From Candidatus Peribacteria bacterium RIFCSPHIGHO2_01_FULL_55_13 (lineage in GTDB: Bacteria; Patescibacteriota; Gracilibacteria; Peribacterales; Peribacteraceae): a stretch of 64,000 bases of DNA. Position numbers and translations under genes: made by a program. The notes under the pieces are model-generated. The model saw only the letters and a list, made by a program, of their open reading frames with translations. It searched no databases and was not told the DNA's origin. This document shows, one piece after another, positions 1 through 64,000 of this stretch. Position 1 is the first letter of the stretch. Each line of letters begins with the position of its first letter. The stretch lies in the NCBI GenBank assembly GCA_001788925.1, contig MFXS01000004.1, positions 50,464 through 114,463 of the forward strand, in the 5' to 3' direction.

Positions 1-1
1 T

Positions 2-628
2 TGTGGGTTTGCGCAGATGATTTTTGTGAATGACGGGTCGAAGGATCGATCCCTGGAAATTCTCCGGTCCCTCGCACGCCCGGAGGACATCGTCGTTACC
101 AAGGAAAATGGCGGAAAAGGATCGGCCGTGCATATGGGCTATCGTTACGCGCAGGGGCACTACACCATCGTTCAGGATGCAGATCTCGAGTACAGCCCCG
201 AAGAGATTCCCGCACTTCTCCAGTTTGCAGAAGAGCATGATGCGGCTGCGGTTTTCGGCTCGCGGAGGCTCAAGAAGCAGAAGCAGTTCGTGCACCTCAC
301 GTTCTTCATCGGCGGCAGCCTGCTCACCGGGATCTGCAATATCCTGTACCGCACGCATCTCACCGACCAGCCGACCTGCTACAAGATGGTGCGCACGGAA
401 ATCCTCAAGACGTTCCCACTCAAAGAAAACGATTTCCGCTTCGACCCCGAGCTTACCGTCATGCTTGCGCGCCGCGGCGTTCCTATCCGCGAGTATCCCG
501 TCTCCTACCATCCGCGGTCTGTGGCGGAAGGGAAAAAGATCAACTGGAAGGACTGGTTTAAGTGGGTGTGGGTCTTTGCTTCCCTGCGGCTACGATCCAG
601 GCGCTATTTTGAGATCCATCGGGCATAA
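2..628 (+). CDS. glycosyltransferase family 2 (N-terminus upstream of window)
   Basis: Frame open to window edge; FVNDGSKDRS and DADLEY motifs typical of GT2/Dpm1-like enzymes; TAATG overlap with next gene. Confidence 0.8.
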   Translation, partial: CGFAQMIFVNDGSKDRSLEILRSLARPEDIVVTKENGGKGSAVHMGYRYAQGHYTIVQDADLEYSPEEIPALLQFAEEHDAAAVFGSRRLKKQKQFVHLTFFIGGSLLTGICNILYRTHLTDQPTCYKMVRTEILKTFPLKENDFRFDPELTVMLARRGVPIREYPVSYHPRSVAEGKKINWKDWFKWVWVFASLRLRSRRYFEIHRA

Positions 629-1995
629 TGGTCCCCATGCGCCGTACTCTCATCCTCGGTGGAAGCTGCCTGCTTCTTTTTATCCTCTGGCTTCCGGGGC
701 TCCGGTATCCGATCTTGAGCGATACGGCTTTCTACGCGTTTTTGGGAGAAAGCCTGTGGGTGCACGGCCGCTATGAACTGTTCGATATTCCGTACGCCAA
801 ACACTTGCCGCTGCACGCGTTTCTCTCATACCCGCTTATTCCGATGCTCGGGTTTTCCGTCGGGATGAAAACTGCGACGCTCCTTGCAGGCATGGGCACG
901 CTGCTTTTGACGTATCTGCTCCTTCGCGAAATTTTCTCGCCGCGTGTGGCGCTCATTGCCGTTCCGCTCGTCGCCGTTCATCACGGTTTTGTCCTGATGA
1001 CCATGCTCGGGTCCGCAGATCTACTTTTTACAGCACTCTTCCTTGCAGCACTCTATACGTACCTGCTCGCGGAAGAGGACCAGCGATGGTATCTGCTTTC
1101 CGGGGCGCTGCTCGGGCTTGCTTCACTCGCACGCTACAACGGCGTTCCTCTTTTTGGGGCGTTTGCATTGGCCCTTGTGCTCTGGCGCCGCGAAGACCTC
1201 CGTTCGTGGCATGCCTACGGAGGAGTCGCTCTGGGAGCTGCGATCTTTGGGCTCTGGCTGTATCGGAATTTCCGTGTGTTCGGGAACCCGCTCCATACCT
1301 CCTATACCGGAGAGCTTTCTGAGAGGACACCCAACGCTCTTCTTCAGATTGGGAAAAATTTCCTCTACTACCTCGATCCGTCGCACAACATTCTTCCGAT
1401 TCTCTTCGGCTTTGCGGTCTATGGAATCGTCAAAGAATGGAGAAAACAGAAAGTCGTGATCCTGTGGATCCTTGCAGTGTGGGTGCTTACGTCTTTCTGG
1501 TGGGTGCAGGCGATCCGGTTTGCGTTCCCCGCATACCCGATCCTCATCGGGTTTGGCATCGTCGGGATGCGTCATGCGCTCAAAAAAATCCCGCGATACC
1601 GGAAGCCGGCGCTGTGGCTTCTCGCAGCTGCAATCATCCTCAGCCATTTCGGCGCCCTCTGTCTCTATGGCTACGGCGCTTGCAACAGTCTCTTCGATCG
1701 GACGGTGGGACTGCTTCCCCAGAACCTCGGTCTCACGTCGGAGGGTCTCTATACTTGGCGACTGGCGCAGGAAGTCGCCAACGATCTTCTCCCCCAAAAC
1801 GCCATTTTTGTCTCCACCAGCATTGCACGCATCGAGAAGGAAGGGTTCTTCCGGCGTGATATCCGCATTGTGGAACCTGAAAGCGCGGAATGCCCGTATT
1901 ACCGCATCACGCAGGGGCCGCAATCTGGCGAGAGGCAGTTGTTTGTTACGAAAGCTCATCCGTTGACGTATGTGGTTCTGAAGGAATGCCAGTAA
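628..1995 (+). CDS. multi-pass membrane glycosyltransferase, ArnT/PMT (GT39/GT83)-like
   Basis: 455 aa, about 10 hydrophobic helices, composition and length as in dolichyl/undecaprenyl-phosphate-sugar dependent transferases; coupled to GT2 gene. Confidence 0.6.
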   Translation: MVPMRRTLILGGSCLLLFILWLPGLRYPILSDTAFYAFLGESLWVHGRYELFDIPYAKHLPLHAFLSYPLIPMLGFSVGMKTATLLAGMGTLLLTYLLLREIFSPRVALIAVPLVAVHHGFVLMTMLGSADLLFTALFLAALYTYLLAEEDQRWYLLSGALLGLASLARYNGVPLFGAFALALVLWRREDLRSWHAYGGVALGAAIFGLWLYRNFRVFGNPLHTSYTGELSERTPNALLQIGKNFLYYLDPSHNILPILFGFAVYGIVKEWRKQKVVILWILAVWVLTSFWWVQAIRFAFPAYPILIGFGIVGMRHALKKIPRYRKPALWLLAAAIILSHFGALCLYGYGACNSLFDRTVGLLPQNLGLTSEGLYTWRLAQEVANDLLPQNAIFVSTSIARIEKEGFFRRDIRIVEPESAECPYYRITQGPQSGERQLFVTKAHPLTYVVLKECQ

Positions 1996-2064
1996 CGATT
2001 TGCCATTGGCCATTTGCGATTTGCCATTGAAAAATGGCAAGTGGTAAATGGCCAATGGCAAATC
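1996..2064. repeat. 7-nt-periodic repeat module, inverted pair (GCGATTT/GCCATTG units)
   Basis: Arms 1996-2028 and 2034-2064 are about 26/31 complementary; exactly fills gap between convergent stop codons at 1995 and 2066. Confidence 0.85.
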
Positions 2065-2065
2065 A

Positions 2066-3124
2066 TCAACAGACATTTCTTAATCGTTCACATGTCTCAT
2101 CCATCCATGCCAGCGCCTCCGGTCTTTTAATCAGGTGTTCGTGATCCCTGCGTAATTTCTCCAGATCATTCCGGGAGGGCAGAGAGGGCAGGGGATAACG
2201 CTTTCCGCTGATTTTCTCTGCAAGCTCCTGGATGCAAGAGATCCCAAGCATTGCGGCGAGAATGCCATGGAGCATGTTGGCTCCCCAGCGCTCCACCGGC
2301 GCGCCATGGAAGTATTCCATCGTTTGTTCCGGCGTTTTGAAATAATTCAAAAGCATTACGCCGCCGCTCATGCCCGAAAATCCCGCGATGCATTCCGAGC
2401 GCTTCTTTTCCGGGAGTACGGGGCATCGGTAGCCTTTCGAAAGCAGGATCTCATTGGCTTTGTCGAACGTGTCATACCGCCTCAGGCCTGCTTTACTCGA
2501 ATGGGAATTGCCCTCGGCGGGTTTGAGGGAAAGGTGTTCCTTGTTGCAGAAGATATCCCGGTTGATCACCGTGCAGTAACTGCTGCTGGCTTCATATTCC
2601 TTGCCCGAGATCGTGTATTTCCATCGTCGTGGCCGGAAACTGAGTGATGCAGTCTGGGGGTCGCTGCATTCCCGTTCGATCAGCGGCACGATCCCAGGAG
2701 AAAGCAGGAAAATATCATCGTCGCAGATCCAGCCGAGCCGGCGGTTGCGCGCAATAGAGTACAGAAACTCGTCGCACTTTGTCGCTGCGTAGAAGTTCAG
2801 GAATTTCTGGACTCTGGCCCCGGGAAAATCCGCAGGATCCAGTTTTCCGGAGCAGTCGAAGATCCAGATATCCGCCTTGTCGCCCATAAATTTTTTCGCG
2901 CAGTGATACCACACCGTCATCATCGGCGGCAGGATGTTCATGGTGCAGAGCGCGGGCTTGTCCGATTTCTCCAGAGCCGGCCGCTTCAGGTAGTACGCGA
3001 TCGTCGGGAGGGCCGTCCTCCGTGCGCTGAGCACCGAAAACCGCTTGAAGGAGTATTGCAGGAGCTTGTGATAGGGGCGTTTCATAGGGTTCTGGCTTGT
3101 AGCGTAGCGTTTTTGGGCCGACAC
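2066..3124 (-). CDS. hypothetical protein, possible glycosyltransferase
   Basis: 352-aa ORF in glycan locus; CDDDIF acidic motif resembles DxD; start could be M14 (3085). Confidence 0.5.
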   Translation of the reverse strand: MSAQKRYATSQNPMKRPYHKLLQYSFKRFSVLSARRTALPTIAYYLKRPALEKSDKPALCTMNILPPMMTVWYHCAKKFMGDKADIWIFDCSGKLDPADFPGARVQKFLNFYAATKCDEFLYSIARNRRLGWICDDDIFLLSPGIVPLIERECSDPQTASLSFRPRRWKYTISGKEYEASSSYCTVINRDIFCNKEHLSLKPAEGNSHSSKAGLRRYDTFDKANEILLSKGYRCPVLPEKKRSECIAGFSGMSGGVMLLNYFKTPEQTMEYFHGAPVERWGANMLHGILAAMLGISCIQELAEKISGKRYPLPSLPSRNDLEKLRRDHEHLIKRPEALAWMDETCERLRNVC

Positions 3125-3138
3125 TGCTCGCGGTTCCC

Positions 3139-4188
3139 ATGCTTACCGCCTACACGCGCCGGCTTCCGGGTGTCCCGCTCATACCGCTTCTGTATCCGAA
3201 CTTCGGAAAGGAGGAGCGTGATGCGATTCTCTTCATGAATAACGCGTTCCGGGAGATCCGAGAACCGTTCGTTGCGGTCACCGACGATCCCGCGAAAGCC
3301 GATGTCCTTCTCCTTGCTCATAACTTCTCCACGCTTCGGAAGCGACCAGAGTATGTTGCGGAATTCGAAGAGCTCAGCAAGAAACACGGAAAAAAGGTCG
3401 TCGTCTTTTGGCACGGTGATCGACCCGATCGGGTACCACTCTCCAATGTCATCGTCTTTCGGACGTCCATGTATGACCACTGCCGCCGCCCGGAAGAAAT
3501 CGCGATGCCGGCGTACAGCGAAGATCTGCTTCAGGGTGAAGCACTGCAGATTCGAAAAAAAGGGGAGAAGCCCGTTATCGGTTTTTGCGGATGGGCGGAC
3601 TATCGAAGCCTCAAAAACCGTTTCGGCACGTATGCGCTCAATGCTGCAGTTGATCTACGTGCGGCTTTGGGTCGGCGTCCTGTGCTTCGAAGCAAGCGCA
3701 AAGGGCTCAGCTTCCGTCGTGAGGCGATCCAGGCATTGGAGCATCAGAATCAGGTCACGACGAACTTCATTATCCGCAGCAGCTACTCCGGTCACAGCAA
3801 TACCATCGCCCTAGATCCCGAAACGGCGCGCAGGGAATACCGGGAGAATATGCTTCAGTCCGACCTGGCGCTTGTCGTCAAAGGCGACGGGAACTTCTCC
3901 TATCGCTTTTATGAAGCACTCAGTCTCGGGCGCATTCCGCTTCTCATCGATACCGACTGTGTGTTGCCGTGCAGCGATCGCCTCGATTACGACGCGTTCA
4001 TATTCCGCGTCCCATTCCAAAATATCGATCAGTTGCCGCAGCTGGTGGGGGAGTGGTGGGGCAGGCTCACCGATGAAGGATTCGCTGCCATGCAGAAAAA
4101 GGCGCGGGAGGCGTATGAGGAACATCTCTCCGTGCCGGCGTTTCTGCAATCTGTCCCAGAATTGATCACACAAACACCAAAAACTTGA
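3139..4188 (+). CDS. exostosin-like (GT47-type) glycosyltransferase
   Basis: C-terminal LVVKGDGNFSYRFYEALSLGRIPLLIDTD resembles exostosin-family signature. Confidence 0.55.
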   Translation: MLTAYTRRLPGVPLIPLLYPNFGKEERDAILFMNNAFREIREPFVAVTDDPAKADVLLLAHNFSTLRKRPEYVAEFEELSKKHGKKVVVFWHGDRPDRVPLSNVIVFRTSMYDHCRRPEEIAMPAYSEDLLQGEALQIRKKGEKPVIGFCGWADYRSLKNRFGTYALNAAVDLRAALGRRPVLRSKRKGLSFRREAIQALEHQNQVTTNFIIRSSYSGHSNTIALDPETARREYRENMLQSDLALVVKGDGNFSYRFYEALSLGRIPLLIDTDCVLPCSDRLDYDAFIFRVPFQNIDQLPQLVGEWWGRLTDEGFAAMQKKAREAYEEHLSVPAFLQSVPELITQTPKT

Positions 4189-4552
4189 AGAGCAGAAAGT
4201 TCCACGACGCCCCGAGCCCCATCGTGATGATCTTGCTCCACTCTTCGCCGAGTGCCGTGTGCTCCACGAGCACAAAAAGGAGGATATTGGTGGCTAGGAG
4301 ATTGAACATTTCGACCGAGAAATGCCGTTGAAGATGTTTCATAAAGTCATCCGGTTTTTTGAAAACAATGTATTTATGGAGCGTGAATGTGGTGATGTAA
4401 CTGAGCACGAACGCGACGACCGATGCGCCGATGTACCACGTGCCCCAGTGCAGGAGCAGGAGATACGTCGTGAGCTCCACAACCGCTCCGGTTCCACCAC
4501 TCAGGATATACAGGAGAATTTGTTTCGCATGATGGCGGAAGAGAGGATTCAC
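4166..4552 (-). CDS. GtrA family membrane protein
   Basis: 128 aa, 4 TM helices, SGGTGAVVELTTY and WNFLLFKFLVF motifs typical of GtrA. Confidence 0.75.
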   Translation of the reverse strand: MNPLFRHHAKQILLYILSGGTGAVVELTTYLLLLHWGTWYIGASVVAFVLSYITTFTLHKYIVFKKPDDFMKHLQRHFSVEMFNLLATNILLFVLVEHTALGEEWSKIITMGLGASWNFLLFKFLVFV

Positions 4553-4572
4553 CGGTGCATTCTGCGGTGCCG

Positions 4573-5541
4573 TTACGCGCTCTGCAACTCCACAATCTTC
4601 CCGGCAAGCGCATGTGCGTCTCCTGCCGGCACAAGATAGATGCCCTGGCCCTCTTTGTATCGTTCATGAATCGCCGGGGTATCGGCGGTGATCACGGGCA
4701 CGCGACACGCCATGCATTCGATGACCTTATGAGGGATCACGCGCTTCGTTTTCTCTCCGGTACCAAAAATACCAAGCGTGACATCCGCATCGCGGATGAT
4801 GGTCGGTAGATCTTTGAGCGGTGCGAAGGGCTTGAAGGTGACATTCTGGAGCTTCCATTCCGTCGCGAGAAGCCGCATCTCCCCGTACGTCTGCCCGCCG
4901 CCAATGAGGGTGAAATGAACCCGGGCATGCTTGTCTTGTAGGATTGCAGCCGCCTTCAGAATCACATCGATCCCTTGTAGCGGTATGTAACTTCCATAAA
5001 AGAGCACCTCAAACGTCTCTCCCCGCATATGCCGGTGATGCGGGTCCGGACGGAAATACTCCGGCGCTTCCAGATACACCACCGTGATATCCGCTGGGTG
5101 GATGCGGAAAGCGCGGCTGAAGTACTCCTTGTGCACCTTGGTATCGATCAGGATCTCATCAGCAAGATGGCAGTCGACGAAATCCGTGAGCCAGATGCAC
5201 CATGCTACGGGATTTCCTGGATGTACTTTCTTGCGGTCGGTGACGAGCGTGTCGTATGCGGAGATAAACGCATCAAAGACCAGAATTTTTCGGGGGAATC
5301 GAGTCAGTAACCACGCAAGCCACACCAGATGATGCCCGGGGAACGTGACCACGACGGTCTTGCAACTCTTTCTGTGCGTGCGGAATTGCCGCACAAGATC
5401 GCGGCATTTGGGTAGGAAGCCTTTTCGTGACGTGCGACATTCCACGATCGTTTTCCCCTTACGTTCATAATGCTTGCGCACGGTAAGGTGCCGCGGGGCA
5501 TGCAGGTCATGGAAACCGAACATGAGGACAGATGACTGCAT
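4573..5541 (-). CDS. glycosyltransferase, GT1/GT4-like
   Basis: C-terminal GT-B motif (IFGTGEKTKRVIPHKVIECMACRVPVITADT); start may be M7 (5523). Confidence 0.7.
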   Translation of the reverse strand: MQSSVLMFGFHDLHAPRHLTVRKHYERKGKTIVECRTSRKGFLPKCRDLVRQFRTHRKSCKTVVVTFPGHHLVWLAWLLTRFPRKILVFDAFISAYDTLVTDRKKVHPGNPVAWCIWLTDFVDCHLADEILIDTKVHKEYFSRAFRIHPADITVVYLEAPEYFRPDPHHRHMRGETFEVLFYGSYIPLQGIDVILKAAAILQDKHARVHFTLIGGGQTYGEMRLLATEWKLQNVTFKPFAPLKDLPTIIRDADVTLGIFGTGEKTKRVIPHKVIECMACRVPVITADTPAIHERYKEGQGIYLVPAGDAHALAGKIVELQSA

Positions 5542-5561
5542 CGCGGTTTATACTAGCATCC

Positions 5562-6716
5562 ATGCGCATCACCTACGTCACACATACGCGCTTTCCCACC
5601 GAAAAAGCTCATGGCTACCAGGTGGCTCAGGTGTGCCATGCCATGGCCGCCCTGGATCATGAAGTGACTCTTGTCACGCCGACCGTAGGAGTGGCACCGG
5701 CCGAGAGCGCTTTCCGTTTTTACGGAATCCCGGAGTCTTTCTCCATCTTGCGGCTCCAGCAGTTTGATGCGCTCAGCTCCTCATTCGTTCCGGGGCAGCT
5801 GGCGTTTGCGGTTGCCATGATTTCCTACCGATACGCGCTCAAAAAATATTTCGCCTCGTCCAGGGCGGATCTTCTGTATGTCCGTTCCCCCGTGCTTCTC
5901 CCCGCGCTTCTCGCAACAAAAATTCCGATCATTCTGGAACTGCATACGCTCCCAAGGTTTTTCCGTCAGCGCTTCGTGCGCATGACCAATCGGTGCCGTC
6001 TGGTTATTTGCCTGACGCGTGCGATGCGCGAAGAGCTGCTTTCGTGGGGGTGCGATGCCCGAAAAATCCTCGTAGAAGCAGACGGGGTGGATCACGAGCG
6101 GTTTTATAACCTGCCGCCCGCGAATCTCGCGAAGCAGGATTGGTCGCTGCCGCAGGACCGGACGGTCGTGGGATACATCGGATCCCTCGTTACGCGCGAT
6201 ACGCTGGAGAAGGGAGTGGCCGAACTGATCGACGCTGTCGCCTTACTCCACAAAGCAGGTTCGCCCGTGTTCTGCTGGATCGTCGGTGGCCCCGGCCCCT
6301 GGGTGAAGACCTATAAGCGCAGGGCGGAGGAACAAGGGCTCACGGCCAATGATATCCGTTTTCAGGGGATGATTCCTGTCCGCAAGGTGCCCTCGGCGAT
6401 CGCCGCATGCGATGTCTGCGTCTATCCCGCGCCGAAGAGCAAGCATCCTTACTTCCTCCGAGACACATCACCGCTCAAATTGTTCGAGTATCTGGCTGCC
6501 CGCAAACCGATCGTCTGCGCGGATCTTCCGCCTATTCGTGATGTCGTGAATGAGCGTGTCGTGCATTTCTGTGCACCCGGTGATCCTGCAAGCCTCGCCC
6601 AAGGCATCACTTCCGCCATCGAGTATCCGCTAAAAAGCGCCGAAGAACGCGCGAACATCGTTCATCGGCATTCGTGGAACCAGAGGATGGAAAGAATACT
6701 GACCGAAGCGATTTAA
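5562..6716 (+). CDS. glycosyltransferase family 4
   Basis: MRITYVTHTRFPTEKAHG N-terminus and C-terminal LKLFEYLAARKPIV (E-x7-E-like) motif; ORF track start 5532 trimmed. Confidence 0.75.
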   Translation: MRITYVTHTRFPTEKAHGYQVAQVCHAMAALDHEVTLVTPTVGVAPAESAFRFYGIPESFSILRLQQFDALSSSFVPGQLAFAVAMISYRYALKKYFASSRADLLYVRSPVLLPALLATKIPIILELHTLPRFFRQRFVRMTNRCRLVICLTRAMREELLSWGCDARKILVEADGVDHERFYNLPPANLAKQDWSLPQDRTVVGYIGSLVTRDTLEKGVAELIDAVALLHKAGSPVFCWIVGGPGPWVKTYKRRAEEQGLTANDIRFQGMIPVRKVPSAIAACDVCVYPAPKSKHPYFLRDTSPLKLFEYLAARKPIVCADLPPIRDVVNERVVHFCAPGDPASLAQGITSAIEYPLKSAEERANIVHRHSWNQRMERILTEAI

Positions 6717-6746
6717 GGGGAATAAGGGATGTAAGGGATAATCCCT

Positions 6747-7178
6747 TTGTCCTACAATCCTTCTATGTCCGATCTCAAGACCATCACCGCCCACGGCCGT
6801 ACGCTTGCGATCATCGGCAAGAAACCGAAAGTCGACGGCATCAAGTTCGTCACGGAACCCCAAGATCCTTTTCAGGTCGGCATTATGGAGCGCCCGAAGG
6901 GATACGAGGTGAAGCCGCATAGGCATCCCGACCGACCGATCACCGTGGAATCCGTCAGTGAATTTTTCTACGTAGAGAAGGGCAAAGTCCGTCTCACGGT
7001 CTTTGATGATCAGTGGAATCCCGTCGGCAAAGAGGAAATCGGAGCGGGGGAGTTTGCCCTGATCCTTGGCGGCGGGCATGGTGTGGAATTCCTTGAAGAC
7101 ACGCGGATGCATGAAGTGAAACAGGGCCCCTACCCCGGAGACTCCGGTTCGAAGGAATTCTTCCGAGCGATCGCATGA
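6747..7178 (+). CDS. cupin-fold protein, WxcM/FdtA-like sugar isomerase or epimerase candidate
   Basis: 143 aa, HRHPD and GGGHGVEF cupin-like motifs; sits in NDP-sugar locus. Confidence 0.5.
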   Translation: MSYNPSMSDLKTITAHGRTLAIIGKKPKVDGIKFVTEPQDPFQVGIMERPKGYEVKPHRHPDRPITVESVSEFFYVEKGKVRLTVFDDQWNPVGKEEIGAGEFALILGGGHGVEFLEDTRMHEVKQGPYPGDSGSKEFFRAIA

Positions 7179-7648
7179 CTCCCGAGGAAGTACAACAATT
7201 GGAAGCGTTGCTCAAAAAACTACGCACAGAAGATCTTCTGCCGCCGAAGACACCTCTTCCTGTCTGGAAAGCAATCCACGGTATCGTGCCGGTTCCGTGT
7301 GTTGAAGTGATTGTCACGACGACCGGCAAGGATTTTCTGCTGACGCATCGCAAGGACGCGGATTGGAACGGCTGGCATATTCCGGGCGGCTACCTGCACT
7401 ATCGCGAATCCATCGAAGATGGTTGCAAGCGGATCGCACGTGAAGAACTTGGCATCTCAGTGGTGTTCGAGAAAGTCATCGACACCTACATGTGGCCCGA
7501 TCATCCCTATAGCAGTGCTCTCTCGCTTGTGTGCATCTGTACAACGTCGGAAAAACCCGAGGTGGGGGAATTCTTCACAGAGATCCCAAAAGAAATCATT
7601 AAGCATCACGGGGATTTTTTGCAGAAATTCCTTTCGATGGAGGATTAA
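7175..7648 (+). CDS. NUDIX hydrolase (GDP-mannose mannosyl hydrolase-like)
   Basis: Nudix box GGYLHYRESIEDGCKRIAREELG; adjacent to gmd as in GDP-sugar loci. Confidence 0.75.
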   Translation: MTPEEVQQLEALLKKLRTEDLLPPKTPLPVWKAIHGIVPVPCVEVIVTTTGKDFLLTHRKDADWNGWHIPGGYLHYRESIEDGCKRIAREELGISVVFEKVIDTYMWPDHPYSSALSLVCICTTSEKPEVGEFFTEIPKEIIKHHGDFLQKFLSMED

Positions 7649-8622
7649 CATTTCCCCATCGCCTCTTTTTCAATCTTCATATCCGCCTCGACCATAATCT
7701 TGATCAGATCCTTGTACTTCACCTTCGGTTCATACCCGAAGGTTTTCTTCGCCTTGCTGTAATCTGCAATCAACGTGCTCGTCTTTCCAGGACGGAAGAA
7801 CTTCTGGTCGATGACCACGTGATCTTTCACCTTGAGTCCGAGCTGCGCGAATGTCTCCTCCAAAAATTGCTCTACGGATACTGCTTCTCCCGTGCCGATG
7901 ACAAAATCATCAGGCTCATCAAGCTGGAGAATGTTCCATGCTGCTTCCATGAATTCGCCTGCAAACCCAAAGTCGAGTTTGGCGCTTAAATCGCCGAGCC
8001 GGAGTTCCTTCTGAAGACCAAGCGAGATCCGTACAGCAGACTTTGTGATTTTGCGTGTGACATAGGAATCCGTCCTGCGCGGCGATTCATGGTTGAAGAA
8101 GATCGCCGTGGAAGCAAAGAGCTTGTGGACGTTGCGATAGTACTTTGTCAGCGACCACGCGTAGGTCTTCGCACAGGCGTAGGGGCTCTGGGGATTCAGT
8201 GGAGTCTCCTCGTTTTGCTTTACGGTATCCGTCAGACCGAACATGTTACTGGTCAGCGGTTGAAAGAAGCGGATGGTGGGATCCACGGCCCGGATGATCT
8301 CCAGTACTCTGCCCGGCGCACTTCCGGTGATATCAGAAGCGTAATCCGGCAGATCGTAACTCCAGCCGGCATGGTCCTGGTCCGCTTCGTTGTAGATTTC
8401 CTGAGGACGGACAGAACTGATGGCACGGAGAAGGGAGGTGGCATCGGCGAGATCACCGCGGTGCAGCGTGATCTTTTCGAGAAGATGGTCGATGTTTCGG
8501 GTGTTTCCTGTCGCCGAACGACGGAGAAGGCCGTGTACCTCGTACCCCTTACTGAGCAGGAACTCTGCAAGGTAGCTTCCGTCTTGGCCGGTTATGCCGA
8601 GGATGAGCGCTTTCTTCGTCAT
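7645..8622 (-). CDS. gmd: GDP-mannose 4,6-dehydratase
   Basis: LILGITGQDGSYLAEFLLSKGYEVHG, SPYACAK and FNHESPRR match Gmd closely; start set at MTKK (ATGA overlap with upstream gene). Confidence 0.93.
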   Translation of the reverse strand: MTKKALILGITGQDGSYLAEFLLSKGYEVHGLLRRSATGNTRNIDHLLEKITLHRGDLADATSLLRAISSVRPQEIYNEADQDHAGWSYDLPDYASDITGSAPGRVLEIIRAVDPTIRFFQPLTSNMFGLTDTVKQNEETPLNPQSPYACAKTYAWSLTKYYRNVHKLFASTAIFFNHESPRRTDSYVTRKITKSAVRISLGLQKELRLGDLSAKLDFGFAGEFMEAAWNILQLDEPDDFVIGTGEAVSVEQFLEETFAQLGLKVKDHVVIDQKFFRPGKTSTLIADYSKAKKTFGYEPKVKYKDLIKIMVEADMKIEKEAMGKC

Positions 8623-9884
8623 GGAACCACGCGGAATTGCGGGAGAGGGACGATAAACTGTCCGCCGCCCTTGCGCCACTGTTCTTCCCGCTTATAGAAC
8701 TCGTCGAAGAATGCGTAGGGCAGGACCAGGAAGTAATCGGGCTGGGCTTTTCTTGCTTCGTCTTCGGAAACGATCGGAATGCCGGTGCCGACAGTGAATT
8801 TCCCCCACTTTTCGGGACTGCGCTCCGCGGCGGCTTCGATCACCGTGTGATCCAGTCCGTAGTACTGCAGGATCGTATTGCCTTTCGTGGAGGCGCCATA
8901 GACCCACACACTTTTTCCTTTGGCGACGGCATCTTTTATAAACTCCACGCATTGGCGCTTGCTCTCCTCGATGCGCGCGAAGAATGCGGCATGCACTTCC
9001 CTGGAGTCGATGCCTTGTTCTTCCTTGCGGTACTGTGCCAAGCGCTCCGCAGCTCCCGCGGACATCACCGGGGGATGCCCATCCTTTAAGCCCGCATACA
9101 CACGGTAGCTGCCGCCGTTCACTTTGTTGTGCTCGATATCAATCAACGTGAGACCATTCTTCTCGAGCAGGAATTCGAGGGATTTGAGCGAGTAGAACTC
9201 CAGATGTTCATGGCAGATGTTGCCCACGTCATTGGTATCAAGCATGTTTTTCAGGCACATCAGCTGCGCGATGAAGACGCCGTCGTCCTCCAGGCAGAGT
9301 GCCGCATCGCGAATGAACTGGTTGGGATCTTCCATGTCATAAAACATGCCGATAGCAGTGATCACCTTTGCCTTCTTCGCGCCTGGGATGGCCTTCTCAT
9401 AATTTTCCTTCGTCCAAAAATCGTTGATGAAATAGTCGAGACCTTTCCTGCCTTCCTCAGCGAGGTTCGACGCGGGTTCCACGCCCACTTTGACGATGCC
9501 GGGCACGACATAGGTTCGAAGCATCGTGCCGTCGTTGCTGCCGATATCCATCACGATGTCTCCCGCCTTCAAATTCACGCGTTGCTCAATGCTTTCGGTG
9601 ATATTCCGAAGCGCTTTCTTCATCGTGTCGGTCACGCCGGAGCGATACCAGTAAAAGCGAGCATAGAGCAGCTCCTGAGGAGCGGTATCGCGCAGCTGTA
9701 CGAGCGAGCAGTGTTCGCACATCACCATTTCAAGCGGTGCCTTGATTCCTTGATCCGTCTTCTCCACGAAATCCGACACATACAGATCGCCCAGCGTATA
9801 CAGCGGGCTGATCTCCTTGGAACCGCATACGCGGCAGCGGGAGATCGTTGTATAGGCGGTGGTGTTTCCTTGTGCGGGATTCAT
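8619..9884 (-). CDS. NDP-hexose C-methyltransferase (TylCIII/EvaC-like)
   Basis: N-terminal Zn-ribbon CRVCGS...CEHCSLVQL, SAM motif VMDIGSNDG, long C-methyltransferase C-terminal domain. Confidence 0.8.
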   Translation of the reverse strand: MNPAQGNTTAYTTISRCRVCGSKEISPLYTLGDLYVSDFVEKTDQGIKAPLEMVMCEHCSLVQLRDTAPQELLYARFYWYRSGVTDTMKKALRNITESIEQRVNLKAGDIVMDIGSNDGTMLRTYVVPGIVKVGVEPASNLAEEGRKGLDYFINDFWTKENYEKAIPGAKKAKVITAIGMFYDMEDPNQFIRDAALCLEDDGVFIAQLMCLKNMLDTNDVGNICHEHLEFYSLKSLEFLLEKNGLTLIDIEHNKVNGGSYRVYAGLKDGHPPVMSAGAAERLAQYRKEEQGIDSREVHAAFFARIEESKRQCVEFIKDAVAKGKSVWVYGASTKGNTILQYYGLDHTVIEAAAERSPEKWGKFTVGTGIPIVSEDEARKAQPDYFLVLPYAFFDEFYKREEQWRKGGGQFIVPLPQFRVVP

Positions 9885-10612
9885 GAAGATGGCGTTCTCC
9901 CGCGCATTCTAATGCGGATTACCCGCCACGCATAGTTCACTGCGAGGCGGAAAAAGACGCGGAGGCTACCGTCAGTTTTGGAGACTCCCGCCTGCCGAAG
10001 CCCGTACCGGTACGGCACTTCGACGATGCTCACATTCTTTTCAAGACACGCATACACCCACTCCACGAAGTATTCACCGAAACCGTCGGGAGAGAGAGGT
10101 ACTTTTTGGAGTGTTTCTCTCCGCGCGGCGGCGAAGCCGGATGTCCAGTCCCAGAATGAAAAATGCCCCAGCACTACTCGGGTGTAGAAGTTGAAGACAT
10201 AGCTTAGAAACGCCCGGAAGCGGTGCCTGGTGTCCAAGCCACCCTTCACATAGCGCGATCCCACCGCTACTTCGTACTCATCCAGTCTCTCGACCAGTTT
10301 CACAATATCTTCCGGCGGGATGCCAAGATCACAATCCAGCCACACCACATATTTCCCTTTTGCCGCCTTCGTGCCATCCGAAAGTGCAGAGGCCAATCCG
10401 CGCTTGTCCATGCGTCGCATCAGACGGCAGCGGGGATTACCCAGTTTCTCCACCACTTCCCAGGTGCGGTCTGGGCTGTTGTCATCCACCACGATAATCT
10501 CAAGCAGGCCAGTGCCCAATGCGGAAGCCGTGCGCTCGATGGCGTCTTTGATATTGTCCCGCTCGTTATACGAGGGAATGACGACGGAAATGCTGGAAGG
10601 TTCAGGAATCAT
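9881..10612 (-). CDS. glycosyltransferase family 2 (polyprenol-phosphate sugar synthase-like)
   Basis: SVVIPSYNERDNI, VVDDNSPDRT and LDCDL motifs. Confidence 0.8.
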   Translation of the reverse strand: MIPEPSSISVVIPSYNERDNIKDAIERTASALGTGLLEIIVVDDNSPDRTWEVVEKLGNPRCRLMRRMDKRGLASALSDGTKAAKGKYVVWLDCDLGIPPEDIVKLVERLDEYEVAVGSRYVKGGLDTRHRFRAFLSYVFNFYTRVVLGHFSFWDWTSGFAAARRETLQKVPLSPDGFGEYFVEWVYACLEKNVSIVEVPYRYGLRQAGVSKTDGSLRVFFRLAVNYAWRVIRIRMRGRTPSS

Positions 10613-10628
10613 GATGGGCGGAAGGGGA

Positions 10629-11741
10629 TTATCGATTCTGAGCGATGTCGCGGACCGCCTGCGTTACCGTGGAGAGTTGCTCCTCGGTGAGCGCCAGCCC
10701 GGAAGGAAGGTAGAATCCGCGCTTTGCGATATCTTCGCTTACCGGGAACGATTCCTTCGCCTGCGGATGCGTGCTCAGGAACGGTTGGCTGTGGCAGGGA
10801 TAGAAAAAATCCCGGGTATCCACTCCGCGTTCCGCAAGCTTCTTTCGCAGCGTGTCTTTGGACATTCCGAAGGCATCTTCGACGAGCACAGCGTACATCC
10901 AATAGACGTTGGTTGCGTAGTCCTTTGTTATGGGCAGTCGCAGGCCGGGTACCTTCGAGAGCTCTTCCTTGTAGCGTCGTCCCATCCATTGCTTCTTCTC
11001 CACGTACTCTTTTATATGCGGCATCTGGCCAACCCCCAGGGCCGCCTGCAGGTTGGTCATGCGGTAGTTGAATCCCAAATCGGTATGCACGAAGCGCTTC
11101 TCGGGACTATGCGCCAGGTCACGCAGGCCTTTCGCACGCGCAGCAAGCGCATCATCATTCGTCACGACCATGCCGCCCTCGCCGGTGGTGATCAGCTTGT
11201 TGGCATAGAAACTGAAACAGTTCATCACACCCATCGATCCGCAGAGTCTTCCTTTGTACGTTGCCCCGTGCACTTCGGCCGCATCCTCCACCACTGCCAG
11301 GTTGTGTTTTTTCGCCGTTTCTAAAATCGGGTCCATATCCGCGCTGTGACCGTAGATATGCACCGGAAGAATAGCTTTCGTGCGCGGCGTTATAGCCTTT
11401 GCCATGAGGTCCGGGTCCATCGCGAAGGTCTCGGGGTCAACGTCCACAAAGACAGGCGTCGCACCGGTATACATCACGGCCGTGACCGTCGAAATCATCG
11501 TGAAGTCCGGCACGATGACCTCGTCTCCGGGGCCGATGCGAAGGCTCGCAAGCGCAAGATGCAATGCTGCAGTCCCGTTCATCACTGCGACCCCGTGTTT
11601 CATACCCAAAAAATCCGCAAATTCCCGTTCGAACTGGGTGATACATGGACCTGCCGAAGAAACCCATCCCGTTTCCAGTGCTTCGATCACTGCCTGCCTG
11701 GATTCAGGCGCGATGATCGGTTCGTTGACGGGGATTTTCAT
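10629..11741 (-). CDS. DegT/DnrJ/EryC1/StrS sugar aminotransferase (perosamine-synthase-like)
   Basis: 370 aa; typical N-terminus and PLP-lysine region (FSFYANKLITTGEGG). Confidence 0.9.
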   Translation of the reverse strand: MKIPVNEPIIAPESRQAVIEALETGWVSSAGPCITQFEREFADFLGMKHGVAVMNGTAALHLALASLRIGPGDEVIVPDFTMISTVTAVMYTGATPVFVDVDPETFAMDPDLMAKAITPRTKAILPVHIYGHSADMDPILETAKKHNLAVVEDAAEVHGATYKGRLCGSMGVMNCFSFYANKLITTGEGGMVVTNDDALAARAKGLRDLAHSPEKRFVHTDLGFNYRMTNLQAALGVGQMPHIKEYVEKKQWMGRRYKEELSKVPGLRLPITKDYATNVYWMYAVLVEDAFGMSKDTLRKKLAERGVDTRDFFYPCHSQPFLSTHPQAKESFPVSEDIAKRGFYLPSGLALTEEQLSTVTQAVRDIAQNR

Positions 11742-11782
11742 GCGGAACTGTGGAAGCAGGTGATCTCCTGGCTATTGTGTTT

Positions 11783-12796
11783 TTATTGCACACTCTCCGC
11801 AATGGCTTCCGCAGCCTTTTCGATCGTTTCTGCATGCGGGTGCACGGTGTCCCAGGAGAGGGTTTTGGCTTCATTCCCGAATGTGTCATACAGGTCGATC
11901 ACCGTGAATCCCTCTTGTTCAGCGAGAGCGCGGATCCGGGGCCGGCTCAGGGCGTGAAGTTCCCGGTCCGGCCAGAGAACGAAATATTTTTCGATGCCTT
12001 CGTCGATCTCTTCGGCAAATGCATGTAGCGCCTCACCGTATGCGGTGATCTGTTTTTCGGTAATACTGTCACGGTCCGGGTTCTCTTTGCTTTCTTCCCG
12101 TTCGCGTTCCAGTGTCTCTTTCCCCGCGCGCATGCTCGTGAACTTCTTCATCGCCACGTAGACGGCGCTTCTGCGATCCAGAAAACACTTTCCCGGGATC
12201 ATACTCAGGATTCCTTCCTCCGGAGGATTACATCGAAGCGCCGGGCGGTCTTTCGGATCATCTCCTTCGGCCCGCAGCACGCCGTCTTCGTCCAGCCATC
12301 CGGTTTTTTCGTCCATGTCATTCGGGAAGAAGACCAGAATGATCACTTGAGGATCAAGCTCCGCAATCTTCTCCTTATATGTGGCTCGCTCCTGGCTCAG
12401 CTGATATCCGGGTACGCCGGTATTCAAAAATTGCATCGCCGGCATGCGGGCTTCCAGCCGCGCAGCAAGGGTCTCTTCGTTCTCCACGCCGTAGCCGAAG
12501 GTGATGGAATCACCGATCACCGCCGCAAGCGGGCGCGTCGGGTCAATTTCCGGTGACCGGAATCCCAACGCATTTGTTTTTACCGTCGATCGATAGGCTC
12601 CACGCTCGATTCCCGGGATCAGTTCATAGCTGATATCCGGATTGTCGCTGCTTTGGAAAATCAGCGGAGGATGCGGCCCTACGGTCACGAGCCCCGTCAT
12701 CCTCAGTACGATTTCAATACCCGCAAGAAATATAATTGCTGAGACTAGGGACAAGCCGAGGTTGATCAATGCATTACGCACGTAGATATTCTCCAC
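11783..12796 (-). CDS. membrane-anchored SGNH/GDSL hydrolase
   Basis: N-terminal TM helix, block I VIGDSITFGYG, later FFPNDMD. Confidence 0.6.
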   Translation of the reverse strand: MENIYVRNALINLGLSLVSAIIFLAGIEIVLRMTGLVTVGPHPPLIFQSSDNPDISYELIPGIERGAYRSTVKTNALGFRSPEIDPTRPLAAVIGDSITFGYGVENEETLAARLEARMPAMQFLNTGVPGYQLSQERATYKEKIAELDPQVIILVFFPNDMDEKTGWLDEDGVLRAEGDDPKDRPALRCNPPEEGILSMIPGKCFLDRRSAVYVAMKKFTSMRAGKETLEREREESKENPDRDSITEKQITAYGEALHAFAEEIDEGIEKYFVLWPDRELHALSRPRIRALAEQEGFTVIDLYDTFGNEAKTLSWDTVHPHAETIEKAAEAIAESVQ

Positions 12797-12804
12797 GTTT
12801 AATA

Positions 12805-12830
12805 TGAGGCAAGCCAGTAGGCTTGCCTCA
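12805..12830 (-). terminator. GC-rich hairpin (TGAGGCAAGCC-AGTA-GGCTTGCCTCA), no clear U-tract
   Basis: Perfect 11-bp stem directly 3' of small ORF 12848-13144. Confidence 0.3.
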
Positions 12831-12847
12831 CGATCTCTGGAAATCTG

Positions 12848-13144
12848 TCAGGTCGTCCTCTCCAAGAGGATAACCATCAAAAAGGTGCAGAAACACACAC
12901 TGATACTCGCGCACAGGAAGGTCAGGAATATCCAACCTTGGTATGCATCTAAGTGTTCCTGCTTCAGGGAAAGCTTAAACCTTACCCAGGCATTCCTAGA
13001 CCGTCGGCTTGCGTATCCACCGATCACTAAACTTGCTATCCCAACGAGGGACAGGCAGATCCAAACAAGTGGGCTCATTTCATCACCCCCTTTCCTTCCA
13101 AAGATCGATATCTTGAGTGTATGGATCCCATTACATCTGTCCAT
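12848..13144 (-). CDS. small two-TM membrane protein (hypothetical)
   Basis: ATG overlaps carbamoyltransferase stop (TAATG); two hydrophobic helices; AT-richer than neighbours. Confidence 0.35.
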   Translation of the reverse strand: MDRCNGIHTLKISIFGRKGGDEMSPLVWICLSLVGIASLVIGGYASRRSRNAWVRFKLSLKQEHLDAYQGWIFLTFLCASISVCFCTFLMVILLERTT

Positions 13145-14904
13145 TAATCCAACAAGAATTTTTTCAAATACTCCTCACTACTTCTTTTCCACTCCGGCGG
13201 CAGTTTCTTTTTATCCACGATGCACTGCCCCAGCACCAGATAATCCATGTGCGTATGAACGAAGCAGTTCCAGGCGTCTTGGGGCGATTCCACAATCGGC
13301 TCGCCGCGGACGTTAAAGGAGGTATTGATGATCACGGGGCATCCGGTCTGCTCATCAAAGGCCTTCAGAAGATCGTAGTAGAGCGCGTTCTGGTTTCGGT
13401 TGATCGTCTGGATGCGCGCGGAGCCATCCACGTGCGTCACCGCAGGAATTTCCGCCCGGTATTTCTCCCGCGTGTCGGCTACAAGGAGCATGAACGGGCT
13501 TTCACGATCCAGTTCAAAGTATTCCGATGCCTTTTCCTCAAGCACCGTCGGCGCAAACGGCCGGAAGGACTCGCGGAACTTGATCTTGAGGTTCACTTTT
13601 TTCCAGTTATTGGGATTCCGCGCGTCCGCGATGATCGAACGGTTGCCGAGCGACCGCGGGCCGTATTCCGTGCGTCCCTGAAACCAGCCGATCACATTTT
13701 CGCCCTGCAGGAGAGTGGCGACGTGCTTCGGCAGGTCTACAGCCGGGATCTTTTCCGAAGGAATCCGGTTCTTCGTCAGAAAATCCTCGATCTCCGTTTG
13801 GTTATAACTCTTTCCAAAGAAGACGTGTTCCATCCGCGGAAGCCTTTCGCCCTGCATCATCCCGTGCCATGCCATGAGTGCGGCACCCAGCGCTCCTCCG
13901 GCGTCTCCCGAAGCTGGTTGGATGAAGATGTCTTCAAATATTCCCGACCGCAGAATCTTTCCGTTGCTCACGCAGTTCAGTGCCACGCCTCCGGCGAGGC
14001 AGAGATATCGGCTTCCTGTCAGTTCCTTCGCGGCCCGGGCGAGATTCAGCATCACTTCATCGGTCAACTCCTGCAGCGACCGTGCAATGTCTTTGTGGAA
14101 CTGCTCAAGAGGGGATTCCGGCGTTCGCGTGGGTTGTCCGAACAGTTTTTCGATGCTGCGACCCGTCATCCGCAGTCCGTATTCGTAGGTGAAGTACTTC
14201 ATGTCGAGCGCGAAGCTTCCATCGGGCTTCACGTCGATCAGTTTGCGCATCTGTTCCAGATACTTTGGCTCTCCATACGGTGCGAGTCCCATCACTTTGT
14301 ACTCAGCGCTGTTCACCTTGAATCCAAGGTAATACGTTATCGCGGAGTAGAGGAGTCCGAGCGAATGCGGATAGTGTATTTCCCGAAGCAGCTTCAGCTC
14401 CTTTCCTTTGCCGTGCCCGATGGTTGTCGTTGCCCATTCACCGACGCCGTCGGCAGTCACCACAGCCGCATCCGGAAATCCCGAACAGAAAAATGCGGAC
14501 GCGGCATGTGATTCATGGTGTGACGGATAGTAGATGGGCCCCTTATACGAAAGCTCGCGGCGGATAATATGGGGAATCCAAAGCTTCTTGGGCATCCATT
14601 CCTGCATGGCCATGTGGTACTGCACAAATCCGCGCGGCCAGACCTTCATGGTTGTCTGCAGGATGCGGTCGAAGAACTTCAGTATCGGTTTCTCGTAGAA
14701 CGCGACGGCATCCAGATCTTGCGCGGTGATGCCCGCGTGCTTCAGCGCCTCTTCAATCGCCAGTTTCGGGAACGACTCATCGTGCTTCTTTCTGGAGAAG
14801 CGTTCCTCCTGCGATGCAAACACAATCTGCCCGTCTTTCAGAAGCACGGTGGCGCTATCGTGGTAGAAGCAGGAGATGCCCAATATGTAGACTGGCTTAT
14901 TCAT
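13144..14904 (-). CDS. carbamoyltransferase (NodU/CmcH/SxtI family)
   Basis: ILGISCFYHDSATVLLKDGQIVFASQEERFSRKKHD N-terminus and full-length 586-aa architecture. Confidence 0.92.
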   Translation of the reverse strand: MNKPVYILGISCFYHDSATVLLKDGQIVFASQEERFSRKKHDESFPKLAIEEALKHAGITAQDLDAVAFYEKPILKFFDRILQTTMKVWPRGFVQYHMAMQEWMPKKLWIPHIIRRELSYKGPIYYPSHHESHAASAFFCSGFPDAAVVTADGVGEWATTTIGHGKGKELKLLREIHYPHSLGLLYSAITYYLGFKVNSAEYKVMGLAPYGEPKYLEQMRKLIDVKPDGSFALDMKYFTYEYGLRMTGRSIEKLFGQPTRTPESPLEQFHKDIARSLQELTDEVMLNLARAAKELTGSRYLCLAGGVALNCVSNGKILRSGIFEDIFIQPASGDAGGALGAALMAWHGMMQGERLPRMEHVFFGKSYNQTEIEDFLTKNRIPSEKIPAVDLPKHVATLLQGENVIGWFQGRTEYGPRSLGNRSIIADARNPNNWKKVNLKIKFRESFRPFAPTVLEEKASEYFELDRESPFMLLVADTREKYRAEIPAVTHVDGSARIQTINRNQNALYYDLLKAFDEQTGCPVIINTSFNVRGEPIVESPQDAWNCFVHTHMDYLVLGQCIVDKKKLPPEWKRSSEEYLKKFLLD

Positions 14905-14920
14905 GTTTTCCTCGAACGGC

Positions 14921-14956
14921 GGAATTGAAAATTGAGAATTGAGAATTGAAAATTAA
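14921..14956. repeat. 7-nt-periodic repeat module, single arm (GAATTGA/AAATTGA x5)
   Basis: Tandem heptamers fill the gap between two minus-strand genes; contains the TAA stop of ORF 14953-15180. Confidence 0.85.
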
Positions 14957-15180
14957 AACTGATACCTCATATCAGTGGAGTCTTTGCTCACATCGACCCA
15001 GTACGTGTCTGTTGGAGGCTTCCCCGAAAAGAGGTAAATCATCTTGAGGATGATCGCGTATATGCTGAACACCACAATCCAAATGATTGTGAGGAGAATC
15101 GTACTCATGATGCGCCCGAGCACATGCGAAAAGCGCATCCAGAGGTCATAGAGCTGTTGCAGTGGTTTCGGAAGTTTCAC
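14953..15180 (-). CDS. SxtJ-like small membrane protein
   Basis: 75 aa, LWMRF...hydrophobic helix...YW...MRYQF terminus as I recall for the SxtJ family; adjacent to carbamoyltransferase. Confidence 0.5.
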   Translation of the reverse strand: MKLPKPLQQLYDLWMRFSHVLGRIMSTILLTIIWIVVFSIYAIILKMIYLFSGKPPTDTYWVDVSKDSTDMRYQF

Positions 15181-15186
15181 AGTGTT

Positions 15187-15254
15187 GGATGGCTAAATGG
15201 CTAAATGGTTAGTCCACATCTATAGCATATAACCATTTAGCCATTTAACCATTC
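15187..15254. repeat. 8-nt-periodic repeat module, inverted pair (ATGGCTAA units)
   Basis: Arms 15187-15212 and 15231-15254 nearly perfectly complementary; fills gap between two minus-strand genes. Confidence 0.85.
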
Positions 15255-15260
15255 AGCTCC

Positions 15261-15419
15261 TTAAAAAACCGTGTAGATAAACGGCGCCAGCGGCGACGTC
15301 TGGGCGAAAATCAGGATTAATCCCAAAAGCACGATGATGAGAATGATAGGAAGAAGCCACCACTTCTTGCGCATGCGCATGAAGCGCCAGAGTTCGGTGA
15401 AGATGGAGAGTTTGGACAT
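15261..15419 (-). CDS. DUF5989 (SxtK-like) small membrane protein
   Basis: 52-aa ORF not in track: MSKLSIFTELWRFMRMRKKWWLLPIILIIVLLGLILIFAQTSPLAPFIYTVF; matches the DUF5989 pattern. Confidence 0.6.
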   Translation of the reverse strand: MSKLSIFTELWRFMRMRKKWWLLPIILIIVLLGLILIFAQTSPLAPFIYTVF

Positions 15420-15455
15420 ACACGCAGTATACACTCTTCCACCTCTTTCATTTCA

Positions 15456-16127
15456 TCACAGCATGGATGCGATCATCTCCATCACGTTCACAAACGGACT
15501 CACAATCAAATCAATCCATCCCATCAGCAGCGGAACATTAAAAATATCCTCCGCGATCAAAAGTCCCAAAAGGATCCAGGGACCTCTTCGGAGCCACTCG
15601 TTGTACTGCTCGTCGTAGCGATAGGGAATGAACACCTGGAAGATCTTGCTGCCATCCAGAGGTGCCACGGGCAGAAGGTTGAATGCCATCAGGCCGAGGT
15701 TCAGCGCGATCGAGATCCGCAGGATATCGGTAAGGACCGTTGCAAATGTCCCGCGGCCGCCGCCGGAAAGCAGGTTCCAGAAACCGCCGCCCACAGAATC
15801 GGGCGCGAGAAGTAGGAGTCCGCCGAACGCGAGGAACGCGATAATCAAATTACTGATCGGTCCCGCGATACTCACGAGTGCCGTGTCGCGCTTCCAGCTC
15901 TTGAAGTATCTAGGGTCGATCGGCACGGGTTTGCCCCATCCAAATCCCACCAAGAAGAAGAGGATCGTGCCCATCAGATCCAGGTGCGCGATGGGGTTTA
16001 AGGTCAGCCGGCCCTGTTCTTTCGCCGTCGGGTCGCCGAGGCGATGTGCGACCAGCGCGTGCGCCCATTCGTGGACGGACAGCGCGATCAGCAGGGCGAT
16101 GATGAAGGACGGGCGGAGGGCGGACAC
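15456..16127 (-). CDS. site-2 protease family (peptidase M50) metalloprotease
   Basis: HEWAHALVAHRLGD (HExxH) in TM helix, multi-pass membrane; GTG start. Confidence 0.85.
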   Translation of the reverse strand: MSALRPSFIIALLIALSVHEWAHALVAHRLGDPTAKEQGRLTLNPIAHLDLMGTILFFLVGFGWGKPVPIDPRYFKSWKRDTALVSIAGPISNLIIAFLAFGGLLLLAPDSVGGGFWNLLSGGGRGTFATVLTDILRISIALNLGLMAFNLLPVAPLDGSKIFQVFIPYRYDEQYNEWLRRGPWILLGLLIAEDIFNVPLLMGWIDLIVSPFVNVMEMIASML

Positions 16128-16132
16128 GAGAT

Positions 16133-16214
16133 AATTATGAATTAGAAATTAGAAATTAGGAATTAGCAATTATGTCTCTATCTCGCCAATTGCTAATTCC
16201 TAACTGCTAATTGG
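16133..16214. repeat. 7-nt-periodic repeat module, inverted pair (AATTAGA/AATTAGC units)
   Basis: Arms 16133-16171 and 16188-16214; lies in divergent region between M50 protease and rpmB. Confidence 0.85.
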
Positions 16215-16265
16215 CAAGGTTTAAAGTTGACCTTTGTATCGCCTGTACGTAGGCTTTCCCAGCAA

Positions 16266-16475
16266 ATGGCCCGCAAGTGCGTCAAAACCGGCAAAGGAAC
16301 CGCCTTCGGCAACACCCGAAGCCACTCGAACAGGCACACCCGCCGCACGTTTCGTGCGAACATCCAGAAGAAGCGCGTCTTCGACCCGCGCACGGGCACC
16401 TACGTCACGATGAAAGTCTCTACGAGCTACCTCCGCACGCTTGCGAAGCGGTTGCAGGAAGGCAGGACAATCTAG
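16266..16475 (+). CDS. rpmB: 50S ribosomal protein L28
   Basis: MARKCVKTGKGTAFGNTRSHSNRHTRRTFRANIQKKR is canonical L28. Confidence 0.92.
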   Translation: MARKCVKTGKGTAFGNTRSHSNRHTRRTFRANIQKKRVFDPRTGTYVTMKVSTSYLRTLAKRLQEGRTI

Positions 16476-16481
16476 CCGATC

Positions 16482-16757
16482 TCATCTGGAGAATCTCCTA
16501 AAGACACTTGTGCCGCGATAGGGTTCCGTCTTTTTCATACACTCACGCTTCGTCATCCCTTTCTTGCCCGAACATCTGATCGCACGTTCCTGGTTGCGCA
16601 TGCAGGTACTTTTGCTTGCGCCTTTGAATTCGTTGCAGCGGTAATTAGCCGCCGGAGCCGCGTGATAGGTGGCCGCTTCCACAGAGGCAATCCTGGTGAA
16701 CGCCATGATCACTGCAAGTATAAGGAAGAGGGTGCGCATAGATCTATTGTCGCGCAT
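16482..16757 (-). CDS. small secreted Lys-rich protein with two C-x10-C units
   Basis: Signal peptide; CNEFKGASKSTC and CSGKKGMTKREC. Confidence 0.5.
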   Translation of the reverse strand: MRDNRSMRTLFLILAVIMAFTRIASVEAATYHAAPAANYRCNEFKGASKSTCMRNQERAIRCSGKKGMTKRECMKKTEPYRGTSVFRRFSR

Positions 16758-16815
16758 TTTCTTCCCTACGCAAAACGCCCCCCGGAGGAGGCGTTTTGAA
16801 GGAACACTCAGTGTA

Positions 16816-17286
16816 TTACTGCGCTACGCCGCCCTTGTTGCGGTACTTCATGCGCATGTCTCCGATTTTCTTCATGACACCGGAAGGATTTTTCATCATT
16901 CCTTTCTCCTTCTCAGCTTTCACGCATTCCTGGAATTCCGGAGTGCGCTTCGGGAATTCGCTGCAAGTCTTTTTCATCATCGCAGGGCGCATAACGAGCT
17001 TCTTCACAAAAGACTTTCCCGTCATCTTGCGGTCCTTGATGGTGCTATGAACGCACTCTGCGCGCGATTTGCCGCTCAACTTGGAACAGTTCTGCTTGAT
17101 GGTCTGGCCGAGGTTGTTCTGCTTCATTCTCTTGCTCGATGAGCTGCTTGCCGCAGTGGAGGTTGTGGAAGCGCTCGAGGTGGAAGAGCTCTCGGCGGCG
17201 CTGCTGGAAGACTCATCAGCAAACGCGGGAACTGCCGTAAGGGCGATGGCGCCCGCGGCGAACAGGGAAACGAGACGACGTGTCAT
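16816..17286 (-). CDS. secreted Ser-rich/Lys-rich protein with C-x10-C and C-x12-C units
   Basis: Signal peptide MTRRLVSLFAAGAIALTAVPAFA, poly-Ser linker, CSKLSGKSRAEC and CSEFPKRTPEFQEC; start trimmed to 17286. Confidence 0.5.
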   Translation of the reverse strand: MTRRLVSLFAAGAIALTAVPAFADESSSSAAESSSTSSASTTSTAASSSSSKRMKQNNLGQTIKQNCSKLSGKSRAECVHSTIKDRKMTGKSFVKKLVMRPAMMKKTCSEFPKRTPEFQECVKAEKEKGMMKNPSGVMKKIGDMRMKYRNKGGVAQ

Positions 17287-17352
17287 AGAAAAGTAGGGGA
17301 AAAAAGAAAAATCGTTCTTCGAGCGTAAAGTATACACCTCTTTCCGAGCGTA

Positions 17353-17775
17353 TTACGCAAATCCCTCTTCACCAACAAGCCCCTTGTTCTTTCGGTTCCT
17401 TTTCAGCGCTCCATGAAGCCGCTTATCGAGCAGGACGGATTTCTGGGAACTTGGTTTTCTTCTCCTCCTTTCCAGCTTCTGCACAAACACCTCGTGTCGC
17501 TTTTGCTGCTCCTCGGAAGCGTGCTTATCGATGATGTGCTGGATCAGCATCTGGTACGCGAGTTGGCGGTTGCGGTGCTGCTCGCGCTGCTCGTGAACGC
17601 GCACGGAGATGCCCGTTGGCCGGTGCGTGAGCTCCACGCAGTTATTGGTCTTGTTCACTTTCTGCCCGCCATGGCCTGATCCGCGCGTGAAGGCTTCGGA
17701 GATATCCGCCATGTGAATGCCCAGCTGCTCGGCAGCATGTTCCAGATGCGGGGGGAGGGGAACGGGGAAGGACAT
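17353..17775 (-). CDS. arfB: alternative ribosome-rescue factor ArfB (RF-1 domain peptidyl-tRNA hydrolase)
   Basis: 140 aa, GSGHGGQKVNKT GGQ motif, basic C-terminal tail. Confidence 0.8.
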   Translation of the reverse strand: MSFPVPLPPHLEHAAEQLGIHMADISEAFTRGSGHGGQKVNKTNNCVELTHRPTGISVRVHEQREQHRNRQLAYQMLIQHIIDKHASEEQQKRHEVFVQKLERRRRKPSSQKSVLLDKRLHGALKRNRKNKGLVGEEGFA

Positions 17776-17786
17776 GGACCAATTAT

Positions 17787-17855
17787 GAATGCGGAATTCG
17801 GAATTCGGAATTGATTTTTCCTATGATTCCGAATTCCGCATTCCGAATTCCGAAT
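17787..17855. repeat. 7-nt-periodic repeat module, inverted pair (GGAATTC/GGAATGC units)
   Basis: Arms 17787-17812 and 17825-17855; in divergent region between arfB and the TPR membrane protein. Confidence 0.9.
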
Positions 17856-17866
17856 ATACTCCACTC

Positions 17867-19672
17867 ATGCAATTGCATCGTATCCGTTATCTTGCTGTTC
17901 CCGGATTGTTACTGGTCATTGTGTTCCTGGGATTTGGTCATTCTCTTTTCCAGGACTTCGCGCCAATCGATGACACGCTCCTTGTCCGTGAAAACCTCGC
18001 GATCCGTGGGCTCACGCTCGAAAACCTTCGCTATGTCTTCACGCACTTCGATCCAGAGCTCTATATTCCGCTGACATTTGTTTCGTTTCAGATCAATTAC
18101 GTTCTCGGCGGTTTGAGTCCGTTCGGATTCCATCTGGGAAATGTGCTGCTGCATGCGGCGAACACATCGTTGGTCTTTCTCTTTGTTTCACAATTGATGA
18201 ATGCAAAAAGCATAAAGGATAAAGAAAAAAGCCATTTATCCTTTTTGCTTTATCCTTTTTGCTTTCCGGCGGGCATCGCTGCGCTCCTTTTTGCGGTGCA
18301 TCCTCTTCACACGGAGGCAGTCGTCTGGATTGCCGGCCGCAAGGATCTTCTTTTCACCTTCTTCTATCTTCTTACGATTGTAACGTATCTGCGGAGAGGA
18401 AAGTGGTATTGGGTCAGTATTGTTTTCGCTTTGTGCGCGCTTCTCAGCAAAGCGACTGCGATGACACTCCCGGTGATCCTGATTCTTTTGGATTGGGTTT
18501 TGGATGATGAACGCCGGATGTCTATCAAAAACAAAATCCCGTTCTTCCTCCTCTCCATTGTTTTTGCCTTCATCGCCCTTAGCGGCAAAGAGCGCATTGT
18601 CGGCTCCACTTCCATCCTTGATACCGGCCTCGTTGCCATCCGCAGTATTGGTCATTACCTCTGGCAGATCTTCATTCCCGTTGGCTTCAGCGTCTTCTAC
18701 CAGCAGCGTGATCCGATTCTGAATGTGTATTTCGTTGTATCCCTTCTTTTTCTCGCATCCCTTATTGCTCTCACCTGGTATTTCCGCAACAGAAAGCCCT
18801 GGATAGCCTTTGGCGTCTTGTTCTACCTGATCACACTTAGTCCGACGTTCTTCAACTTCCATAAAGGATTGATCTCATTCTACGCAGTGGACCGCTATGC
18901 GTATCTTCCTTCGATTGGAATTATTTTTATTGCAGCAATGGCATGGCGTGATGTGCAGAAAAGAATTTTCCATTTTCCAGCCTTCGCCAAGGCTACGGCC
19001 GGCAGGCAATTTTCAATTTTCAATTCCATTCCTGTTGTGCTCATCGCACTCATTCTATTGTTCGTGTCACGACATCAAACGAAGGTCTGGGACACTCCCG
19101 AATCCCTCTATGCACATTCCGTTTCCGTCGATCTTGCTTCCGTTCCCGCCCGCGCAACTCTCGCCTCCGTTCTCCGCCAGACAGGTCATCCTGTTGAAGC
19201 CTTCAATGTTCTTAAAGAAGGACTCCCGTACGGCGATGATGTGAGTTATCGCCTGGAAGCAGGAAATATCTACGCAAGTAACGGGCAGATAGCGGATGCC
19301 ATCACGGAATTCACCAAAGCTTCACAGATGAAGCCCGATCTTCCTGAACCAATCTTCTCCATCGGCAATCTGGAAGACCAGCGAGGCAATAGTGATCTTG
19401 CATTGGAGTATTACCGCAAGGCCTTGGCACTGGATCCTTCCTATGTTGGGGCCCGCGTGCGCATCGCGGATATCCATATTGACCGGGGAGAACTGGCGGA
19501 AGCAGAGGAGCAGTTGATTCAAGCACTGCGATGGAATGAGAGTTCATTTGGAGCGAATGTGCAGATGTATCGGTTGAGGATGGCACAAGGGAGGGGAGAG
19601 GAGGCGGAAGTGTATTTGGAAAAGGCGAAGGCGTTACGGCCTGGAGAGGCCATCAATTCTTTAGCACCATAA
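17867..19672 (+). CDS. multi-pass membrane protein with C-terminal TPR repeats (TMTC/PMT-like glycosyltransferase candidate)
   Basis: About 11 TM helices followed by TPR-like repeats (YYRKALALDPSY); track start 17789 lies inside the hairpin, so trimmed to ATG 17867. Confidence 0.7.
   Translation: MQLHRIRYLAVPGLLLVIVFLGFGHSLFQDFAPIDDTLLVRENLAIRGLTLENLRYVFTHFDPELYIPLTFVSFQINYVLGGLSPFGFHLGNVLLHAANTSLVFLFVSQLMNAKSIKDKEKSHLSFLLYPFCFPAGIAALLFAVHPLHTEAVVWIAGRKDLLFTFFYLLTIVTYLRRGKWYWVSIVFALCALLSKATAMTLPVILILLDWVLDDERRMSIKNKIPFFLLSIVFAFIALSGKERIVGSTSILDTGLVAIRSIGHYLWQIFIPVGFSVFYQQRDPILNVYFVVSLLFLASLIALTWYFRNRKPWIAFGVLFYLITLSPTFFNFHKGLISFYAVDRYAYLPSIGIIFIAAMAWRDVQKRIFHFPAFAKATAGRQFSIFNSIPVVLIALILLFVSRHQTKVWDTPESLYAHSVSVDLASVPARATLASVLRQTGHPVEAFNVLKEGLPYGDDVSYRLEAGNIYASNGQIADAITEFTKASQMKPDLPEPIFSIGNLEDQRGNSDLALEYYRKALALDPSYVGARVRIADIHIDRGELAEAEEQLIQALRWNESSFGANVQMYRLRMAQGRGEEAEVYLEKAKALRPGEAINSLAP
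18203..18264. repeat. 7-nt-periodic repeat module, full hairpin read in frame (GCAAAAA/GGATAAA units)
   Basis: Arms 18203-18224 and 18236-18262 inside the CDS; encodes NAKSIKDKEKSHLSFLLYPFCFP. Confidence 0.8.
18963..19027. repeat. composite: heptamer arms (ATTTTCC / ATTTTCA) flanking a core related to the 25-nt element
   Basis: Core CCTTCGCCAAGGCTACGGCCGGCAGGC resembles CCCTTCGACAGGCTCAGGACAGGC; in frame (FHFPAFAKATAGRQFSIFNS). Confidence 0.6.
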
Positions 19673-19683
19673 ATGTGTACCGT

Positions 19684-19707
19684 GGAGACGCACTGGCAGT
19701 GCGTCTC
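19684..19707 (+). terminator. GAGACG...CGTCTC hairpin 3' of TPR gene
   Basis: GGAGACGCACTG-GC-AGTGCGTCTC, followed by AAATTATTT; weak U-tract. Confidence 0.4.
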
Positions 19708-19863
19708 AAATTATTTCGAAGGTGAGGCTTCCCTCCAACACAATTCAAAAATAATCGTCCGGTAAAAATGCGCGATATCGCGATTTTCAATGATCGTGCA
19801 GGTTATTTTTTGTTTCGTGTATGACATGATCGCGATGGAATCATTCCAGGAAAAAATACCCGA

Positions 19864-20142
19864 TTGCCATTGCATGGTCGGCGGAAGCATCCGAACGGTA
19901 TTTTTATATTCCTTTCCGGTCTTGATGACAAAATCCGCGAAGCCTTCTCCGGCCGAACACTCGATGTGCCCCAGATCACAGACGATTGCTCCAAGGAGAT
20001 CCGCATCGAGTCGCGCCAGAAATACGCCGCTCCGCGCAAAGCAGTGGAGGAGAACCTGAAGAAGTGGGATGAATCAGCAAGTGCGCCACCGGCGGAGGAT
20101 GAAATGGGGGCGGAGGAGAAGTTTGAAGAGCCGTTGATATAG
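19864..20142 (+). CDS. hypothetical small acidic protein (uncertain)
   Basis: 92-aa ORF in AT-rich stretch, followed immediately by two-hairpin repeat copy 1; competing frames exist. Confidence 0.3.
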   Translation: MPLHGRRKHPNGIFIFLSGLDDKIREAFSGRTLDVPQITDDCSKEIRIESRQKYAAPRKAVEENLKKWDESASAPPAEDEMGAEEKFEEPLI

Positions 20143-20232
20143 CATGGAAGGGAAACCTACGGTTTCCCTCCCATGAACCCTCCTTTCCCTAAGAGGTGGC
20201 GCTCCAGGCAAGCGGAGCTTGCCTTCGCGCAC
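20143..20232. repeat. two-hairpin ~90-nt repeat, copy 1
   Basis: CATGGAAGGGAAACC-TAC-GGTTTCCCTCCCATG ... CCCTAAGAGGTGGCGCTCCAG + hairpin GGCAAGC-GGA-GCTTGCC; aligns with 21816-21911. Confidence 0.8.
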
Positions 20233-20287
20233 TTATTTGATGGGCGGCCTTCCTCTCTCGTCTTACGATCCCTAAAATCCTTTTCAC

Positions 20288-20378
20288 GGAGAGATGGCCG
20301 AGTGGTCGAAGGCGCGCGACTCGAAATCGCGTAGGCCCCAAAAGGGTCTCGAGGGTTCGAATCCCTCTCTCTCCGCCA
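20288..20378 (+). tRNA. tRNA-Ser (anticodon CGA), CCA encoded
   Basis: Acceptor GGAGAGA/TCTCTCC, anticodon loop CTCGAAA, long variable arm, T-arm GAGGGTTCGAATCCCTC, GCCA end. Confidence 0.93.
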
Positions 20379-20525
20379 TTCGACTCGGCCCTGCGGGGGC
20401 CTCGCTCATGGTCCTCGTTTCGCTCGGGCCATTCTTTACCGAGCCGAGCTGAATGACCCTGAGTGAACGAGCGTGAGCGAGTGAATCGAAGGGCCATGAC
20501 TTTCCCTAGCGACGTGGCTCCGCCC

Positions 20526-21374
20526 TTATTCTTTAATTACGTGTTCTTTTTGCAGGATCCGCAAAATATCCTCCATCCTTTCCTGTGTCGCCTCCTTTCC
20601 GGCATCCATGAATTCCATGCTTTTCTGGAAGTGGTACGGAGCGCCGTCGAGTTTCGGCACGATGATGATGTCGCAGGCTGAGGTACTGGCATGCAGGAAC
20701 TCCTGGCTGGCGTAGAGGACTTTCCGGAGCACCTGCGGCAGATAAGGAGCGACCGTCGTATACGTTGGCGTGGTATCCGTGGCAATGATGTAGTCCACCG
20801 TGTGATGTTTTTTGAGCGACTGCACCGGAACGGCGCCGAACGTGCAGAGATCCATAAAACGGGATTTTCCGACTTTCACCGGTTGGAATACCACCGGTAC
20901 CGCGCAACTGGCCGCGAGTGCATCGAGGATCAGGGTCTCCGGGGGAAAGACGTATGTCTCCACGGACGTGAGCAGCGTCGGGAGAAAATCCTGCTTCATC
21001 ACGTTCTTCCACGGGATCGCTTTCAGGATTCTTCCCGCGACGCACATGAACGGAATCCGGCAGTCGGCAATCCGCGCGCCCTGTATATAAGGGGCAAGGA
21101 TCTCCTTCATACGGTGTTCCAGAACGCCGCCTTCCAAGCCGTCGCTCAGGGGGCGCTTTTTCCATGAGGCGACCGTGGAGGGGGTGAGCTTTTTTCCGAT
21201 CTCCCGGATGGTTTTGGTCTCGATACCCAGGGCATAGAGCCCGGCCACCACAGCCCCCATGCTGCTTCCGGCGATGACATCCGGGGAAAGACCTTCCTTT
21301 TCAAGACATTCTACGACCCCGACATTGGCAACTCCGTATGCCGCGCCGCCGGAGAGGACAAGGCCCCAAGACAT
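20526..21374 (-). CDS. patatin-like phospholipase
   Basis: LSGGAAYG oxyanion motif, GSSMG nucleophile elbow and C-terminal D-containing motif. Confidence 0.88.
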   Translation of the reverse strand: MSWGLVLSGGAAYGVANVGVVECLEKEGLSPDVIAGSSMGAVVAGLYALGIETKTIREIGKKLTPSTVASWKKRPLSDGLEGGVLEHRMKEILAPYIQGARIADCRIPFMCVAGRILKAIPWKNVMKQDFLPTLLTSVETYVFPPETLILDALAASCAVPVVFQPVKVGKSRFMDLCTFGAVPVQSLKKHHTVDYIIATDTTPTYTTVAPYLPQVLRKVLYASQEFLHASTSACDIIIVPKLDGAPYHFQKSMEFMDAGKEATQERMEDILRILQKEHVIKE

Positions 21375-21527
21375 AGGCGTATTGTAGGCTACGAAGCGGT
21401 TTTTGCCCTTACTATCGCCGCGAAAATCGCGCTAATCGGCTTATACATTACGTAATTCCTTGCAAAACGCCGATTCCGTCAATTGCTTTTGCAACGATAA
21501 ATTCACCATTAGGCGTAGATTTTTGGC

Positions 21528-21555
21528 TTGCAGAGGCGTTTTGGGCTGTTACAAT
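21528..21555 (+). promoter_or_regulatory. candidate sigma-70 promoter (TTGCAG-16 nt-TACAAT)
   Basis: Hexamers 21528-21533 and 21550-21555, about 30 nt upstream of the DUF1931 ORF. Confidence 0.3.
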
Positions 21556-21586
21556 CTCGCCGTCTACTTCTCTTCCCCCTTATTTC

Positions 21587-21757
21587 ATGTCCTACGTCGT
21601 CGCTTCGAAGATCAAGGAAGTTGTAAAGAAGCACAACATGATGGCCGCCGGCGACCTCGCCGAGGCAGCCAGCGCTTTCCTCGAGGCCGCCCTCAAGGCA
21701 GCCGTGAAGCGCGCCAGCGACAACGGCCGCAAGACCGTTCGTCCGTGCGATCTTTAA
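21587..21757 (+). CDS. DUF1931 histone-fold-like small protein
   Basis: 56-aa ORF not in track: MSYVVASKIKEVVKKHNMMAAGDLAEAASAFLEAALKAAVKRASDNGRKTVRPCDL; pattern matches the DUF1931 family (Aquifex Aq_328-like). Confidence 0.65.
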   Translation: MSYVVASKIKEVVKKHNMMAAGDLAEAASAFLEAALKAAVKRASDNGRKTVRPCDL

Positions 21758-21781
21758 GCATCTCGATTTGCTTATCAAAGT

Positions 21782-21810
21782 GGGGCTGCCGTAAGGCGCC
21801 CCATTTTTTT
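21782..21810 (+). terminator. rho-independent terminator
   Basis: GGGGCTGCC-GTAA-GGCGCCCC followed by ATTTTTTT. Confidence 0.7.
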
Positions 21811-21815
21811 AACTT

Positions 21816-21911
21816 CATGGAAGAGGAACCTACGGTTCCTCTCCCATGGGCCCACTCTTCCCTAAGAGGTGTCGCTCCAGCGCGGGACCCACAAGACCCG
21901 CGCTTCGCGAC
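21816..21911. repeat. two-hairpin ~90-nt repeat, copy 2
   Basis: CATGGAAGAGGAACC-TAC-GGTTCCTCTCCCATGG ... CCCTAAGAGGTGTCGCTCCAG + hairpin CGCGGG...CCCGCG. Confidence 0.8.
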
Positions 21912-21942
21912 ATCTTTTAGATTGGTGCCGTGCTGAAAGGTA

Positions 21943-23026
21943 TTACGCTCTTGCTTCTCTTTTCAACTCCGCATCAATAAACATCTGGATCTCTCCATCG
22001 AGCACCCCCTGCGTATCACTTGTCTCCGTATCGGTCCGGAGATCCTTGACCATCTGATACGGATGCAGGACGTAGCTTCGGATCTGCTGCCCGAAGTCGG
22101 CGCTTTGCGTTGCTCCTTTTAATTCCTTCTTCGTCGCAAGATCGGCGGCCTGCTGCTTTTCCAACAGCTTCGCACGAAGCAATGCCATGGCACGGGTTCG
22201 ATTTTGCAGTTGCGATCGCTCCGTCTGACAGGCAACAACAATGTTGGTGGGGAGATGGGTGATGCGGATCGCCGTCTCCACTTTGTTCACGTTCTGTCCG
22301 CCCGCGCCGCCGCTGCGGAAGGTATCCACCCGAAGCTCGCTGGGATTGATCGTCACTTCCGTTTCTTCGATCTCCGGAAGTACTTCTACCAGTGCGAAGC
22401 TAGTCTGCCGCAGGCTCTTGGCATTAAAGGGAGAGAGGCGAACCAGGCGGTGCGTACCACGTTCGCATTTCAGATTGCCGTAGGCCATCGCCCCTTCTAC
22501 ATAGATCGTCGCAGTCTTGATGCCGGCCTCCTGGCCGTCCGTCTTATCGATCAGCTCCGTCTTCCATCCCTGCCGCTCGCAGTAGCGCAGGTACATCCTG
22601 AGCAGCATCGCCGCCCAGTCCTGGGCCTCGGTGCCGCCTGCTCCTCCGCTTACCGTCAAATAGCAGTGGGCCGTATCAAATTCTCCGGAGAGATAGAGCT
22701 GCGTTTCCACTTCCTTCCATCGCCCGGCAAGTTTGGCATATTCTTTTTCCAGATCAGGAAGATCCGTTTCCGCTGATGTTTCCGCGAGCGAGATCAGATC
22801 CCTTGCCTCGCTGAGCATCGCGTTGACCGGTTCCCAAGTTTTTTTCAGCGCGCGCAGATCGGCGAACAATTTGTTGGCGGCTTTCTGGTCCGACCAAATG
22901 CCCGGATCCTCCGAGCGCTTCTGTAGGTCGTCGATCTTTTTCGGAACGCCTCTGACCTCAAAGAGAGTCCTTACCCGTGTTCAGAGCAGCCATCAGTTCC
23001 CGGAGATGTTTGAGGAGCTCTTCCAT
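21943..23026 (-). CDS. prfB: peptide chain release factor 2 (two frames joined by programmed +1 frameshift)
   Basis: Frame 0 MEELLKHLRELMAALNTGKDSL then CTT TGA G; the +1 frame continues EVRGVPKKIDDLQKRSEDPGIW into the 308-aa ORF with SPF and GGQ motifs. Confidence 0.93.
22958..22963 (-). promoter_or_regulatory. RF2 autoregulatory +1 frameshift site CTTTGA
   Basis: In-frame TGA after codon 22 preceded by CTT, as in the classical prfB recoding site. Confidence 0.85.
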
Positions 23027-23086
23027 GGGGAAGGGGGAATATCTATCCTTATTACTATACCTCAGATGTCTCTTCTACGGTAGCCA

Positions 23087-23443
23087 TTACCCGAACTGGC
23101 ACCGAATCTTATTATGGATTTTCTGTGTGAGTTCGTTGCAAATTTCGCCTGAATTCCAGAAATTCGTTGGTTGGCGCTCTTTTGGAGCGAGAGAGACAGC
23201 TCTGGCATACATGTCTTCATCCCAGTCATCTATACCCTCCTCAGCAAGGCGTAATGCCCAGGACTGTAGATTTGCTGGAGAAGCATTGCGGTCGTACATG
23301 ATGGCGATATACCAAAATGCGTGCCAGATGATGTCGCATGTGTTTCGAACCTGGTCTGGCGGAAACTGATTTGAAGGAAGATTTCGCTCAAAATGAGCGC
23401 GAAATTCGAAGGCCCCCTCAAAGAAGTATTTCTCGTGATCCAT
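23087..23443 (-). CDS. hypothetical protein (AT-richer orphan)
   Basis: 118-aa ORF with protein-like composition and no recognisable motif. Confidence 0.5.
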   Translation of the reverse strand: MDHEKYFFEGAFEFRAHFERNLPSNQFPPDQVRNTCDIIWHAFWYIAIMYDRNASPANLQSWALRLAEEGIDDWDEDMYARAVSLAPKERQPTNFWNSGEICNELTQKIHNKIRCQFG

Positions 23444-23527
23444 AATTTCATACTATATTTTACACATTCTGCAAGTCTTGGGAAAGGACAAATTGTATAA
23501 ATTTGGCTATAATATAAGGAAAACTTC

Positions 23528-24130
23528 ATGACAGACACATCCACTTCAACGCCGGTTTCCACAGTCCCCACACCAGGACACATCCTTCACAGGATGAGTA
23601 TGCCGGTGCTGCTTTTTAGCGCCGTGTTCGCCACGGCTCTCGGCGTTTCGCGTTTCGCGATTCTACCGACCCTAACGTCGATCGAAGTGGGCGGCGTGAA
23701 GCGCGATGCGGCGGGGCTTCAGAGGCGTACGGAAGAATTGAAGGCACAGATCGCGGACGTTCAGAAAGAGCGCGATGAAGAAATTCTGACACTCCAGGGC
23801 ACGCCCTATCGCGCGCTTGTGAATAGCAAGATCTCCGACGATTCCGGCCTGGAACTTCTCGAGGCCTTTCGCTCATTGGCGCGGGAAGCGGTGCCCGGTA
23901 CTCCGGATGCCGTCGTCATCACCCAGGAGCATATCGACGGAAAGACGCTCACGCTGAAAGGCGACGTCTCGGGTGTAGGTCCGGGCAGCATGACGGTGCT
24001 CGCGCAATTCACAGAAATTCTCCGCGGCGATACGCGCGTTGCTTCGCTCGTTGCTCCCACCTTCACACGTCTTGAAGATCCGAAGGTCGGGCCGCACTCG
24101 CCGTTTACCATCGTGCTCACGTTGCAATGA
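23528..24130 (+). CDS. membrane-anchored coiled-coil protein (hypothetical)
   Basis: N-terminal TM helix then QRRTEELKAQIADVQKERDEE coiled coil; ATGA overlap with next gene. Confidence 0.6.
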   Translation: MTDTSTSTPVSTVPTPGHILHRMSMPVLLFSAVFATALGVSRFAILPTLTSIEVGGVKRDAAGLQRRTEELKAQIADVQKERDEEILTLQGTPYRALVNSKISDDSGLELLEAFRSLAREAVPGTPDAVVITQEHIDGKTLTLKGDVSGVGPGSMTVLAQFTEILRGDTRVASLVAPTFTRLEDPKVGPHSPFTIVLTLQ

Positions 24131-24999
24131 CATTCCATCCTTATCCGCATTGGCAGTCGTCTGTCGCCCGCTGGGCGGGGTCTCTGTCGCTTATTGCGCT
24201 TGGCGCAGTCTTTCTCGCGCAGCATATTTCTACCGTGCGTGATGTGCGCGCTTCTTCGCTTCCCTTGGCCCAGGAAATACCGGGGCTGGAGCGTCGTCTG
24301 AATGTCCTTAAGCAGCAGAAAGAGCTCAGCGAACTCTCACATGCGCTGCGGACGGGTTCGCCCGAAGAGCGCGTCCACGTGTACGTGCTTCCGGAGGAAG
24401 CTGACCTCGATAAAGTCGTCACCGCATTCGACGCACTCGCTCAGGAACTCCGCAAGCGCAAACTTCTCACGGTGATCTCGCCGATTGCATTCGGAGAAAC
24501 GAGGCCGGGTCCTGAGGGGATGAAGGAGCAGTCTGTGACACTGGAGCTCGCGATGCATCAGGAGGGTATCGAGGCTCTGCAGACATTCGTAAAACTCAGC
24601 GGGCTTCTTTCCGTCGCAGATGCCCTCAGCTCCGAAGAGCGTTCGCGGCTGCTTCTCCAGACGGAACTGGAAAACCCCGCCGCCATCGTCGCACTGGAGC
24701 AGTTTCTGAACACGGATCTTCTGAGCTACCTCCGGGAACCCCGCCCGGCCGAGGAACAACTTCTGAAATCCTTCTCCAGCCAGAGCTTCGAGCGCGCCTT
24801 CCGCGACGTGGTCCGCACATCACTCCTTGCGGATGCGGGACGGCTCCTCAGTCCGGCATTCACAGACAAGCTTTCGGCTGCGCGCCTCTGGCCGATGCAG
24901 ATGATGGACATCGAGAGTTTGGAACTGGAAGCCGGAAGGTCGGAGGGGTGGTATCGGGTGAAGCTGAAGATCGACTTGTATATGAGGAGTGTGTTTTGA
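24127..24999 (+). CDS. membrane-anchored protein (hypothetical)
   Basis: N-terminal TM helix, helical extracytoplasmic part; translationally coupled to the previous gene. Confidence 0.6.
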   Translation: MTFHPYPHWQSSVARWAGSLSLIALGAVFLAQHISTVRDVRASSLPLAQEIPGLERRLNVLKQQKELSELSHALRTGSPEERVHVYVLPEEADLDKVVTAFDALAQELRKRKLLTVISPIAFGETRPGPEGMKEQSVTLELAMHQEGIEALQTFVKLSGLLSVADALSSEERSRLLLQTELENPAAIVALEQFLNTDLLSYLREPRPAEEQLLKSFSSQSFERAFRDVVRTSLLADAGRLLSPAFTDKLSAARLWPMQMMDIESLELEAGRSEGWYRVKLKIDLYMRSVF

Positions 25000-25055
25000 T
25001 CCTCGTCGCATTGCTTGACCATCTTCACGCCTACCCTCACGATAGAGCGGCAGTT

Positions 25056-25595
25056 ATGCAGAAACGCAGACAATACATCGGTCACTCCCGCGACCCCAAG
25101 CGTCCGCGGACGAATGAAGAAATCACGTCCCCGGAGGTTCTTTTGGTTACGGACGGCGTCTCGGAGCGTATTCCGACCGCCGAAGCGATCAAGCGCGCAA
25201 AGGACGCGGAGTACGATCTCATCGAAATCGCGGGGAAGGCGAATCCTCCGGTCGTCAAAATCGGCGACATCGGACAGTACCTGTACCAGCAGCAGAAGAA
25301 GGAGCGGAAGCAGAAGAGCGGATCGAAGCAGACGGAAGTGAAGATGCTCCGCTTCGGATTTCGCACGGACCAGCACGACCTCGACCGCCTCGTCGGCCGC
25401 TCGAAGGAATTCCTCGCCGAGCGCCACTTGGTGAAGTTCGTCGTGCGGCTCCGGGGGAGGGAACTTAGTAACAAATCCTTCGCCGGGGATAAACTAAAAG
25501 GCGTCATCGCGGCGCTCAAAGATGTGGCGGAGGTGGAAACGGACATGAGGATGCAGGGCAATAACTTCGTCGTGGTGTTGCGAGCGAAGAAGTAG
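25056..25595 (+). CDS. infC: translation initiation factor IF-3
   Basis: RTNEEITSPEVLLVTDG...DLIEI...PPVVKIGDIGQYLY...KEVKMLRFGFRTDQHD; start set at ATG 25056 downstream of the previous stop. Confidence 0.88.
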   Translation: MQKRRQYIGHSRDPKRPRTNEEITSPEVLLVTDGVSERIPTAEAIKRAKDAEYDLIEIAGKANPPVVKIGDIGQYLYQQQKKERKQKSGSKQTEVKMLRFGFRTDQHDLDRLVGRSKEFLAERHLVKFVVRLRGRELSNKSFAGDKLKGVIAALKDVAEVETDMRMQGNNFVVVLRAKK

Positions 25596-25617
25596 AGACG
25601 TCCGGCCGGACGTCTCT
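25594..25617 (+). terminator. GAGACG...CGTCTC hairpin overlapping infC stop
   Basis: AGAGACGTCCGG/CCGGACGTCTCT perfect palindrome; no U-tract. Confidence 0.35.
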
Positions 25618-25683
25618 GCATGAAAAACATCACCAGTTTTTCTTTGCAAAACCCCCTATCTTCATTAGGATCCCCCGGTACCC

Positions 25684-25878
25684 ATGCCAAAGATCCGTTC
25701 CCACAGCGGCACAAAGAAGCGCGTCCGGAAGACGGGCAGCGGCAAATATGCCATGAAGCGCCACAGCCGCAATCACCTTCTGATGCAGAAGAACAAGCGT
25801 CAGAAGCGCATGAATCGCACCATTACTCTTCCCGGCACGGAGACAGCGCGTCTCCGAGGCCTTGTCCCTTACCTTTAA
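25684..25878 (+). CDS. rpmI: 50S ribosomal protein L35
   Basis: MPKIRSHSGTKKRVRKTGSGKYAMKRHSRNHLL canonical L35. Confidence 0.93.
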   Translation: MPKIRSHSGTKKRVRKTGSGKYAMKRHSRNHLLMQKNKRQKRMNRTITLPGTETARLRGLVPYL

Positions 25879-25899
25879 GTTCTCGAGGACGCGTGCCAT

Positions 25900-25921
25900 G
25901 GTTCGACAAGCTCACCATGAC
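25900..25921. repeat. short element GGTTCGACAAGCTCACCATGAC (variant related to the 25-nt element)
   Basis: Shares the TTCGACA(A/G)GCTCA core with 56126, 61365 and 36829; intergenic rpmI-rplT. Confidence 0.45.
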
Positions 25922-25944
25922 ACGCTTCCCATCCCTCAACCATC

Positions 25945-26289
25945 ATGAGAGTTAAGCGCGGTATCGTCCGCCATCGGCGTCACAAGAAAATCCGCAAGCT
26001 TGCCAAGGGTTACCGCGGCATGCGCTCAAAGACCTTCGTCAAAGCCAATGAGGCCGTGATGAAGGCCGGCCGTTATGCGTACCGCGACCGCAAGGCCAAG
26101 AAGCGCACCTTCCGCCAGCTCTGGATCGTCCGTCTCAACGCAGCGCTCGCCACACACGGACTCGGTTACGCGCCGTTCATCAAAGCTCTGCAGGACAAAA
26201 AAATCACGCTCGACAGAAAGACCCTCTCGGAACTCGCGATCCATGAGCCGGAGGCGTTTGCGGCAGTGGTGAAGGCGACGCAGAAATAA
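25945..26289 (+). CDS. rplT: 50S ribosomal protein L20
   Basis: [25 protein letters not shown] canonical L20. Confidence 0.95.
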
Positions 26290-26354
26290 TTTGCCACGTT
26301 CCATTTGCGATTTACCATTTTTACAATGGCAAATGGTAAATGATAAATGGCCAA
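26290..26354. repeat. 7-nt-periodic repeat module, inverted pair (CCATTTG / ATGGCAA-ATGGTAA units)
   Basis: Fills gap between convergent stops 26289 and 26357; about 18 bp of pairing with a few mismatches. Confidence 0.85.
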
Positions 26355-26356
26355 TT

Positions 26357-27130
26357 TTACACAGTCTTCAATTCATCAAACAACACCATCATCGAAAGCA
26401 ATGCCAGGATGGTTGCCGGTGCATTGAGCGCGGCATCGATCACGTCCATCACCAGAGTCGATGCGGGAGCCAGTCCATCGACTGCGAGATATCCCAAGAA
26501 CGAAATCAGATTCGGAATGCCGTAGACCAGAAGGAAGATCACCACCATCCGCCAGGTCATTGCCCAGAGGTTCCCGCGAACCACGTCCTTGCTGCGCTTG
26601 AGCGCGCCGCGGTAGGCAATATCCTCCGTCACAACGATGATGTCGTTGAAGATCGTGCGCAGGGAATAGATGATGCCCGGGATAACCAGAAGAAGAGTCC
26701 AGAGGAGCGTGAAGCAGGTGCGCAGCAGCTGCGTGAGAAGCAGCGGCAGAATAAAGGAACGTCCTTCACGGGCGACCGCCGCCAGCGACGTGCGGTTTCT
26801 GCCGGCGCGCGAGTGGACGAGTTTCTTTCCGATGAGCAAGACGCACGCGCCGCCCCAGAGCATCACGACTGCAAGAACAAGAATCGCGACGATAGCGATA
26901 GCAACGGCCATATCCTGCTGCGCTTCCGTAAATCCAAGGAAGTCGCCATTTTCGTTCCAGTCCATGAGCGTGGAAAAGATATTCATGAGCGCTCCGGGGA
27001 TCAGGAAAAACCAGAACGCCACTCCTTTGAGCGCGGGCTGTTTCTTTCCGAACTCCCAGGCGGTGCCGATGAGGGAAAAAGGCGACGAGATAGCCAAAAA
27101 GTACGCGGGATAGCCGCTTGATGCAAGCAT
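26357..27130 (-). CDS. multi-pass membrane protein (hypothetical)
   Basis: 257 aa with 5-6 hydrophobic helices. Confidence 0.6.
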   Translation of the reverse strand: MLASSGYPAYFLAISSPFSLIGTAWEFGKKQPALKGVAFWFFLIPGALMNIFSTLMDWNENGDFLGFTEAQQDMAVAIAIVAILVLAVVMLWGGACVLLIGKKLVHSRAGRNRTSLAAVAREGRSFILPLLLTQLLRTCFTLLWTLLLVIPGIIYSLRTIFNDIIVVTEDIAYRGALKRSKDVVRGNLWAMTWRMVVIFLLVYGIPNLISFLGYLAVDGLAPASTLVMDVIDAALNAPATILALLSMMVLFDELKTV

Positions 27131-27143
27131 TCTTCTTCGGCGG

Positions 27144-28106
27144 TTACTTGCGCTTTACGCGGATGAACCCGGAGATATCCACCGTGGAGAGCTGCTTCTC
27201 CTCTTTTCCAAGAATATCGAGCAGCAGGTTGATGCCCAGGGCGTCGCTGGCCATGTGGCTGCACTGGACCATGTTCACGTGGTGTTTCTTGGCCTCATCG
27301 AGCGTCTTCTCGGTGACGTGCATGGAAAGGATGGTGCCGACTCCCGCGTGGGACTGGGCGATCAATTGGTCCTCCGGGCCGTTCGTTCCTCCTGTGAACT
27401 CCGTCGCCGTGATCTTGCCGGGGCGACTGTTCCTCGAGCCGTTCACGATGATCGGGGGATTTCCTTTGCGGGCGTATTCCTTGTATTCTGGAATCTCGAG
27501 AAGCGCATTGAGAATTTCTCCGAGATCATCGAACTCCTTCTTGCAGATCGTCTTTTCAATGAAGCGCCAGACGAGGTTGTCGGTGATGGTGTGGCAGCAG
27601 AACGCCGGAATGCCGAGAAGTTCCGCAGCGCGCTCGGTCCTGAAGAGGTTATCTGCATGAATCGAACGCCAGACACGGTCTTGGCGGGGTCTCAGGTGCG
27701 CTTCCGAGTGGTTTACCGGAACGCCGAGGGAAGCGAGAACATCTACCTGCAGGTCCATCACCTTGTCGAGATCGGCCAAAGCACGGCCCTCGGGATGGTG
27801 AATGAGGACCCCGTCAATTTTCTCTCCCTTGGCGCGCAACCGGTCGATCAAAAGCATTTCGGGTGTCTCGATGTCGATCCCCACGACCAGGCGCTTGATC
27901 TCTTCATTACCGTTTCCATTGATAATCCGGCAGTCGGAGTATGGATTCCATGTCCGTTCGTTGTCGGCGAATTCCTTTTCTTTGCCTTCGAGCTTCGCCT
28001 GGCGCTTTTCCTCTTTCTTCAGCGTCTTCTCGATCTGCTTTCGGCCACGGACATCCGCATCGATGCCGATATCGACGCAGCGTTGGAAGAGTTTAGAGAA
28101 CTTCAT
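27144..28106 (-). CDS. NIF3 (dinuclear metal centre)-like protein, tentative
   Basis: GVLIHHPEG and CSHMASD resemble NIF3 HHP and C-terminal H..E/D motifs. Confidence 0.45.
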   Translation of the reverse strand: MKFSKLFQRCVDIGIDADVRGRKQIEKTLKKEEKRQAKLEGKEKEFADNERTWNPYSDCRIINGNGNEEIKRLVVGIDIETPEMLLIDRLRAKGEKIDGVLIHHPEGRALADLDKVMDLQVDVLASLGVPVNHSEAHLRPRQDRVWRSIHADNLFRTERAAELLGIPAFCCHTITDNLVWRFIEKTICKKEFDDLGEILNALLEIPEYKEYARKGNPPIIVNGSRNSRPGKITATEFTGGTNGPEDQLIAQSHAGVGTILSMHVTEKTLDEAKKHHVNMVQCSHMASDALGINLLLDILGKEEKQLSTVDISGFIRVKRK

Positions 28107-28185
28107 AGTGGGAGCAGAGTACAGCGCTCATGATGGGGGAAGCAACTTTGTCTTACATGGGGAAACAATGATGTCTCTTTCGGTA

Positions 28186-28222
28186 TCCACTTTCTTTTGT
28201 CTCCCCGACAAAAGAAAGTGGA
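28186..28222. repeat. perfect 16-bp inverted repeat (TCCACTTTCTTTTGTC / GACAAAAGAAAGTGGA)
   Basis: Loop TCCCC; sequence related to the GGAAAGT heptamer family. Confidence 0.8.
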
Positions 28223-28385
28223 GAAAGAAAAGCGCACCGCGCGCCAATACTCCTCCGCCCGGCCCTGGGTCTCGATGGAAACGCCTCCAAGGCTTCGGCG
28301 TTTTCATCTCGACTTCCGTCCGCTGCGGCGAACGGAAAAGCAGGGCCTTCCCCAACACCCCCCGTGGCGCGCGGAACCCACCCGC

Positions 28386-30470
28386 CTATGTTTTTACTAC
28401 GACTTTGGCATCCAATACTGAAATCCCTGCATCAGAAACAAGCACGGGATTACAATCAAGTTCTTCTATCTGCGGACATTCGTGAAGCATCTCCGAGACA
28501 GCGACGATTGCTCGTGCCAGCGCATCAATATCACTCCTCGCTTTTCCGCGCATGCCCAGCAGCAGTTTCCAGCTCTTTAATTCCGTAAGCATCCGGTATG
28601 CCTCTTCTTCGTTGATCGGTGCAATCCGGAATACCGTATCTCTGAAGAGTTCCGTATAGATACCGCCGAGCCCTACCATCACCATCGGGCCGAAGGAGGC
28701 ATCCTGAAGACCGCCGATGATGAATTCGTTGCCTGGGGGGAGGTGCTTTTGGATTAAAATTGAGAATGGAGAATTGAGAATTGAGAATTTGGATGCTGTG
28801 ACATTCGCCATGATTTCTTCGCATGCTTTCCGAACGTCCGCTTCATTCTGAAGATTGCCTTTCACGCCTCCGATGTCGGTTTTATGCAGAATCTGCGGTG
28901 AACTGATCTTGGCGATCACCGGAAATCCGATGTCTTTGGCAATCTGCACGGCTTCATCAGCCGACGTCGCGACTTTGGCTTTGGGTTGCGGCAATTGGTA
29001 GAGATCGAAGAGTTCTTTAGAGGTGTCTTCATCCAGTAACCCTGAATGCTTCCCGAGAATCTTCTGGGCCTTCTCTTTCCGTACACGCGCTCCGCGTTTT
29101 TCGGATGCCTCCGCGCCGTTTTTTCGGGGAAGCAGCGTTGCCATCGCATGGACCGCCGCTTCCGGAGTAGGGAAGTGGGGGATGCCGGCCTCCATCAGAA
29201 TTTTTTCTCCTTTTTCCACGCTCGGGCCGCCCATGAAGCAGGCGACAATGGGCATCAGCGACTGGCGTTTATGGAAATCCGCTATCGCGGTGGCGATTTC
29301 TTCGACGGGTGTCATCACCTGAGGGGTCAGAAGCGTCACGACACCATCAATACCCGAGTCATCACCAGTTGCTTCGAGTGCGGAGGAGTAGCGGTCGCAC
29401 AGAGCATCACCGAGAACGTCGATGGGGTTCCCGATGCTTGCGGAAGAGGGGAGTTGGCCTTTCAGGCGATTGCACATTGCAGATTGCAGAGGGGGCAACT
29501 CAAGACCGGCTGCCTCGGTGGCATCTGTCGCAAGGATTCCCGGACCGCCGGCGTTGGTGATCACGGCAATGCGGTTCGTTCGTAATTGTGGCTGCGTGGA
29601 AAGCGTCTGGAGGAGCATCAAAAATTCTTCAGCATTCGCTGCACGATGGATTCCGGCTTGTGCGCATGCGGCATCGATGGCAGCGCTTGATCCGGCAAGC
29701 GCTCCCGTATGCGAAGCAGCTGCTTTACGTCCGGCATCGGAAACGCCGGACTTCAGAAGCACGATTGGTTTTCTTTGACTGATCGTGCCTGCGGTCTTTA
29801 AAAACCGTCGGCCGTCTTTGATGCTTTCAAGATAGAACCCGATCACTTTTGTCTCAGGATCCTCCGCAAGTTCTTCCAAGAAGTCACACTCGTCCATCAG
29901 GGCCTTGTTGCCGATGCTCAAAATCTGCGAGTAGCCGATGCCGAGGCTCAGCGATTGGTCGATCAGCGCCACCGCAAGAGCCCCGGATTGGCTCACCAGC
30001 GCAATCGATCCTGCTTTCGGGAGATCTTTGGCAAAGGAAGCATTCAAGCCAATACTCGGGATCAGGATACCTAAGCAATTTGGGCCGATGATGCGGATTT
30101 TCGATTTACTATTTATGATTTGCGATTGAGCAGCATCGATAATCTGTTGTTCGAGGATTTTTCCTTCATCCGTATGCGTCTCACTGAATCCTGCCGTGAT
30201 GATGACGGCTGTTTGAATACCTTTGGCAACGCATTCTTTCACGATGCCGGGAACCGTGTGCGCCGGCGTCACGATGATTGCGGTATCGACTGCTCCGGGA
30301 ATGTCGCCGATCGTCTTGAACGATTTCTTCCCAAGAATTTCTTCACCTTTCGTATTCACCGCGTACACCTCACCTTTGAATCCTTGCGTCAACAGATTGT
30401 TATAAATCATGTGGCCCACTTTGTGCGGGCTTGCGCTTGCTCCGATGACGGCGATGGATGTTGGGTGCAT
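28386..30470 (-). CDS. acetate--CoA ligase (ADP-forming), fused alpha/beta
   Basis: CoA-binding N-terminus IAVIGASASPHKVGH, succinyl-CoA-synthetase-like and ATP-grasp domains, 694 aa. Confidence 0.9.
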   Translation of the reverse strand: MHPTSIAVIGASASPHKVGHMIYNNLLTQGFKGEVYAVNTKGEEILGKKSFKTIGDIPGAVDTAIIVTPAHTVPGIVKECVAKGIQTAVIITAGFSETHTDEGKILEQQIIDAAQSQIINSKSKIRIIGPNCLGILIPSIGLNASFAKDLPKAGSIALVSQSGALAVALIDQSLSLGIGYSQILSIGNKALMDECDFLEELAEDPETKVIGFYLESIKDGRRFLKTAGTISQRKPIVLLKSGVSDAGRKAAASHTGALAGSSAAIDAACAQAGIHRAANAEEFLMLLQTLSTQPQLRTNRIAVITNAGGPGILATDATEAAGLELPPLQSAMCNRLKGQLPSSASIGNPIDVLGDALCDRYSSALEATGDDSGIDGVVTLLTPQVMTPVEEIATAIADFHKRQSLMPIVACFMGGPSVEKGEKILMEAGIPHFPTPEAAVHAMATLLPRKNGAEASEKRGARVRKEKAQKILGKHSGLLDEDTSKELFDLYQLPQPKAKVATSADEAVQIAKDIGFPVIAKISSPQILHKTDIGGVKGNLQNEADVRKACEEIMANVTASKFSILNSPFSILIQKHLPPGNEFIIGGLQDASFGPMVMVGLGGIYTELFRDTVFRIAPINEEEAYRMLTELKSWKLLLGMRGKARSDIDALARAIVAVSEMLHECPQIEELDCNPVLVSDAGISVLDAKVVVKT
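28751..28792. repeat. 7-nt-periodic repeat module in CDS (AAATTGA/GAATTGA units)
   Basis: Read on minus strand as KFSILNSPFSILIQ. Confidence 0.85.
30093..30130. repeat. 7-nt-periodic repeat module in CDS (xxxGATT units)
   Basis: Read as [10 protein letters not shown]; 30102-30127 matches 63234-63259 at 25 of 26 nt. Confidence 0.85.
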
Positions 30471-30486
30471 GTGTACGTCGAGAATG

Positions 30487-31473
30487 CTACTCCGTTTGTG
30501 CGACAGAGATCAGTTTCCTGTTGGTGAATATTTCTATTGCATCAAGATATTTATCTTTTGCACGATCTTCAGACATTGGGATGCGGTCCAGGTCCTGTTT
30601 GATTGATGCATACACATCAGACCATGCCGTGCTCAGCCCATCGCGCACTTTTTCCAGTATTGCAATTTGCACGGTGCGCACATCGACACCGCGGCCGCCT
30701 TCCACATCTTGGCGATACTTTTGCAGCGTACTTTCGATCTGCTGTTCATTCTCACCTGGGACAAACTTTGTTATGCCCTTTTCGATATTCATCATCATGT
30801 CGATTTCATCAGCCATGTCATAAAGGTCGAGATCTTCCTCGATAAATCCGTTTCTTTCCAGATATTCGATAGCCTGCAGTAGTTGTTTCTTTATTCGTTC
30901 TTCCTCCAAGCCAGAAATTTCCTGTTGTGCAGTTACAAACTTGAACCAATCATCCGGAGTATGCGGCTGGCCTTCTTCTATCTGTTCCATGTACCACACA
31001 CATGCGCTTTGCAGATCGGGGTCCAGCACACTTAAGAGATGAACACGCCAAGCATCTCTCTCCTGGTCAGAGATCGTAGCCTTTGAGGCGCCATTGTAGA
31101 AATCTTCTGCGAGAGCATTTATAAGATTCGCTCCTTGATTTTGTACTACAGGTGCATTGGATTGAGGCTGCGCGGGCGTGTCGATCCACTGTTTTTCAAA
31201 CATTCGAATAAGTACGGCCTTATACCAATCTTGACGTGCCTTTAGTCCGCCCATCACTTCCTCGCTCACACTCTCCCAATCAATAGGCTTGCCTCCCTCT
31301 ATTCGCTGTAACAGTAAATCGTACAATTTATACTCGGTTGTGGCGCCAAGTGTTCTTAAATTTTTATAGATACCAGGAAGATTGGCATCAGGTGTTAGTT
31401 CTGGCTTAGCCGTTCCTGCAGATATTGCATCCACTTTTTCGACATGACTGGGGTGTGGCTCCTTCTGTGTCAT
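30487..31473 (-). CDS. hypothetical protein (AT-richer orphan, acidic)
   Basis: 328-aa ORF with protein-like composition and no motif recognised. Confidence 0.6.
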   Translation of the reverse strand: MTQKEPHPSHVEKVDAISAGTAKPELTPDANLPGIYKNLRTLGATTEYKLYDLLLQRIEGGKPIDWESVSEEVMGGLKARQDWYKAVLIRMFEKQWIDTPAQPQSNAPVVQNQGANLINALAEDFYNGASKATISDQERDAWRVHLLSVLDPDLQSACVWYMEQIEEGQPHTPDDWFKFVTAQQEISGLEEERIKKQLLQAIEYLERNGFIEEDLDLYDMADEIDMMMNIEKGITKFVPGENEQQIESTLQKYRQDVEGGRGVDVRTVQIAILEKVRDGLSTAWSDVYASIKQDLDRIPMSEDRAKDKYLDAIEIFTNRKLISVAQTE

Positions 31474-31535
31474 ATATGATTATTATACATCAATTGTGTG
31501 TTTTAGGCAAATATAGAATAGCTATCAGTAGATTC

Positions 31536-32021
31536 ATGCTATTGCGCTACAATGCGCAGGTGTCATCACTCCAGATTATTTACGCCAGTACCAGCGGGCA
31601 TACCGAGTACGTTGTCGGCGTCCTGACAGAGGTTTTAAAAGGAGCGTTGCAGGTTGCAACGTGCAATGCCGAGGCTGCAACGCCGGAGGATCTTTTGAAA
31701 GGAGATAACCTTATTCTTGCCTGCGGCACCTGGAATACCGATGGGCCTGAGGGGCAGCTCAATCCGCATATGAAAGATCTTCTGGTTGGCAGGGCCAAGG
31801 ACATTGATCTTGCCGGGAAGCAGGTTGCCATTATCGCGCTTGGTGATGACCGTTATTACTATACCTGCAGGTCGGGGGAGCACATGCGCAGGTTCGTGCT
31901 CGATCACGGCGGAAAGATCCTCGGAGATGCATTGCTTGTGGTGAATGAGCCGTACGGTCAGGAGGAGAGAGTGAAGAAGTGGGCGGAAGCTCTTCATCAA
32001 AAATTAGCAATTAGGAATTAG
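31536..32021 (+). CDS. flavodoxin
   Basis: IIYASTSGHTEYV FMN-phosphate loop and LACGTWNTDG; track start trimmed to 31536. Confidence 0.8.
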   Translation: MLLRYNAQVSSLQIIYASTSGHTEYVVGVLTEVLKGALQVATCNAEAATPEDLLKGDNLILACGTWNTDGPEGQLNPHMKDLLVGRAKDIDLAGKQVAIIALGDDRYYYTCRSGEHMRRFVLDHGGKILGDALLVVNEPYGQEERVKKWAEALHQKLAIRN

Positions 32022-32035
32022 CAATTAGCAATTTT
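31999..32035. repeat. 7-nt-periodic repeat module (AATTAGC/AATTAGG units), left arm flanking korA
   Basis: Supplies the last codons and TAG stop of flavodoxin; ends at the korA ATG; inverted partner at 33801-33836. Confidence 0.85.
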
Positions 32036-33826
32036 ATGCGAATTTCACTCAAAGTTACCGGCGCGCAAGGTCAAGGAGTCAACTCCATAGGAGAGATGTG
32101 TGCAAAGGGTCTCAAGCGTGCGGGGTACTGCGTGTTTGGATACAAAGAATATATGTCCCTCATCAAAGGCGGACACAGCAGTTATCAGCTTGATGTCGCA
32201 TCCGAAGCCATCGAGAGCAGCGAGACAACGGTGGATATGCTCGTGTGTTTCAATCACCACGGACTCGAGCGTAATGCACTAGAGGTGAAGAGCTGCGGGA
32301 TCATCCTGCACCAGACGCCGCAGTGGAAATACACCAAAGAACAGCAGAAGGTGCTCGAGGATCGTGGCATCCGGACGGTATATCTCCCTTCAGAGGACAT
32401 CCTGAAAAAGCTCAAGGCGAAGCCGATCTTAGGCAACGTGCTCGTCACATCTGTCGTCTGGGCATTGCTTGGGCGCAAGGCTGAAGAACTGAAGGAGCTT
32501 GTGCAGGAACAGTTCGGGCATAAAGGGGAGAAGGTGGTAGCGATGAACTTCCAGTGCATCGAAGAAGGGTTCGCATTCTTGGGAGAGGAAAGTGGAAAGT
32601 GGAAAGTGGAAAGTGGGCTGCGGTTACCCAAGTCTGATCCTTCATGGAAAGATCATCTGCTGATTACCGGAAGCGAGGCGATGGGACTCGGGCTCATCCA
32701 CGCAGGATGCCGTCTGTACTGCGGATATCCGATGACGCCGAGTTCGCCGCTGCTGAGTTACATCGCGGGGATGCAGAACAAGACCGGGATGATCATCAAG
32801 CAGGCGGAAGATGAGATCACGGCCGCGCAGATGATGAGCGGGGCGATGCACATGGGCACACGCGCAGCGACGGGCACCTCGGGCGGGGGATTCGACCTCA
32901 TGACCGAGACGCTTTCACTCGATGCCATCATCGAAAATCCTTCCGTCTTCATTCTCGCACAGCGCCCTGGGCCAGCAACGGGCCTTCCTACATGGACCGC
33001 GCAGGGTGATCTTCTTCTGGCCGTGGGTTCGTCGCACGGGGAATTCGCGCGCTGCGTGATTTCCGTGGCCGATGCACAGGATTGCTACGACCTGATGCCC
33101 GAAGCATTTAACATTGCCGAGAAATATCAGACTCCGGTGATTGTGATGACGGATAAGCAGATCGCAGAAGCGTTATTCACGCAGAAACCGTACGATCAGA
33201 AGAAGGCGAAGCTTGATCGGGGAAATCTGGTGACCGATCCGAAGGCCTTAAAGAAGCTCAAGAGCACGGACCGCTACGATCCGAATGCTAAGGATGGCAT
33301 CTCCCCGCGATGGCTTCCCGGAAGCCTTGCTGCGACCTACTGTGCGCAGGGTGACGAGCATAACGGCGATGGTTCTGTAGATGAAAGCGCGAAGAATGCG
33401 GTGGAGCAGATAGAGAAGAGGATGAAGAAGATGAAAGCGATGGAGCGGGAGACGCCAGAGCCTGTACTGACGGTAATGAGCAATGAGAAATTAGCAGTTA
33501 GCAATGAAGAGCCGGCATTGGATCTTCTTGTGGTGAGCTGGGGGAGTAATAAGGGGGTGATCATGGATGCTTTGAAGGTTGCGGGTTCCGGGTTACGGGT
33601 TGGGTATCTCCATTACACATACCTCTGGCCGATGAAGACAGAGAGGCTGAGCAAGTTGATGAAAAAGTCGAAAAAGACCGTGCTTGTGGAGTGCAACTAT
33701 GGAGGACAACTTGGCATGTTGATTCAGATGGCCGGAGGCCCCACGATCAAAGAAAAGATTTTGAAATATGACGGCAGGCCGTTCTTCGTCGATGAGCTCC
33801 AAAAATTGCTCATTGCTAACTCCTAA
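32036..33826 (+). CDS. 2-oxoacid:ferredoxin oxidoreductase, fused gamma-alpha subunit
   Basis: 596 aa; GAQGQGVNS gamma-domain N-terminus then the alpha domain (GYPMTPSSPLL). Confidence 0.9.
   Translation: MRISLKVTGAQGQGVNSIGEMCAKGLKRAGYCVFGYKEYMSLIKGGHSSYQLDVASEAIESSETTVDMLVCFNHHGLERNALEVKSCGIILHQTPQWKYTKEQQKVLEDRGIRTVYLPSEDILKKLKAKPILGNVLVTSVVWALLGRKAEELKELVQEQFGHKGEKVVAMNFQCIEEGFAFLGEESGKWKVESGLRLPKSDPSWKDHLLITGSEAMGLGLIHAGCRLYCGYPMTPSSPLLSYIAGMQNKTGMIIKQAEDEITAAQMMSGAMHMGTRAATGTSGGGFDLMTETLSLDAIIENPSVFILAQRPGPATGLPTWTAQGDLLLAVGSSHGEFARCVISVADAQDCYDLMPEAFNIAEKYQTPVIVMTDKQIAEALFTQKPYDQKKAKLDRGNLVTDPKALKKLKSTDRYDPNAKDGISPRWLPGSLAATYCAQGDEHNGDGSVDESAKNAVEQIEKRMKKMKAMERETPEPVLTVMSNEKLAVSNEEPALDLLVVSWGSNKGVIMDALKVAGSGLRVGYLHYTYLWPMKTERLSKLMKKSKKTVLVECNYGGQLGMLIQMAGGPTIKEKILKYDGRPFFVDELQKLLIANS
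32585..32617. repeat. 7-nt-periodic repeat module in CDS (GGAAAGT x4)
   Basis: Read as EESGKWKVESG at the gamma/alpha domain junction. Confidence 0.9.
33473..33509. repeat. 7-nt-periodic repeat module in CDS (GCAATGA/GAAATTA/GCAGTTA units)
   Basis: Read as VMSNEKLAVSNEE; same family as the arms flanking the gene. Confidence 0.7.
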
Positions 33827-33836
33827 TTGCTAATTT
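33801..33836. repeat. 7-nt-periodic repeat module, right arm flanking korA (inverted copy of 31999-32035)
   Basis: Reverse complement differs from the left arm at 2 positions; supplies the korA C-terminus QKLLIANS and the TAA. Confidence 0.85.
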
Positions 33837-33838
33837 CC

Positions 33839-34729
33839 ATGTCTATCCCCCTCGATTCCGGAACGGCCAAAAAGATGAGTGCATTCCACTGCGCAAACCA
33901 GTGCACGTGGTGCGATGGGTGCGGCGACTATGGCATCTGGACGGCGGTGAAGCGCGCGCTCAGTGAGAGCGACATTCCGCCGCACGGGGTTTTGCTCTGC
34001 TACGACGTCGGATGTCATGGAAATACCAGTGACAAGATCCTCGGCTACCGTTTCCACGGCCTCCATGGCCGCGTGATTCCCTTTGCCGCAGGCGCCAAGC
34101 TCGCTAATCCTCGTCTTCCGGTGATGGCCTTCGGTGGCGACGGCGCGAGCTTCTCCGAAGGAGTCGGGCACCTCGTTCACGGTATTCGCAGCAACTACCC
34201 GATCACGTTCGTGCTCCACAATAACGGCAACTACGGGCTCACCACGGGGCAGGCAAGCAGCCTTACACAGCAGGGCCAGCCGATGAACAGTTCCCCGAAC
34301 GGCATCCCCGAGCACACGCTCAATTCCATGGACTTTGTGTTCTCGCTCGAGCCCACCTTCGTTGCCCGCGCCTGGTCGGGGGATATCGATATGATGACAA
34401 AGGTTCTCAAAGCGGCCATCGGCCATCGTGGCTTCGCGTTCGTGGACATCCTTCAGGCATGCCCCACCTACAACCACTTCGCCACGCACTCGTACCTTAT
34501 GGAGAAGTGTTACGACGTGAATGCGGAAGGCCACACGCCGGATGATTTTTCGAAGGCCCGCGCCCTCGCTCTCGATACCTCAAAGCGTATCGCTTGCGGT
34601 GTGCTCTTCCAGCGCGAGGATATGCCGAGTTTTTATGAGAGGTTGGAACCGAGGAAGGATTGCAAAACAACTGCGGTGGAAGAAGTGCAGATTGTGGATA
34701 CGGCGGAGTGGGAGCACGAATTTATGTGA
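33839..34729 (+). CDS. 2-oxoacid:ferredoxin oxidoreductase, beta (TPP-binding) subunit
   Basis: WCDGCGDYG and GGDGASFSEG TPP motifs. Confidence 0.9.
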   Translation: MSIPLDSGTAKKMSAFHCANQCTWCDGCGDYGIWTAVKRALSESDIPPHGVLLCYDVGCHGNTSDKILGYRFHGLHGRVIPFAAGAKLANPRLPVMAFGGDGASFSEGVGHLVHGIRSNYPITFVLHNNGNYGLTTGQASSLTQQGQPMNSSPNGIPEHTLNSMDFVFSLEPTFVARAWSGDIDMMTKVLKAAIGHRGFAFVDILQACPTYNHFATHSYLMEKCYDVNAEGHTPDDFSKARALALDTSKRIACGVLFQREDMPSFYERLEPRKDCKTTAVEEVQIVDTAEWEHEFM

Positions 34730-34816
34730 GGAATGGCCAAAAATCCGGTGCAACAACATGTTGTTTTTTGAAGAAAACACTTTTCATTTCCGGGAACATC
34801 CTTAAAATGCGCGCCC

Positions 34817-35170
34817 ATGGCGAAAAGTAAATCCCCGGAGGCAGATCTTGAAGATCATACCGCTAGAGCAGAGGGGCTCATAAGGGAATATGGAAGACGG
34901 GGGGCAGATAAAACGAACATTTTCATCCAATTAGAGAAGGTGCGAGGAGCGATAACGACGCTTCTGGAGAAAATACATGGAGATGATTGGTTTGAGGCAA
35001 GTACCGATGATCCGAGATTGGATCAGCTCTTCGGAAACATCGGTGCCATTGCGCGCGGACAGGAACGCAAACTGCCTCCTCCAGGGGCAATAAAAAAGAG
35101 CATCACCTCTAAGAGAGCAAAGACAGCGGCGTATCTGGCAAACCCCGCACAGGTCGACCGAATACGCTGA
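34817..35170 (+). CDS. hypothetical protein
   Basis: 117-aa ORF, charged/helical composition. Confidence 0.45.
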   Translation: MAKSKSPEADLEDHTARAEGLIREYGRRGADKTNIFIQLEKVRGAITTLLEKIHGDDWFEASTDDPRLDQLFGNIGAIARGQERKLPPPGAIKKSITSKRAKTAAYLANPAQVDRIR

Positions 35171-35212
35171 ATTCTGTGTACCCAATTCACCGGACGTTAT
35201 ACCCTTTTATCT

Positions 35213-35905
35213 ATGCGGATAGATATCATCACGCTTTTTCCGGCGATGTTCCAAGGTCCTCTAACCGAGAGCATCCTAAAACGTGCCCAGGATGAAGAAA
35301 AACTGGAGATTGTCTTTCATGACCTTCGCCAGTTCGGCCTTGGGAAATATCATCAGGTGGATGACAGCCCGTATGGCGGCGGCGCCGGAATGTTGATGAG
35401 AGCAGATGTAATTGTTCCGGCGTTAGAGAAGATCGCCGAAAGAAAAATGCATAAAGGAAAAAGCAAAAAGCCGTACACGATCTATTTTTCTCCGAGAGGG
35501 AAGAAGTTAAAGCAGGCGAAGGTGGAGAAGCTGGCGAAGAAAGAATGGCTGATCCTACTTTGCGGACATTACGAAGGCATTGATCAGCGTGTCATCGACG
35601 GTGGCTGGTTCGACGGGGCTCACCATAAATGGATCGATGAAGAGATTTCGATCGGGGATTATGTGCTGACCGGCGGCGAGCTTCCAGCAATGGTCCTGAT
35701 CGACGCTGTGGCGCGGCAGATTCCGGGGGTGCTCGGGAAAGAGGCTTCAGTACACGAAGAGAGCTTTTCGGCTTCCCTCGGCCGTAAAAAGGAATATCCG
35801 CATTTCACGCGCCCGGAGGAATTTAGGGGGCTCAAGGTGCCCGATATTCTGCTTTCCGGGCATCACGGGGAGATAGAGAAGTGGAGGAAGGAAAACGTGA
35901 AGTAA
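35213..35905 (+). CDS. trmD: tRNA (guanine37-N1)-methyltransferase
   Basis: MRIDIITLFPAMFQGPL, GHYEGIDQRV and IGDYVLTGGELPAMVLIDAV motifs. Confidence 0.93.
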   Translation: MRIDIITLFPAMFQGPLTESILKRAQDEEKLEIVFHDLRQFGLGKYHQVDDSPYGGGAGMLMRADVIVPALEKIAERKMHKGKSKKPYTIYFSPRGKKLKQAKVEKLAKKEWLILLCGHYEGIDQRVIDGGWFDGAHHKWIDEEISIGDYVLTGGELPAMVLIDAVARQIPGVLGKEASVHEESFSASLGRKKEYPHFTRPEEFRGLKVPDILLSGHHGEIEKWRKENVK

Positions 35906-35935
35906 TTGAAAATTGAAAATGTAAAATTGAAAATT
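35904..35935. repeat. 7-nt-periodic repeat module (AATTGAA units), single arm
   Basis: Runs from the trmD stop to the next ATG; 35904-35933 is identical to 43600-43629 (30/30 nt). Confidence 0.9.
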
Positions 35936-36211
35936 ATGGAAGTTGCTCTCTCAACATTGCAGGCTCAGTTGAGGGAAGCAGGGGAGCTGACCTTCAACGT
36001 GCGTGTTCATCCAGGAGCCCGAAAGACGCAGATCAAAAGCGTGATGGCGGATGGCACGATCAAGATCGACGTTGCTGCTGTACCGGAGGAGGGAAGAGCG
36101 AATGCGGCGCTCGTAAAATTTCTTGCGGAGGAGTTTGGTGTTGCGAAAGGGAATGTGGAGATTGTGGCGGGGGAGACGGGTAGGAAGAAGGTGGTGCGGA
36201 TTGTCGCATAA
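35936..36211 (+). CDS. DUF167 (YggU) family protein
   Basis: VRVHPGARKTQI...EGRANAALVKFLAEEFGV...VEIVAGETGRKKVV. Confidence 0.8.
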   Translation: MEVALSTLQAQLREAGELTFNVRVHPGARKTQIKSVMADGTIKIDVAAVPEEGRANAALVKFLAEEFGVAKGNVEIVAGETGRKKVVRIVA

Positions 36212-36214
36212 ATC

Positions 36215-36937
36215 CTATTTCTCCATCGCTTCCCGTATCTGCCCCTCCAGATCCGCGGCATACGGTAGACCCGTGTACTGCTTTCCATCGATGAAATATG
36301 TCGGCACCAGATTGACGCCAAGGCTGCGAAGCCAGGACTGCTGTTCTTCGATCACGGTAGTGGTTTTCTCGCTTCCGAGGCAGTCCCCGAAGATCTTTTC
36401 ATCGAGCTTCAGCTCTTTTGCATAGGAAAGGAGTGAGGCACGGTCGCTTCCGGTGCGCTCGAAGAGCAGACGGTGCATGCCCAGACCTGCATTCTGCTTT
36501 CCTGCACAGTACAGCGCCGAAGACATCTCTTTGCTTCCCGTATATTTCTTGAGCGGCAGGATTGCGATCGCGAGCCGGAGCGTCCCTGCTTCCAGAAACT
36601 GCTTCTCCAACATCGGCATGTATTCTGTGAGGAAGTCGCGGCAGTAGTTGCAGTGGTGTTCTGTGATCAGGAGCATCGAATGCGCTGCATCACGGTTGCC
36701 GAGTTCCAGGAGGCCGGAAGAAAGGAGGCGCTCGGGAAGAAGAGACCCCGTAAGGCTTTCGGGCTCCATGACTTGTTCTTCAGCCGGAGCTTCACCTTCA
36801 CTTTCGGTCTCTTGGGAAGGTTGCGGAGGCCTGTCCTGAGCATTGTCGAAGGGTTGCGAAGTTTGCGGAGTGGGCAGCGAGCAAGCGCTGAGAATGAGAA
36901 TGGCAGCCAGAGAGAAAGTGAATTTCATCATTGGCAT
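36215..36937 (-). CDS. DsbA/thioredoxin-like lipoprotein
   Basis: Lipobox ILSAC; CNYC active site (HHCNYCRDF). Confidence 0.75.
   Translation of the reverse strand: MPMMKFTFSLAAILILSACSLPTPQTSQPFDNAQDRPPQPSQETESEGEAPAEEQVMEPESLTGSLLPERLLSSGLLELGNRDAAHSMLLITEHHCNYCRDFLTEYMPMLEKQFLEAGTLRLAIAILPLKKYTGSKEMSSALYCAGKQNAGLGMHRLLFERTGSDRASLLSYAKELKLDEKIFGDCLGSEKTTTVIEEQQSWLRSLGVNLVPTYFIDGKQYTGLPYAADLEGQIREAMEK
36829..36853. repeat. 25-nt element (gene sense CCCTTCGACAATGCTCAGGACAGGC) flanked by 8-nt direct repeats
   Basis: Flanks TTGCGGAG and TTGCGAAG; read in frame as PFDNAQDR. Confidence 0.75.
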
Positions 36938-36938
36938 T

Positions 36939-36995
36939 GTAATTGCAGATTGAAAATTACAAAGCAGCTTCTGCAATTTTCAATCTGCAATTCAC
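36939..36995. repeat. 7-nt-periodic repeat module, inverted pair (AATTGCA/GATTGAA units)
   Basis: GTAATTGCAGATTGAAAATTAC / GCAATTTTCAATCTGCAATTCAC between two minus-strand genes. Confidence 0.85.
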
Positions 36996-37000
36996 TGTTC

Positions 37001-37426
37001 TTATAAGCACCGTGCTCCGCCCTCCGTGGGCTCGCACCCTCCCGGGCAGAACGTGTGCTTCAAGTGGTTCGCGACATCCGTGCAGCGCAGAACCTGGGGC
37101 TGACTGCAGGAACAAGAAGGATTGTGCATTTCCTGACATACGCCGTAGCGGATGGCACAGATGGCAGTCGGGCTGTTGCAGTCGTCCTCCTGGGTGCAGC
37201 CTGTCGTTGTTACCGTGGGGACTGTCTGGGGGGCGGAAGGTTGCGTGGGTTGCGAAGGTTGCAAAGTTTCTTGATCAGCTGTGACAGGCGGGCGGGCAAG
37301 AATGTTAGCGGCGCCGGGAACCACCACCACTCTTGTTTCCGGCTGAATAGCCTGAAGCACCAGAATCGTTGCGACTCCGGCAAGGTAGGCGACAAGGGTG
37401 ACGGCGATAGAGGGGATACGCTCCAT
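37001..37426 (-). CDS. membrane-anchored Cys-rich protein (hypothetical)
   Basis: TM helix then Thr/Pro linker and 12 Cys in the C-terminal 60 aa; start trimmed to MERIP. Confidence 0.5.
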   Translation of the reverse strand: MERIPSIAVTLVAYLAGVATILVLQAIQPETRVVVVPGAANILARPPVTADQETLQPSQPTQPSAPQTVPTVTTTGCTQEDDCNSPTAICAIRYGVCQEMHNPSCSCSQPQVLRCTDVANHLKHTFCPGGCEPTEGGARCL

Positions 37427-37477
37427 TTTCGTGAATTTTCCGCGTATCTTCCTCTGAATGCAATAGACAACAGACAA

Positions 37478-37539
37478 ATGCATAAAGCAAAAAGGATAAT
37501 GCAAAAATATTTTTGCTTTTTGCTTTATGCTTTATGCAT
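37478..37539. repeat. 7-nt-periodic repeat module, near-perfect palindrome (GCATAAA/GCAAAAA/GGATAAT units)
   Basis: In the divergent region, ending 6 nt before the wecG-like ATG. Confidence 0.9.
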
Positions 37540-37545
37540 TTCCCC

Positions 37546-38280
37546 ATGGCTTCACGCATTCCCATTCTCGGCGTTCCCATTGATCCCGTCACGATGGAGG
37601 AGGCGGTTACGTGCGTTCTGTCGATGCTCCATGGGTTGAAGCAGTGCCATGTGATGACACCGAACAACGAGATGCTCGTGGAGGCAGACCGCAATGCCGC
37701 TTTTAAAAGCGTCCTTCAGAGGAGCGATCTCAATCTCCCGGACAGCACCGGGCTTCTGTGGGCGGCTCGTAGAACAGGGGAGAGGATTCCAGAGCGTGTG
37801 AGCGGGGTGGATTTTGTGGAGAGACTGTGTGGGGCGTTGGATCAGAGTATTCCGGTGTTTTTTTTGGGGGGGAGGGGTGGAGCAGCGGAGAAAGCGGCGG
37901 AGAAATTCGGAATGCGGAATTCAGAATTCGGAATTGCAGGAGTATTTGAAGGATCTCCGAAAGATATGGATGCAGATCAGATCATCCAGGCAGTGAATAC
38001 TTCCGGTGCCAAGCTGCTACTGGTGGCTTACGGTGCGCCGAAGCAGGATCTCTGGATCGCGAAACATCTTTCGAAGATGCCTACGGTGCGTGTCGCGATC
38101 GGCGTCGGTGGTACATTCGATTTTCTGTCAGGAACGATCAAACGGGCGCCACGATGGTTGCGGTCACTGGGACTCGAGTGGTTGTGGAGACTGATCCTTC
38201 AGCCGTGGCGTATCAAAAGAATCTGGACGGCCGTCGTTATATTTCCGATGCTCGTCCTCATGTCAAAAAAGCAGAACTGA
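37546..38280 (+). CDS. WecB/TagA/CpsF family glycosyltransferase
   Basis: ILGVPIDPVTMEEAV, TPNNEML and LGLEWLWRLILQPWR motifs. Confidence 0.85.
   Translation: MASRIPILGVPIDPVTMEEAVTCVLSMLHGLKQCHVMTPNNEMLVEADRNAAFKSVLQRSDLNLPDSTGLLWAARRTGERIPERVSGVDFVERLCGALDQSIPVFFLGGRGGAAEKAAEKFGMRNSEFGIAGVFEGSPKDMDADQIIQAVNTSGAKLLLVAYGAPKQDLWIAKHLSKMPTVRVAIGVGGTFDFLSGTIKRAPRWLRSLGLEWLWRLILQPWRIKRIWTAVVIFPMLVLMSKKQN
37902..37937. repeat. 7-nt-periodic repeat module in CDS (GGAATGC/GGAATTC units)
   Basis: Read as KFGMRNSEFGIAG; same peptide as the guaA insert. Confidence 0.85.
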
Positions 38281-38290
38281 TACAGGGCGG

Positions 38291-38608
38291 CTACTCATGC
38301 ATCTGCTCCTCGTGCGCCACATACCATTCTTTCTCTCCCTTCTGAAGCTTCACGAGCTTCGGTCCGTTTTTTGTTTGCACCAGGTAGTCTCTCTGGTTCT
38401 CATTACTCCGCAGCAGCGTCGAACTCGTGACGACGTCGTCTTCCAAAAGAAGATACACCGCGATATCCGGCTTATCGGTGAGCGCCGCCTTCACATTGGC
38501 CATCGCGCGGCCGAGGGTGGCGGCGAGCGCCACGACGAGCATCGAAAGGAGCACGGCCCACATCATCGTGTGGCCGTACCGCTTGCGGGAGATGAGGGAA
38601 AGTTCCAT
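38291..38608 (-). CDS. small membrane-anchored protein (hypothetical)
   Basis: 105 aa with one TM helix. Confidence 0.45.
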   Translation of the reverse strand: MELSLISRKRYGHTMMWAVLLSMLVVALAATLGRAMANVKAALTDKPDIAVYLLLEDDVVTSSTLLRSNENQRDYLVQTKNGPKLVKLQKGEKEWYVAHEEQMHE

Positions 38609-38655
38609 TTCTCAGTATTATAGCAGAAGTCTACATCGGGTGGTACCTTTGCCGC

Positions 38656-40164
38656 ATGCCCCGTGTCTGTCTCATCATCATCGACGGCTTCGGAGTGGCT
38701 CCTCCGGGACCCGGAAATGCCCGGACGCTCGCTAAAATGCCCACCGTGGCGACATTGGAGAGCGAAGTCCCAAATGTCCTGATGGAGGCTTCGGGCAATG
38801 CCGTCGGGCTTCCGGAAGGCCAGCAGGGCGCTTCGGAACCCGGCCATCTGACGATGGGGGCGGGGAGAGTGGTGTGGCAGCCGCTGGAAAATATCAACCG
38901 CGCGATCCGCGAAGGAGATTTTTTCGAGAATCCCGTCCTGATCGCCGCGTGCGAACGCGCGAAAGAAAAAAATGTCCCGCTTCACCTCCTCGGTCTCTAC
39001 TCCAGCGGGGGAGTACACAGTCATCTCGATCATATGCACGCGATGCTCAGGCTCGCGAAGCAGAAGGGCGTCGCGAAAGTGTTTCTCCATCTCGTTGGCG
39101 ACGGGCGCGACATGCCGGAGCAGTACTTCTGCACGGATTTCGATCTCCTGAAGAAAGAAATTTCGAAGGAGCAGCTCGGCACCATCGCCTCGCTCGTGGG
39201 CCGATACTTTGCCATGGACCGCGACAAGCAGTACGTCGATCGGACAAAAGTCGCCTACGATCTTCTGGCGGAAGGCAAAGGGGAGGACTCCAGCGATTTC
39301 TGCGCGTCGGCGAAACAGTGGTACATCGCGGCTCCCGACAAACAGAAGACGGATTACTATATTCGCCCGCTCAAAACGAAGGAGTTCCAGCCTGTACAAG
39401 GGAAAGACGTCGTGGTGTGTGTGAACTTCCGCAGCGACCGCATGATCCAGATTGTGCGTGCTCTGGAAGAGGAAAATTTCGCGGAGTTTCCCCGCCCGGT
39501 ACGCGTCACCGACGTCGTTTGCATGGGACCGTATTCCAATCACTTGCCCGTGGCGTTTCCTGCTCAAGAAGTCCTCAATACCCTTGGATCGGTGGTGTCG
39601 AAGGCTGGTATCAAACAGCTACGCGTTGCGGAAACCGATAAATTCGCGCATGTGACATTCTTCTTCAATGCGCAGGAACATGAGCCATATAAAGGAGAAG
39701 ATCGCCTGATGGTGGAATCGCCGAAAGTCGCGAACTTCGCGGAAGCTCCCGAAATGAGTGCGGATCAGATCACGGAGACGGTGCTCGGCAATATCAAAGA
39801 TGGCACATACGGACTGATCGTCATGAACTACGCGAACCCCGATCTTGTAGGCCATGGCGGCAAGCTCGATGCGGCCGTGAAAGCATGCGAAACCGTCGAT
39901 CGCAATCTTGCGAAGCTTCTTCCGGCACTCGAAGCCGCCGGCTACGACTGGATCGTCACGGCCGACCACGGCAATGCGGAGTGCATGCTTCTGGAAGACG
40001 GTGCCACGATCAATCCGAGTCATACGACGAGTCCCATCCAGACGTTCGTGCATTCCTCGATTATCAAATCGTCTGCAGATCTGAAAGATCTCAAGGGGCT
40101 CAAAGATATTGCGCCGCTTTGCCTGAAGATCATGGGCATTCCGGTGCCGAAAGAGATGCAGTAG
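38656..40164 (+). CDS. gpmI: 2,3-bisphosphoglycerate-independent phosphoglycerate mutase
   Basis: LIIIDGFG, SGGVHSH and TADHGNAE motifs; 502 aa. Confidence 0.93.
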   Translation: MPRVCLIIIDGFGVAPPGPGNARTLAKMPTVATLESEVPNVLMEASGNAVGLPEGQQGASEPGHLTMGAGRVVWQPLENINRAIREGDFFENPVLIAACERAKEKNVPLHLLGLYSSGGVHSHLDHMHAMLRLAKQKGVAKVFLHLVGDGRDMPEQYFCTDFDLLKKEISKEQLGTIASLVGRYFAMDRDKQYVDRTKVAYDLLAEGKGEDSSDFCASAKQWYIAAPDKQKTDYYIRPLKTKEFQPVQGKDVVVCVNFRSDRMIQIVRALEEENFAEFPRPVRVTDVVCMGPYSNHLPVAFPAQEVLNTLGSVVSKAGIKQLRVAETDKFAHVTFFFNAQEHEPYKGEDRLMVESPKVANFAEAPEMSADQITETVLGNIKDGTYGLIVMNYANPDLVGHGGKLDAAVKACETVDRNLAKLLPALEAAGYDWIVTADHGNAECMLLEDGATINPSHTTSPIQTFVHSSIIKSSADLKDLKGLKDIAPLCLKIMGIPVPKEMQ

Positions 40165-40350
40165 ATGAGTAGCGGAGGTTCATGAACCTCTGGTCAGTGC
40201 ACTTACGCCGGAGCAGCAAAAGGCACGAGGAGTATTCCTTGAAGAATTCATTCGTTGGGTCGTTTCTTTGCGGAAATAAACATCCCAGAAATATTCGACA
40301 AAAGTTAATTTATAGTGTATTATAGTTATAATATTTCTTTCAACATCCAT

Positions 40351-40899
40351 ATGAAACACGCCATACATCGTAGGAAATATCTTCTGTGTGCGCTTGTAGT
40401 GGTTGGGGCACTCTTGGCACTCTCATTTGCTGCAAAGTATTTTGCAGAGCTAAACACCATAAGTGCAGCAACCATAGATACGGGTGGGAACCATTCGAGT
40501 CCACCATGGCAATCCTATTGTATGGAATCTGTCACGGAAAGTTCCGCGAGTACAACGGCTGTTACCGATGCAAGAACAAGAGTGAGCGATTGTGCTGAGA
40601 GCTTTAGATCTGCTTGCGAAGTGCAAGGGTCTCCTCTGGGGGTACTCACTGTAGGCGCACAAACGGAGACTTCGATGACATACTCGTATCATATGTGGCC
40701 GCTCAGCCTGATATTTAACGATGTGATGACAACCATTCAGCAAGAAGTGAAATGTGACTATCTTCCTGGATATTTGGAGGAGATGGCAAGAAACGCTCTC
40801 AATAGTGCAAGTTCGGGTATGCCAGTGTCTGCACCATCCGGAACGACTGCACCAACCGGAGTGCCTGCAATGCCTGCGACAAATGGGATCATCCCGTAA
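40351..40899 (+). CDS. secreted/membrane-anchored hypothetical protein (AT-richer orphan)
   Basis: N-terminal TM/signal sequence MKHAIHRRKYLLCALVVVGALLAL. Confidence 0.5.
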   Translation: MKHAIHRRKYLLCALVVVGALLALSFAAKYFAELNTISAATIDTGGNHSSPPWQSYCMESVTESSASTTAVTDARTRVSDCAESFRSACEVQGSPLGVLTVGAQTETSMTYSYHMWPLSLIFNDVMTTIQQEVKCDYLPGYLEEMARNALNSASSGMPVSAPSGTTAPTGVPAMPATNGIIP

Positions 40900-40979
40900 A
40901 TGTGGGCATCTGGATGAAGCGTTCTTCCATTGATGTTCGGGTCCACAGGTAGCGGAGGATCGTAATCTTCCGCTACGCT

Positions 40980-42332
<1,353 letters not shown>

Positions 42333-42356
42333 CTGCTCACTAGTAGGGTTATAGGG

Positions 42357-43793
42357 ATGCTTCAACGTATCCGCGAGGGGCTTACCTTGGTACTCATTGC
42401 AGTGCTGCCCTTTCATGCGTTTCTCGTTACCGTCGGGACAAAGCTCATCGCGGGGTCAGGGCAATCACCGTTGCCCGTGTTGGCGCTTTGGAAAGAGGCA
42501 GTCCTTGGGATGATTTTGCTTGTTGCTTTGGTGGAGATCTTTCGAGAGTGGAAAACGGAAAGTGGAAAGTGGAAAGTTGATGTTTTCGACATTCTGATCG
42601 TTGGGTTAATTGCCTGGTCGATCATTTTGTATTTCGTTTTCCACTTTCCACTTTCCACTTTCCACTTCGCATTCGGGTTTAAGTATGACTTCCTCCCGCT
42701 CGTTGCATTCCTGATCCTGCGGCGGGTGCCTTGGTCACCGTGGTTCATCAGCACGGCAGTAGCCGTGCTGCTAAGCGTGGGTGCGGTCGTCGCGGTCTAT
42801 GGAATCGCTGCGATATTCCTGCCGATGTCGTGGTTCACGGCGTTGGGATATTCCGATCTTCATTCCTTGTATGTCCCCGGGGGGCCGCTTGCACCGTTCC
42901 AGCAGATTGAATCGATCGGCATCAGAAGAATGCAGTCGGTAATGAGTGGGCCGAATCAGATGGGGCTGTGGCTTTTGATTCCCTGGAGCATTGCGTTCGT
43001 TGATCTTGTTCGCAGGCGGTCGTTTGCTGGTTTGCTGGTTTGCTCGTTGCTCGTTGTAGGCATTCTCCTCTCTTTCTCAAGATCCGCCTGGATCGCGGCA
43101 GCCGTCATCGGCGCAGTCGTTGCATGGAAGCATTTGTCTCGCAAACAGATGGTCATGGCTGCCTCTTTCTTGATCGTTCTTGCCGTTATTGCCGTTGCTG
43201 CATTTCCAAGCATTGTTTTACGTGCCACATCTACCACCGGTCATATTGATCGGCCTCTTCAGGCGTTGCAGATCATGAAAGAACATCCGCTGGGTCTGGG
43301 TCTTGGTTCTGCCGGCCCGGCAAGTAATCGCTTCAGCGATGCCTGTGTGGATCTTCCCGCAGGCAGCGACGCTTCATGGGCGCAGGCGCATTCGCAGCTG
43401 TGTGTGTTTGTCGGCGGCAATCAAGTCCAGCCTCCGCTCCCTTCCGGGGAGCTACGGCCGGCAGGCCAACCTGCGGATCGTACGTGCTCCTGTCCGCTTC
43501 TACCCGAAAATTGGTATCTGCAGATCGGTGTGGAGTTGGGGTGGATAGGTTTTATCCTGTATGTGACGTTGGTGCTGATGCTTTTGAAACGCTTGACGGA
43601 ATTGAAAATTGAAAATGTAAAATTGAAAAAAGAAGAATTTTCAATTTTCAATTTTCAATTTTCAATTGGTCTCGCATTCCTCGGCATCAGTATCGCCGCC
43701 CTCTTCCTGCATGCATGGGAAGACAGCGCGGTGGCGTATACGGTGTGGATTCTTATGGCAATGGGGCTTTTACTGAGAAGGAGGATCCATTGA
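42357..43793 (+). CDS. O-antigen ligase (Wzy_C)-like membrane protein
   Basis: About 11 TM helices, LLSFSRSAW loop motif, 478 aa. Confidence 0.75.
   Translation: MLQRIREGLTLVLIAVLPFHAFLVTVGTKLIAGSGQSPLPVLALWKEAVLGMILLVALVEIFREWKTESGKWKVDVFDILIVGLIAWSIILYFVFHFPLSTFHFAFGFKYDFLPLVAFLILRRVPWSPWFISTAVAVLLSVGAVVAVYGIAAIFLPMSWFTALGYSDLHSLYVPGGPLAPFQQIESIGIRRMQSVMSGPNQMGLWLLIPWSIAFVDLVRRRSFAGLLVCSLLVVGILLSFSRSAWIAAAVIGAVVAWKHLSRKQMVMAASFLIVLAVIAVAAFPSIVLRATSTTGHIDRPLQALQIMKEHPLGLGLGSAGPASNRFSDACVDLPAGSDASWAQAHSQLCVFVGGNQVQPPLPSGELRPAGQPADRTCSCPLLPENWYLQIGVELGWIGFILYVTLVLMLLKRLTELKIENVKLKKEEFSIFNFQFSIGLAFLGISIAALFLHAWEDSAVAYTVWILMAMGLLLRRRIH
42546..42670. repeat. inverted GGAAAGT arrays separated by 57 nt, all in frame
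   Basis: Arms 42546-42579 (EWKTESGKWKVD) and 42637-42670 (FHFPLSTFHFA) bracket a predicted TM helix. Confidence 0.85.
43598..43669. repeat. 7-nt-periodic repeat module, complete hairpin in frame (AATTGAA / TTTTCAA units)
   Basis: Read as ELKIENVKLKKEEFSIFNFQFSIG. Confidence 0.9.
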
Positions 43794-44282
43794 GGTCAGA
43801 AGATGCTCATCACCATTTCCAGCAGCCATGATCGTGGATTTCCGCTCCCCAACATCCGAAGGGTCATTCAGCCACTCTGTAACATCGTCTCCGGTAAACT
43901 GTTCATTCGGAGGATACACCTGCTTCATGCCTGTTACGGAACCAGGCGCCTTCTGATGTGCTGTGGAAAGAACGACAATTGCCTCATTGTGTATTTTGCG
44001 GACAGCAAGAGTGAGCTGGGTGAGATTGTTCAAGCTCTGCGTGAGCTTTTCATCTCCATCAACGATGACAGACGAAATCTCGCCTTCTTTTCGTACGTGT
44101 ATTCGCTTGTCTCTTTGCAATAAGTTATTTGTTTGTAACCCCGTATACAGCCCTGGATTTTTTGTTTCGGGGAGGACAATATCGCCATTTTGAACTTCTG
44201 CATGCAATTCCATAAGTACAGTATGTTCTCGCTGCGGCACCCTTTTGTCAATTCCCTCTGGAAAGGGGTAGGCTTTGCCCAT
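43770..44282 (-). CDS. hypothetical protein (AT-richer orphan); start uncertain
   Basis: 170-aa ORF filling the 487-nt gap; its ATG overlaps the guaA ATG (CCATGG); M24 (44213) is an alternative start. Confidence 0.4.
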   Translation of the reverse strand: MGKAYPFPEGIDKRVPQREHTVLMELHAEVQNGDIVLPETKNPGLYTGLQTNNLLQRDKRIHVRKEGEISSVIVDGDEKLTQSLNNLTQLTLAVRKIHNEAIVVLSTAHQKAPGSVTGMKQVYPPNEQFTGDDVTEWLNDPSDVGERKSTIMAAGNGDEHLLTSMDPPSQ

Positions 44283-46107
44283 GGAAGGTTCCGTTCATCC
44301 AAAGTCCATCGCTATTCTCGATTTCGGAGGCCAGTATGCGCACCTGATCGCCAGCCGCATCCGGCGTTTTGGGTATCCCTCCTATATCTACCCGTGTGAC
44401 ATCGATCCCACAGAATTAAGGGGAGTTGCTGGCATCATTCTCTCTGGTGGGCCACAGAGCGTGTACGACAAGGGGAGTCCGCAGGCGGATCCGAAGATTT
44501 TTGATCTTGGTATTCCGGTTCTGGGACTTTGCTACGGGCATCAGTGGCTGGCGCATGCGCTTGGCGGCCGAGTGGCTGCTGCGAAGGTTAAGGAATATGG
44601 ATCTACGCTGGTGAAGCGAGCGGAAAAAGAAAAAAGCAAAAAGGAAAATGATTTGTTTGAAGGATTTCCGGAGCAGTGGACGGTCTGGATGTCGCATGGC
44701 GACGAAGTGAGTGAGCTTCCGCCGGGATTTATCCGCACTGCAAGTACGAAAGATTGCATCAACGCGGCGATGGTGAATCCGGAGAGAAACATTTTCGGCA
44801 TCCAGTGGCATAACGAGGTGACGCACACGGAGCATGGCATGGAAATCCTCCGGAGGTTTGCGGAATTCTGTAAGCCTGCGCAGTGGTCGATTAAAAGTTA
44901 TGCCGATCATGTGGGTGCGCAGATCAAAGAAGAGGTGGGTGGCAAGAAAGTCTTTATGCTGGTCTCCGGAGGGGTGGATTCCACGGTCGCGTTCACGCTT
45001 CTGAACAAGGTCCTTGGCGCAGATCGTGTACAGGGGCTCCTCGTCGATACGGGATTGATGCGCAAAGGAGAGGTGAAGATGATTGAAGAAGCGTTTGCAA
45101 AGCTCAAGATCAAAAATCTGCACATCGAAGATGCATCAGAGGAATTTTTTGCGAATCTGAAAGGCGTTTATGGACCGGAAGAGAAGAGGAAGATCATTGG
45201 GAATACATTTTTAGAGGTGCAGAAGAGGGTGTTTGAAGAAATGCGGAATTCGGAATTCGGAATTCGGAATGAGGTGTGCTTGTTGGGTCAAGGGACCATT
45301 TATCCAGACACGATTGAAACCGGAGGGACCAAGCACGCGGACAAGATCAAGACGCATCACAACCGTGTGGAGGCGATCCAGAAAATGATTGAGCAGGGAC
45401 TCGTGATCGAGCCGCTCAAGGAACTCTATAAAGATGAAGTGCGTATTCTGGGCGAAGAACTGGGATTGCCGCATGCACTCGTATGGCGGCATCCATTTCC
45501 GGGGCCGGGACTTGGCGTTCGAATTCTTTGTGCGAAGAATTCGAACGAATTGAAAATTGAAAATGGAAAATTGAAAATTGAGTTCCAACACACGGTGTTG
45601 CCCGTGCAATCGGTGGGTGTGCAAGGTGACGGAAGAACCTATCGGCATGCGATCGTTGTTTTCGGTAAAGATCCCTCGAAGATTACTACGGAGCATCTGG
45701 AGCTTGCGACGCAGGTGCCTAACAGTAATCGCGAAATCAATCGTGTGCTTCTTTGCACGTCTCAATCTGAGCGCACAGAATTTTCGGTGACGCCGGGGGC
45801 GATCACCCGCGAGCGCGCAGACCTTCTCCGTGAAGCAGATGACATCGTCCTTCAGGAAATGCGAAACGCAGGTCTCTATGAAAAAATCTGGCAGTTCCCA
45901 GTCGTGTTACTTCCTCTCGGGAAGGGGAAAGGACAGTCGATTGTCCTTCGCCCTATCTCTTCCACCGACGCGATGACAGCGAATGCATTTGTATTGCCTC
46001 CCGAAGTCATCCAAACGATCACCAAAAAGATCATGCAATTGCCGGGCATCGATGCGGTTTTCTATGACCTCACCAATAAGCCGCCGGCGACTATAGAGTG
46101 GGAGTAG
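44281..46107 (+). CDS. guaA: GMP synthase (glutamine-hydrolysing), long form
   Basis: ILDFGGQYAHLIASRIR, LGLCYGHQ, SGGVDSTV and GQGTIYPD motifs. Confidence 0.93.
   Translation: MEGSVHPKSIAILDFGGQYAHLIASRIRRFGYPSYIYPCDIDPTELRGVAGIILSGGPQSVYDKGSPQADPKIFDLGIPVLGLCYGHQWLAHALGGRVAAAKVKEYGSTLVKRAEKEKSKKENDLFEGFPEQWTVWMSHGDEVSELPPGFIRTASTKDCINAAMVNPERNIFGIQWHNEVTHTEHGMEILRRFAEFCKPAQWSIKSYADHVGAQIKEEVGGKKVFMLVSGGVDSTVAFTLLNKVLGADRVQGLLVDTGLMRKGEVKMIEEAFAKLKIKNLHIEDASEEFFANLKGVYGPEEKRKIIGNTFLEVQKRVFEEMRNSEFGIRNEVCLLGQGTIYPDTIETGGTKHADKIKTHHNRVEAIQKMIEQGLVIEPLKELYKDEVRILGEELGLPHALVWRHPFPGPGLGVRILCAKNSNELKIENGKLKIEFQHTVLPVQSVGVQGDGRTYRHAIVVFGKDPSKITTEHLELATQVPNSNREINRVLLCTSQSERTEFSVTPGAITRERADLLREADDIVLQEMRNAGLYEKIWQFPVVLLPLGKGKGQSIVLRPISSTDAMTANAFVLPPEVIQTITKKIMQLPGIDAVFYDLTNKPPATIEWE
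44620..44650. repeat. 7-nt-periodic A-rich repeat module in CDS
   Basis: Read as RAEKEKSKKEN in the GATase domain. Confidence 0.6.
45241..45273. repeat. 7-nt-periodic repeat module in CDS (GGAATTC x3 plus variants)
   Basis: Read as MRNSEFGIRNE just upstream of the conserved GQGTIYPD. Confidence 0.9.
45537..45582. repeat. 7-nt-periodic repeat module in CDS (AATTGAA units, third unit AAATGGA)
   Basis: Read as NSNELKIENGKLKIE. Confidence 0.9.
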
Positions 46108-46164
46108 CCAAACCTCACCTTTTACTGGATTTGTGCAAATTAACAGCGTAGGATTCCTTTCACT

Positions 46165-46773
46165 ATGGTTGCGCCCAAGGCACTGACGAGCGACGAGGTA
46201 CGGCAGCTGGTAATGGAGGCCCAGAGCGGGGACACGGGGGCGTTTAGCAAGCTCTACGATTTTTATTTTCCACAGGTATTCCGCTACTGCGCATTTCGAG
46301 CTCCTGCGGAAGTCGCCGAGGATCTTGTGGCGGAAGTTTTTGTGAAAGCGTGGGAGAAACTGCACACCTACAAAGTGCAGAAGGACATTCCCTTCGGTGC
46401 ATGGCTCTTTCGTGTGGCGCGCTACACGGTGATCGACGCCTATCGCACCAGCCGCACGTGGGAAGATCTCGATGAGACACTCGAAGATCCCGATACGCTC
46501 AACTCCGCAGACGGGATGCTCCGCCAGAAAGAGGTGGTCCGTGTGGTGCGTAAAGCGCTGAACGCATTGCCGCGCCGGTACCGTGATGTGCTGGTGCTCC
46601 ACTACATTGCGGGCCTTCCCAGCGACGAGGTGGCACGCGTTTTACGGCTGAGCCAGGGGGCTTCCCGCATCCTCAAGTTCCGGGCGCTCAAAAAGCTTGA
46701 ACAAGAATTGCCGTCAGAATACCGGGAAGGGCGTAACAAGGCTGCTTTGGCATCGTTTTCACCATTGCAATGA
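46165..46773 (+). CDS. ECF-type RNA polymerase sigma-70 factor
   Basis: Region 2 (FSKLYDFYFPQVFRYCAFR) and region 4 (LPRRYRDVLVLHYIAGLPSDEVARVL). Confidence 0.88.
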   Translation: MVAPKALTSDEVRQLVMEAQSGDTGAFSKLYDFYFPQVFRYCAFRAPAEVAEDLVAEVFVKAWEKLHTYKVQKDIPFGAWLFRVARYTVIDAYRTSRTWEDLDETLEDPDTLNSADGMLRQKEVVRVVRKALNALPRRYRDVLVLHYIAGLPSDEVARVLRLSQGASRILKFRALKKLEQELPSEYREGRNKAALASFSPLQ

Positions 46774-48680
46774 GGCTTGAACAGCGTCTCCAGAGGCTTT
46801 CCCAAGACATCACACCTTCTGGGGCTATCAAAAGTCGCATATTCGATCGTATTGAGCAGAGAATCGGCGCTCCGGAGGTGCTCCGAATGGCGGCCAAAGA
46901 GATGACGCCGAGGGCTGCCGTCCGTGACCGCGTGTGGGACAAGGTAGCGCAGGTTGTCACACAGTCTCCCGTTGCCTTCCTCGATCGCGTCCGTGGCGCG
47001 CTGCTTCCTCCCGTCGAACTTTCCAAAGATCTCTGGCAGTCCTTCATCCTGCCGCGGCTCCAGCCGCAGCAGGTTGCCGCCCGTTCCTATCGTGGTATTG
47101 CGTGGGTCACGGCCGTGGCGATTCTTATCGTGACCGTTCGCGTCAGTCCGAGCCTCTTCTTCGCCGCTCCCACCGCCGCCGAGTCGGCTGTGACGCTTCT
47201 GCCTACGCGTGGAGCAGTCACGGTGAAGATCGCGGGAGTCATACAGGAAGTCGATCAGGAAGTGGCCCTTGTGCCGGGGATGCAGATCCGCACGGGCGAC
47301 AGCGAGGCGAGCATCCTTCTGCGCGATGACGGCGTGATTCGCATGGACCGCAACACCGTCGTCACGCTCCACGATCTCACGGAGCGCCTAGAACCGGCGC
47401 CTGAGATTCTGCCCACGCTCACGCTCGAACAGGGACGCATCTGGGTGCAGGGGCTCGTGCCGGCCACACTTAGGGGCATCACACTCGCTACTGCCGAAGG
47501 CCATATTACGGTGAATGAAGGCAGCGTCTCGCTTGCCCGGGAAGATCTCCTGACGGTCGAAGTCTATAACCGCACCGCCACGCTCCTGCGCGAGGACCGT
47601 GAAACGCGGCTCATCACGGGAGACCGCATCCAGCTCTGGGCTGGAAGCGTCCCGCTCATCCGTCATATCCCGCTCTCCGCCTATGATGACAGCTGGGTAA
47701 GCCAGAACATCGGCCGCGACGCCGTGCATCGCAAGGATATCGCCCAGCAGCAGCAGGATCGCAAAGTGGCGCGCGCAGGCATCCTCCCGACATCCAAACT
47801 CTACGCCGTGAAGCGTGCCGCGGAAGCCGTGGACGTGATGCTCACCTTCGACGGTCGCACGCGCGTCGAGAAGCAGATCGCCTACGCAGGCGTCCGTCTC
47901 GACGAGGCGGCCGCTCTCATTGAAGAGGGGGCGGTGGAAGCCGTGGAGGCACCGTTGCAGGAATACCGCAGGGCGCTTGTTGCCCTTGCGGGAGAGTCCA
48001 CTGACGGGACCGAAGCACAGTTCCTTCTGCAGCAGGCTGTGTCCGAGGATTCCGCCGAGATCGCGGCGGCTTCCGTGGGCGACAACAACTATCTTCTGAA
48101 AAAGACCGTGCTCGAGGCCTACTCTGAGCTTCCGGGACAGGACGGGGAAATCATCGAAGCGGCGCTCCTTGTGGACGGGCTCTCCACGCTCGCAGAGGCC
48201 GCAGAAGCGGGAGACCAGATGCAGGTTACCGGCGCCTGGGATGCACTGGAGCCGTATCTGAAAGCCATCGAAGAGAATCCTGAACTTGCCGAAGCGGTAG
48301 AAGCAAAGGCCCTTTTGAAGCGTTTCGCGCTGGCCGTCCAGGACACGGAGGGCTTTGATCCGGATCTGATCGCCGCGTCGGAGGAATTCCTGCCTGAGGA
48401 GCCGGTGACGGTAGTGGCCCACCTCACGGACGAACAGGTGCTCGCGATCGCCTCGAATATCAAGGAACGTATTTTCACGCAGTACCGCATGCCCCAGTCC
48501 CGCAGCAACGTACTTCTCGCCGAACTGCGGAAACTGAAAGGCAATGCGGATGAAGGCCGCATCCTGCGCGCGCTCTATCACGCAATGCCGGAAGATACCG
48601 AGCTCCGCGTACCCGTGCGCCGCTCCATCACGCAGCTGAAGTGGTCGGTGGTGGCGGGGGAAGAAGGGGATTCACTGTAG
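46770..48680 (+). CDS. anti-sigma-like membrane protein (FecR-like plus DUF5667-like helical domain)
   Basis: ATGA overlap with the sigma gene; TM helix; FecR-like IRTGDSEASILLRDDGVIRMDRNTVVTL; long helical C-terminus. Confidence 0.6.
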   Translation: MRLEQRLQRLSQDITPSGAIKSRIFDRIEQRIGAPEVLRMAAKEMTPRAAVRDRVWDKVAQVVTQSPVAFLDRVRGALLPPVELSKDLWQSFILPRLQPQQVAARSYRGIAWVTAVAILIVTVRVSPSLFFAAPTAAESAVTLLPTRGAVTVKIAGVIQEVDQEVALVPGMQIRTGDSEASILLRDDGVIRMDRNTVVTLHDLTERLEPAPEILPTLTLEQGRIWVQGLVPATLRGITLATAEGHITVNEGSVSLAREDLLTVEVYNRTATLLREDRETRLITGDRIQLWAGSVPLIRHIPLSAYDDSWVSQNIGRDAVHRKDIAQQQQDRKVARAGILPTSKLYAVKRAAEAVDVMLTFDGRTRVEKQIAYAGVRLDEAAALIEEGAVEAVEAPLQEYRRALVALAGESTDGTEAQFLLQQAVSEDSAEIAAASVGDNNYLLKKTVLEAYSELPGQDGEIIEAALLVDGLSTLAEAAEAGDQMQVTGAWDALEPYLKAIEENPELAEAVEAKALLKRFALAVQDTEGFDPDLIAASEEFLPEEPVTVVAHLTDEQVLAIASNIKERIFTQYRMPQSRSNVLLAELRKLKGNADEGRILRALYHAMPEDTELRVPVRRSITQLKWSVVAGEEGDSL

Positions 48681-48686
48681 GAAAAG

Positions 48687-48770
48687 CACCAAATCCCAAT
48701 GACCAAACAGTGACAAGAAAAAAATAACCAGGCAATATTTTGGTGATTGCCTGGTCATTGGTACTTGGTT
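48687..48770. repeat. nested inverted repeat (CCAAATC/CCAATGA units plus AACCAGGCAAT hairpin)
   Basis: Fills the gap between convergent stops 48680 and 48773. Confidence 0.75.
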
Positions 48771-48772
48771 AT

Positions 48773-49615
48773 TTACCGAATCCTGTACGCATTACTGCAA
48801 TGCGTTGCATCATTGTCTGTACACAAATAGATCCACTGTGTGGGGCCCAGCAGCGGCTGCATGCCCCGGATATTCACCCGCGCTGTGCCGTGATCAACGG
48901 CGTCGCAGGTAAAGGGCTCATCATCATAGGAAACTTTCTGCGTCTCTCCGGCGCCGTTCCAACGGACGATCTCTGTGCATCCTTCTCCCTTGGAATATGT
49001 GACGGAGAGATAGGCATTGCGTGCGATGGTGGCGGAATGGATGGTGATAGCTTCCTGCGCGGCTCCATGCGTACCGCCTCCGGATGTCACTGCGATTGGC
49101 TGGCTGCAGTACTGACGGGCGTTCGTGCAGACCTGCACGAGCTGGCCTTCAGTCACCGCCGGCTGGATTCCCTCGAGTCGCAGGTGCGCGGAGAGTTCTC
49201 TTGCATTCAGGGAGCATGGCACGCCGCCGATGACATTGAGGCGCTGGAATTCCTGGTTTGCGGCTCCCGTCATCCAGAGGGAGACACATTCGGCTTCCGG
49301 GAGAGCGTAGGCGACATCCAAATGATCCATTGTCAGCTGTGCGCTTCGAAGTGTGATCGCATCTACACCCCCCGTTGATTCTCTCTGTTCCCTCACGGCC
49401 GGCACTGCCGTGCGGATGCTTTCGCGCAAGGCACGCCAGTCATTGCGTGCGCGGCGAACGACTGCCCGAGGGGCCATGCGGTACGTACCGCCGTTTTCGG
49501 AAACGGCTCCGCTCAGGCTCGATGTGGAAACACTCGCGGCGTAGACACTGAGGGCCGCGAGAAGTACGCCGCTTCCAAGAACAAGGCGTGAAGCTTTCTT
49601 TTTGAGAAGACTCAT
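48773..49615 (-). CDS. secreted hypothetical protein
   Basis: Signal peptide MSLLKKKASRLVLGSGVLLAALSVYA; Cys-containing beta-rich composition. Confidence 0.55.
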   Translation of the reverse strand: MSLLKKKASRLVLGSGVLLAALSVYAASVSTSSLSGAVSENGGTYRMAPRAVVRRARNDWRALRESIRTAVPAVREQRESTGGVDAITLRSAQLTMDHLDVAYALPEAECVSLWMTGAANQEFQRLNVIGGVPCSLNARELSAHLRLEGIQPAVTEGQLVQVCTNARQYCSQPIAVTSGGGTHGAAQEAITIHSATIARNAYLSVTYSKGEGCTEIVRWNGAGETQKVSYDDEPFTCDAVDHGTARVNIRGMQPLLGPTQWIYLCTDNDATHCSNAYRIR

Positions 49616-49712
49616 AAAGGAATGTGGGTATGTATTATCATTATATAATAAATGTAAAGATTTTGCAACAACGGTTGACGCTCTGCAGCTGACACTTCAA
49701 ACTGCCGCAACT

Positions 49713-50279
49713 ATGGGACTTTTGACGATTACCGAGCTAAAACCGGGCAGAGCGGTCGTTCTCGACGGCGAACCGTATATCGTCGTGGCTTCGCAGTTCG
49801 GCCGCAAAAGCCAGTCCAAGGCGAATATGCAGTGCAAACTGCGGAATCTGAAAACAGGGGGAGTGATTGCCCGCAACTTCCAGGGCAGCGAAACCGTGGA
49901 GCCTGCGGATGTCGGATACCGCCGCGTGCAGTACCTCTATAAGGATGACGTCGGATACGGCTTCATGGATCTTAATGATTACAACCAGTTCTCGCTTTCC
50001 GAAGAGATCATCGGCGACGCGGGGAAGTATCTCGTGGAAGGAGGGGAGGTGGACGCGCTGATGTTCGATGACAAGCCGATCGCCATCGAGCTCAAGTCCA
50101 CCGTCGAACTGAAAGTTGTGGAGACTTCGGCGGGTGTTCGCGGCGACACGGCCACAGGCGGCAATAAGCCCGCGATTCTCGAAAGCGGATTACAAGTCAA
50201 CGTGCCGCTGTTTATCAATGAAGGAGACAAGATCAAAGTGAATACGGAGACGGGGGCGTATATGTCGAGAGCGGATTAA
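49713..50279 (+). CDS. efp: elongation factor P
   Basis: ELKPGRAVVLDGEPYIVV...KLRNLKTGGV...VETSAGVRGDTATGGNKPA. Confidence 0.92.
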   Translation: MGLLTITELKPGRAVVLDGEPYIVVASQFGRKSQSKANMQCKLRNLKTGGVIARNFQGSETVEPADVGYRRVQYLYKDDVGYGFMDLNDYNQFSLSEEIIGDAGKYLVEGGEVDALMFDDKPIAIELKSTVELKVVETSAGVRGDTATGGNKPAILESGLQVNVPLFINEGDKIKVNTETGAYMSRAD

Positions 50280-50578
50280 TTTTTGTTATACCATCGAATA
50301 ATGGCTGCAGCGCGTTTTTGGTGTTCCCCCAAAAAATGAGCAAGGTCTTTCACCAACTCCCCTTGAATTCCGGGGCAGCAGACTCGCTCAGCTTGGAAGC
50401 GGGCCTCCGCCATGCTTGCGTACGTATTTTCCTGAAGCGTTACCGCCTTCTGAAGAATTTGCGGTGCGAATGCCTGGCGTAACACTTCCGCCCGCGTTCG
50501 CATGCTTGTTTGCTGGCTCCTGAGCAGAGCATCGTTCGTAGCAAGGAGGTCCGCTTTGTATTCCGCGTTCTTTACCAT
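50276..50578 (-). CDS. hypothetical protein downstream of gatB
   Basis: 100-aa ORF starting 4 nt after the gatB stop. Confidence 0.45.
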   Translation of the reverse strand: MVKNAEYKADLLATNDALLRSQQTSMRTRAEVLRQAFAPQILQKAVTLQENTYASMAEARFQAERVCCPGIQGELVKDLAHFLGEHQKRAAAIIRWYNKN

Positions 50579-50581
50579 GGT

Positions 50582-52027
50582 TCAGGAGAGTAGTTTTTTC
50601 AGAATCGCATTCACTTTCCCCGGATTTGCCTGTCCTTTGCTCTCTTTCATCACCCAACCCACAATCGTACCAAGGGCCGCTTCTTTGCCTGCTTTCCACG
50701 ATTCAATCGCTTTGGGATTTGCAGCAATCGCCTTCTTCACCAGCTCTTCAATTGCGGAATCATCGCTGATCTGCTGCATGCCCTCCGCAGCGATAATTTC
50801 CTGCGCAGATTTTCCCGTGGCGACCATTTTTTCCATGACGTCTTTGCCGGCATTTCCGGAGATCGTTCCTGTTTCGATGGCCTCCACCAGTTCTAGCATT
50901 GCTTTCGCCGACGGACCTTCGGCTACGGTTTTATTGGCGGCATTTAAAAATCCCAGGAGTTGTGTGAGGACAAGGCTCACGGCGCGTTTGCCGTCGCCTG
51001 TTTTTTCGTAGACGGCATCGAAGATCATGCGCAGTGCGGCGTCATCGATCACCTGCATAGACTGCTTACTATCCAGACCGAGCTTGAGATACCGATCCCG
51101 TAGTGCTTTGGGCAGCTCGGGCAGTTTCTTTTTGATGGCATTGAGTTCTTTTGCATCAAATTCCAGCGGAGGAATATCCGGCTCCGGGAAATAGCGGTAG
51201 TCATCCGCGGTTTCTTTGTCGCGGAGCATACGCGTCTTTTCCTCATCATCCTGCCATCCAACGGTGATCGCGCCTTTCATGGGGCCGCCCTCTTCCTCCC
51301 AGAGTTTTCGGAGCCGTTTCTCTTCATATTGCAGCGCTTTTTCCAGCGACTTAAACGAGTTTAAGTTCTTGATCTCACTACGCACATTCAGCTTTTCGGT
51401 TCCTTTTTCTCGGAGCGAAATCGACGCGTCGAAACGCATCATGCCTTTGAACATGTCCGCTTCGGAGGCATCCACGGCGATCAAAATCCTGCGGAGCTCC
51501 TGCACAAAGGCCACGGCCTCGTCGGCTGAGCGTAAATCCGGCTCCGTGACGATTTCCATGAGCGGCGTTCCGGCGCGGTTGTAATCGCAGAGCGTCTTCT
51601 TCCCTCGGTGGGTCAATTTTCCCGCATCGTTCTCCATGTGCAACCGTGTGATGCGGCAGACTTTTTCTTCAGTCACCTTGCCGCTGCTGTCTCGGAGTTC
51701 GTAATCGACTTTTCCAGCCTTCGAAAGCGGAAAATCGTACTGCGAAATCTGATACCCAGCAGGGAGATCGGGATAGAAATAGTGTTTGCGGTCGAAGTGG
51801 CAATTGGGAGCTACGGTGCAGCCGATGGCCAAAGATGCTTTTACGGCTTTCGCAACCGCCTCAGCATTCGGCACGGGCAAGGTTCCCGGGTGACCCATGC
51901 AGACGGGGCAGACGGTGGTGTTGGGTGCCTTATTCCAGGCGTCATTATCGCATCCGCAGAACATCTTCGTTTTGGTGCTCATTTGGGCATGGATTTCGAG
52001 GCCGATAATGGCTTCCAGCTCTGGCAT
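50582..52027 (-). CDS. gatB: Asp-tRNA(Asn)/Glu-tRNA(Gln) amidotransferase subunit B
   Basis: EAIIGLEIHAQMSTKTKMFCGC and full-length match to the GatB architecture. Confidence 0.95.
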   Translation of the reverse strand: MPELEAIIGLEIHAQMSTKTKMFCGCDNDAWNKAPNTTVCPVCMGHPGTLPVPNAEAVAKAVKASLAIGCTVAPNCHFDRKHYFYPDLPAGYQISQYDFPLSKAGKVDYELRDSSGKVTEEKVCRITRLHMENDAGKLTHRGKKTLCDYNRAGTPLMEIVTEPDLRSADEAVAFVQELRRILIAVDASEADMFKGMMRFDASISLREKGTEKLNVRSEIKNLNSFKSLEKALQYEEKRLRKLWEEEGGPMKGAITVGWQDDEEKTRMLRDKETADDYRYFPEPDIPPLEFDAKELNAIKKKLPELPKALRDRYLKLGLDSKQSMQVIDDAALRMIFDAVYEKTGDGKRAVSLVLTQLLGFLNAANKTVAEGPSAKAMLELVEAIETGTISGNAGKDVMEKMVATGKSAQEIIAAEGMQQISDDSAIEELVKKAIAANPKAIESWKAGKEAALGTIVGWVMKESKGQANPGKVNAILKKLLS

Positions 52028-52038
52028 ACGGATCAGTT

Positions 52039-52488
52039 TTACCCGATAGCCTGATAATCAACAATCAATACTCCTTCGAGATGGTCTACTTCATGCTGAA
52101 CAACCCGTGCATCAAAATGCTTCAATTTCCGTTCCTGGGCCTTACCCTTCGCATCAATGTACTTGAGCGTTATCTCCACCGATCGCGGAACATCGACGGC
52201 GATTCCTGGAAGGCTCAGGCACCCCTCTTCCGCTGATTCCTTCTCTTCACTTTTCTTCGTGATTTTTGGATTGATCAAGGGAATCATCTTTCCGGAGATC
52301 AATGCGAGGCAGACGCGTTCCGTGCGGGCCACCTGCGGCGCCGCGATTCCCGCACCATCGGCGTCTTTTACCGTTTCCTGGAGGTCCTTGATCAGCTTCA
52401 GAAGCTCTTTGGTCACCTTCGGCACGCTCTTCGTCTTTTTGCGAAGGAGCGGGTGGTCTGCGCCGATGATGATGGGAAGTACGGACAA
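52039..52488 (-). CDS. def: peptide deformylase
   Basis: GAGIAAPQV, EGCLSLPG and QHEVDHLEG motifs; the TTG start lies at the edge of the repeat hairpin. Confidence 0.92.
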   Translation of the reverse strand: MSVLPIIIGADHPLLRKKTKSVPKVTKELLKLIKDLQETVKDADGAGIAAPQVARTERVCLALISGKMIPLINPKITKKSEEKESAEEGCLSLPGIAVDVPRSVEITLKYIDAKGKAQERKLKHFDARVVQHEVDHLEGVLIVDYQAIG

Positions 52489-52557
52489 TTCGGAATGAGG
52501 AATGCGGAATGCGGAATTGCTGCAACATCATAATTCCGAATTCCGAATTCCGCATTC
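52488..52557. repeat. 7-nt-periodic repeat module, inverted pair (GGAATGA/GGAATGC / GAATTCC units)
   Basis: Exactly fills the gap between the dnaQ-like stop (52558) and the def start (52488). Confidence 0.9.
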
Positions 52558-53142
52558 TTAATTTCTTGCCAATTGCTTCACTGCCGCCCGCTTCCGCAAT
52601 TCGTCCAGCGACCGGATATTGCCCTTTTCCATCATCTTCAAGAATGCCTGTGCCGTGAGGAGCACATCAGGAAGTGCGCGGTGGCGGTCTGTGGGGAGAA
52701 CAAGGCCGCAGCGCAGCGCCAGGACATCAAGGTTGTGGCGGAACTCCTGGGGGAAAATCGACCGGCTGAGGACCAGACTGCAGAGGCATTCGGGGAGATC
52801 GACGTAGCCCCAACAGAAGTCCTTTTCCACCTGCAAAAATCCCATGTCGAAGTTGGCGTTGTGGGCGAGAAGGGTCGATCCTTCGGCGAAGGTCAGAAAC
52901 TGCGGTAGTACCTGGTCGATGGTCGGAGCATTGGCCACCATCGTGTCATCAATCTTGTTCACCTGTTTGGCTTCCCACGGGATCAATCGCTCGGGATTTA
53001 CATACGTCTGAAAGGCCGTTTCTCCCTGAATAACTCCGCCTTCAATGCGAACGGCGGCGATCTCGATGATCCGGTGACCGCGCTTCGGATCGAGACCGGT
53101 CGTCTCGACGTCGAACACGGTGAAAGGAGGGAGGAAAGACAT
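52558..53142 (-). CDS. DnaQ-like 3'-5' exonuclease
   Basis: FDVETTGLDP (Exo I), AHNANFDMGFL (Exo II) and HRALPDV (Exo III) motifs. Confidence 0.85.
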   Translation of the reverse strand: MSFLPPFTVFDVETTGLDPKRGHRIIEIAAVRIEGGVIQGETAFQTYVNPERLIPWEAKQVNKIDDTMVANAPTIDQVLPQFLTFAEGSTLLAHNANFDMGFLQVEKDFCWGYVDLPECLCSLVLSRSIFPQEFRHNLDVLALRCGLVLPTDRHRALPDVLLTAQAFLKMMEKGNIRSLDELRKRAAVKQLARN

Positions 53143-53213
53143 GCGGGGAGTGAACTGTAAGTGAAAATACGTCCGGTCGGAATTGTGAACATGCTATATT
53201 GTTCTCTAGTTTC

Positions 53214-53891
53214 ATGACACGACTCTCTTTGCGCATTGTGCTCGATACGCTGCGGAAAAGTCACACTCCTCCGAAGACGTTTTTGCAGTTCCGCACGCCC
53301 CTCGATCTCCTCGTCGCCACCATTCTTTCGGCGCAATGCACCGATGTGCGCGTGAATAAAGTAACGAAGGAAATTTTGTATCCGAAGTATAAAACACCGT
53401 CCGATTATTTGAAGGTTTCACGCACCGAACTCGAGCGCGACGTCCATTCCTGCGGCACATACCGGAACAAAGCGAAATACATTCAGCTCATGTGCGGCAT
53501 GCTCATCGATCAGTATCAGGGAGAAGTCCCTCATACGATGGAAGAGCTGACCGCGCTTCCGGGCGTGGGCCGAAAGACGGCATCGGTCATTCTTTCCGCG
53601 GCATTCGGCATTCATGAAGGAATCGCCGTGGATACACATGTGTTCCGCGTCGCTCGTCGTTTCGGATTGAGCAGAGGGAATACTCCTGAGAAGGTAGAGC
53701 AGGATCTGATGCAGGGCGCGCCCAAAAAAGAATGGGGCAAGGTAACGACGCTCCTCATCAGCCACGGCAGAAGCGTCTGCACAGCCCGTAACCGCGCGTG
53801 TGATCAGTGCCCGTTCCAAAACAATTGCCCTTCCTCATGGGTTCAGGGGAGGAAAGACCTGGGAAAACTTGCAAAGAGATCGCGTTCATAA
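53214..53891 (+). CDS. nth: endonuclease III
   Basis: HhH-GPD LPGVGRKTASVIL and C-terminal C-x6-C-x2-C-x5-C cluster. Confidence 0.92.
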   Translation: MTRLSLRIVLDTLRKSHTPPKTFLQFRTPLDLLVATILSAQCTDVRVNKVTKEILYPKYKTPSDYLKVSRTELERDVHSCGTYRNKAKYIQLMCGMLIDQYQGEVPHTMEELTALPGVGRKTASVILSAAFGIHEGIAVDTHVFRVARRFGLSRGNTPEKVEQDLMQGAPKKEWGKVTTLLISHGRSVCTARNRACDQCPFQNNCPSSWVQGRKDLGKLAKRSRS

Positions 53892-53951
53892 ACTGTTTTC
53901 CAGGGAACATTTCTGCGCTACAATGGGCCCCTCCTCCTTTTTCTTCTTTTT

Positions 53952-54668
53952 ATGCAGATCCGCCGCTCTCTTCTGGTTCTTTCCTTGGTCGTTCTTGCAG
54001 CCTGTCTCCCCGCGAAGAACGCCGCAAATCCTAATGGAAGCGCGATGTCGCAGGGTGCCGCCGCACGTTCCGTACAGCCTTTGACGGAAGACGGCGTCAC
54101 GATGAAAGGTGGAATGATGCTCACGATCAAAGACGGACAGATGTCGCGGATGCAAGAGGATCTGGAGTATGACGACGGCACGACGGTGAAAACCGACGGC
54201 ACGGTAATACTTTCGGACGGTACCACGCTGGTCCTCCCCGAAGGCATGATGATCACGGTGGATGGCCGCCTCCAGATGCGCGAGGAGTTTGCGGTGCAGG
54301 GAAATCCTGTGATTACGGTTCCTCCGACATCGTCAGGCACGGCATCCACCGGCACACAGGCTGCCGCAGAGGCGACATATCAGGATTACACAGCCGATGT
54401 CCTCATGAACGGCGAAACAAAGGTGCTCTTCTTCCATGCCTCCTGGTGTCCAGAATGCAAGAAGGCAAATGCGTATCTGCAATCCATTCTGCCGTCCGGG
54501 GAGTATTCCCGGTCGGTTTACAAAGTGGACTACGACACCGCCAAGGAGCTCAAGGCGAAGTACAATGTGGTGTACCAGCACACGTTTGTGGTGGTGGATG
54601 GAAACGGCGTGAAGCTTTCCTCGGTGCAGGGCCCCACGGAGGTTCAGCTTGAGGCGTTGCTGAAGTAA
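53952..54668 (+). CDS. thioredoxin-domain lipoprotein
   Basis: Lipobox VLAAC; WCPEC active site. Confidence 0.7.
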   Translation: MQIRRSLLVLSLVVLAACLPAKNAANPNGSAMSQGAAARSVQPLTEDGVTMKGGMMLTIKDGQMSRMQEDLEYDDGTTVKTDGTVILSDGTTLVLPEGMMITVDGRLQMREEFAVQGNPVITVPPTSSGTASTGTQAAAEATYQDYTADVLMNGETKVLFFHASWCPECKKANAYLQSILPSGEYSRSVYKVDYDTAKELKAKYNVVYQHTFVVVDGNGVKLSSVQGPTEVQLEALLK

Positions 54669-54736
54669 GAAAAGGCAGAAAGGGTAGGAAAGGCAAAACA
54701 TGTTTTGCCTTTCCTGCCATTTCCCCCATTCCTGCC
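54669..54736. repeat. 7-nt-periodic repeat module, imperfect inverted pair (AAAGGCA/GAAAGGG units)
   Basis: Centre GGCAAAACA/TGTTTTGCC; between two plus-strand genes. Confidence 0.7.
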
Positions 54737-54749
54737 CTATCATCCATGC

Positions 54750-56624
54750 ATGTCTACACTTCCGACCGCACTCGTTCTCTTTCTCGCAGGAATGCTCACT
54801 ATCTTTTTGCCCTGCATTCTGCCGCTTCTGCCGATCGTGCTTGGGGTTAGCGTCGCCGGACGTAGCCGATGGCGGCCGCTTCTCACTGTCCTTGGGATGG
54901 TCGTGAGCTTTGTGGGGTTCACGTTTCTCCTTACGCTGGTCCTGAGCCAGTTCGTTGCATTTGCCGACGTGCTCCGGATTTCCACGTACTACATCCTGCT
55001 GCTCTTCGGCGTGGGATTCCTTACAAACAACCGCACACTGCAGCTTCTGGGTGCCGTGATGGGAGGATTTTTCTTTGAACGCTACGGATGGATCTCGGTC
55101 ACGATCGCGCAAACCGTCGGAGCGACCGCCATGGAACTCGGGTCCAAGATCGCGACGAAACTCCAGCAGTGGGGAGGGGAGATACAGCAGGAAACAGGCG
55201 AGAAGCTCGGACGTGAAAATCCGCTCGCAGCATTCATCATCGGTCTCACACTCGGCCTCGTATGGGTGCCGTGTGCCGGTCCCGCGTTAGGCTTCGCTTT
55301 CACGCTCGTCCGGGAGGAGCCCGGGCCGCGTGCAGCATTTTTGCTTTCGATGTACGGCCTCGGGACCGCAGTTCCTCTGCTGATCGTCGGCTACGGCGGA
55401 CAGGCGATCACCCGGCGCGTACGGGCCCTCAACCACTATAGCGGGCTTATCAAGCGGATTGCCGGCGTAGTACTCATCCTCACGGCCGTGGGACTGCAGT
55501 ATGGAGGCCTGATGCGGCTGCAGACGTATCTGGTGGAGAAAGTAGGGTACGGGGATTTCGGGAGCCGGGTGGAGGAGAAGTTATTTGGGGAGGATTCAGA
55601 AGAGACAACGTCATCCTCCAGCTTTGAAAATCCGTTTACTGCGAAGCTTCCTGTCATTTCCTCTGCCCCGGAGTTCTCCGGTCTTGCTCCTTGGCATAAC
55701 AGTGATCCATTCACGATGGAGAGTCTTCGTGGAAAAGTTGTGCTCGTCGATTTCTGGACGTACTCGTGCATCAACTGCATCCGTACGCTCCCCTACATTC
55801 AGGGCTACTGGGAAACATTTAAGGATACGGGGAAATTCGTCCTCATCGGCGTTCACACGCCTGAGTTTATTTTCGAGAAGGATCAAAAAAATGTCGCTGA
55901 TGCCATCAAGCGCCACGGACTCACGTACACAGTGGCCCAGGACAATGATTTTGGAACGTGGAATGCCTTCGAGAACCGCTACTGGCCGGCGAAGTACCTG
56001 ATCGATGTGGAAGGGAATGTCCGCTACACCCATTTTGGGGAAGGAGACTATGAGGAGACGGAGGAGGCGATTAAAAGTTTGTTGCGCGAAGCAGGTGTGA
56101 CAGTAGGGGGTCCAGAAGATTCAAACCCTTCGACAGGGCTCAGGACAGGCGATTCAGAGGATGTAAAAGAGTATTACGGTAAGCAGACCCCGGAGATCTA
56201 TCTTGGGCCCAGAAGCTGGAGTTCTTTTGGCAACGGAGGAATGTTTCCCACCGAGGATGCCGTTGTCTACACCGCGCCCGAAGAAATGGAGCTTCATGAA
56301 TACACTCTCGATGGCACCTGGCAGATCGTGGATGATGAACAGAGAGTCCTTCGATCTGAGACCGGAGAGATCCGCATGAAGTTTTTGGGAGGGGAGATCA
56401 ATCTGGTGATGGGAGTAGAGGGAATGGATGCCGCACTGCTCACCACAGGCTCTCTATCGCTACCAATGGTGCAGGTCTTCGTTGATGGAAAGCTGGAGAA
56501 GACGTTTACCATCGACCGTTACGATCTCTTCGTGCTTTGGAAAGGGGAATACGGCGAACATGAAATAATCCTGAAGATCGCCGGGGCGGGAGCGGAGGGA
56601 TATGCGTTTACCTTTGGGCAATAA
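54750..56624 (+). CDS. DipZ-like protein: CcdA/DsbD membrane domain fused to thioredoxin-like and C-terminal domains
   Basis: CcdA-type helices with LPCILPLLP and VPCAGP motifs; redoxin domain WTYSCINC. Confidence 0.8.
   Translation: MSTLPTALVLFLAGMLTIFLPCILPLLPIVLGVSVAGRSRWRPLLTVLGMVVSFVGFTFLLTLVLSQFVAFADVLRISTYYILLLFGVGFLTNNRTLQLLGAVMGGFFFERYGWISVTIAQTVGATAMELGSKIATKLQQWGGEIQQETGEKLGRENPLAAFIIGLTLGLVWVPCAGPALGFAFTLVREEPGPRAAFLLSMYGLGTAVPLLIVGYGGQAITRRVRALNHYSGLIKRIAGVVLILTAVGLQYGGLMRLQTYLVEKVGYGDFGSRVEEKLFGEDSEETTSSSSFENPFTAKLPVISSAPEFSGLAPWHNSDPFTMESLRGKVVLVDFWTYSCINCIRTLPYIQGYWETFKDTGKFVLIGVHTPEFIFEKDQKNVADAIKRHGLTYTVAQDNDFGTWNAFENRYWPAKYLIDVEGNVRYTHFGEGDYEETEEAIKSLLREAGVTVGGPEDSNPSTGLRTGDSEDVKEYYGKQTPEIYLGPRSWSSFGNGGMFPTEDAVVYTAPEEMELHEYTLDGTWQIVDDEQRVLRSETGEIRMKFLGGEINLVMGVEGMDAALLTTGSLSLPMVQVFVDGKLEKTFTIDRYDLFVLWKGEYGEHEIILKIAGAGAEGYAFTFGQ
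56126..56150. repeat. 25-nt element CCCTTCGACAGGGCTCAGGACAGGC flanked by 8-nt direct repeats
   Basis: Flanks GATTCAAA and GATTCAGA; element plus one flank is 33 nt, read as NPSTGLRTGDS. Confidence 0.8.
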
Positions 56625-56772
56625 AAGACCCAACCTGGAAGTTTTAAGCTTGGGCCCCTTCACATGCATGTAGGCCCGCTGCTGAGCTGGAACAGCCCTC
56701 CAGGTTGGTCCTGCAATTTCGCCGCGGAAACTGCATTGTTCCCACTCTACATTGAGGATGTCCGCATACAAT

Positions 56773-56803
56773 AAAAACGGCGGAGAGTTGCTCCGCCGTT
56801 TTT
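56773..56803. terminator. bidirectional rho-independent terminator
   Basis: AAAAACGGCGGAG-AGTTG-CTCCGCCGTTTTT between the convergent DipZ-like gene and glnA. Confidence 0.75.
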
Positions 56804-56818
56804 GAAATTCCCAATTTC

Positions 56819-58321
56819 CTAGGCGTCGAAGTACTTATAGAACTCCCATGGAGTTGGGCGCATGCCGCATTCGGCGACTTCCGCACGTTTGCCTTCGATG
56901 TAGGAAGCGATGAAGGCCTCGGAGAACACGCCGTTTTTTGTGAGGAAGGTGTGGTCGTCCTCCAGTGCATCAAGTGCATCGGCGAGCGTTGCCGGCGCGT
57001 GCGGGATTTTGCTGAGTTTGGATGCCTCCATCTTGTAGAGGTTCTCATCGGTGTGCGATCCGGGCTTCAGTTCGCGCTCAATGCCGTCGAGACCAGCAAG
57101 AAGCATGGCGGAGAAGGCGAGATAGGGGTTGCAGACGGCGTCGGGCATGCGGAATTCCACGCGCTTGGCCTTGGGGTTATTGCTGTACATGGGAATGCGG
57201 ATGGCGGCGGAGCGGTTGCGTGCCGAGTAGATCAGATTCACCGGCGCTTCGAAGCCAGGTACCAGGCGCTTGTAGCTGTTGGTCGTCGGGTTACACAGTG
57301 CGCAGAGTGCAGGAGCGTGTTTCAGGAGCCCTGCAAGGTAGGACATCGCCATGGTGCTGAGGCCCGCGTACTCGCCCCCGGCAAAGAGCGGCTTGCCGTT
57401 CTTCCAGAGGCTCTGGTGGACGTGCATGCCCGTGCCGTTGTCCCCATAAATCGGCTTTGGCATGAAGGTAACAGTCTTGCCGAACTGCGCGGCAACGTTT
57501 CTCAGGATGTATTTATAACGGATCAGCTTATCCGCCATCGTGAGCATCTCGTCTCTTTCCATGTCGATCTCGCCCTGGCCGGCTGTTGCTACTTCGTGGT
57601 GCGAGGTTTCCACCTTGATGCCCGAAGCTTCGAGCTCGCGGACCATCGCGGAGCGAACGCCTTTCAACTGATCCATCGGTGCCCCCGGAAAATAACCCTC
57701 TTTGTTCCGGATCTTGTAGCCCATGTTTCCACCCACCTCTTCCTTGCCGGTGTTCCAGATGGCTTCTGAAGAATCTACAGCATAGAAAGCGCTGCCCTGC
57801 TGCTGATCGTAACGGACGGAGTCGAAGATGAAGAATTCGGCCTCCGGACCGAAGTACGCGGCATCGGCAACGCCGCTTTTCTGCAGGCGCTCCACAGCTC
57901 GCTTAGCAATCGTCCGTGGAGATGAGTCAAACAGGTTGCCGCTTATGGGATCCTTCACGTCACAGAGCAGTGCGATCGTCGGTTCCCCTGCAAACGTATC
58001 CAAGAATGCCGTCGCGGGGTCGGGCATCAGGAGCATGTCGCTTTCCTCGATGTTCCGGAATCCGCGGATACTGGAACCATCGAACCCCGCGCCTCCTTCA
58101 AAAACATCACTGAGCTCGTGGATCGGCTTTGTCGTGTGTTGCAATGTCCCCGGCACGTCGACGAAGGTGTAATCGGCGAACGTTGCGCCGTGTTTCTTGG
58201 CAAAGGCGATCACATCGGCCTTTGTTTTCATTGCCGGCGTAAAATCAAGATCCGCTCCCGTGCGTGCGAATTTGGCATCAGCAACGAGCGCTTCTTTCAT
58301 GGGGGAGGAGACGGGGTTCAT
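56819..58321 (-). CDS. glnA: glutamine synthetase
   Basis: 500 aa; GSSIRGF, MPKPIYGDNGTGMHVHQSL and NSYKRLVPGFEAP motifs. Confidence 0.93.
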   Translation of the reverse strand: MNPVSSPMKEALVADAKFARTGADLDFTPAMKTKADVIAFAKKHGATFADYTFVDVPGTLQHTTKPIHELSDVFEGGAGFDGSSIRGFRNIEESDMLLMPDPATAFLDTFAGEPTIALLCDVKDPISGNLFDSSPRTIAKRAVERLQKSGVADAAYFGPEAEFFIFDSVRYDQQQGSAFYAVDSSEAIWNTGKEEVGGNMGYKIRNKEGYFPGAPMDQLKGVRSAMVRELEASGIKVETSHHEVATAGQGEIDMERDEMLTMADKLIRYKYILRNVAAQFGKTVTFMPKPIYGDNGTGMHVHQSLWKNGKPLFAGGEYAGLSTMAMSYLAGLLKHAPALCALCNPTTNSYKRLVPGFEAPVNLIYSARNRSAAIRIPMYSNNPKAKRVEFRMPDAVCNPYLAFSAMLLAGLDGIERELKPGSHTDENLYKMEASKLSKIPHAPATLADALDALEDDHTFLTKNGVFSEAFIASYIEGKRAEVAECGMRPTPWEFYKYFDA

Positions 58322-58322
58322 A

Positions 58323-58357
58323 AAAAAGGAAAAATGAAAAAGGATAAAGGAAAAATT
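58323..58357. repeat. 7-nt-periodic repeat module (GGAAAAA/TGAAAAA/GGATAAA units) abutting the glnA start
   Basis: Inverted partner at 58560-58599. Confidence 0.85.
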
Positions 58358-58410
58358 CGCTAGCGAGTCTGGCGTTGAGCGCAGCCCATTACAAACGCAT
58401 GTTCGTATAC

Positions 58411-58433
58411 AAGAATTGAACTGTTCAGTTCTT
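58411..58433. promoter_or_regulatory. candidate operator palindrome AAGAATTGAAC-T-GTTCAGTTCTT
   Basis: Perfect TGAAC-T-GTTCA core (58417-58427) in the divergent glnA/TrmB-like region. Confidence 0.3.
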
Positions 58434-58559
58434 TATCAACAATGCATCGTACGATCTTTGGCTTAGTAAAGTCTTCCTACTCACTGGTGTGTATCTTGTG
58501 CAATAAAAAACCGTCTTTGTTGTAAAAATTAATAACACCTTGCTACACTCTCAAAGTCA

Positions 58560-58599
58560 TTTATTTTTCCATTATCCTTTTTCATTTTTCCTTTCTTTC
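58560..58599. repeat. 7-nt-periodic repeat module abutting the TrmB-like gene start (inverted copy of 58323-58357)
   Basis: TTATCCTTTTTCATTTTTCCTTT is shared by both leaders in gene sense. Confidence 0.85.
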
Positions 58600-59346
58600 A
58601 TGGCCCGCGACCTTCTTCCCATTCTTGAATCTATCGGCCTCGACCCGAAAGAGGCGCAGCTGTATCTCACCGGCCTCCAGATCGGCTCGGCGCCAGCGTC
58701 CGAATACGCGAAGCGCAGCAAACTGAACCGAATCACGAGCTACAACTCCCTTGAAGAAATGGTGCAAAAGGGGATCTTCACGATGGAGCGGAAAATGCGC
58801 GCGAAGTGGTATGCACCGGTTGCTCCCGAGTATCTGAGTATTGAAGCGCGCAAGAATGCCGAGTCTCTCGAGCGTATTCTTCCGGAATTACGGTCACTCC
58901 AGGGAGCCAAGCACCGCAGCCCGCATGTACGGTTCTTCGAGGGGTGGGAAGGCGTTCAAAAAGTGTACGAAGACACGCTCACCGCATCCGGAGAACTGCT
59001 GAACTTCGCAAACTCCTCTGTCGTCCGGGAATTCTGGCCGGAGTATGACGAGGAATACGTGGCGCAGCGCGTGAAGCGCGGCATTCATCTCCGTGGTATT
59101 TCTCCCGACGACGCCGCCGGCAGGAAAGTGCACGGCGATGACAAGCAATATCTGCGTGAGATCCGCCTTGTTCCTGCAAAAGAATTCGATTTTCAAAATG
59201 AGATCAACATCTACGACCACAAAGTGGCGATTTGCTCGTTTGGAGATGGAGGAAATGTTTTCGGCGTGATTATTGAAAGCAAGGAGGTGGCGGAAACCCA
59301 ACGTCAAATCTTCGAGATGGCTTGGCGCTACGCTGGTAGAAAATAG
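58600..59346 (+). CDS. TrmB family transcriptional regulator
   Basis: N-terminal wHTH LGLDPKEAQLYLTGLQIGSAPASEYAKRSKLNRITSYNSLEEMVQKG. Confidence 0.7.
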   Translation: MARDLLPILESIGLDPKEAQLYLTGLQIGSAPASEYAKRSKLNRITSYNSLEEMVQKGIFTMERKMRAKWYAPVAPEYLSIEARKNAESLERILPELRSLQGAKHRSPHVRFFEGWEGVQKVYEDTLTASGELLNFANSSVVREFWPEYDEEYVAQRVKRGIHLRGISPDDAAGRKVHGDDKQYLREIRLVPAKEFDFQNEINIYDHKVAICSFGDGGNVFGVIIESKEVAETQRQIFEMAWRYAGRK

Positions 59347-59348
59347 GA

Positions 59349-59744
59349 CTACTGGAATGCCTTGTACTCAAAGAAATCTTTCTGATGTTCCTGACCTTCT
59401 TTATGCACATTGTGTTTGATAGAGCAGGAATAGATTTCTGTTCTATTCACGATAGCCTTAAGCCAAGCTACGCCCCCATTTGCATACTCACAGTAGAGGC
59501 AGGCAAGTTTTTGAAATATATTGAGATGCCGTAATTTATAACGATCGAAAATGCAATAATCGCTGAATCTGACTTTGGGAATGTCATAAATTGGAAAATA
59601 GATTTGTTGATAGATCCATATGCTTCCGTGCAATAAGAGTCCGAAAGGAAGAACAGACCAAATAATCACCGTTGCCACCAATTGCAGAAAAAGACCCCGT
59701 TTTTTCAGTGTCTGTTTCGTGACGACGAAGTTATCATAGAGCAT
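59349..59744 (-). CDS. membrane protein with CxxC motif (AT-richer orphan); start uncertain
   Basis: 131-aa ORF; its ATG is back-to-back with the thyA ATG (CATATG); internal TTG/GTG starts are possible. Confidence 0.45.
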
Positions 59745-60578
59745 ATGAAGGCGTACTTGGATTTACTGCAGCATATCCTCGATAGCGGCGCGGCAAAAGA
59801 CGACCGAACGGGCACGGGCACGTACTCGATGTTTGGCGCACAGCTGCGGTTTGATCTCAGCAATGGATTTCCCATGCTCACAACGAAGAAGCTTTCTACG
59901 CGTGCGATCATCCACGAACTTCTCTGGTTTCTGATGGGTTCTACGAACATCGGCTATCTCAAAGAGAATGGTGTTTCGATTTGGGATGAATGGGCGACAG
60001 AGCGCGGGGATCTCGGGCCTGTGTATGGCAAGCAGTGGCGGGCGTGGGAAGGGCCCAGCGGCCGCGTGATCGATCAGGTGAGCGAGGTCATCGCGCAGAT
60101 CAAGAAGCGACCGCATTCGCGCCGTCTTATCGTCTCTGCATGGAACCCTGCGGACCTTCCGGATGAATCGATCAGTCCGCAGGACAACGTGGAGCAGGGG
60201 AGGATGGCGTTAGCACCATGCCATTGTCTGTTTCAGTTCTATGTCGCGAATGATCGGTTGAGTTGCCAGCTCTATCAGCGTTCCGCCGATGTCTTTTTGG
60301 GCGTTCCATTCAATATCGCATCCTATTCCCTGCTCACACACATGGTCGCGCAGGTCTGTGGGCTCGGTGTAGGGGATTTCGTCCACACCTTTGGCGACGT
60401 GCATCTCTATAAAAACCACGTGGATCAGGCGCGTCTTCAATTATCACGTGCGCCCAAGGCGCTGCCGCAGCTCAAGATTAATCCGGAGGTGAAATCCATC
60501 TTTGATTTCCGGTTCGGAGATTTTGAGGTTCTGAATTATGACCCGGAGCCGAGCATTAAGGCGCCGATTGCGGTGTAA
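59745..60578 (+). CDS. thyA: thymidylate synthase (ThyA type)
   Basis: [31 protein letters not shown] and [12 protein letters not shown] motifs. Confidence 0.95.
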
Positions 60579-60589
60579 TGCCGCCGCGT

Positions 60590-60660
60590 TGGTGGAGCGG
60601 AGGGGAATCGAACCCCCATTCCTTCGATTAGCAAGTCGAGGAATGCACCATGCCCGCCCC
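60590..60660 (-). ncRNA. aberrant tRNA-like element (acceptor/T-arm/CCA with G3:U70, no canonical D or anticodon arm)
   Basis: GGGGCGG...GGGGGTTCGATTCCCCT-CCGCTCC-A-CCA; central 9-bp bulged hairpin with 8-nt loop CTTGCTAA. Confidence 0.35.
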
Positions 60661-60768
60661 ACAACGGCGGCATATGAACCGTAACAAGGGATCTTGACAT
60701 GCACGAGTGCACAAACGTACACTGTATGCACGATTAGCAAGTCGACGGATGCACTATAGGTGCTCGGA

Positions 60769-60790
60769 CCCCCGCTTCTAGCGGGGTTTT
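60769..60790 (+). terminator. terminator-like hairpin CCCCCGC-TTCTA-GCGGGG-TTTT
   Basis: Plus-strand orientation, 190 nt after the thyA stop. Confidence 0.45.
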
Positions 60791-60850
60791 CGTATGTGCA
60801 AAAATCTTTTTGTTTTAACCAATTTTGGCATTTGCTGGTAGGTTGGATCC

Positions 60851-61354
60851 ATGCGCATCTCCCTTATTGCCGCCGCCTCGGAAAACAACGTGATCGGCGA
60901 TCATGGGAAGATTCCGTGGAACATCCCGGAAGACATGAGGCATTTCCGGACACTCACAACCGGAAAGCCCGTGATCATGGGGAGGAAGACCTATGAATCC
61001 ATCGGGCATCCGCTTCCGAAGCGTCCAAATATCGTCGTTACGAGGCAGAAGGGATATATGGCAGGAGGGTGTCACGTTGTTGCTTCGCTCGACGAGGCAT
61101 TGCAGATTGCCCGCCTGCCGGACGGGCAGGCAGATTGCAAAAATGCTGAAGAAGTCTTTGTCATTGGAGGAGGGGAAATCTATCGCGAGGCACTCGAAAA
61201 AGCAGACCGCATTTATCTCACGCGCGTGCATGCGACTGTTCCGGGTGATGCGTACTTTCCGGAGTTTCATCCGGAGCGTTGGAATGCTGTGAGTGAAGAG
61301 AGGCACGAGGGGAATCCGGCGTATACATTCTTGATGTACGAGAAGAAGTTGTAG
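60851..61354 (+). CDS. folA: dihydrofolate reductase
   Basis: ISLIAAASENNVIGDHGKIPWNIPEDMRHFRTLTTGKPVIMGRKTYESIG. Confidence 0.93.
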   Translation: MRISLIAAASENNVIGDHGKIPWNIPEDMRHFRTLTTGKPVIMGRKTYESIGHPLPKRPNIVVTRQKGYMAGGCHVVASLDEALQIARLPDGQADCKNAEEVFVIGGGEIYREALEKADRIYLTRVHATVPGDAYFPEFHPERWNAVSEERHEGNPAYTFLMYEKKL

Positions 61355-61364
61355 GGGGGTAGGG

Positions 61365-61389
61365 CCCTTCGACAGGCTCAGGACAGGCT
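61365..61389. repeat. 25-nt element copy (CCCTTCGACAGGCTCAGGACAGGCT), intergenic
   Basis: Flanked by GTAGGG direct repeats (61359-61364 and 61390-61395). Confidence 0.75.
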
Positions 61390-61514
61390 GTAGGGTGTTG
61401 GATGGGTTTCGCAGGGAACGAGATTTTGGCTTATGTAAGACAAAAAAATGATGCATAGGAGATTCAGGTGCCGCGATTCGGACATCGCAAACATGGTGCC
61501 ACACACTGGGCGCG

Positions 61515-62471
61515 ATGAACGAGAACCGAGCAGCACTGGCAGAGATGGAAGCGCAGCCGATGGAGATCCTTACAGCAGCAGAGCGGCTGCAGAGGGCCAC
61601 CACATATGCGGATACTCTGGGAGAAGTTTCCAGCCAGATCGATACGGAACTCCAGATTCTGGAGGAGGAAGTGGAGCAGGGCATCATCGATGCAAGCGAC
61701 GGCACCGCAGCGGATATCCGCCAGGCATTACTTACACGACAAGACGTCATCGCGCCGCTTGCTTCCGAGTACAGCAGCGTGCAGGTGGCGCAGCTGGAGC
61801 CCGGCGTCGGTGGCATGGCGCCTGTAGGAGGAGAGGTTTCTGAGATTTTCGTGAGCGCGGGGCAAGTGGCGAATGGGGACCCGAGAAAACTGAAAGGTAT
61901 TCTTGTGCATGAAGTACAACACACAGATCAAACTGATTTGCAGACTGCAGGTGGATCCGTCCTGATTGTGGACGGAAAGACAGTGACAGACGAAGTTGTC
62001 CTCCTTGAAGGAGACACCGAAAAAACTGCAAAAAAGGTGATCGGTGATCGGGATGACAGACCCGATGCTGTATACGGAGAGGGTTTGGAGATTGCCGAGG
62101 AGATTCAGACGTATGCAGCAGATACGTGGCAAACCACTCTGGAGGGAGATGGGAATGTAGAGGCGCTTCAGAATGCCGTTTGGATCAATGGCGTTGAACA
62201 GGAAAAGCTCTCTGCTGAGGAACTCGTCGAGCAAGCGGATCAAACCGGATATATGTTCAACGAAGCCTTCATTGCGGCGCAAAATACGGAATGGGCGGCA
62301 GCGATTGAGAACGGAAAATTGACTGCGCAAGAAGTGCAGGAAGTTGCGGAGCAGCTGGATATTGAACTTACTTCCGAAGTGAATCTGGCCATTGCGAAAG
62401 TCGCGGCGGAAACGCGGAATCTGTACATGTACGGGCCGCGGGCTGAACGGCCAACCGCGCTGGCGGCTTGA
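61515..62471 (+). CDS. acidic hypothetical protein with HExxH motif
   Basis: 318 aa, highly acidic; ILVHEVQHTDQ. Confidence 0.55.
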   Translation: MNENRAALAEMEAQPMEILTAAERLQRATTYADTLGEVSSQIDTELQILEEEVEQGIIDASDGTAADIRQALLTRQDVIAPLASEYSSVQVAQLEPGVGGMAPVGGEVSEIFVSAGQVANGDPRKLKGILVHEVQHTDQTDLQTAGGSVLIVDGKTVTDEVVLLEGDTEKTAKKVIGDRDDRPDAVYGEGLEIAEEIQTYAADTWQTTLEGDGNVEALQNAVWINGVEQEKLSAEELVEQADQTGYMFNEAFIAAQNTEWAAAIENGKLTAQEVQEVAEQLDIELTSEVNLAIAKVAAETRNLYMYGPRAERPTALAA

Positions 62472-62480
62472 TCACCTTGG

Positions 62481-62503
62481 GAGACGCAACAGAGTTGCGT
62501 CTC
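62481..62503 (+). terminator. GAGACG...CGTCTC hairpin 3' of gene
   Basis: GAGACGCAAC-AGA-GTTGCGTCTC; no clear U-tract. Confidence 0.35.
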
Positions 62504-62515
62504 TACGGATGCCGT

Positions 62516-63058
62516 TTACCTTCCTATTAACCGCAGGAATTCCTCCCGTGTCTTTTCATCTTTCTTGATCAATCCCTTCACGCAGCTGGTCATGGCTTTG
62601 GAATGCTGCTTCTCCACGCCCCGCATCATCATGCAGAGGTGCTCGGCTTCTACGACGACCGCGATGCCCTTGGGCTTCAGCACCGATTCCAGCGCGTCGC
62701 AGATTTGCTGGGTGAGGCGTTCCTGGGTCTGGAGCCTGCGGGCGAACATGTCGATGATGCGCGGGATCTTGCTGAGGCCGATGATGTGCTTATTCGGGAC
62801 GTAGCCCACATGCACCTTGCCGATGAAGGGCAGGAGATGATGCTCGCACAGGCTGTAGCATTCGATATCGGTGACGATGACCATTCCATCGGTCTCACTG
62901 GGAAAAAGCGCGTCGTTCACAATCGTTTCCAGATCTTCCCCGTAGCCTTTTGTCAGAAATTGAAAGGCGTCTGCTGCCCGCTTGGGGGTTTTCAGAAGCC
63001 CTTTGCGTTTCGGGTCTTCGCCGATGGCCTTGAGAAGATCATGGAACAGTTTTTCCAT
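62516..63058 (-). CDS. folE: GTP cyclohydrolase I (FolE type)
   Basis: [30 protein letters not shown] and HLCMMMRGV motifs; start set at MEKLF. Confidence 0.9.
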
Positions 63059-63065
63059 GGCTCCA

Positions 63066-63560
63066 TCATAAAGCGATGTCCGTGAGGACACACTCCTGTT
63101 CTAGGGTTTTTTCGAGCAAATATTCCCAGGATTGCTTTATGACGGGGTGCTTGAATTGCGGGTCGATCAGTTCGCAGAGGGGCTCGAGGACAAAACGGCG
63201 TTCGTGCATGCGAGGGTGGGGCAGGACGATTTGCGATTTACTATTGATGATTTGCGATTTGTTTCCATGCAATAAGAGATCGAGATCAATTGTTCTGGGG
63301 CCGAAACGGAAGGGCGGAGCTTTGCCCAGCGATTGCTCGATGCTTTGCAAGATACGATAGATATCTTCAGAGGATTTCTGGGTATCACAGGTTGCAACGG
63401 TATTCAGGAAATCATTCTGATCCTCCACTTCGCGGGCGGCCGTGCGGTAGACGGAGGAGAATTCGATATCAGGAAAATGTTCCCGGAGCAAAGCGGCTGC
63501 TTTTTGAAGATTCATTTCAGGATCGATATTGCTGCCGAGGCCGAGGAAGATCTGTGTCAT
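63066..63560 (-). CDS. folK: 2-amino-4-hydroxy-6-hydroxymethyldihydropterin pyrophosphokinase
   Basis: [19 protein letters not shown] and [12 protein letters not shown] motifs. Confidence 0.88.
63226..63262. repeat. 7-nt-periodic repeat module in CDS (xxxGATT units)
   Basis: Read as [12 protein letters not shown] between the conserved DLDLLL and PHPRMHER. Confidence 0.85.
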
Positions 63561-63898
63561 GGGCGGGTGATGGTTGCTTTCACTCCACGCACCCCTGGCA
63601 GAGGCTCTTTCCAGACGGAGACTTTCACGGATTCAGGATTATACAATGCAATGATCATCGCTGCGATGTCCTCCGCGAGCCTTTCGATCGTTTTGCGTTC
63701 GGTCTTGGCAAGCGCGCGGACCTCATTTGTCAGCATTTCATAGTCGATGCCCTTGGAAACGTCATCAGACTTTCCGACAGGAGAGAGATCGCCCTGGAGC
63801 TCAATCGTCACGAGGATCCGTTGCTCCGCTTTGCGTTCCTCATCGGGGACGCCGATGCGGGTCCAGAGCTCGAGATCGGTGATGGTCAGCGTATCCAT
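63557..63898 (-). CDS. folB: dihydroneopterin aldolase
   Basis: MDTLTITDLELWTRIGVPDEERKAEQRILVTIEL; the frame stays open upstream to the window edge. Confidence 0.8.
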   Translation of the reverse strand: MDTLTITDLELWTRIGVPDEERKAEQRILVTIELQGDLSPVGKSDDVSKGIDYEMLTNEVRALAKTERKTIERLAEDIAAMIIALYNPESVKVSVWKEPLPGVRGVKATITRP

Positions 63899-64000
63899 CG
63901 AGGTTAGGACGGCATTTCCTGCTTTCGCTTCACTCCGAAGAGCTCCGACCGCTGCGCCAGCGGCGTTGCAGCGATTCTTTTCGCCAGCCACTTGGTGACA

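Follow-up and report, generated by a model that had tools for sequence, protein, structure and literature searches.

The window, the whole 64-kb stretch analysed here, is dotted with short arrays of a tandemly repeated heptamer. The host is an uncultured groundwater bacterium of the class Peribacteria, in the CPR. Arrays occur about once per 1.5-2 kb, and about half sit within ORFs. A module is about 32 nt long, and in it a 7-nt (rarely 8-nt) unit is repeated in tandem about 4.5 times. Modules are either singlets or inverted doublets that fold into hairpins of 25-32 bp with the purine-rich arm on the 5' side.

The period-7 arrays are real and far above chance. In the Tandem Repeats Finder output for the window, 45 of 74 rows have period 7, most with 4.3-4.9 copies. 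A strict scan identifies 17 period-7 arrays in the window and none in Markov-3 shuffles; among the other periods from 2 to 21, it returns nothing beyond one period-8 array and a period-14 harmonic. Relaxing the threshold gives 31 arrays of 18 unit types, against 0.05 expected from Markov-3 shuffles, and base autocorrelation is elevated at lags 7 and 14. A first-pass annotation of this DNA had described such arrays at 35 or more loci, about one per 2 kb. The count agrees with the roughly 30-35 loci obtained by treating the two partners of a hairpin as one and omitting some short two-copy rows that are GC-rich. All of the unit types it listed were found in place, including the 8-nt ATGGCTAA hairpin at 15175-15266. 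A wider survey of the window plus 41 Peribacteria loci yields 168 arrays in 711 kb. Array length in this set has its mode at 31-32 nt (55 of 168), and few arrays exceed 37 nt.

Several spacers between genes consist largely of these modules. The inverted doublet at 1997-2064 (ATTTGCC x4.4 and AAATGGC x4.6 around a 4-nt loop) is the entire spacer of the convergent genes 628-1995(+) and 2066-3085(-), and folds at -53.4 kcal/mol (z -11.2). A degenerate inverted doublet of CCAAANN units (48680-48777) fills another convergent spacer, and a singlet AATGGCA/AATGGTA array (26325-26355) lies between rplT (25945-26289) and the convergent gene 26357-27130(-). Divergent genes are separated by a GGAATTC/GGAATGC inverted doublet (17782-17855), flanked by an RF-1-domain gene (17353-17775, minus strand) and the ORF of a TPR protein, and by a palindromic AAAGCAN/NTGCTTT doublet (37476-37541). 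The latter covers the whole 50-nt spacer of 37001-37483(-) and 37534-38280(+), so that each ATG is preceded by a pyrimidine-rich array. The 8-nt-unit inverted doublet at 15175-15266 (ATGGCTAA and TTAGCCAT, 18-nt loop) folds at -38 kcal/mol (z -7.9). Directly upstream of a minus-strand Peptidase_M50 gene (15456-16127) is an AATTAGN/NCTAATT inverted doublet (16133-16213). Pairs of minus-strand genes are separated by a AATTGCAGATTGAAAATT doublet with its complement (36941-36992; -24.8 kcal/mol, z -6.9) and by a singlet AATTGAA/AATTGAG array (14923-14962). In the sense direction this singlet is rich in pyrimidines, and it sits shortly before the start of 13144-14904.

Other modules lie at a stop codon, at a start or between the two. 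On the minus strand, the AATKCGG inverted doublet at 52487-52563 takes up everything between the RNase T stop and the def start (TTG). On the plus strand, a palindromic doublet of GGCAGAA-type units (54668-54733) begins at the stop codon of 53952-54668. A 32-nt plus-strand AATTAGC array (32002-32033) joins the flavodoxin gene, whose stop TAG falls within it, to the 2-oxoacid:acceptor oxidoreductase alpha gene (ATG 32036). The stop TAA of the latter is held by a 32-nt AATTGCT array (33804-33835, plus strand) ending 3 nt before the ATG at 33839. From its stop TAA, trmD is followed by a 32-nt AATTGAA array (35904-35935, plus strand) that takes up all of the spacer before the ATG at 35936. An AAAAAGG array (58323-58355, minus strand), pyrimidine-rich in the sense direction, abuts the first ATG of the glnA ORF, and a TTTTTCC array (58564-58594, plus strand) ends 5 nt before the ATG (58600) of a TrmB-like regulator; the two are inverted partners bracketing a 208-nt divergent promoter region.

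Within genes, arrays are read in frame. The first-pass annotation had described them as translated, and in-frame copies are confirmed in GuaA and other enzymes; some of those it counted, such as 35904-35935 and 17787-17855, are more likely untranslated stop-to-start spacers. The guaA ORF holds three plus-strand arrays: AAAAAGN units in the GATase domain (44624-44648), AATTCGG units encoding MRNSEFGIRN (45240-45270), and AATTGAA units encoding LKIENGKLKI (45548-45581), the last at the start of a clade-specific insertion of about 90 aa. Set against solved GMP synthases, the GuaA arrays fall in variable segments. More arrays are held by other conserved enzymes. The minus-strand gene for an ADP-forming acyl-CoA ligase (28386-30470) carries a 32-nt AATTGAG array (28758-28789, peptide FSILNSPFSI), a short GATTGCA array (29468-29490), and a degenerate GATTTNC array (30096-30127). 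The 2-oxoacid:acceptor oxidoreductase alpha gene contains a perfect GGAAAGT x4.3 array (32587-32616, peptide ESGKWKVES) and an AATGAGC/AATTAGC array (33475-33507), the orthologous site of which is AGCTGTC x4 in relative L036. Also on the plus strand are an AAAGNAA array in trmD (35213-35905; array 35439-35471), a 32-nt AATTCGG array in a WecG-type glycosyltransferase gene (37904-37935), and two arrays in a UDP-GlcNAc 2-epimerase gene (40986-42332): a perfect AATGGAA x4.9 array (41440-41473) and an AAAGGAA array (41703-41733).

Whole inverted doublets also lie inside genes. The plus-strand ORF 17789-19672 contains one of GCAAAAA/GGATAAA units and their complement (18199-18266), together with two short pyrimidine-rich arrays, ATTTTCC x2.1 and CAATTTT x2.7 (18965-19025). 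A plus-strand gene for a Wzy_C-family membrane protein holds a split inverted doublet (42546-42674), whose GGAAAGT arm (peptide EWKTESGKWKV) and ACTTTCC arm (peptide FHFPLSTFH) stand about 60 nt apart, with conserved coding sequence between them, and change together in relatives. Its in-frame AATTGAA/TTCAATT doublet (43600-43667) encodes LKIENVKLKKEEFSIFNFQFSI. The minus-strand HPPK gene (63066-63560) carries a CAAATCG-type array (63227-63261) encoding 11 residues; across the matched span, the HPPK protein exceeds the Pfam model by about 13 aa. In GuaA, the oxidoreductase, the epimerase, the Wzy-like protein and HPPK, the arrays occupy variable loops. In a compact genome, the modules take up the few places that tolerate extra sequence: the full stretch from a stop to the next start, or variable loops on protein surfaces.

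Coding modules keep the reading frame, and the stop codons that their consensus predicts have been removed. Among 23 coding arrays, all five predicted in-frame stops are replaced by sense codons (GGA, GTA, TTA, CAA and AAA). Thus TGA becomes TTA at 33475-33507 and GTA in the third unit at 43600-43667, and two TAA codons become CAA and AAA at 30096-30127. The proposal that translated AATTGAA arrays are altered where TGA is due therefore holds, with third units so changed at 43600 and 45548; GGAAAGT, GGAAAAT, GGAATTC and ATGGCAA prove stop-free, as claimed, on direct reading of the units. The coprimality of 7 and 3 is a true property of the arrays, but it merely filters which copies survive in ORFs. 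Nothing was found pointing to it as the cause of the period, and the rare 8-nt arrays occupy the same kinds of site.

The modules are a true part of the genome. An independent ENA MEGAHIT contig matches the segment 34281-56107 at 100% identity, and two JGI contigs and an NCBI MAG contig match the window too, with no indels within any array. An N-gap adjoins one hairpin in the NCBI scaffold. That gap aside, no support was found for an artefact of assembly or polishing. Sequences from different pipelines are identical, unrelated studies have yielded dozens of MAGs with arrays, and the ORFs that contain them remain in frame. Coding sequence that is periodic by accident would be expected to drift synonymously around a conserved peptide, and orthologues instead show unrelated peptides at the same sites. 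Both alternatives, which the first-pass annotation had itself raised, are rejected, and either is almost certainly wrong.

Peribacteria genomes with just 60-88% identity have most array sites occupied, and the unit is swapped wholesale between relatives, both hairpin arms in concert. The suggested lineage-specific insertion, in its simple form, does not describe this pattern: sites are mostly occupied and the unit is replaced. The same site bears another unit at GuaA sites 1 and 2, in the epimerase, and in Wzy, where the hairpins were compared across 36 genomes. At 41440-41473 in the epimerase, all five alignable relatives have another array. At 45240-45270 in guaA, 13 relatives have no array and at least seven others have unrelated ones, and at 45548-45581 most of the 22 spanning relatives hold another period-7 array. 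Intergenic sites behave similarly. At 48680-48777, L001 has an array hairpin, and L004 and L002 have conventional GC-rich hairpins. At 52487-52563, L002 has a doublet with other units and L004 lacks it, leaving the junction TAATTGAGAATG. L004 lacks the doublet at 54668-54733, and L036 has a GC-rich hairpin in its place. Orthologous arrays are bimodal, being either 84-100% or 26-65% identical, and the conserved class exceeds the identity of its flanks (70-84%). The presence of other units at the same sites suggests a miniature repeat that is copied and overwrites.

In-place polymerase slippage with a preferred 7-nt register, along the lines of the heptanucleotide-SSR hypothesis (Mrazek et al. 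2007) and with no copying between loci, is a rather unlikely account of the arrays. Among long SSRs, heptanucleotide repeats rank first in many bacteria, and a polymerase-footprint explanation has been proposed for them. A period that is mostly 7 and in a minority 8 looks more like a physical ruler than like a set sequence. L004 also has a lone AATTGAG unit where L002 has AATTGAG/AATGGAG arrays. However, the length peak at 31-32 nt is sharp rather than geometric, strains show no length polymorphism, and a one-unit change in a coding copy would shift the reading frame. Slippage leaves the inverted partners unexplained, and new arrays at GuaA site 1 belong to the family typical of their own genome rather than to a locally derived unit.

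Copies shared between loci also require transfer that slippage does not provide. An imperfect module of one AATGCGG unit, two AATTCGG units and AATT is common to 17787, 45240 and 52532. Positions 35904-35935 and 43600-43629 share 30 identical bases, including an odd AATGTAA unit. Identical imperfect modules at non-orthologous loci also occur in L001, L039, L023 and viral contigs, and families are genome-specific. Identical units are about 4x as frequent within a genome (5.7%) as between genomes (1.4%), which favours copying; that such sharing is only 2-4x the between-genome level counts against it.

REPIN- or MITE-like non-autonomous elements would be another means of transfer, with the doublet mobilized by a transposase elsewhere (e.g., RAYT/Y1 HUH) and singlets as decayed halves. 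The hairpin doublets, singlets, genome-specific families and high density fit REPINs, identical modules and cassettes exist in multiple copies, and whole hairpins are cleanly present or absent at 52487-52563 and 54668-54733 relative to L004. Such elements are nevertheless unlikely, though worth some weight. A genome has many unit families (the 31 arrays of the window fall into 18 types), and conserved termini, a GTAG-type head and target duplications are absent. Transposition does not readily account for repeated hits on identical codon-level positions across many lineages, and inserts at GuaA site 1 range from about 12 to 33 nt, with older sequence partly replaced. A tblastn search of 1.36 Mb with an approximate IS200 TnpA query gave no match, a weak negative given that the genomes are sparsely sampled.

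Facing arrays had been described as hairpins, and the 11 that were folded all do so, at -23 to -53.4 kcal/mol (z -3.2 to -11.2). Same-unit neighbours within 150 nt are inverted in 26 cases and direct in none. The purine-rich arm comes first in 21 of 26 doublets, or 20 of 22 in a second count. Selection for cis-acting RNA elements, with the coding copies as collateral, is an unlikely main explanation. The A/U-rich hairpins would be terminators, RNase III sites or protectors of mRNA ends, and the pyrimidine-rich arrays S1-type leaders. Hairpins do occupy 3' ends and intercistronic spacers, where GC-rich hairpins take their slots in relatives, and with purines 5' and pyrimidines 3' they read as A-tract, stem and U-tract on either strand. 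Canonical terminators are lacking (14 found in 34-54 kb versus 22 expected, not above chance), as are visible Shine-Dalgarno motifs upstream of 24 called genes read directly, and of 14 arrays close to a start, also read directly, 12 are rich in pyrimidines on the sense strand. Some arrays exceed their flanks in conservation. In the phage contig L061, a repeated cassette of about 115 nt stands at most gene junctions; in it, the array arms enclose a GC mini-hairpin with a U-tract after it. Yet about half of the arrays lie in ORFs, with full hairpins in a membrane-protein gene, where termination or cleavage would be harmful, and close relatives dispense with whole hairpins. Stem mismatches show no G-U-compatible excess (26 GT versus 23 AC, transcription direction not separated). 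Function of this kind does not account for the 7-nt periodicity, single arms in enzyme loops or genome-specific families.

DNA uptake signals (DUS in Neisseria, USS in Pasteurellaceae) accumulate by biased uptake plus recombination. A similar build-up here is very improbable. It would suit a density of one per 1.5-2 kb, inverted pairs at gene ends, in-frame copies in variable segments and lineage 'dialects', but many unrelated units in one genome are unlike a single uptake receptor, and uptake bias does not explain periodicity and fixed length. Phage-like contigs, which have no need of uptake signals, carry 9-14 arrays per 10 kb and are denser than the window.

Our best reading, at about even odds, is that the modules make up a new, clade-wide family of miniature repeats dispersed in Peribacteria genomes, with non-reciprocal copying as the means of spread and selection as a filter. 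Copying between arrays would spread and homogenise modules, most likely by short-patch gene conversion or replication template-switching aided by register-tolerant periodic microhomology; a dedicated copying enzyme is a further possibility. Ordinary homology-dependent gene conversion is ruled out for unrelated-unit swaps, because neither flanks nor units match. Selection would then retain only frame-preserving, stop-free copies with tolerable peptides, purine-rich arms giving hydrophilic and pyrimidine-rich arms hydrophobic ones. Intergenic doublets probably acquired a role as hairpins for 3' ends or processing, and pyrimidine-rich arms probably one as leaders in a genome without Shine-Dalgarno sites. 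Against copying, arrays have no target-site duplications or conserved ends, and this reading accounts for neither the 7-nt register nor the length of about 32 nt. Strain-level contigs show no movement or length change (1 SNP and 0 indels in arrays), so activity is read from comparisons only. Long-term site conservation, arrays above flank identity and ordered phage cassettes could equally reflect selected function.

No description of heptamer modules was found in the literature for Peribacteria or the CPR. The likeness drawn to Rickettsia palindromic elements holds for tolerated, self-propagating-like DNA read through in frame, but not for simple insertion. The first-pass annotation did not recognise the periodic architecture as a described family; heptamer periodicity as such is not unprecedented. 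Bacteria have a general excess of 7-nt SSRs, and pervasive heptanucleotide repeats are known as cyanobacterial STRR, GGGAATC in Xanthomonas and TAACTGA in Beggiatoa. The Peribacteria modules resemble REPINs and Rickettsia palindromic elements in anatomy and cyanobacterial STRR heptamers in periodicity.

Candidatus Peribacteria possess a clade-wide family of ~32-nt repeat modules with a period of 7 nt. The modules are multi-copy in each genome, occur as singlets (one array of tandem units) or as inverted doublets (hairpins), persist at their sites, and turn over in concert. Tandem Repeats Finder returned 74 rows for the window, 45 of them with period 7 and mostly with 4.3-4.9 copies. A strict self-match scan of periods 2-21 gave 17 period-7 arrays, one period-8 array, and a period-14 harmonic, all other periods being empty; Markov-3 shuffles produced no arrays at this threshold. 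The enrichment over shuffled sequence implied by the first-pass annotation was borne out when a laxer threshold was applied, with 31 period-7 arrays found against 0.05 expected. At lags of 7 and 14, the base autocorrelation rises visibly.

The 31 arrays of the window comprise 18 unit types, and those that had been picked out by eye, including the 8-nt ATGGCTAA hairpin, were all found where they had been placed. This variety argues against a role as DNA-uptake signals (DUS/USS), which need one conserved 9-12-nt motif per genome. The units are A/T-rich in a window of 54% G+C, and clade means are 37% for units and 51% for genomes.

For the comparison, the source genome was represented by its 64-kb window and the relatives by ~20-kb slices picked through GuaA synteny. 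The closest GuaA loci belong to Candidatus Peribacteria (Peregrinibacteria, CPR), at 78-84% protein identity. Exact-protein matches to the locus come from the NCBI MAG GCA_001788995.1 and from independent ENA MEGAHIT and JGI assemblies. One ENA contig is 100% identical over 34281-56107, and the "indels" of other matching contigs relative to the window are N runs only. Nine near-identical contigs differ by N-gaps, by clustered SNPs outside the arrays, and by one SNP inside an array; among these nine, no array gain, conversion, or length event was caught as strain-level polymorphism. Because independent assemblies agree, and the arrays show a single SNP and no length change, they are neither assembly artefacts nor hypervariable contingency loci. 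In L044, the NCBI MAG scaffold of the same locus, an N run (15381-15419, window 54737-54834) directly follows the hairpin at 54668-54733, and the ENA contig is continuous there. This suggests that arrays may induce breaks in short-read assemblies.

The window and 41 Peribacteria loci (711 kb) contain 168 arrays. Of these, 55 measure 31-32 nt, a sharp peak in the length distribution, and hardly any exceed 37 nt. In the window, a frequent form has a length of exactly 32 nt and consists of four AATT-NNN units and a closing fifth AATT. An excess of heptanucleotide SSRs is known in many bacteria and has been ascribed to polymerase slippage (Mrazek et al. 2007). Free slippage is a poor fit for the Peribacteria arrays, since it should give a broad spread of lengths and the observed mode is sharp. 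Slippage-type copy-number variation was sought, and neither a broad length spread nor indels among the strain-level contigs were found. A minority of arrays has 8-nt units, occupying the same kinds of site at similar total length; these are window 15175-15266, GuaA site 1 of relative L041, and the L039 and L002 sites orthologous to 41440 (units ATGGCTAA, CCGGCAAA, and GGGAATAC).

Same-unit neighbours at most 150 nt apart are inverted in 26 cases and direct in none, and seven more close pairs combine unrelated units. The purine-rich arm is 5' in 21 of the 26 inverted pairs (20 of 22 in a separate count), with identical polarity on both strands. Doublets measure ~70 nt and have A/T-rich stems of 25-32 bp. 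Eleven window hairpins range from -23 to -53.4 kcal/mol, with z from -3.2 to -11.2. Mismatches in 22 hairpins, with transcription directions pooled, are G-T in 26 cases and A-C in 23, giving no signal of RNA-level selection either way. Rfam 15 at the gathering threshold and a tRNA scan matched no array in the window and found only tRNA-Ser (tRNA-Ser(CGA), 20288-20378).

Arrays in ORFs are filtered for reading frame and absence of stops, and intergenic arrays fill terminator and leader slots. Gene positions were taken from calls on a matching contig and from a codon-model gene map, in which starts are predictions. An intergenic module is typically the entire spacer. Examples are the stop-to-start spacers at 35904-35935, 32002-33, and 33804-35, the stop-to-stop spacers at 1997-2064 and 48680-48777, the start-to-start spacer at 37476-37541, and the stop-hairpin-start spacer at 52487-52563.

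Upstream of the 24 genes called in 34.3-56.1 kb, no Shine-Dalgarno motif is visible. Leaders in this interval are short and pyrimidine-rich (e.g., ...CTTTGCC-ATG), and a direct reading shows 12 of the 14 arrays near starts to be pyrimidine-rich in sense orientation. Several TATAAT-like boxes in the same interval precede starts by only 10-25 nt; together with the lack of Shine-Dalgarno motifs, they suggest that leaders are very short or absent. A sigma-70 -35 role was also considered, as some units contain TTGACA or TTGAAA and a scanner flags the arrays. It was dropped as a general role because many arrays abut starts, sit in ORFs, or face the wrong way.

A consensus scan of 34281-54280 for canonical intrinsic terminators gave 14 hits against 22 in shuffled sequence, none of them at intergenic 3' ends. 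Array hairpins do not match the definition of an intrinsic terminator, i.e., a short GC-rich stem with a T-tract. Two 3'-end slots hold an array hairpin in the window and an ordinary GC-rich hairpin in relatives. Arrays may mark transcript boundaries where canonical terminators and Shine-Dalgarno motifs are lacking.

About 23 arrays lie in frame within ORFs. Three are in guaA (44624-44648; site 1, 45240-45270; site 2, 45548-45581). Other hosts encode the alpha subunit of a 2-oxoacid:acceptor oxidoreductase, an ADP-forming acyl-CoA ligase, TrmD (trmD), a WecG-type transferase, UDP-GlcNAc 2-epimerase (41440-41473), HPPK, and a Wzy_C-type membrane protein (hairpins at 42546-42674 and 43600-43667). 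The GuaA arrays coincide with segments that vary relative to solved GMP synthases, and the third along the gene (45548) begins a ~90-residue clade-specific insertion. The insertion in guaA (44281-46107), as judged against the solved bacterial GMP synthase that matches best, covers residues ~417-505, between a GPGLGVRIL motif and the C-terminal dimerisation region. The length of the Peribacteria enzyme, ~600 aa, is kept clade-wide.

The units of 18 of the 23 coding arrays lack a stop trinucleotide in the sense direction. Perfect arrays would place five stops in frame, and all five positions are now sense codons. The first-pass annotation had described translated AATTGAA arrays as altered in every third unit, exactly where TGA would come into frame, and this replacement of predicted stops was confirmed. 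Purine-rich arms correspond to hydrophilic peptides (ELKIENGKLKI, ESGKWKVES), and pyrimidine-rich arms to hydrophobic ones (FSIFNFQFSI, FHFPLSTFH), the latter mainly in the membrane protein. Predicted array peptides include NSNELKIENGKLKIEFQH (GuaA) and EEMRNSEFGIRNEV. From the sequence, we infer that the arrays are translated and adopt RNA structure. A coiled-coil role for the 21-nt (7-aa) supra-period was rejected, since hydrophobic residues do not occupy the a and d positions of a heptad and each peptide spans only ~10 aa.

The comparison with relatives is the most informative result of the analysis. GuaA site 1 is a conserved, array-free GLKMEEGWML in 13 relatives. At this site, the window and no fewer than seven further lineages carry arrays that all differ; the older sequence is partly replaced, and the net size change is ~12 to 33 nt. 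Units at site 1 are AATTCGG, GCCAAAA, AGCCAAA, GCAGAGA, CGGAATC, GCTCAAA, and the 8-mer CCGGCAAA. Most lineages spanning GuaA site 2 have a period-7 array there, with differing units. The epimerase, Wzy, trmD, and WecG sites likewise have different units in six syntenic relatives, at a flank identity of 66-88%.

Both arms of each Wzy hairpin change in concert, and in one of the two hairpins ~60 nt of conserved coding sequence separates the arms. The arm pair is GGAAAGT/ACTTTCC in the window, GAGAATT/AATTCTC in relative L001, AAGAATG/CATTCTT in L036 and L039, and TTGCAAC/GTTGCAA in L002 and L003. A survey of 36 genomes found a distinct complementary arm pair at the Wzy hairpins in every lineage with arrays. 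Pairwise identity of orthologous arrays is bimodal, being either 84-100%, which exceeds that of the flanks, or 26-65%. The second class represents wholesale replacement.

Some modules are missing altogether in relatives. The 52487-52563 hairpin is missing in L004, where stop and start are joined by TAATTGAGAATG, and the 54668-54733 hairpin is missing there too. No arrays were found in ~22 kb of L005, L009, and L017. Presence/absence junctions lack the marks of a MITE, with no target-site duplications and no fixed ends.

Arrays within a genome resemble one another more than arrays of different genomes. Non-neighbouring pairs have an identical unit in 5.7% of cases within a genome vs. 1.4% between genomes, and at up to one mismatch the values are 16% and 7.8%. 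Relative L036 has AGCT-NNN units at at least five sites and AAGAATG at four; L039 has AAGAATG at at least three. The imperfect module AATGCGG-AATTCGG-AATTCGG-AATT is found in the window at 17787 and 45240 and again at 52532 on the opposite strand, and a 30-mer with an odd AATGTAA unit is found at both 35904 and 43600. Identical imperfect modules at unrelated loci are also present in L001, L039, L023, and several viral contigs. Slippage acting independently at each locus does not yield such recurrence. A tblastn search for a transposase, using an approximate IS200 TnpA query against 1.36 Mb of sequence that samples each genome sparsely, gave no match, which is a weak negative.

A second dispersed element of ~22 nt has the consensus CCCTTCGAC-NN-GCTCAGG(R)CAGG. 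It is located at window 61365-61390, L001 6167-6181, L002 1536-1550, L033 11308-11322, and L037 4917-4931, and is also present in L010, L015, L018, and L036. The element lies within heptamer arrays in L001 (GuaA site 2), L002 (a Wzy hairpin arm), and L037 (GuaA site 1), with predicted translations DPSTGSGG and AHSTSSGQ. In L033 it occupies the GuaA site-2 position, with the predicted translation AHSTGSGQ. Nostoc reportedly has 21-27-nt mobile mini-elements inside tandem heptamers. These recall the ~22-nt element but differ in sequence and phylum.

Arrays are also found on phage-like contigs: when viral contigs were scanned for (AATTGAA)x3, 59 were retrieved. Array density is 9-14 per 10 kb on several of the viral contigs (L061, L054, L079, L058, L087, and L093), which carry more than one unit at lengths of ~30-33 nt. 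Contig L061 (IMG/VR UViG_3300018475_000788, 1-10465; 58% GC) encodes Gp15-like, scaffold, and portal proteins. Most of its gene junctions have a ~115-nt cassette made of a purine arm (CAATGGA x4.5), a 52-nt spacer, and the complementary pyrimidine arm. The spacer contains a GC mini-hairpin, GTCGCCGAAGGCGAC, followed by a T-tract. AATTGAC units of L061 include a TTGACA hexamer. The maker or user of the arrays also acts on phage DNA, and dense arrays on such DNA count further against the uptake-signal role. The phage arrays are compatible with a replication- or repair-level process, or with use of arrays by the host expression machinery.

The modules are best explained as miniature dispersed repeats that would spread by non-reciprocal copying. 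The favoured route would be template switching or short-patch conversion between arrays, for which tandem periodicity would supply microhomology in every register. Co-option would then probably turn intergenic doublets into RNA processing or 3'-end hairpins and pyrimidine arms into leaders. Two arms can be kept complementary by quasi-palindrome correction, a known process. Since units are replaced by unrelated units without flanking homology, a dedicated "writer" and a transposase-driven, REPIN-like mechanism stay as alternatives to such copying.

In its strongest form, the first alternative proposes that Peribacteria and their phages possess a dedicated system that writes or homes ~32-nt arrays in 7-nt register, overwriting sites genome-wide with the active unit family, so that arrays act as general punctuation. 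This is rather unlikely. Candidates for such a system are a templated polymerase or reverse-transcriptase-like activity and a structure-specific nuclease-recombinase. The punctuation would consist of hairpins for dsRNA processing or termination and of leaders for translation without Shine-Dalgarno motifs. If true, the coding regions of housekeeping enzymes would be subject to a novel class of sequence homogenisation acting genome-wide.

No paper on heptamer repeats in Peribacteria or CPR was found in the literature. A fixed size, a multitude of units in one genome, inverted doublets as a rule, and numerous in-frame copies in core enzymes do not occur together in any of the STRR, Xanthomonas, Beggiatoa, REPIN, and RPE repeats. 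The canonical STRR units of heterocystous cyanobacteria are CCCCAGT, TTGGTCA, and CAACAGT, none of which is among the array units recorded in the window or its relatives. STRRs reportedly extend the helix P12 hairpin of RNase P RNA without destroying the product, and closely related strains are said to carry unrelated heptamers at the same site. By analogy, STRRs in RNase P RNA would be the closest precedent for array turnover. Like the Peribacteria arrays, STRR-type repeats are dispersed head-to-tail 7-nt units far above chance, forming lineage-specific tandem heptamers at many loci (Mazel et al. 1990). They differ in phylum and units, have variable array length, and are mostly intergenic. 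STRRs are not reported to share the constant ~32-nt module of Peribacteria, its regular pairing into inverted doublets, or its frequent presence in frame within coding sequence.

The Xanthomonas GGGAATC and Nostoc GGGGAYT repeats (Rehm et al. 2015, PMC4692102) are an intergenic heptamer excess with some inverted pairs. GGGAATC repeats lie between the same gene pairs in two related Xanthomonas species, with much variation in sequence and length (PMC4692102). These genomes have one G-rich unit each, for which a G-quadruplex is proposed, and 7-11% of repeats overlap ORFs (PMC4692102), whereas each Peribacteria genome combines numerous, mostly A/T-rich units, array lengths vary little, and about half of the arrays are in ORFs. 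The TAACTGA direct repeats of marine Beggiatoaceae (MacGregor 2015, PMC4679880) have 2-6 copies, often directly upstream of starts in genomes where Shine-Dalgarno motifs are rare, and S1/Csp binding is proposed. TAACTGA is a single unit across phyla and is inverted in 1 of 170 sets, whereas Peribacteria have no single common unit.

REPINs (Bertels & Rainey 2011, PMC3116915) are inverted REP doublets that form hairpins, accompanied by singlets, in abundant genome-specific families. Over-represented, hairpin-forming inverted doublets are shared with Peribacteria, and this combination of inverted doublets and singlets makes REPINs the closest anatomy. REPs are extragenic, are conserved in sequence, lack an internal 7-nt periodicity, and have a RAYT gene per family. 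The Peribacteria modules are not confined to extragenic space, and no RAYT is known for them.

Rickettsia palindromic elements (RPEs) reportedly lie in frame in conserved protein genes, where the extra peptide is tolerated. The first-pass annotation had likened the arrays to them. The likeness holds for palindromic DNA in frame, as in the Wzy hairpins and the single arms in GuaA and other enzymes, and does not extend to RPE size or consensus. By description, RPEs are 100-150 bp, form consensus families, and are not tandem-periodic, whereas the Peribacteria modules are ~32 nt and heptamer-periodic. RPE insertions are lineage-specific events; the Peribacteria sites are long-lived, with unit turnover. 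In Borgs, the units of in-gene repeats are reportedly multiples of 3 nt. Borg tandem repeats are pervasive between genes and in frame, fast-evolving, and of independent origins, according to Schoelmerich et al. 2023 (PMC9879509). Their array length is variable and they lack inverted pairing, in contrast to the narrow length and inverted pairs of Peribacteria.

If copying between arrays is the right reading, hundreds of module copies would be expected per ~1.2-Mb genome in a class of CPR bacteria. Fixed size in a 7-nt register, survival in the frames of core enzymes, and concerted overwriting at conserved sites are an unusual trio in one miniature repeat. The family would then be a tractable natural system for asking why heptanucleotide repeats dominate long bacterial SSRs. 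It would also bear on the copying of very short dispersed repeats that show no recognisable transposase signals, and on how selfish DNA makes new protein loops. In practice, arrays lengthen ORF calls, blur start-codon prediction, and may break CPR assemblies.

Other features of the window were noted. At ~31.5-32 kb, GC skew turns from negative to positive and genes flip from mostly minus to mostly plus strand; a replication origin probably lies near the divergent pair 30487-31473(-) / 31542-32021(+). The 12.8-kb glycosyltransferase and sugar-modification cluster at 2066-14904 has no arrays vs. ~6 expected from the window average, with arrays on either side. The C-methyltransferase of the cluster has best matches in Peregrinibacteria and homologues of 65-76% in Kiritimatiellales, Elusimicrobia, Aminicenantes, and Nanoarchaeota MAGs. 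The cluster may be horizontally exchanged or a very constrained island. Two RF-1-domain genes lie close together at 17353-17775 and 21943-22869. One encodes a complete release factor, PCRF domain included, and the other a 140-aa protein with the RF-1 domain only (ArfB/peptidyl-tRNA-hydrolase-like).

What the first reader, a model, noticed from the sequence alone, without database searches (positions are those of the whole stretch)
20143..21911. Two copies of a ~90-nt two-hairpin repeat with compensatory substitutions
Copies at 20143-20232 and 21816-21911 share CATGGAAG-N-G-N-AACC-TAC-GGTT-N-C-N-CTCCCATG, then CCCTAAGAGGTG-N-CGCTCCAG, then a second hairpin. In hairpin 1 the arms differ by paired changes (GGGAAA/TTTCCC versus GAGGAA/TTCCTC). 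In hairpin 2 the stems are entirely different in sequence (GGCAAGC/GCTTGCC versus CGCGGG/CCCGCG) but still pair. Both copies sit immediately 3' of small plus-strand ORFs. Covariation indicates selection for, or conversion within, a structured RNA/DNA element.
Basis: seen in the sequence. Interest (0 to 1): 0.6.

Follow-up and report, generated by a model that had tools for sequence, protein, structure and literature searches.

The report
Folded gene-end repeat family in Peribacteria
The two look-alike stretches are copies of an undescribed ~100-base folded repeat found up to about 30 times per genome in a family of tiny uncultured groundwater bacteria, sitting mostly just after the ends of genes and tRNAs, where it most likely acts as a hairpin-plus-terminator module on the transcript.

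Summary
Both window copies (20143-20241 and 21816-21922, + strand) belong to a dispersed repeat: 10 full and 2 partial copies in this 1.17-Mb Peribacteraceae (CPR) genome, and over 1000 model hits in 109 of 151 family genomes.

Anatomy: a 15-bp hairpin P1, a CU-rich linker, then a second hairpin (P2 and P3 around an almost invariant internal loop TCCAG/CTTCG) and a T-rich tail. On 122 copies, 25 of 27 pairs show changes on both sides and 93.8% of cells pair.

The P1 end lies 0-8 nt after a co-oriented stop codon (54 of 204 copies) or 3-9 nt after a tRNA (32 of 204). Copies persist after the same genes (ftsI-like, rpoD, efp) across genera, yet are present or absent among congeners. Nearly identical copies sit in unrelated flanks.

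There is no Rfam match, no terminal inverted repeat and no target duplication. Three copy-rich genomes have no Y1/RAYT transposase.

Best reading (about 0.5): a semi-mobile 3'-end cassette, transcribed with the upstream gene, acting as stabilising hairpin plus intrinsic terminator.

Earlier notes of this scan describe similar Peribacteria repeats on other DNA. I could not check whether they are the same family.

The parts
20143..20241 (+). Element copy 1, whole unit from CATG to the T-rich tail
   Evidence: Model R1, 108.7 bits. Boundaries from the information profile of 204 copies.
20143..20175 (+). Copy 1 P1: 15-bp hairpin with UAC loop and an A.C mismatch at pair 6:28 (20148 with 20170)
   Evidence: Fold. 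Pair counts.
20176..20198 (+). Copy 1 CU-rich linker (AACCCTCCTTTCCCTAAGAGGTG). No conserved pairing was found for it.
   Evidence: Alignments. Conservation profile.
20199..20230 (+). Copy 1 3' hairpin. P2 is 20199-20202 with 20227-20230. The internal loop is TCCA (20203-20206) opposite TTC (20224-20226). P3 is 20207-20213 with 20217-20223, with loop GGA.
   Evidence: The inner hairpin plus tail is flagged as terminator-like by the consensus scan.
20231..20241 (+). Copy 1 T-rich tail (ACTTATTTGAT)
21816..21922 (+). Element copy 2, whole unit; long-loop P3 variant
   Evidence: Model R1, 106.6 bits.
21816..21848 (+). Copy 2 P1 hairpin
21849..21869 (+). Copy 2 CU-rich linker (GGCCCACTCTTCCCTAAGAGG)
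21870..21912 (+). Copy 2 3' hairpin. P2 is 21870-21875 with 21907-21912. The internal loop is TCCA/TTC. P3 is 21880-21886 with 21897-21903, with a 10-nt loop ACCCACAAGA; this loop motif recurs in other families of the class.
21913..21922 (+). Copy 2 T-rich tail (TCTTTTAGAT)
19864..20142 (+). 92-aa ORF whose TAG stop abuts copy 1. Its C-terminus and stop are conserved in congeners. No Pfam match.
20288..20375 (+). tRNA-Ser gene, 46 nt downstream of copy 1
   Evidence: Rfam tRNA, 60.3 bits. ARAGORN.
21587..21757 (+). 56-aa histone-fold-like ORF upstream of copy 2
   Evidence: Weak PF00808 match, 18 bits, below the cut-off. Conserved in congeners.
21782..21810 (+). Intrinsic-terminator-like hairpin plus T7 run, lying between the histone-fold ORF and copy 2
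   Evidence: Read directly from the sequence. Conserved in congeners that lack copy 2.
21943..22869 (-). Convergent peptide-chain release factor gene. Its stop lies 21 nt from the tail of copy 2.
   Evidence: PF03462 and PF00472.

Best explanation
The two stretches are members of a family-specific dispersed structured repeat of Peribacteraceae (CPR bacteria).

Anatomy of the ~100-nt unit:
- a 15-bp purine/pyrimidine hairpin (P1);
- a single-stranded CU-rich linker;
- a second hairpin (P2 and P3) with an almost invariant internal loop UCCAG/CUUCG;
- a U-rich tail.

Proposed mechanism (inferred, not shown): the + strand as drawn is co-transcribed as the 3' end of the upstream gene or tRNA.
- The second hairpin plus U-tail acts as an intrinsic terminator, probably a leaky one.
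- P1, starting 0-9 nt after the stop codon or the tRNA 3' end, acts as a 3'-end barrier or processing hairpin. This would be like REP/BIME hairpins of E. coli, which stabilise upstream mRNA.
- The invariant internal loop is probably a protein contact.

Shown by the data: the unit is kept for long periods at some gene ends, is now and then copied to new gene ends by an unknown route that leaves no target duplication, and is readily lost.
For: Family and structure:
- 10 full and 2 partial copies in the own genome.
- 109 of 151 family genomes have hits, over 1000 in all. There are 32 copies in each of two near-complete genomes.
- 25 of 27 pairs change on both sides and 93.8% of cells pair, with 0 of 500 shuffles reaching this.

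Strand and position, from 204 copies:
- The upstream neighbour is co-oriented in 119 cases against 48.
- '++' contexts number 54 against 23 '--'.
- The P1 end is within 10 nt of a co-oriented stop codon in 54 copies (mode 2 nt) and of a tRNA 3' end in 32 copies. The tail end is within 10 nt of any gene in only 46.
- One copy starts 10 nt after a 5S rRNA gene, at the end of an rRNA operon.
- 83 of 84 sense-adjacent copies have no T5 run upstream, so the element holds the first terminator-like structure after those genes.

Terminator-like end:
- The T-rich tail is part of the conserved unit, on one strand only.
- Copy 1's inner hairpin plus tail is called terminator-like.

Long-term retention with compensation:
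- The element follows the ftsI-like gene in 5 genera, and rpoD and efp in 2 genera each, with different but complementary P1 stems.
- Within-genome copies are only 68-76% identical on average yet still fold.
Against: - No transcript data.
- G.U pairs are almost absent on the + strand. The one recurrent non-Watson-Crick position in P1 (6:28) is A.C in 102 copies, G-C in 59 and A-U in 36. That would read as G.U on the - strand, which is unusual for a + strand RNA helix.
- About 29% of copies are antisense to the upstream feature, and 21 lie between divergent genes.
- Some copies sit behind the upstream gene's own terminator, window copy 2 among them.
- Copies occur between co-oriented tRNAs and after rpsE and secY. 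If those neighbours are co-transcribed, an efficient terminator there would be harmful.
- The U-tract is modest: on average 4.6-4.8 T in the best 7-nt window, whatever the orientation class.
- Individual copies decay quickly in close relatives.
Confidence: 0.5

Rival explanations
1. A purely DNA-level selfish or neutral palindromic repeat (REP/MITE-like) with no RNA role. In this reading the stems stay perfectly complementary for one of two reasons. Either an unknown recombinase or transposase recognises folded single-stranded DNA, or replication template-switching ('quasipalindrome correction') copies a change in one arm onto the other. The gene-end location would only reflect where insertions are tolerated or targeted.
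For: - Stems are almost exclusively Watson-Crick on both strands, with hardly any wobble intermediates.
- Copies are present or absent among congeners.
- Non-orthologous copies that are 90-95% identical sit in unrelated flanks.
- Window copy 1 is 95-96% identical to a copy at another locus of G004, although the two genomes' flanks are only 74-87% identical.
- The P1 end also abuts the 5' end of antisense tRNA genes in 10 cases, which fits DNA targeting better than a transcript role.
- P3 changes at 4 of 6 pairs between orthologous copies whose remainder is nearly identical.
- Tail-to-tail doublets occur.
- The same intergenic slots hold other unrelated palindromes in relatives.
Against: - No terminal inverted repeats and no target duplication.
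- No Y1/RAYT transposase in three genomes with 26-32 copies.
- Copy numbers are low and copies old (68-76% mean identity within a genome), yet 94% of pairs are kept. Unpaired motifs (TCCAG/CTTCG, the linker) are the most conserved parts, and template switching does not explain that.
- A strand-specific T-tail and a 71:29 sense bias are not expected for a strand-neutral DNA palindrome.
- Positional retention across genera.
Confidence: 0.25
2. A trans-acting or cis-acting regulatory small RNA. The unit would be released from mRNA 3' UTRs and tRNA trailers: P1 as a 5' stem-loop, the CU-rich linker as an anti-Shine-Dalgarno-like seed, and the second hairpin as terminator. It would pair with ribosome-binding sites of the downstream gene or of other mRNAs.
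For: - The layout (stem-loop, unpaired C/U-rich stretch CCUCCUUUCCCU, terminator hairpin with U-tail) resembles that of 3'-UTR-derived and C-rich-seed sRNAs. This comparison rests on my own knowledge of RsaE/RoxS-type sRNAs.
- The linker is well conserved and unpaired.
- Relatives in other families keep P1 plus the linker while the 3' hairpin varies.
- 54 copies lie upstream of a co-oriented gene.
Against: - No expression data.
- No conserved promoter in the unit or its flanks.
- The linker varies between subfamilies (CCCTAAG versus CCGGCAAAG) with no identified target.
- Many copies lie between convergent genes (48).
- Ten to thirty divergent copies per genome is atypical for a seed-based regulator.
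Confidence: 0.1
3. The functional strand is the - strand, either as an antisense or embedded RNA or as the bottom strand of a recombination site. On that strand P1 carries a G.U instead of A.C, the internal loop becomes purine-rich (GAA/UGGA, possibly tandem G.A pairs), and the linker is a strong Shine-Dalgarno-like tract followed by AUG or GUG.
For: - Position 6:28 behaves like G.U / G-C / A-U on the - strand (102, 59 and 36 copies, against 3 that would be A.C).
- Outside that position, A.C outnumbers G.U on the + strand of P1 if 10:24 is also set aside (45 against 19).
- The - strand folds slightly better.
- Three orthologous copies lie antisense inside 23S rRNA genes, so there the - strand is certainly transcribed.
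Against: - The sense bias relative to neighbouring genes favours the + strand.
- The T-rich tail makes sense only on the + strand.
- On the - strand no U-tract follows P1.
- The 5-codon mini-ORF is not conserved: the start codon is lost in about 21% of copies, and the stop is lost in loop variants.
- Outer P2 pairs and position 10:24 show G.U on the + strand.
- The 23S copies are one evolutionary event.
Confidence: 0.08
4. A REP/REPIN family mobilised by one of the genome's RAYT (REP-associated tyrosine transposase) genes.
For: - The own genome encodes three RAYT-like proteins, one of them above the NF047646 cut-off (85.9 bits).
- Tail-to-tail doublets resemble REPINs.
- No target duplication, as in HUH-type transposition.
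Against: - None of the three RAYT genes is flanked by the element. RAYT-1 is flanked by a different 23-nt palindrome (GCCGCACCCCTCCGCGGGTGCGG) and RAYT-3 by GAGACG-type hairpins.
- G160, G029 and G066, with 26-32 copies each, have no PF01797 match.
- The unit is ~100 nt with two unlike hairpins, not a 20-40-nt palindrome with a GTAG head.
Confidence: 0.03

Closest known systems
REP/BIME elements of Escherichia coli and other proteobacteria
   Same: - Short extragenic hairpin repeats located mainly at gene 3' ends and between co-transcribed genes.
- No target duplication.
- Sometimes found in inverted pairs.
- Known roles (from my own knowledge: Newbury et al. 1987; Liang, Rudd & Deutscher 2015) are protection of upstream mRNA from 3' exonucleases, partial termination, and translation effects when the hairpin lies within about 15 nt of the stop codon. 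Here 54 of 204 copies start 0-8 nt after a stop.
   Different: - About 100 nt with two unlike hairpins, a conserved linker and a T-tail, instead of a 20-40-nt palindrome with a GTAG head.
- At most about 32 copies per genome instead of hundreds.
- No link to a RAYT gene.
- Conserved across more than 60 genera.
Structured interspersed repeats with compensatory changes: bcr1-bcr18 of the Bacillus cereus group, ERIC/IRU of enterobacteria, BOX of pneumococcus (PMC3049150), Correia elements of Neisseria
   Same: - 100-150-nt intergenic repeats restricted to one lineage.
- Predicted stable folds; in some cases (bcr, from my own knowledge) compensatory substitutions.
- Co-transcribed with neighbouring genes, with effects on mRNA stability or termination.
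- Modular build: here the 3' hairpin occurs alone (own-genome contig C41:40934-41011) and is swapped between variants.
   Different: - No terminal inverted repeats or TA/TTTAT-type target duplications.
- Precise abutment to stop codons and tRNA ends.
- Much older and more diverged copies.
Intrinsic (Rho-independent) terminators
   Same: The 3' half is a G+C-rich stem followed by a T-rich run on the sense strand of the upstream gene.
   Different: - The stem is interrupted by an invariant 4x3 internal loop.
- The U-tract is only moderate.
- It is preceded by a conserved hairpin and linker.
- The whole unit is repeated and conserved in sequence across genera, which ordinary terminators are not.
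Rickettsia palindromic elements (RPE) and the Peribacteria repeat families noted earlier in this scan (e1-2532001, e1-4399266)
   Same: Roughly 100-nt folded repeats in small genomes that land at different places in different species and are then conserved.
   Different: - RPEs are typically inserted in frame inside genes. In my 204 copies, coding neighbours were called with the element masked, so in-frame insertion was not tested.
- I could not verify whether the earlier-noted Peribacteria families are the same sequence family.

Membership tests
REP/REPIN-RAYT system | A cognate RAYT (Y1 HUH transposase) gene present in genomes that carry the repeat and flanked by it | tested here: not met
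   Three RAYT-like genes exist in the own genome, but none is flanked by the element. G160, G029 and G066 (26-32 copies each) have no PF01797 match.
REP/REPIN-RAYT system | A 20-40-nt imperfect palindrome with a conserved 5' tetranucleotide (GTAG-type), hundreds of copies | tested here: not met
   The unit is ~100 nt with two different hairpins. The maximum seen is 32 copies per genome.
MITE (IS-derived miniature inverted-repeat element) | Terminal inverted repeats and target-site duplication | tested here: not met
   The ends (CATG... and ...T-rich tail) are not inverted repeats. No flanking direct repeats appear at sites compared with and without the element or around near-identical copies.
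IS200/IS605-derived PATE | Subterminal hairpins, insertion 3' of a fixed tetra- or pentanucleotide, and dependence on TnpA (Y1) | tested here: not met
   The left flanks show no fixed motif. Y1 transposase is not found in three copy-rich genomes.
Intrinsic terminator | G+C-rich stem-loop directly followed by a U-tract on the transcribed strand | tested here: inconclusive
   The stem is present and covaries. The tail averages 4.6-4.8 T in the best 7-nt window. Copy 1 is flagged by the consensus scan and copy 2 is not. Termination itself cannot be tested here.
Any Rfam 15 family | Match at or above the family's gathering score | tested here: not met
   Only tRNA reaches threshold in the window. 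At E up to 10 over 20000-22000, nothing credible overlaps the element.
Integron attC site | Arrays of cassettes each ending in an attC with R''/L''/L'/R' boxes, next to intI | tested here: not met
   Copies are scattered over 8 contigs beside housekeeping genes and tRNAs whose order is conserved in relatives lacking the element. There is no GTTRRRY/RYYYAAC pair in the stems. intI was not searched.
Structured RNA element (generic) | Evidence of transcription and of a discrete RNA | not testable with these tools

The most novel reading that the evidence does not exclude
The unit is a genuine functional RNA module of CPR bacteria, not just a tolerated repeat. It would be a protein-recognised 3'-end cassette, with the invariant UCCAG/CUUCG internal loop as binding site, that defines the 3' ends of mRNAs, tRNAs and rRNA operons. 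After processing it could be released as a family of CU-rich (anti-Shine-Dalgarno-like) small RNAs that tune translation. It would be an ancient element, seen at one to four copies per genome in other families of the class, that was amplified in Peribacteraceae.
Probability: 0.2. Interest if true: 0.75.

Novelty: new member of a known kind. Interest (0 to 1): 0.5.

Why it matters
CPR bacteria make up a large share of bacterial diversity, cannot be cultured alone, and almost nothing is known about how their transcripts are ended, processed or regulated.

This repeat is one of the best-supported conserved nucleic-acid structures in the group:
- 25 of 27 pairs covary;
- it is found in more than 100 genomes;
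- it has no Rfam family.

It marks the 3' ends of housekeeping genes, of about a quarter of the analysed copies' neighbouring tRNAs, and of one rRNA operon.

If it is a terminator or stability cassette, it gives annotators a direct handle on operon ends in these genomes. It also gives experimenters a small portable part to test in E. coli or in vitro. If instead it is a DNA-level element, it is a case of a repeat that keeps perfect hairpins for very long times without any recognisable transposase. That would bear on how palindromes are maintained.

Tried and rejected
- Rfam at gathering and at permissive thresholds: no family.
- RAYT/REP hypothesis: RAYT genes were found but are flanked by other palindromes. 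They are not found in three copy-rich genomes. Rejected.
- MITE/TSD: comparisons of sites with and without the element and of near-identical copies show no duplication. Several 'empty' sites turned out to hold remnants (CACGGAAAAGG in G002; tail-like GATTGGTGC in congeners) or other palindromes, so gain versus loss could not be polarised.
- Mini-ORF on the - strand (SD + AUG + 4 codons + UAG in the P1 loop): start and stop are not conserved. Treated as incidental.
- Triplex or alternative pairing of the CU-rich linker with the P1 purine arm: checked by eye on nine copies. The linker looks like a degenerate repeat of the P1 3' arm, but I could not separate covariation from subfamily descent. 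Not pursued.
- K-turn or sarcin-ricin reading of the internal loop on the - strand: the sequences do not fit the consensus as I recall it. Left as a remark.
- Wobble-pair strand test: contradictory between helices (P1 favours the - strand; outer P2 and position 10:24 favour the + strand) and not phylogenetically independent. Inconclusive.
- Gene-function enrichment of neighbours: read by eye from 40 translations. They are broad housekeeping genes, with no single pathway.
- Viral contigs: no exact pattern match.
- The genome contigs pattern scan returned only 17 loci. It was useful for naming the taxon, not for counts.
- Literature: no paper describing the element. I could not retrieve the REP/trans-translation paper I recalled from the library.
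Full report
**1. Observation**

The two stretches are as described.
- The shared block CCCTAAGAGGTGNCGCTCCAG occurs exactly twice in the window, with none in 100 shuffles.
- Each copy folds far below shuffled controls on either strand (z -4.9 to -6.8).
Hairpin 2 is an inner stem (P3) enclosed by an outer stem (P2, GCGC/GCGC in copy 1 and TGTCGC/GCGACA in copy 2). An internal loop, TCCA on the 5' side and TTC on the 3' side, lies between them.
- A T-rich tail follows, so the units are 20143-20241 and 21816-21922.

**2. It is a repeat family**

*Size and host*
- The window lies in a 1.17-Mb, 97.7%-complete genome.
- BLAST and a covariance model built from nine own-genome copies (R1) find 10 full and 2 partial copies on 8 contigs.
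- One partial copy has its P1 3' arm replaced by another hairpin. The other is the 3' hairpin alone.
- Record titles of exact-pattern hits name the group: Candidatus Peribacteraceae / Peribacteria / Peregrinibacteria.

*Distribution*
- R1 hits 109 of 151 sampled genomes of the same family (68 of 84 genera), with more than 1000 matches.
- Two near-complete genomes have 32 copies each.
- Outside the family, a class-wide sample gives only 1-4 weak hits per genome, in 14 of 136 genomes. These keep P1 and the CU-rich linker. Some also carry the long P3 loop motif RNCCCACRAGA seen in window copy 2.
- No Rfam family matches.
- I found no paper describing the element. The Peribacteria genome paper mentions only origin-proximal short repeats.

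**3. Anatomy and conservation**

From 204 distinct copies, conservation begins at CATG and ends in the T-rich tail. The flanks carry no information.
- The most invariant positions are unpaired: the internal loop TCCAG/CTTCG, at nearly 2 bits per position.
- Next come parts of the linker (C..C..TTTCCCT) and the P1 apex (AACC-T.C-GGTT).
- On 122 copies, 93.8% of cells pair and 25 of 27 pairs show changes on both sides (683 cells). None of 500 shuffles reached this, and slid controls gave 39-51% pairing.
- P3 is 98.6% paired, with up to four pair types per position.

Two oddities:
- G.U pairs are almost absent.
- P1 position 6:28 is A.C in 102 copies, G-C in 59, A-U in 36 and G.U in 3. Position 10:24 is often C.U (50) or G.U (24).

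**4. Where it sits**

I used a crude ORF caller with the element masked, plus ARAGORN. Gene starts are therefore unreliable, but stops and tRNA ends are exact.

*Orientation*
- The upstream neighbour is co-oriented in 119 copies against 48.
- Contexts: '++' 54, '+-' 48, '--' 23, '-+' 21.

*Abutment to gene ends*
- The P1 end lies 0-8 nt after a co-oriented stop codon in 54 copies (mode 2 nt).
- It lies 3-9 nt after a co-oriented tRNA in 32 copies. In G066, 12 of 25 analysed copies follow tRNAs.
- Ten more copies abut the 5' end of an antisense tRNA.
- The tail end is within 10 nt of any gene in only 46 copies.
- 83 of 84 sense-adjacent copies have no T5 run upstream.

*rRNA genes*
- One copy starts 10 nt after a 5S rRNA gene.
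- Three orthologous copies lie antisense inside 23S rRNA genes, beside a group I intron.

*The window*
- Copy 1 abuts the TAG of a conserved 92-aa ORF and precedes tRNA-Ser by 46 nt.
- Copy 2 lies behind the terminator of a histone-fold-like ORF, 21 nt from the stop of a convergent release-factor gene.

**5. Dynamics**

*Presence and absence among congeners*
- Both window copies are missing from the orthologous sites of the other six genomes of the genus. These sites hold nothing, other palindromes, or tail-like remnants.
- The copy after rpoD (contig C36) is likewise unique to G000 within the genus, but G160, of another genus, has one at the same place.

*Retention across genera*
- Copies follow the ftsI-like gene in five genera and efp in two genera.
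- A copy follows rpsE in three genomes of the window's genus.
- Their P1 stems differ but still pair: CATG/CATG, CGTG/CACG, CACG/CGTG.

*Age, copying and decay*
- Within-genome copies are old: mean identity 0.68-0.76, with the best pair about 0.81-0.85.
- A few non-orthologous pairs are 90-95% identical, with unrelated flanks and no duplication.
- Window copy 1 is 95-96% identical to a G004 copy at a different locus, while the genomes' flanks are 74-87% identical. This points to occasional copying or exchange.
- Copies also decay fast. In G002, at flanks 98% identical, one copy has an insertion in P1 and a deletion in P3. Another has its interior replaced.

**6. Mobiliser**
- The own genome has three RAYT-like genes. 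They are flanked by other short palindromes.
- G160, G029 and G066, rich in copies, have no Y1 transposase match.
- There are no terminal inverted repeats, no target duplication and no fixed target motif.
- The copying route is unknown.

**7. Interpretation**

*Shown*
- A lineage-specific, structurally constrained repeat placed at gene 3' ends, with a strand-specific T-tail.

*Inferred*
- It is co-transcribed with the upstream gene.
- Its 3' hairpin and U-tail terminate transcription, probably leakily. The reason is that copies occur between co-oriented tRNAs and after rpsE and secY, where the neighbours may be co-transcribed.
- P1 protects or processes the new 3' end, as REP hairpins do in E. 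coli (my own knowledge).
- The invariant internal loop suggests a protein partner.

*Main rival*

The main rival is a DNA-level palindrome maintained by template switching or by an unknown recombinase.
- For it: the wobble-free stems, the turnover, and the abutment to antisense tRNA ends.
- Against it: the conserved unpaired motifs, the strand-specific tail, the sense bias, and retention across genera.

The wobble-pair test for the functional strand is contradictory (section 3), and transcript data could not be obtained. I therefore put the cassette model at about 0.5.

**8. Comparison and novelty**
- It works most like REP/BIME and like the structured interspersed repeats of Firmicutes and enterobacteria.
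- It fails the defining tests for REP-RAYT, MITE, PATE and attC, and it is in no Rfam family.
- I class it as a new member of the known kind 'small dispersed structured intergenic repeats'.
- It is notable for its depth of conservation, low copy number, and precise abutment to stop codons and tRNA ends.
- Earlier notes of this scan report structured repeats in other Peribacteria genomes (e1-2532001, e1-4399266). I could not verify that they are the same family.

Noticed in passing
own genome contig C40, about 85.9-86.3 kb (L092 1440-1878 and flanks 1392-1420, 1968-1995): A RAYT gene (NF047646, 85.9 bits) is flanked on both sides by the 23-nt palindrome GCCGCACCCCTCCGCGGGTGCGG. A similar palindrome sits at 'empty' sites of congeners (G002 at window site 2, G005 at site 1). 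This looks like a classical REP-RAYT pair in a CPR genome.
   Followed up: partly
L094 1104-1210 (own genome contig C36, about 60.8 kb); window 19685-19707: GAGACG...CGTCTC hairpins, some preceded by GTAG, lie next to a second RAYT-like gene (209 aa). They recur after unrelated genes, including window 19685-19707 and the C28 intergenic region. They are probably that RAYT's REP family.
   Followed up: partly
L042 1501-1602, L046 1501-1602, L232 1501-1602: In three genomes of different genera the element lies antisense inside the 23S rRNA gene. In L042 a group I intron (RF00028) lies 144 nt away. The P1 end is about 7 nt from conserved 23S sequence (AAGTTCCGACC...). I did not resolve whether it is part of an intron or intervening sequence.
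   Followed up: partly
own genome contig C39:1529-2000 (L234) and orthologues in G001-G005: The ~400-nt segment carrying the C39 copy is inverted in G000 relative to all five congeners, with the element at one breakpoint. Just upstream of the copy is a highly conserved non-coding stretch (GGCCACCCACCTAACATTCAGGGGACAAGCGTTACTGCCCGACGGTC) with no Rfam match. It may be an unannotated RNA gene.
   Followed up: partly
window 21811-21940 and the orthologous sites in G001-G006: The slot between the histone-fold gene terminator and the release-factor gene holds a different palindrome in almost every congener: a REP, long heptamer-like hairpins, or nothing. Hairpin turnover at a fixed site is rapid.
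   Followed up: partly
own genome contig C5:159-389 (L235): Two element copies lie tail to tail, 30 nt apart, between two co-oriented tRNA genes. One is in the sense orientation after a tRNA. The other is antisense and abuts the next tRNA's 5' end. Similar tail-to-tail doublets occur in L040, L182 and L223.
   Followed up: partly
G160 contig C1 (1,248,026 bases): The length of this single-contig relative matches the 1,248,071 +/- 217 bp reported for the complete Ca. Peribacter riflensis genomes (PMC4736985). Its 32 copies switch predominant strand near 620 kb, as expected if they follow gene and replication direction.
   Followed up: no
window 19864-20142: The 92-aa + strand ORF has a conserved C-terminal sequence and stop position in G002, G004 and G005. 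It is therefore a real gene rather than a decayed remnant. It has no Pfam match.
   Followed up: partly
L093 1383-1449 and 2511-2587 (own genome contig C32): A short repeat encoding ...GLACQAPTD... occurs in frame inside a RAYT-like gene and again about 1.1 kb downstream, in another reading frame context. It may be an in-frame repeat insertion.
   Followed up: no

Follow-up and report, generated by a model that had tools for sequence, protein, structure and literature searches.

The 64,000-nt stretch of Peribacteria DNA analysed here (the window) carries ~36-40 short repeat cassettes, all of the form (AA[T/A]NNNN)x4 + AA[T/A] and ~32 nt in length. These cassettes are a new form of bacterial heptanucleotide repeat. 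We consider it probable that they represent a lineage-specific, heptamer-phased family that occupies fixed sites and evolves in concert at the nucleic-acid level, and that the likeness between two of them, located in the genes for an ADP-forming acyl/acetyl-CoA synthetase (ACD) and for HPPK (FolK), arose by non-reciprocal copying.

The initial annotation had drawn attention to a 26-nt segment common to these two genes. This match, CGATTTACTATT[T/G]ATGATTTGCGATT, was verified at 30102-30127 and 63234-63259 (+ strand, 25/26 identical). Each copy falls within a genuine gene and reads, on the coding (minus) strand, as SQIINSKS(K/Q)I, and the FolK copy is placed between DLDLLL and PHPRMHER, all as previously described. 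The similarity stretches to 32 nt (30096-30127 versus 63228-63259), of which 30/32 positions are identical (94%). Scanning the window with up to three mismatches allowed returned no third match to the 26-nt segment, and dinucleotide-preserving shuffles produced a match in 0/100 cases. A common nucleotide origin of the segment in both genes was supported. Its description as a self-contained 26-nt module confined to two enzymes was not supported: it forms part of a 32-nt tandem-heptamer cassette, one of the ~36-40 in the window, and cassettes occur in at least eight housekeeping genes and at many intergenic junctions. Nor is the pair unique, as 21 cassette pairs in the window are at least 26/28 identical. 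With the coding-strand consensus AATCGCA AATCAT(A/C) AATAGTA AATCG(A/C)A AATC, the two copies are members of the AAATCGC subfamily of a dispersed cassette family, and their match has no enzymological meaning and denotes no shared functional module.

Each cassette comprises five AA(T/A) anchors at 7-nt spacing and four mutually similar 4-nt spacers. Amongst 36 arrays, position 1 was A in 99% of units and position 2 was A in 97%, with T (70%) or A (28%) at position 3. TRF identified ~45 period-7 arrays in the window, mostly of 4.3-4.9 copies, and a count by period gave 35 arrays at period 7 versus 0-3 at periods 3-12. Runs of consecutive anchors peaked at five, with four runs of six and none of seven or more. 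The window contained 6.1 cassettes per 10 kb, ~100x the 0.064 per 10 kb counted across unrelated control loci totalling 1.26 Mb, and no cassette occurred in 20 shuffles of the sequence. Enrichment was also present in related Peribacteria loci. At least seven unit families lie side by side within the 64 kb, AAW being their sole common feature; in more distant Peribacteria, the units are without AAW anchors.

About half of the cassettes are intergenic, mostly as inverted pairs, and the rest lie in frame within genes, namely ACD, FolK, GuaA, WecB, Wzy, PFOR, TrmD and WecG (Table 1). The GuaA and WecB start choices used here were absent from the protein cluster collection. In 11/12 single cassettes within coding sequences, the sense strand is the A-rich one; the sole exception is the second ACD cassette, with its T-rich strand as sense. 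Inverted pairs fold strongly (z -3.4 to -12.3), whereas the two flagged singles, which have no partner arm, are unstructured (z -0.1 and +1.1). Searching the whole window against Rfam at gathering thresholds recovered one tRNA only, with no match to the cassettes or to a 200-nt repeat, and the latter had no match in a phage collection either. A scan for DnaA boxes, performed as an origin test at the GC-skew minimum near 31-32 kb, revealed no cluster (10 matches versus 7.8 expected). Reading AATTGAA...TAAAAT as a promoter was rejected on its spacing, which is only ~10 nt by eye.

Table 1 Positions of the flagged cassettes, their host genes and other cassette sites in the window.
Feature	Position	Strand	Units or family	Remarks
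ACD gene	28386..30470	-		ADP-forming acyl/acetyl-CoA synthetase, 694 aa; cassettes 30096-30127 and 28758-28789
Flagged cassette 1 (ACD)	30096..30127	-	AATCGCA AATCATA AATAGTA AATCGAA AATC	TRF period 7, 4.6 copies
Second ACD cassette	28758..28789	-	AATTGAG family on + strand	Peptide KFSILNSPFSI
HPPK (FolK) gene	63066..63560	-		164 aa; host of flagged cassette 2
Flagged cassette 2 (FolK)	63227..63261	-	AATCGCA AATCATC AATAGTA AATCGCA AATCG	TRF period 7, 5.0 copies
GuaA, three cassettes	44624-44648, 45240-45270, 45548-45581	+		In frame
WecB epimerase, two cassettes	41440-41473, 41703-41733	+		In frame
Wzy_C membrane-protein gene, two inverted pairs	42547-42577/42638-42667, 43600-43629/43636-43667	+		z -8.5, -7.4
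PFOR alpha, cassettes	32587-32616, 33475-33507	+		
TrmD, cassette	35439..35471	+		
WecG glycosyltransferase, cassette	37904..37935	+		
Inverted pair	1997..2064			Fills convergent-gene gap exactly; hairpin -53 kcal/mol, z -12.3
Single cassette	32002..32033	+		Entire gene junction; overlaps upstream stop, ends 2 nt before PFOR ATG
Single cassette	35904..35935	+		Exactly between TrmD TAA and next ATG
Inverted pair	16133..16213		AATTAGN family	Between oppositely oriented ORFs
Inverted pair	17787..17855		GAATTCG family	z -7.2
Inverted pair	52487..52557		AATGCGG/AATTCCG family	
Inverted pair	37476..37541		AAAGCAA family	

The flagged cassettes each translate to 11 residues. The proposal that they are insertions relative to their protein families was borne out in part: FolK is 3 aa longer than most Peribacteria FolK and than solved HPPK structures, and ACD is 6 aa longer than Peregrinibacteria orthologues (56-60% identical) and than chain 8wzu_A, but neither alignment displays a clean 9-10-aa insertion. 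The net gain is just 3-6 aa because the cassette mostly overwrites existing loop residues. At the second ACD cassette, the net gain was +2 aa relative to distant orthologues, and P0126 is shorter there by 7 aa (three units); ACD also holds a short 3.3-unit array (29468-29490). The predicted structure of FolK places its cassette in the loop following strand 91-98 (pLDDT ~73, model mean pLDDT 90.9). Stop codons occur in the other two sense frames of the ACD version and in one of those of the FolK version, and the shared reading frame is therefore partly forced. SQIINSKS(K/Q)I probably serves no function shared by the two enzymes and is the product of the stop-free frame on that strand, presumably tolerated because it is hydrophilic and located in a loop; cassette peptides in general are presumably neutral. 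Stop-codon avoidance as the origin of the CAT/AGT units was rejected, since a pure AAATCGC array, read by hand, is stop-free in all three frames and the CATA variant creates a stop.

Strain-level presence/absence of the segment, also raised in the initial annotation, was not observed. A FolK protein identical to that of the window was encoded on 24-32 contigs, drawn from several samples, and an identical ACD protein on 18, and no population-level variation was found among these contigs; for the remaining members of the ACD 90% cluster, length was the sole difference. Between species, the presence, absence and content of cassettes were all variable. Close relatives were obtained from contigs encoding related proteins. 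A scan of contigs with the ACD alignment gave, among the matches listed, mostly homologues of other phyla at 39-58% identity, and these were used as negative controls.

Across four related species (R, S, T and G), cassettes were found at identical orthologous positions with conserved flanks, and their unit family had switched. Anchors differed between species at 1 of 90 positions, and flanks were 67-84% identical. Differences sorted by phase within the unit were all-or-none (for example 0/5, 0/5, 0/5, 1/5, 4/4, 4/4, 4/4), and in the Wzy hairpin of species S and G both arms had switched family together. The cassette at 35904-35935 was 32/32 identical in species R, where the flanks were 71% identical, and it matched the window's cassette at 43600 at 28/28 positions. 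Between species, length differed in frame by 21 nt (three units) at the first GuaA site and the second ACD site. Species R possessed a clean +30-nt cassette at ~55820 that was missing from the window, with the reverse case at 26325, and carried the same imperfect cassette at three or more loci as well as a FolK cassette of opposite polarity. Its contig has ~5x coverage and frameshifts in ACD; a link between this split ACD and the cassettes was rejected, given the several 1-4-nt indels in a contig of such coverage.

For the flagged pair, the evidence for copying includes the unit AATAGTA. In the FolK cassette of species G, AATCGCA stands in place of the AATAGTA of the window, the orthologous ACD cassette of species R is a near-pure AATCGCA x4.5, and the ACDs of P0130 and P0136 read KSQIANR/G at the cassette. 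Because these relatives differ, AATAGTA appears to be derived in both genes of the lineage, a polarity based on just two or three relatives. The exact 21-mer CAAATCATAAATAGTAAATCG recurred on four other metagenomic contigs in different contexts: on two it makes up one arm of an inverted pair (L090, L094), on a third it adjoins an opposite-strand array (L091), and on the fourth it is read in frame within a protein (L093). Together, this recurrence and the absence of AATAGTA from the orthologous cassettes of relatives argue for copying rather than for independent slippage or shared protein function.

Cassettes thus hold long-lived fixed sites in this Peribacteria genome. The intergenic ones exist mostly as hairpin-forming inverted pairs, or as singles flush with stop or start codons, and those in genes contribute translated, presumably passenger, peptides to surface loops of housekeeping proteins. 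Anchors stay constant, with the variable positions shifting together across every unit and, in pairs, across both arms. The data show the architecture, abundance, positions and orthology of the cassettes, their concerted switching and the derived units shared by the flagged pair. From these we infer that the ACD and FolK copies, with their odd units AATCAT(A/C) and AATAGTA, became nearly identical by non-reciprocal copying within the lineage of the organism, which may have proceeded through short-tract ectopic conversion or template switching. The donor may have been one of the two flagged cassettes or a third 'master' copy.

Independent microsatellite evolution in place, by local slippage or transient misalignment, would instead attribute the likeness of the two copies only to their shared AAATCGC unit. 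Among long simple-sequence repeats, those with a 7-nt unit show the strongest over-representation in many bacteria (PMC4692102, PMC4679880), species do differ by three in-frame units (21 nt), and the all-or-none phase changes agree with within-array homogenisation. Nevertheless, we regard this reading as rather unlikely, as the two copies have their shared non-consensus units (CAT-A/C, AGT-A) in matching places along the array, with AATAGTA missing from the compared orthologues, and the same imperfect 21-mer lies on four other contigs. Identical imperfect cassettes at unlinked loci likewise count against slippage and in favour of copying. Array size is sharply peaked at five anchors, not geometric, and single-unit steps would frameshift the arrays within coding sequences. 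Copying faces difficulties of its own. Different families have nothing but the anchors in common, which falls short of the homology that ordinary RecA-mediated conversion needs, and simple conversion does not readily account for the opposite-polarity FolK cassette of species R. Slippage of the ordinary kind clearly contributes as well, and the 3-unit in-frame differences mean that part of the concerted evolution could be within-array. A more active variant of copying, to which we assign a small likelihood, is that these ~32-nt sites of five AAW anchors are re-synthesised or converted from a few masters by a dedicated enzyme and not by passive slippage. Such templated rewriting would act genome-wide, even in essential enzyme genes, and the enzyme might be a reverse transcriptase, a primase-polymerase or a guide-directed system. 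If true, it would constitute an unrecognised bacterial sequence-homogenising system and a steady source of loop peptides in a reduced genome. Diversity-generating retroelements mutate adenines, and an origin from them was rejected since adenine anchors are the invariant part here.

The strong conservation of anchors could also point to functional binding sites and not neutral passengers. On this account, which we judge quite improbable, cassettes are binding-site arrays for a lineage-specific protein recognising DNA, ssRNA or ssDNA, or else regulatory hairpins or terminators; a cold-shock or S1-type OB-fold protein or a nucleoid protein would be candidates, and the ACD and FolK copies would be kept for mRNA regulation. 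Anchors were kept at 89/90 positions between species despite 16-33% flank divergence and whatever the reading frame, intergenic cassettes sit flush with start or stop codons, pairs form very stable hairpins whose arms co-vary, and one cassette is identical between species at all 32 positions. Binding of S1, Csp or Csr has been proposed for TAACTGA repeats, and CspB binds one heptamer per protein (PMC4679880). However, function alone does not explain the likeness among spacers within a cassette, the host genes are unrelated in function, sites are contracted or absent in close relatives that retain the gene, distant Peribacteria have units without AAW anchors, and there is no known binding protein. 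Insertion of a classical mobile element, either a MITE- or REP-like miniature transposon or a half of one, separately inserted by a RAYT or IS200/IS605 enzyme, is very improbable. It would fit a dispersed family with near-identical copies, many inverted pairs, clean gain and loss between species R and the window (~55820; 26325) and the same core in other genomes. Against it, comparisons of filled with shorter or absent sites revealed no target-site duplications, single cassettes are without terminal inverted repeats, no transposase was found among the 10 ORFs scanned in the window, and cassettes occupied the same orthologous sites across four species while their content changed. The net length change was also +2 to +7 aa and not +10-11 aa. 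The probability of a chance match or an assembly artefact is negligible: AT content is high, complexity is low and metagenome assembly may create chimeras, but no shuffle in 100 gave a match, orthologues in other species have cassettes at the same sites, and several samples and assemblers independently yielded 18-32 contigs encoding the identical proteins, an agreement by which this reading is already refuted.

Amongst known repeats, the closest parallels are the heptanucleotide long simple-sequence repeats (LSSRs), which include the cyanobacterial STRR, Xanthomonas GGGAATC, Nostoc GGGGA(T/C)T and Beggiatoaceae TAACTGA (PMC4692102, PMC4679880, citing Mrazek et al. 2007). Like these, the cassettes consist of head-to-tail 7-nt units (TRF period 7 at both flagged sites), are strongly over-represented in a lineage-specific manner, occur as singles and convergent inverted pairs, often a few nt from start or stop codons, and vary in length and sequence between close species at conserved positions. 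Unlike LSSRs, which run to 2-40+ copies of one characteristic unit, the cassettes are near-fixed in size (four units plus anchor, ~32 nt) and many unit families coexist with only the AAW anchor in common. A further departure is that about half of the cassettes are in frame in conserved housekeeping enzymes, even though 7 is not a multiple of 3. Cassettes also switch family as a block at orthologous sites, and imperfect copies are identical at unlinked loci.

Rickettsia palindromic elements (RPEs) were reportedly described by Ogata et al. in 2000 as palindromic, ~100-150 bp in length and with a conserved family consensus. Cassettes are RPE-like in being selfish-looking, in frame in housekeeping genes, translated, tolerated at the protein surface and retained in orthologues, but differ as ~32-nt tandem heptamers whose flagged copies do not fold; to our knowledge, block-wise switching of content has not been described for RPEs. 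REP/BIME elements and MITEs are short dispersed repeats that form intergenic hairpins, and some MITEs extend or interrupt ORFs. The cassettes are similarly short, dispersed and hairpin-forming between genes, yet single cassettes are non-palindromic with an internal 7-nt periodicity, and lack terminal inverted repeats, target-site duplications (at the sites compared) and a transposase (in the 10 ORFs scanned). Repeats within ORFs in the Borg paper reportedly have unit lengths that are multiples of 3 nt, unlike the 7-nt units, fixed copy number and bacterial chromosomal location of the cassettes. Borg tandem repeats are fast-evolving, lie inside ORFs and add new, probably disordered peptide segments (PMC9879509), and cassettes likewise sit in ORFs and add peptide segments. 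A literature search found no paper describing heptamer cassettes in Peregrinibacteria, and the only repeats mentioned in a five-genome Peribacteria paper were short ones at the origin.

It is unusual for repeat units that are not multiples of 3 nt to sit in frame in core enzymes of a small candidate-phyla-radiation genome, and equally so for the sites to be fixed across species with their variable bases rewritten together and their anchors kept. If the cassettes extend genome-wide, annotation and alignment would be affected, because they yield spurious 'shared motifs' between unrelated proteins. They could then also serve as fast-evolving markers for Peribacteria populations, and would provide both a source of lineage-specific loop insertions in candidate-phyla-radiation proteins and a natural system well suited to the study of ectopic template switching or conversion across ~30-nt tracts.

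The initial annotation had drawn attention to a near-identical segment in two unrelated enzymes, an ADP-forming acyl/acetyl-CoA synthetase (ACD) and the HPPK FolK. Its account of position, strand, reading and host enzymes was accurate; coordinates, minus-strand ORFs and translations all agreed. Both copies of the 26-mer, CGATTTACTATT[T/G]ATGATTTGCGATT, lie on the minus strand within long ORFs, with no further copy in the window at ≤3 mismatches, and their similarity extends across 32 nt (94%, repeat family D7). Chance or artefact was ruled out as the source, as the match arose in 0/100 dinucleotide-preserving shuffles and other metagenomic contigs, from the Rifle aquifer, carried the identical FolK protein. 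The reading of a common origin and a small insertion relative to orthologues also held; what had been overlooked was membership in a pervasive family of heptamer cassettes.

Tandem Repeats Finder (TRF) identified ~45 arrays with a 7-nt period across the 64-kb window, mostly of 4.3–4.9 copies, and under one scoring scheme 35 arrays had period 7 compared to 0–3 at each other period from 3 to 12. All 36 arrays that were oriented and phased followed (AA[T/A]NNNN)x4 + AA[T/A](T), with A at unit positions 1 (99%) and 2 (97%), T (70%) or A (28%) at position 3, and family-specific positions 4–7 (AATTGAA, AATTCGG, AATTAGC, AAAGTGG, AATGGAA, AAAGGAA, AATGGCA, AATCGCA and others). Runs of this AA(T/A) anchor (AAW) peaked at five, with six in 4 runs and seven or more in 0, and the cassette is therefore a discrete ~32-nt object rather than an open-ended microsatellite. 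When the window was scanned for this architecture on both strands, 39 matches appeared, a density of 6.1 per 10 kb; 20 shuffles gave 0, and unrelated control loci totalling 1.26 Mb gave 8, a density of 0.064 per 10 kb. For this genome, the two-enzyme coincidence is ordinary, and the flagged pair is among 21 cassette pairs in the window with at least 26/28 identity.

Cassettes, host genes and neighbouring features in the window (R, T and G are related species)
Feature	Position (strand)	Content in the window	Remarks
ACD ORF	28386..30470 (minus)	two in-frame cassettes + short array	694 aa; chain 8wzu_A, E = 4e-138; CoA-ligase and ATP-grasp Pfam domains
ACD cassette, coding strand	26-mer at 30102-30127 (minus)	AATCGCA AATCATA AATAGTA AATCGAA AATC	TRF period 7, 4.6 copies
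HPPK/FolK ORF	63066..63560 (minus)	one in-frame cassette	164 aa; Pfam PF01288
FolK cassette, coding strand	26-mer at 63234-63259 (minus)	AATCGCA AATCATC AATAGTA AATCGCA AATCG	TRF period 7, 5.0 copies
GuaA		three in-frame cassettes	
GuaA site 1		AAAAAGN	T, AATTGAA; G, pure AAATCGC x5 (KSQIANRKSQI)
WecB		two in-frame cassettes	
WecG		one in-frame cassette	
TrmD		one in-frame cassette	
TPR protein		in-frame cassette-bearing ORF	
Wzy_C membrane protein		two inverted cassette pairs	
PFOR alpha		two in-frame cassettes + short GC-rich period-7 array	
PFOR alpha GC-rich array	33577-33601	GGTTGCG GGTTCCG GGTTACG	
Inverted cassette pair	1997-2064		fills exactly the gap of two convergent genes; hairpin -53 kcal/mol, z -12.3
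8-nt inverted pair	15175-15266	ATGGCTAA / CCATTTAG	gap of ORFs 13144..14904 and 15456..16127
Single cassette, entire junction	32002-32033	AATTAGC	overlaps stop codon, ends 2 nt before next ATG; R, AATTGAA
Single cassette, entire junction	35904-35935		exactly from TAA to ATG
Site 32587	32587	GGAAAGT	R, (T/G)GAAAAT
Site 33475	33475	AATGAGC	R, AATTGAA
Site 37904	37904	AATTCGG	R, AATTGCA
~200-nt intergenic element	28180-28379	opening hairpin CCACTTTCTTTTGTC...GACAAAAGAAAGTGG	flanked by ORF 27144..28106 and ACD stop codon

Gene boundaries hold roughly half of the cassettes. Inverted pairs other than that between the convergent genes also formed strong hairpins (folding z-scores -3.4 to -8.5), and a further inverted pair, built from an 8-nt rather than a 7-nt unit, was hairpin-forming like the heptamer pairs. 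The remaining cassettes were in frame, deep within ORFs of recognisable housekeeping genes. The A-rich strand was the sense strand in 11/12 single cassettes of coding sequences, giving K/E/N/S/Q/I-rich peptides; T-rich readings (e.g. FSIFNFQFSI) corresponded to partner arms in the Wzy_C membrane protein. Within ORFs, the unit of AATTGAA cassettes that puts TGA in frame was changed to AATGGAA or AATGTAA. This strand bias and TGA avoidance fit filtering by protein tolerance. Given the GC-rich array in PFOR alpha, heptamer arrays without AAW anchors therefore exist too; by eye, the orthologous stretch in species R (L088) looks heptamer-periodic with a unit of roughly AAGGGCN, and such arrays may also switch content.

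Species R (ENA contig NODE_202; loci L088 and L089) was syntenic with the window over 25.6–40.1 and 52.3–64.0 kb at 79–82% nucleotide identity, and species S (L096), T (L097) and G (L001, L098; assembly GCA_007376635.1, with the NCBI GuaA label 'Candidatus Peregrinibacteria bacterium Greene1014_49') were alignable over 36–56 kb. Orthologous cassettes kept their positions and boundaries while the unit family changed. Differences per phase were all-or-none (e.g. 0/5, 0/5, 0/5, 1/5, 4/4, 4/4, 4/4), anchors differed at 1/90 sites and flanks were 67–84% identical. The arms of the Wzy hairpin changed family jointly (AATGAAG in S, GCAACTT in G), and whole cassettes were gained or lost (+30 nt in R at window coordinate ~55820; 26325 in the window, missing from R). 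Independent point substitution cannot yield such all-or-none, both-arm changes. Cassette evolution is concerted and acts at the nucleic-acid level, whatever the reading frame. GC-rich inserts of ~15–33 nt, nested in or adjoining cassettes, were also observed in the FolK of species R (L089 ~10388–10440), at the WecB and Wzy sites of species G (L098) and in P0125 and P0123 of the ACD alignment (e.g. ...CCGAAGCTTCAGCGGAGGCGGG... and TTCGACTCGCTC...; peptides such as SFSGGGS and FDRAQDKP), which suggests a second small repeat family preferring cassette sites.

Cassette content also recurred between loci. Cassettes 35904 and 43600 were identical (28/28), odd unit AATGTAA included, and in species R this imperfect type occupied at least three loci holding other families in the window. 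The family mix was species-specific, with R mainly AATTGAA, S AATGAAG/AATTAAG and G rich in AAATCGC. The FolK cassette of species G (AATCGCA AATCATC AATCGCA AATCGCA AATCG) differed from that of the window in its third unit alone, the ACD cassette of species R was near-pure AATCGCA, and homologues P0136/P0130 carried KSQIANG/R peptides; therefore, AATAGTA is, in this lineage, a derived unit in both genes, as is AATCATA in ACD. The exact 21-mer CAAATCATAAATAGTAAATCG of the ACD version was found on four other metagenomic contigs, as one arm of an inverted pair (L090, L094), adjoining an opposite-strand array (L091) and as in-frame EQIINSKSS within a protein (L093), and a closely similar cassette was present in an NTP-transferase gene of species G. 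Independent slippage fails to explain these shared derived units and their recurrence elsewhere. Selection on the peptide also fails. We rejected a shared functional protein motif, since orthologues carry other families or nothing there, the same peptide family occurs in GuaA of another species and the common frame is largely set by stops in the other frames. We infer that the flagged pair owes its identity to copying from one shared cassette subfamily, presumably through template switching or ectopic conversion of short tracts, with both mechanism and direction presumptive.

Alignment with orthologues confirmed a length gain in both proteins, yet mostly loop residues were overwritten. The FolK loop from DLDLLL to PHP exceeded that of most Peribacteria orthologues and of solved HPPKs by 3 aa; in the AlphaFold model (mean pLDDT 90.9), the module (residues 101–111) lay in a mostly irregular, lower-confidence stretch (~73) after strand 91–98. 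ACD site 1 was 6 aa longer than in 56–60%-identical orthologues and 8wzu_A, and all orthologues with ≥66% identity had some heptamer-character peptide there (KSQIANGKSQI, KSQIANRTSQM, RTNQKTNKRTN, NQRINASTNQRIN, TQPATQNPQL). Gains were a net 2 aa at ACD site 2 and 7 and 4 aa at GuaA sites 1 and 2, so the cassettes largely replace loop residues with a small net increase. Species also differed by exactly 21 nt (3 units) at GuaA site 1 (S, P0245, P0246, P0248) and ACD site 2 (P0126), and in-frame slippage is therefore also at work. In species R the ACD gene (L088 10001–12076) was split between two called ORFs, of 507 and 141 aa, by several 1–4-nt indels opposite window 28878–28993. The split has no link to the cassettes and is probably an assembly error at ~5x coverage or early gene decay.

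Sequences 76–84% identical to the ~200-nt intergenic element lay at non-orthologous sites in relatives, namely the FolB-FolK gap in L001 (9805–9996) and L089 (9881–10049), L001 1–175 and L096 1270–1443. Neither Rfam at gathering thresholds nor phage sequences gave a match to it. It may represent a second mobile or non-coding-RNA element unrelated to the first, and the FolK call of species R seems to owe its N-terminal extension to it. Cumulative GC skew was at its minimum at ~30–32 kb, where the largest ORFs flip from mostly minus to mostly plus, the pattern expected of a replication origin. There was no DnaA-box cluster (10 matches in the window versus 7.8 expected, 0 near 31 kb) and no dnaA among translated ORFs at ~28.5–32 kb.

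The nearest homologues of FolK, ACD and GuaA were all from Candidatus Peregrinibacteria/Peribacteria. Period-7 arrays occurred at 2.9–5.3 per 10 kb in close relatives (L001, L002) and with other units (e.g. CTACCCG, AAAACCC) in more distant Peribacteria (L008–L012); they were essentially absent from ~75 control loci of other phyla, with a few isolated cassettes of like design. These ~32-nt AATNNNN x4 + AAT arrays were at control loci L028, L061, L063, L070 and L046, on contigs of Fervidibacter, Thermoguttaceae, Nitrospinae, Firestonebacteria and Acidobacteriota, and the design may extend beyond Peribacteria.

No Rfam family matched the cassettes, and a classical MITE or REP was rejected, as neither terminal inverted repeats nor target-site duplications were present and single cassettes were unfolded. 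A function at the nucleic-acid level, as putative binding sites of a heptamer-recognising protein or as terminators, is possible, with the conserved anchors, covarying hairpin arms and cassettes flush with start/stop codons pointing towards it. The nearest class is the bacterial heptanucleotide long simple-sequence repeats (STRR, Xanthomonas GGGAATC, Nostoc, Beggiatoaceae TAACTGA; PMC4692102, PMC4679880). Both have 7-nt units, are abundant in particular lineages, occur as inverted pairs and lie close to start/stop codons. Unlike these repeats, the Peribacteria cassettes are fixed in size, comprise many families with the AAW anchor alone in common, are frequently in frame in housekeeping enzymes and switch family block-wise at conserved sites; we found no description of such cassettes for Peregrinibacteria in the literature. 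Functionally they resemble Rickettsia palindromic elements, in-frame selfish repeats that are kept in orthologues, but depart from that family in its defining size and palindrome. The cassette family is a moderately interesting variation on known heptanucleotide repeats.
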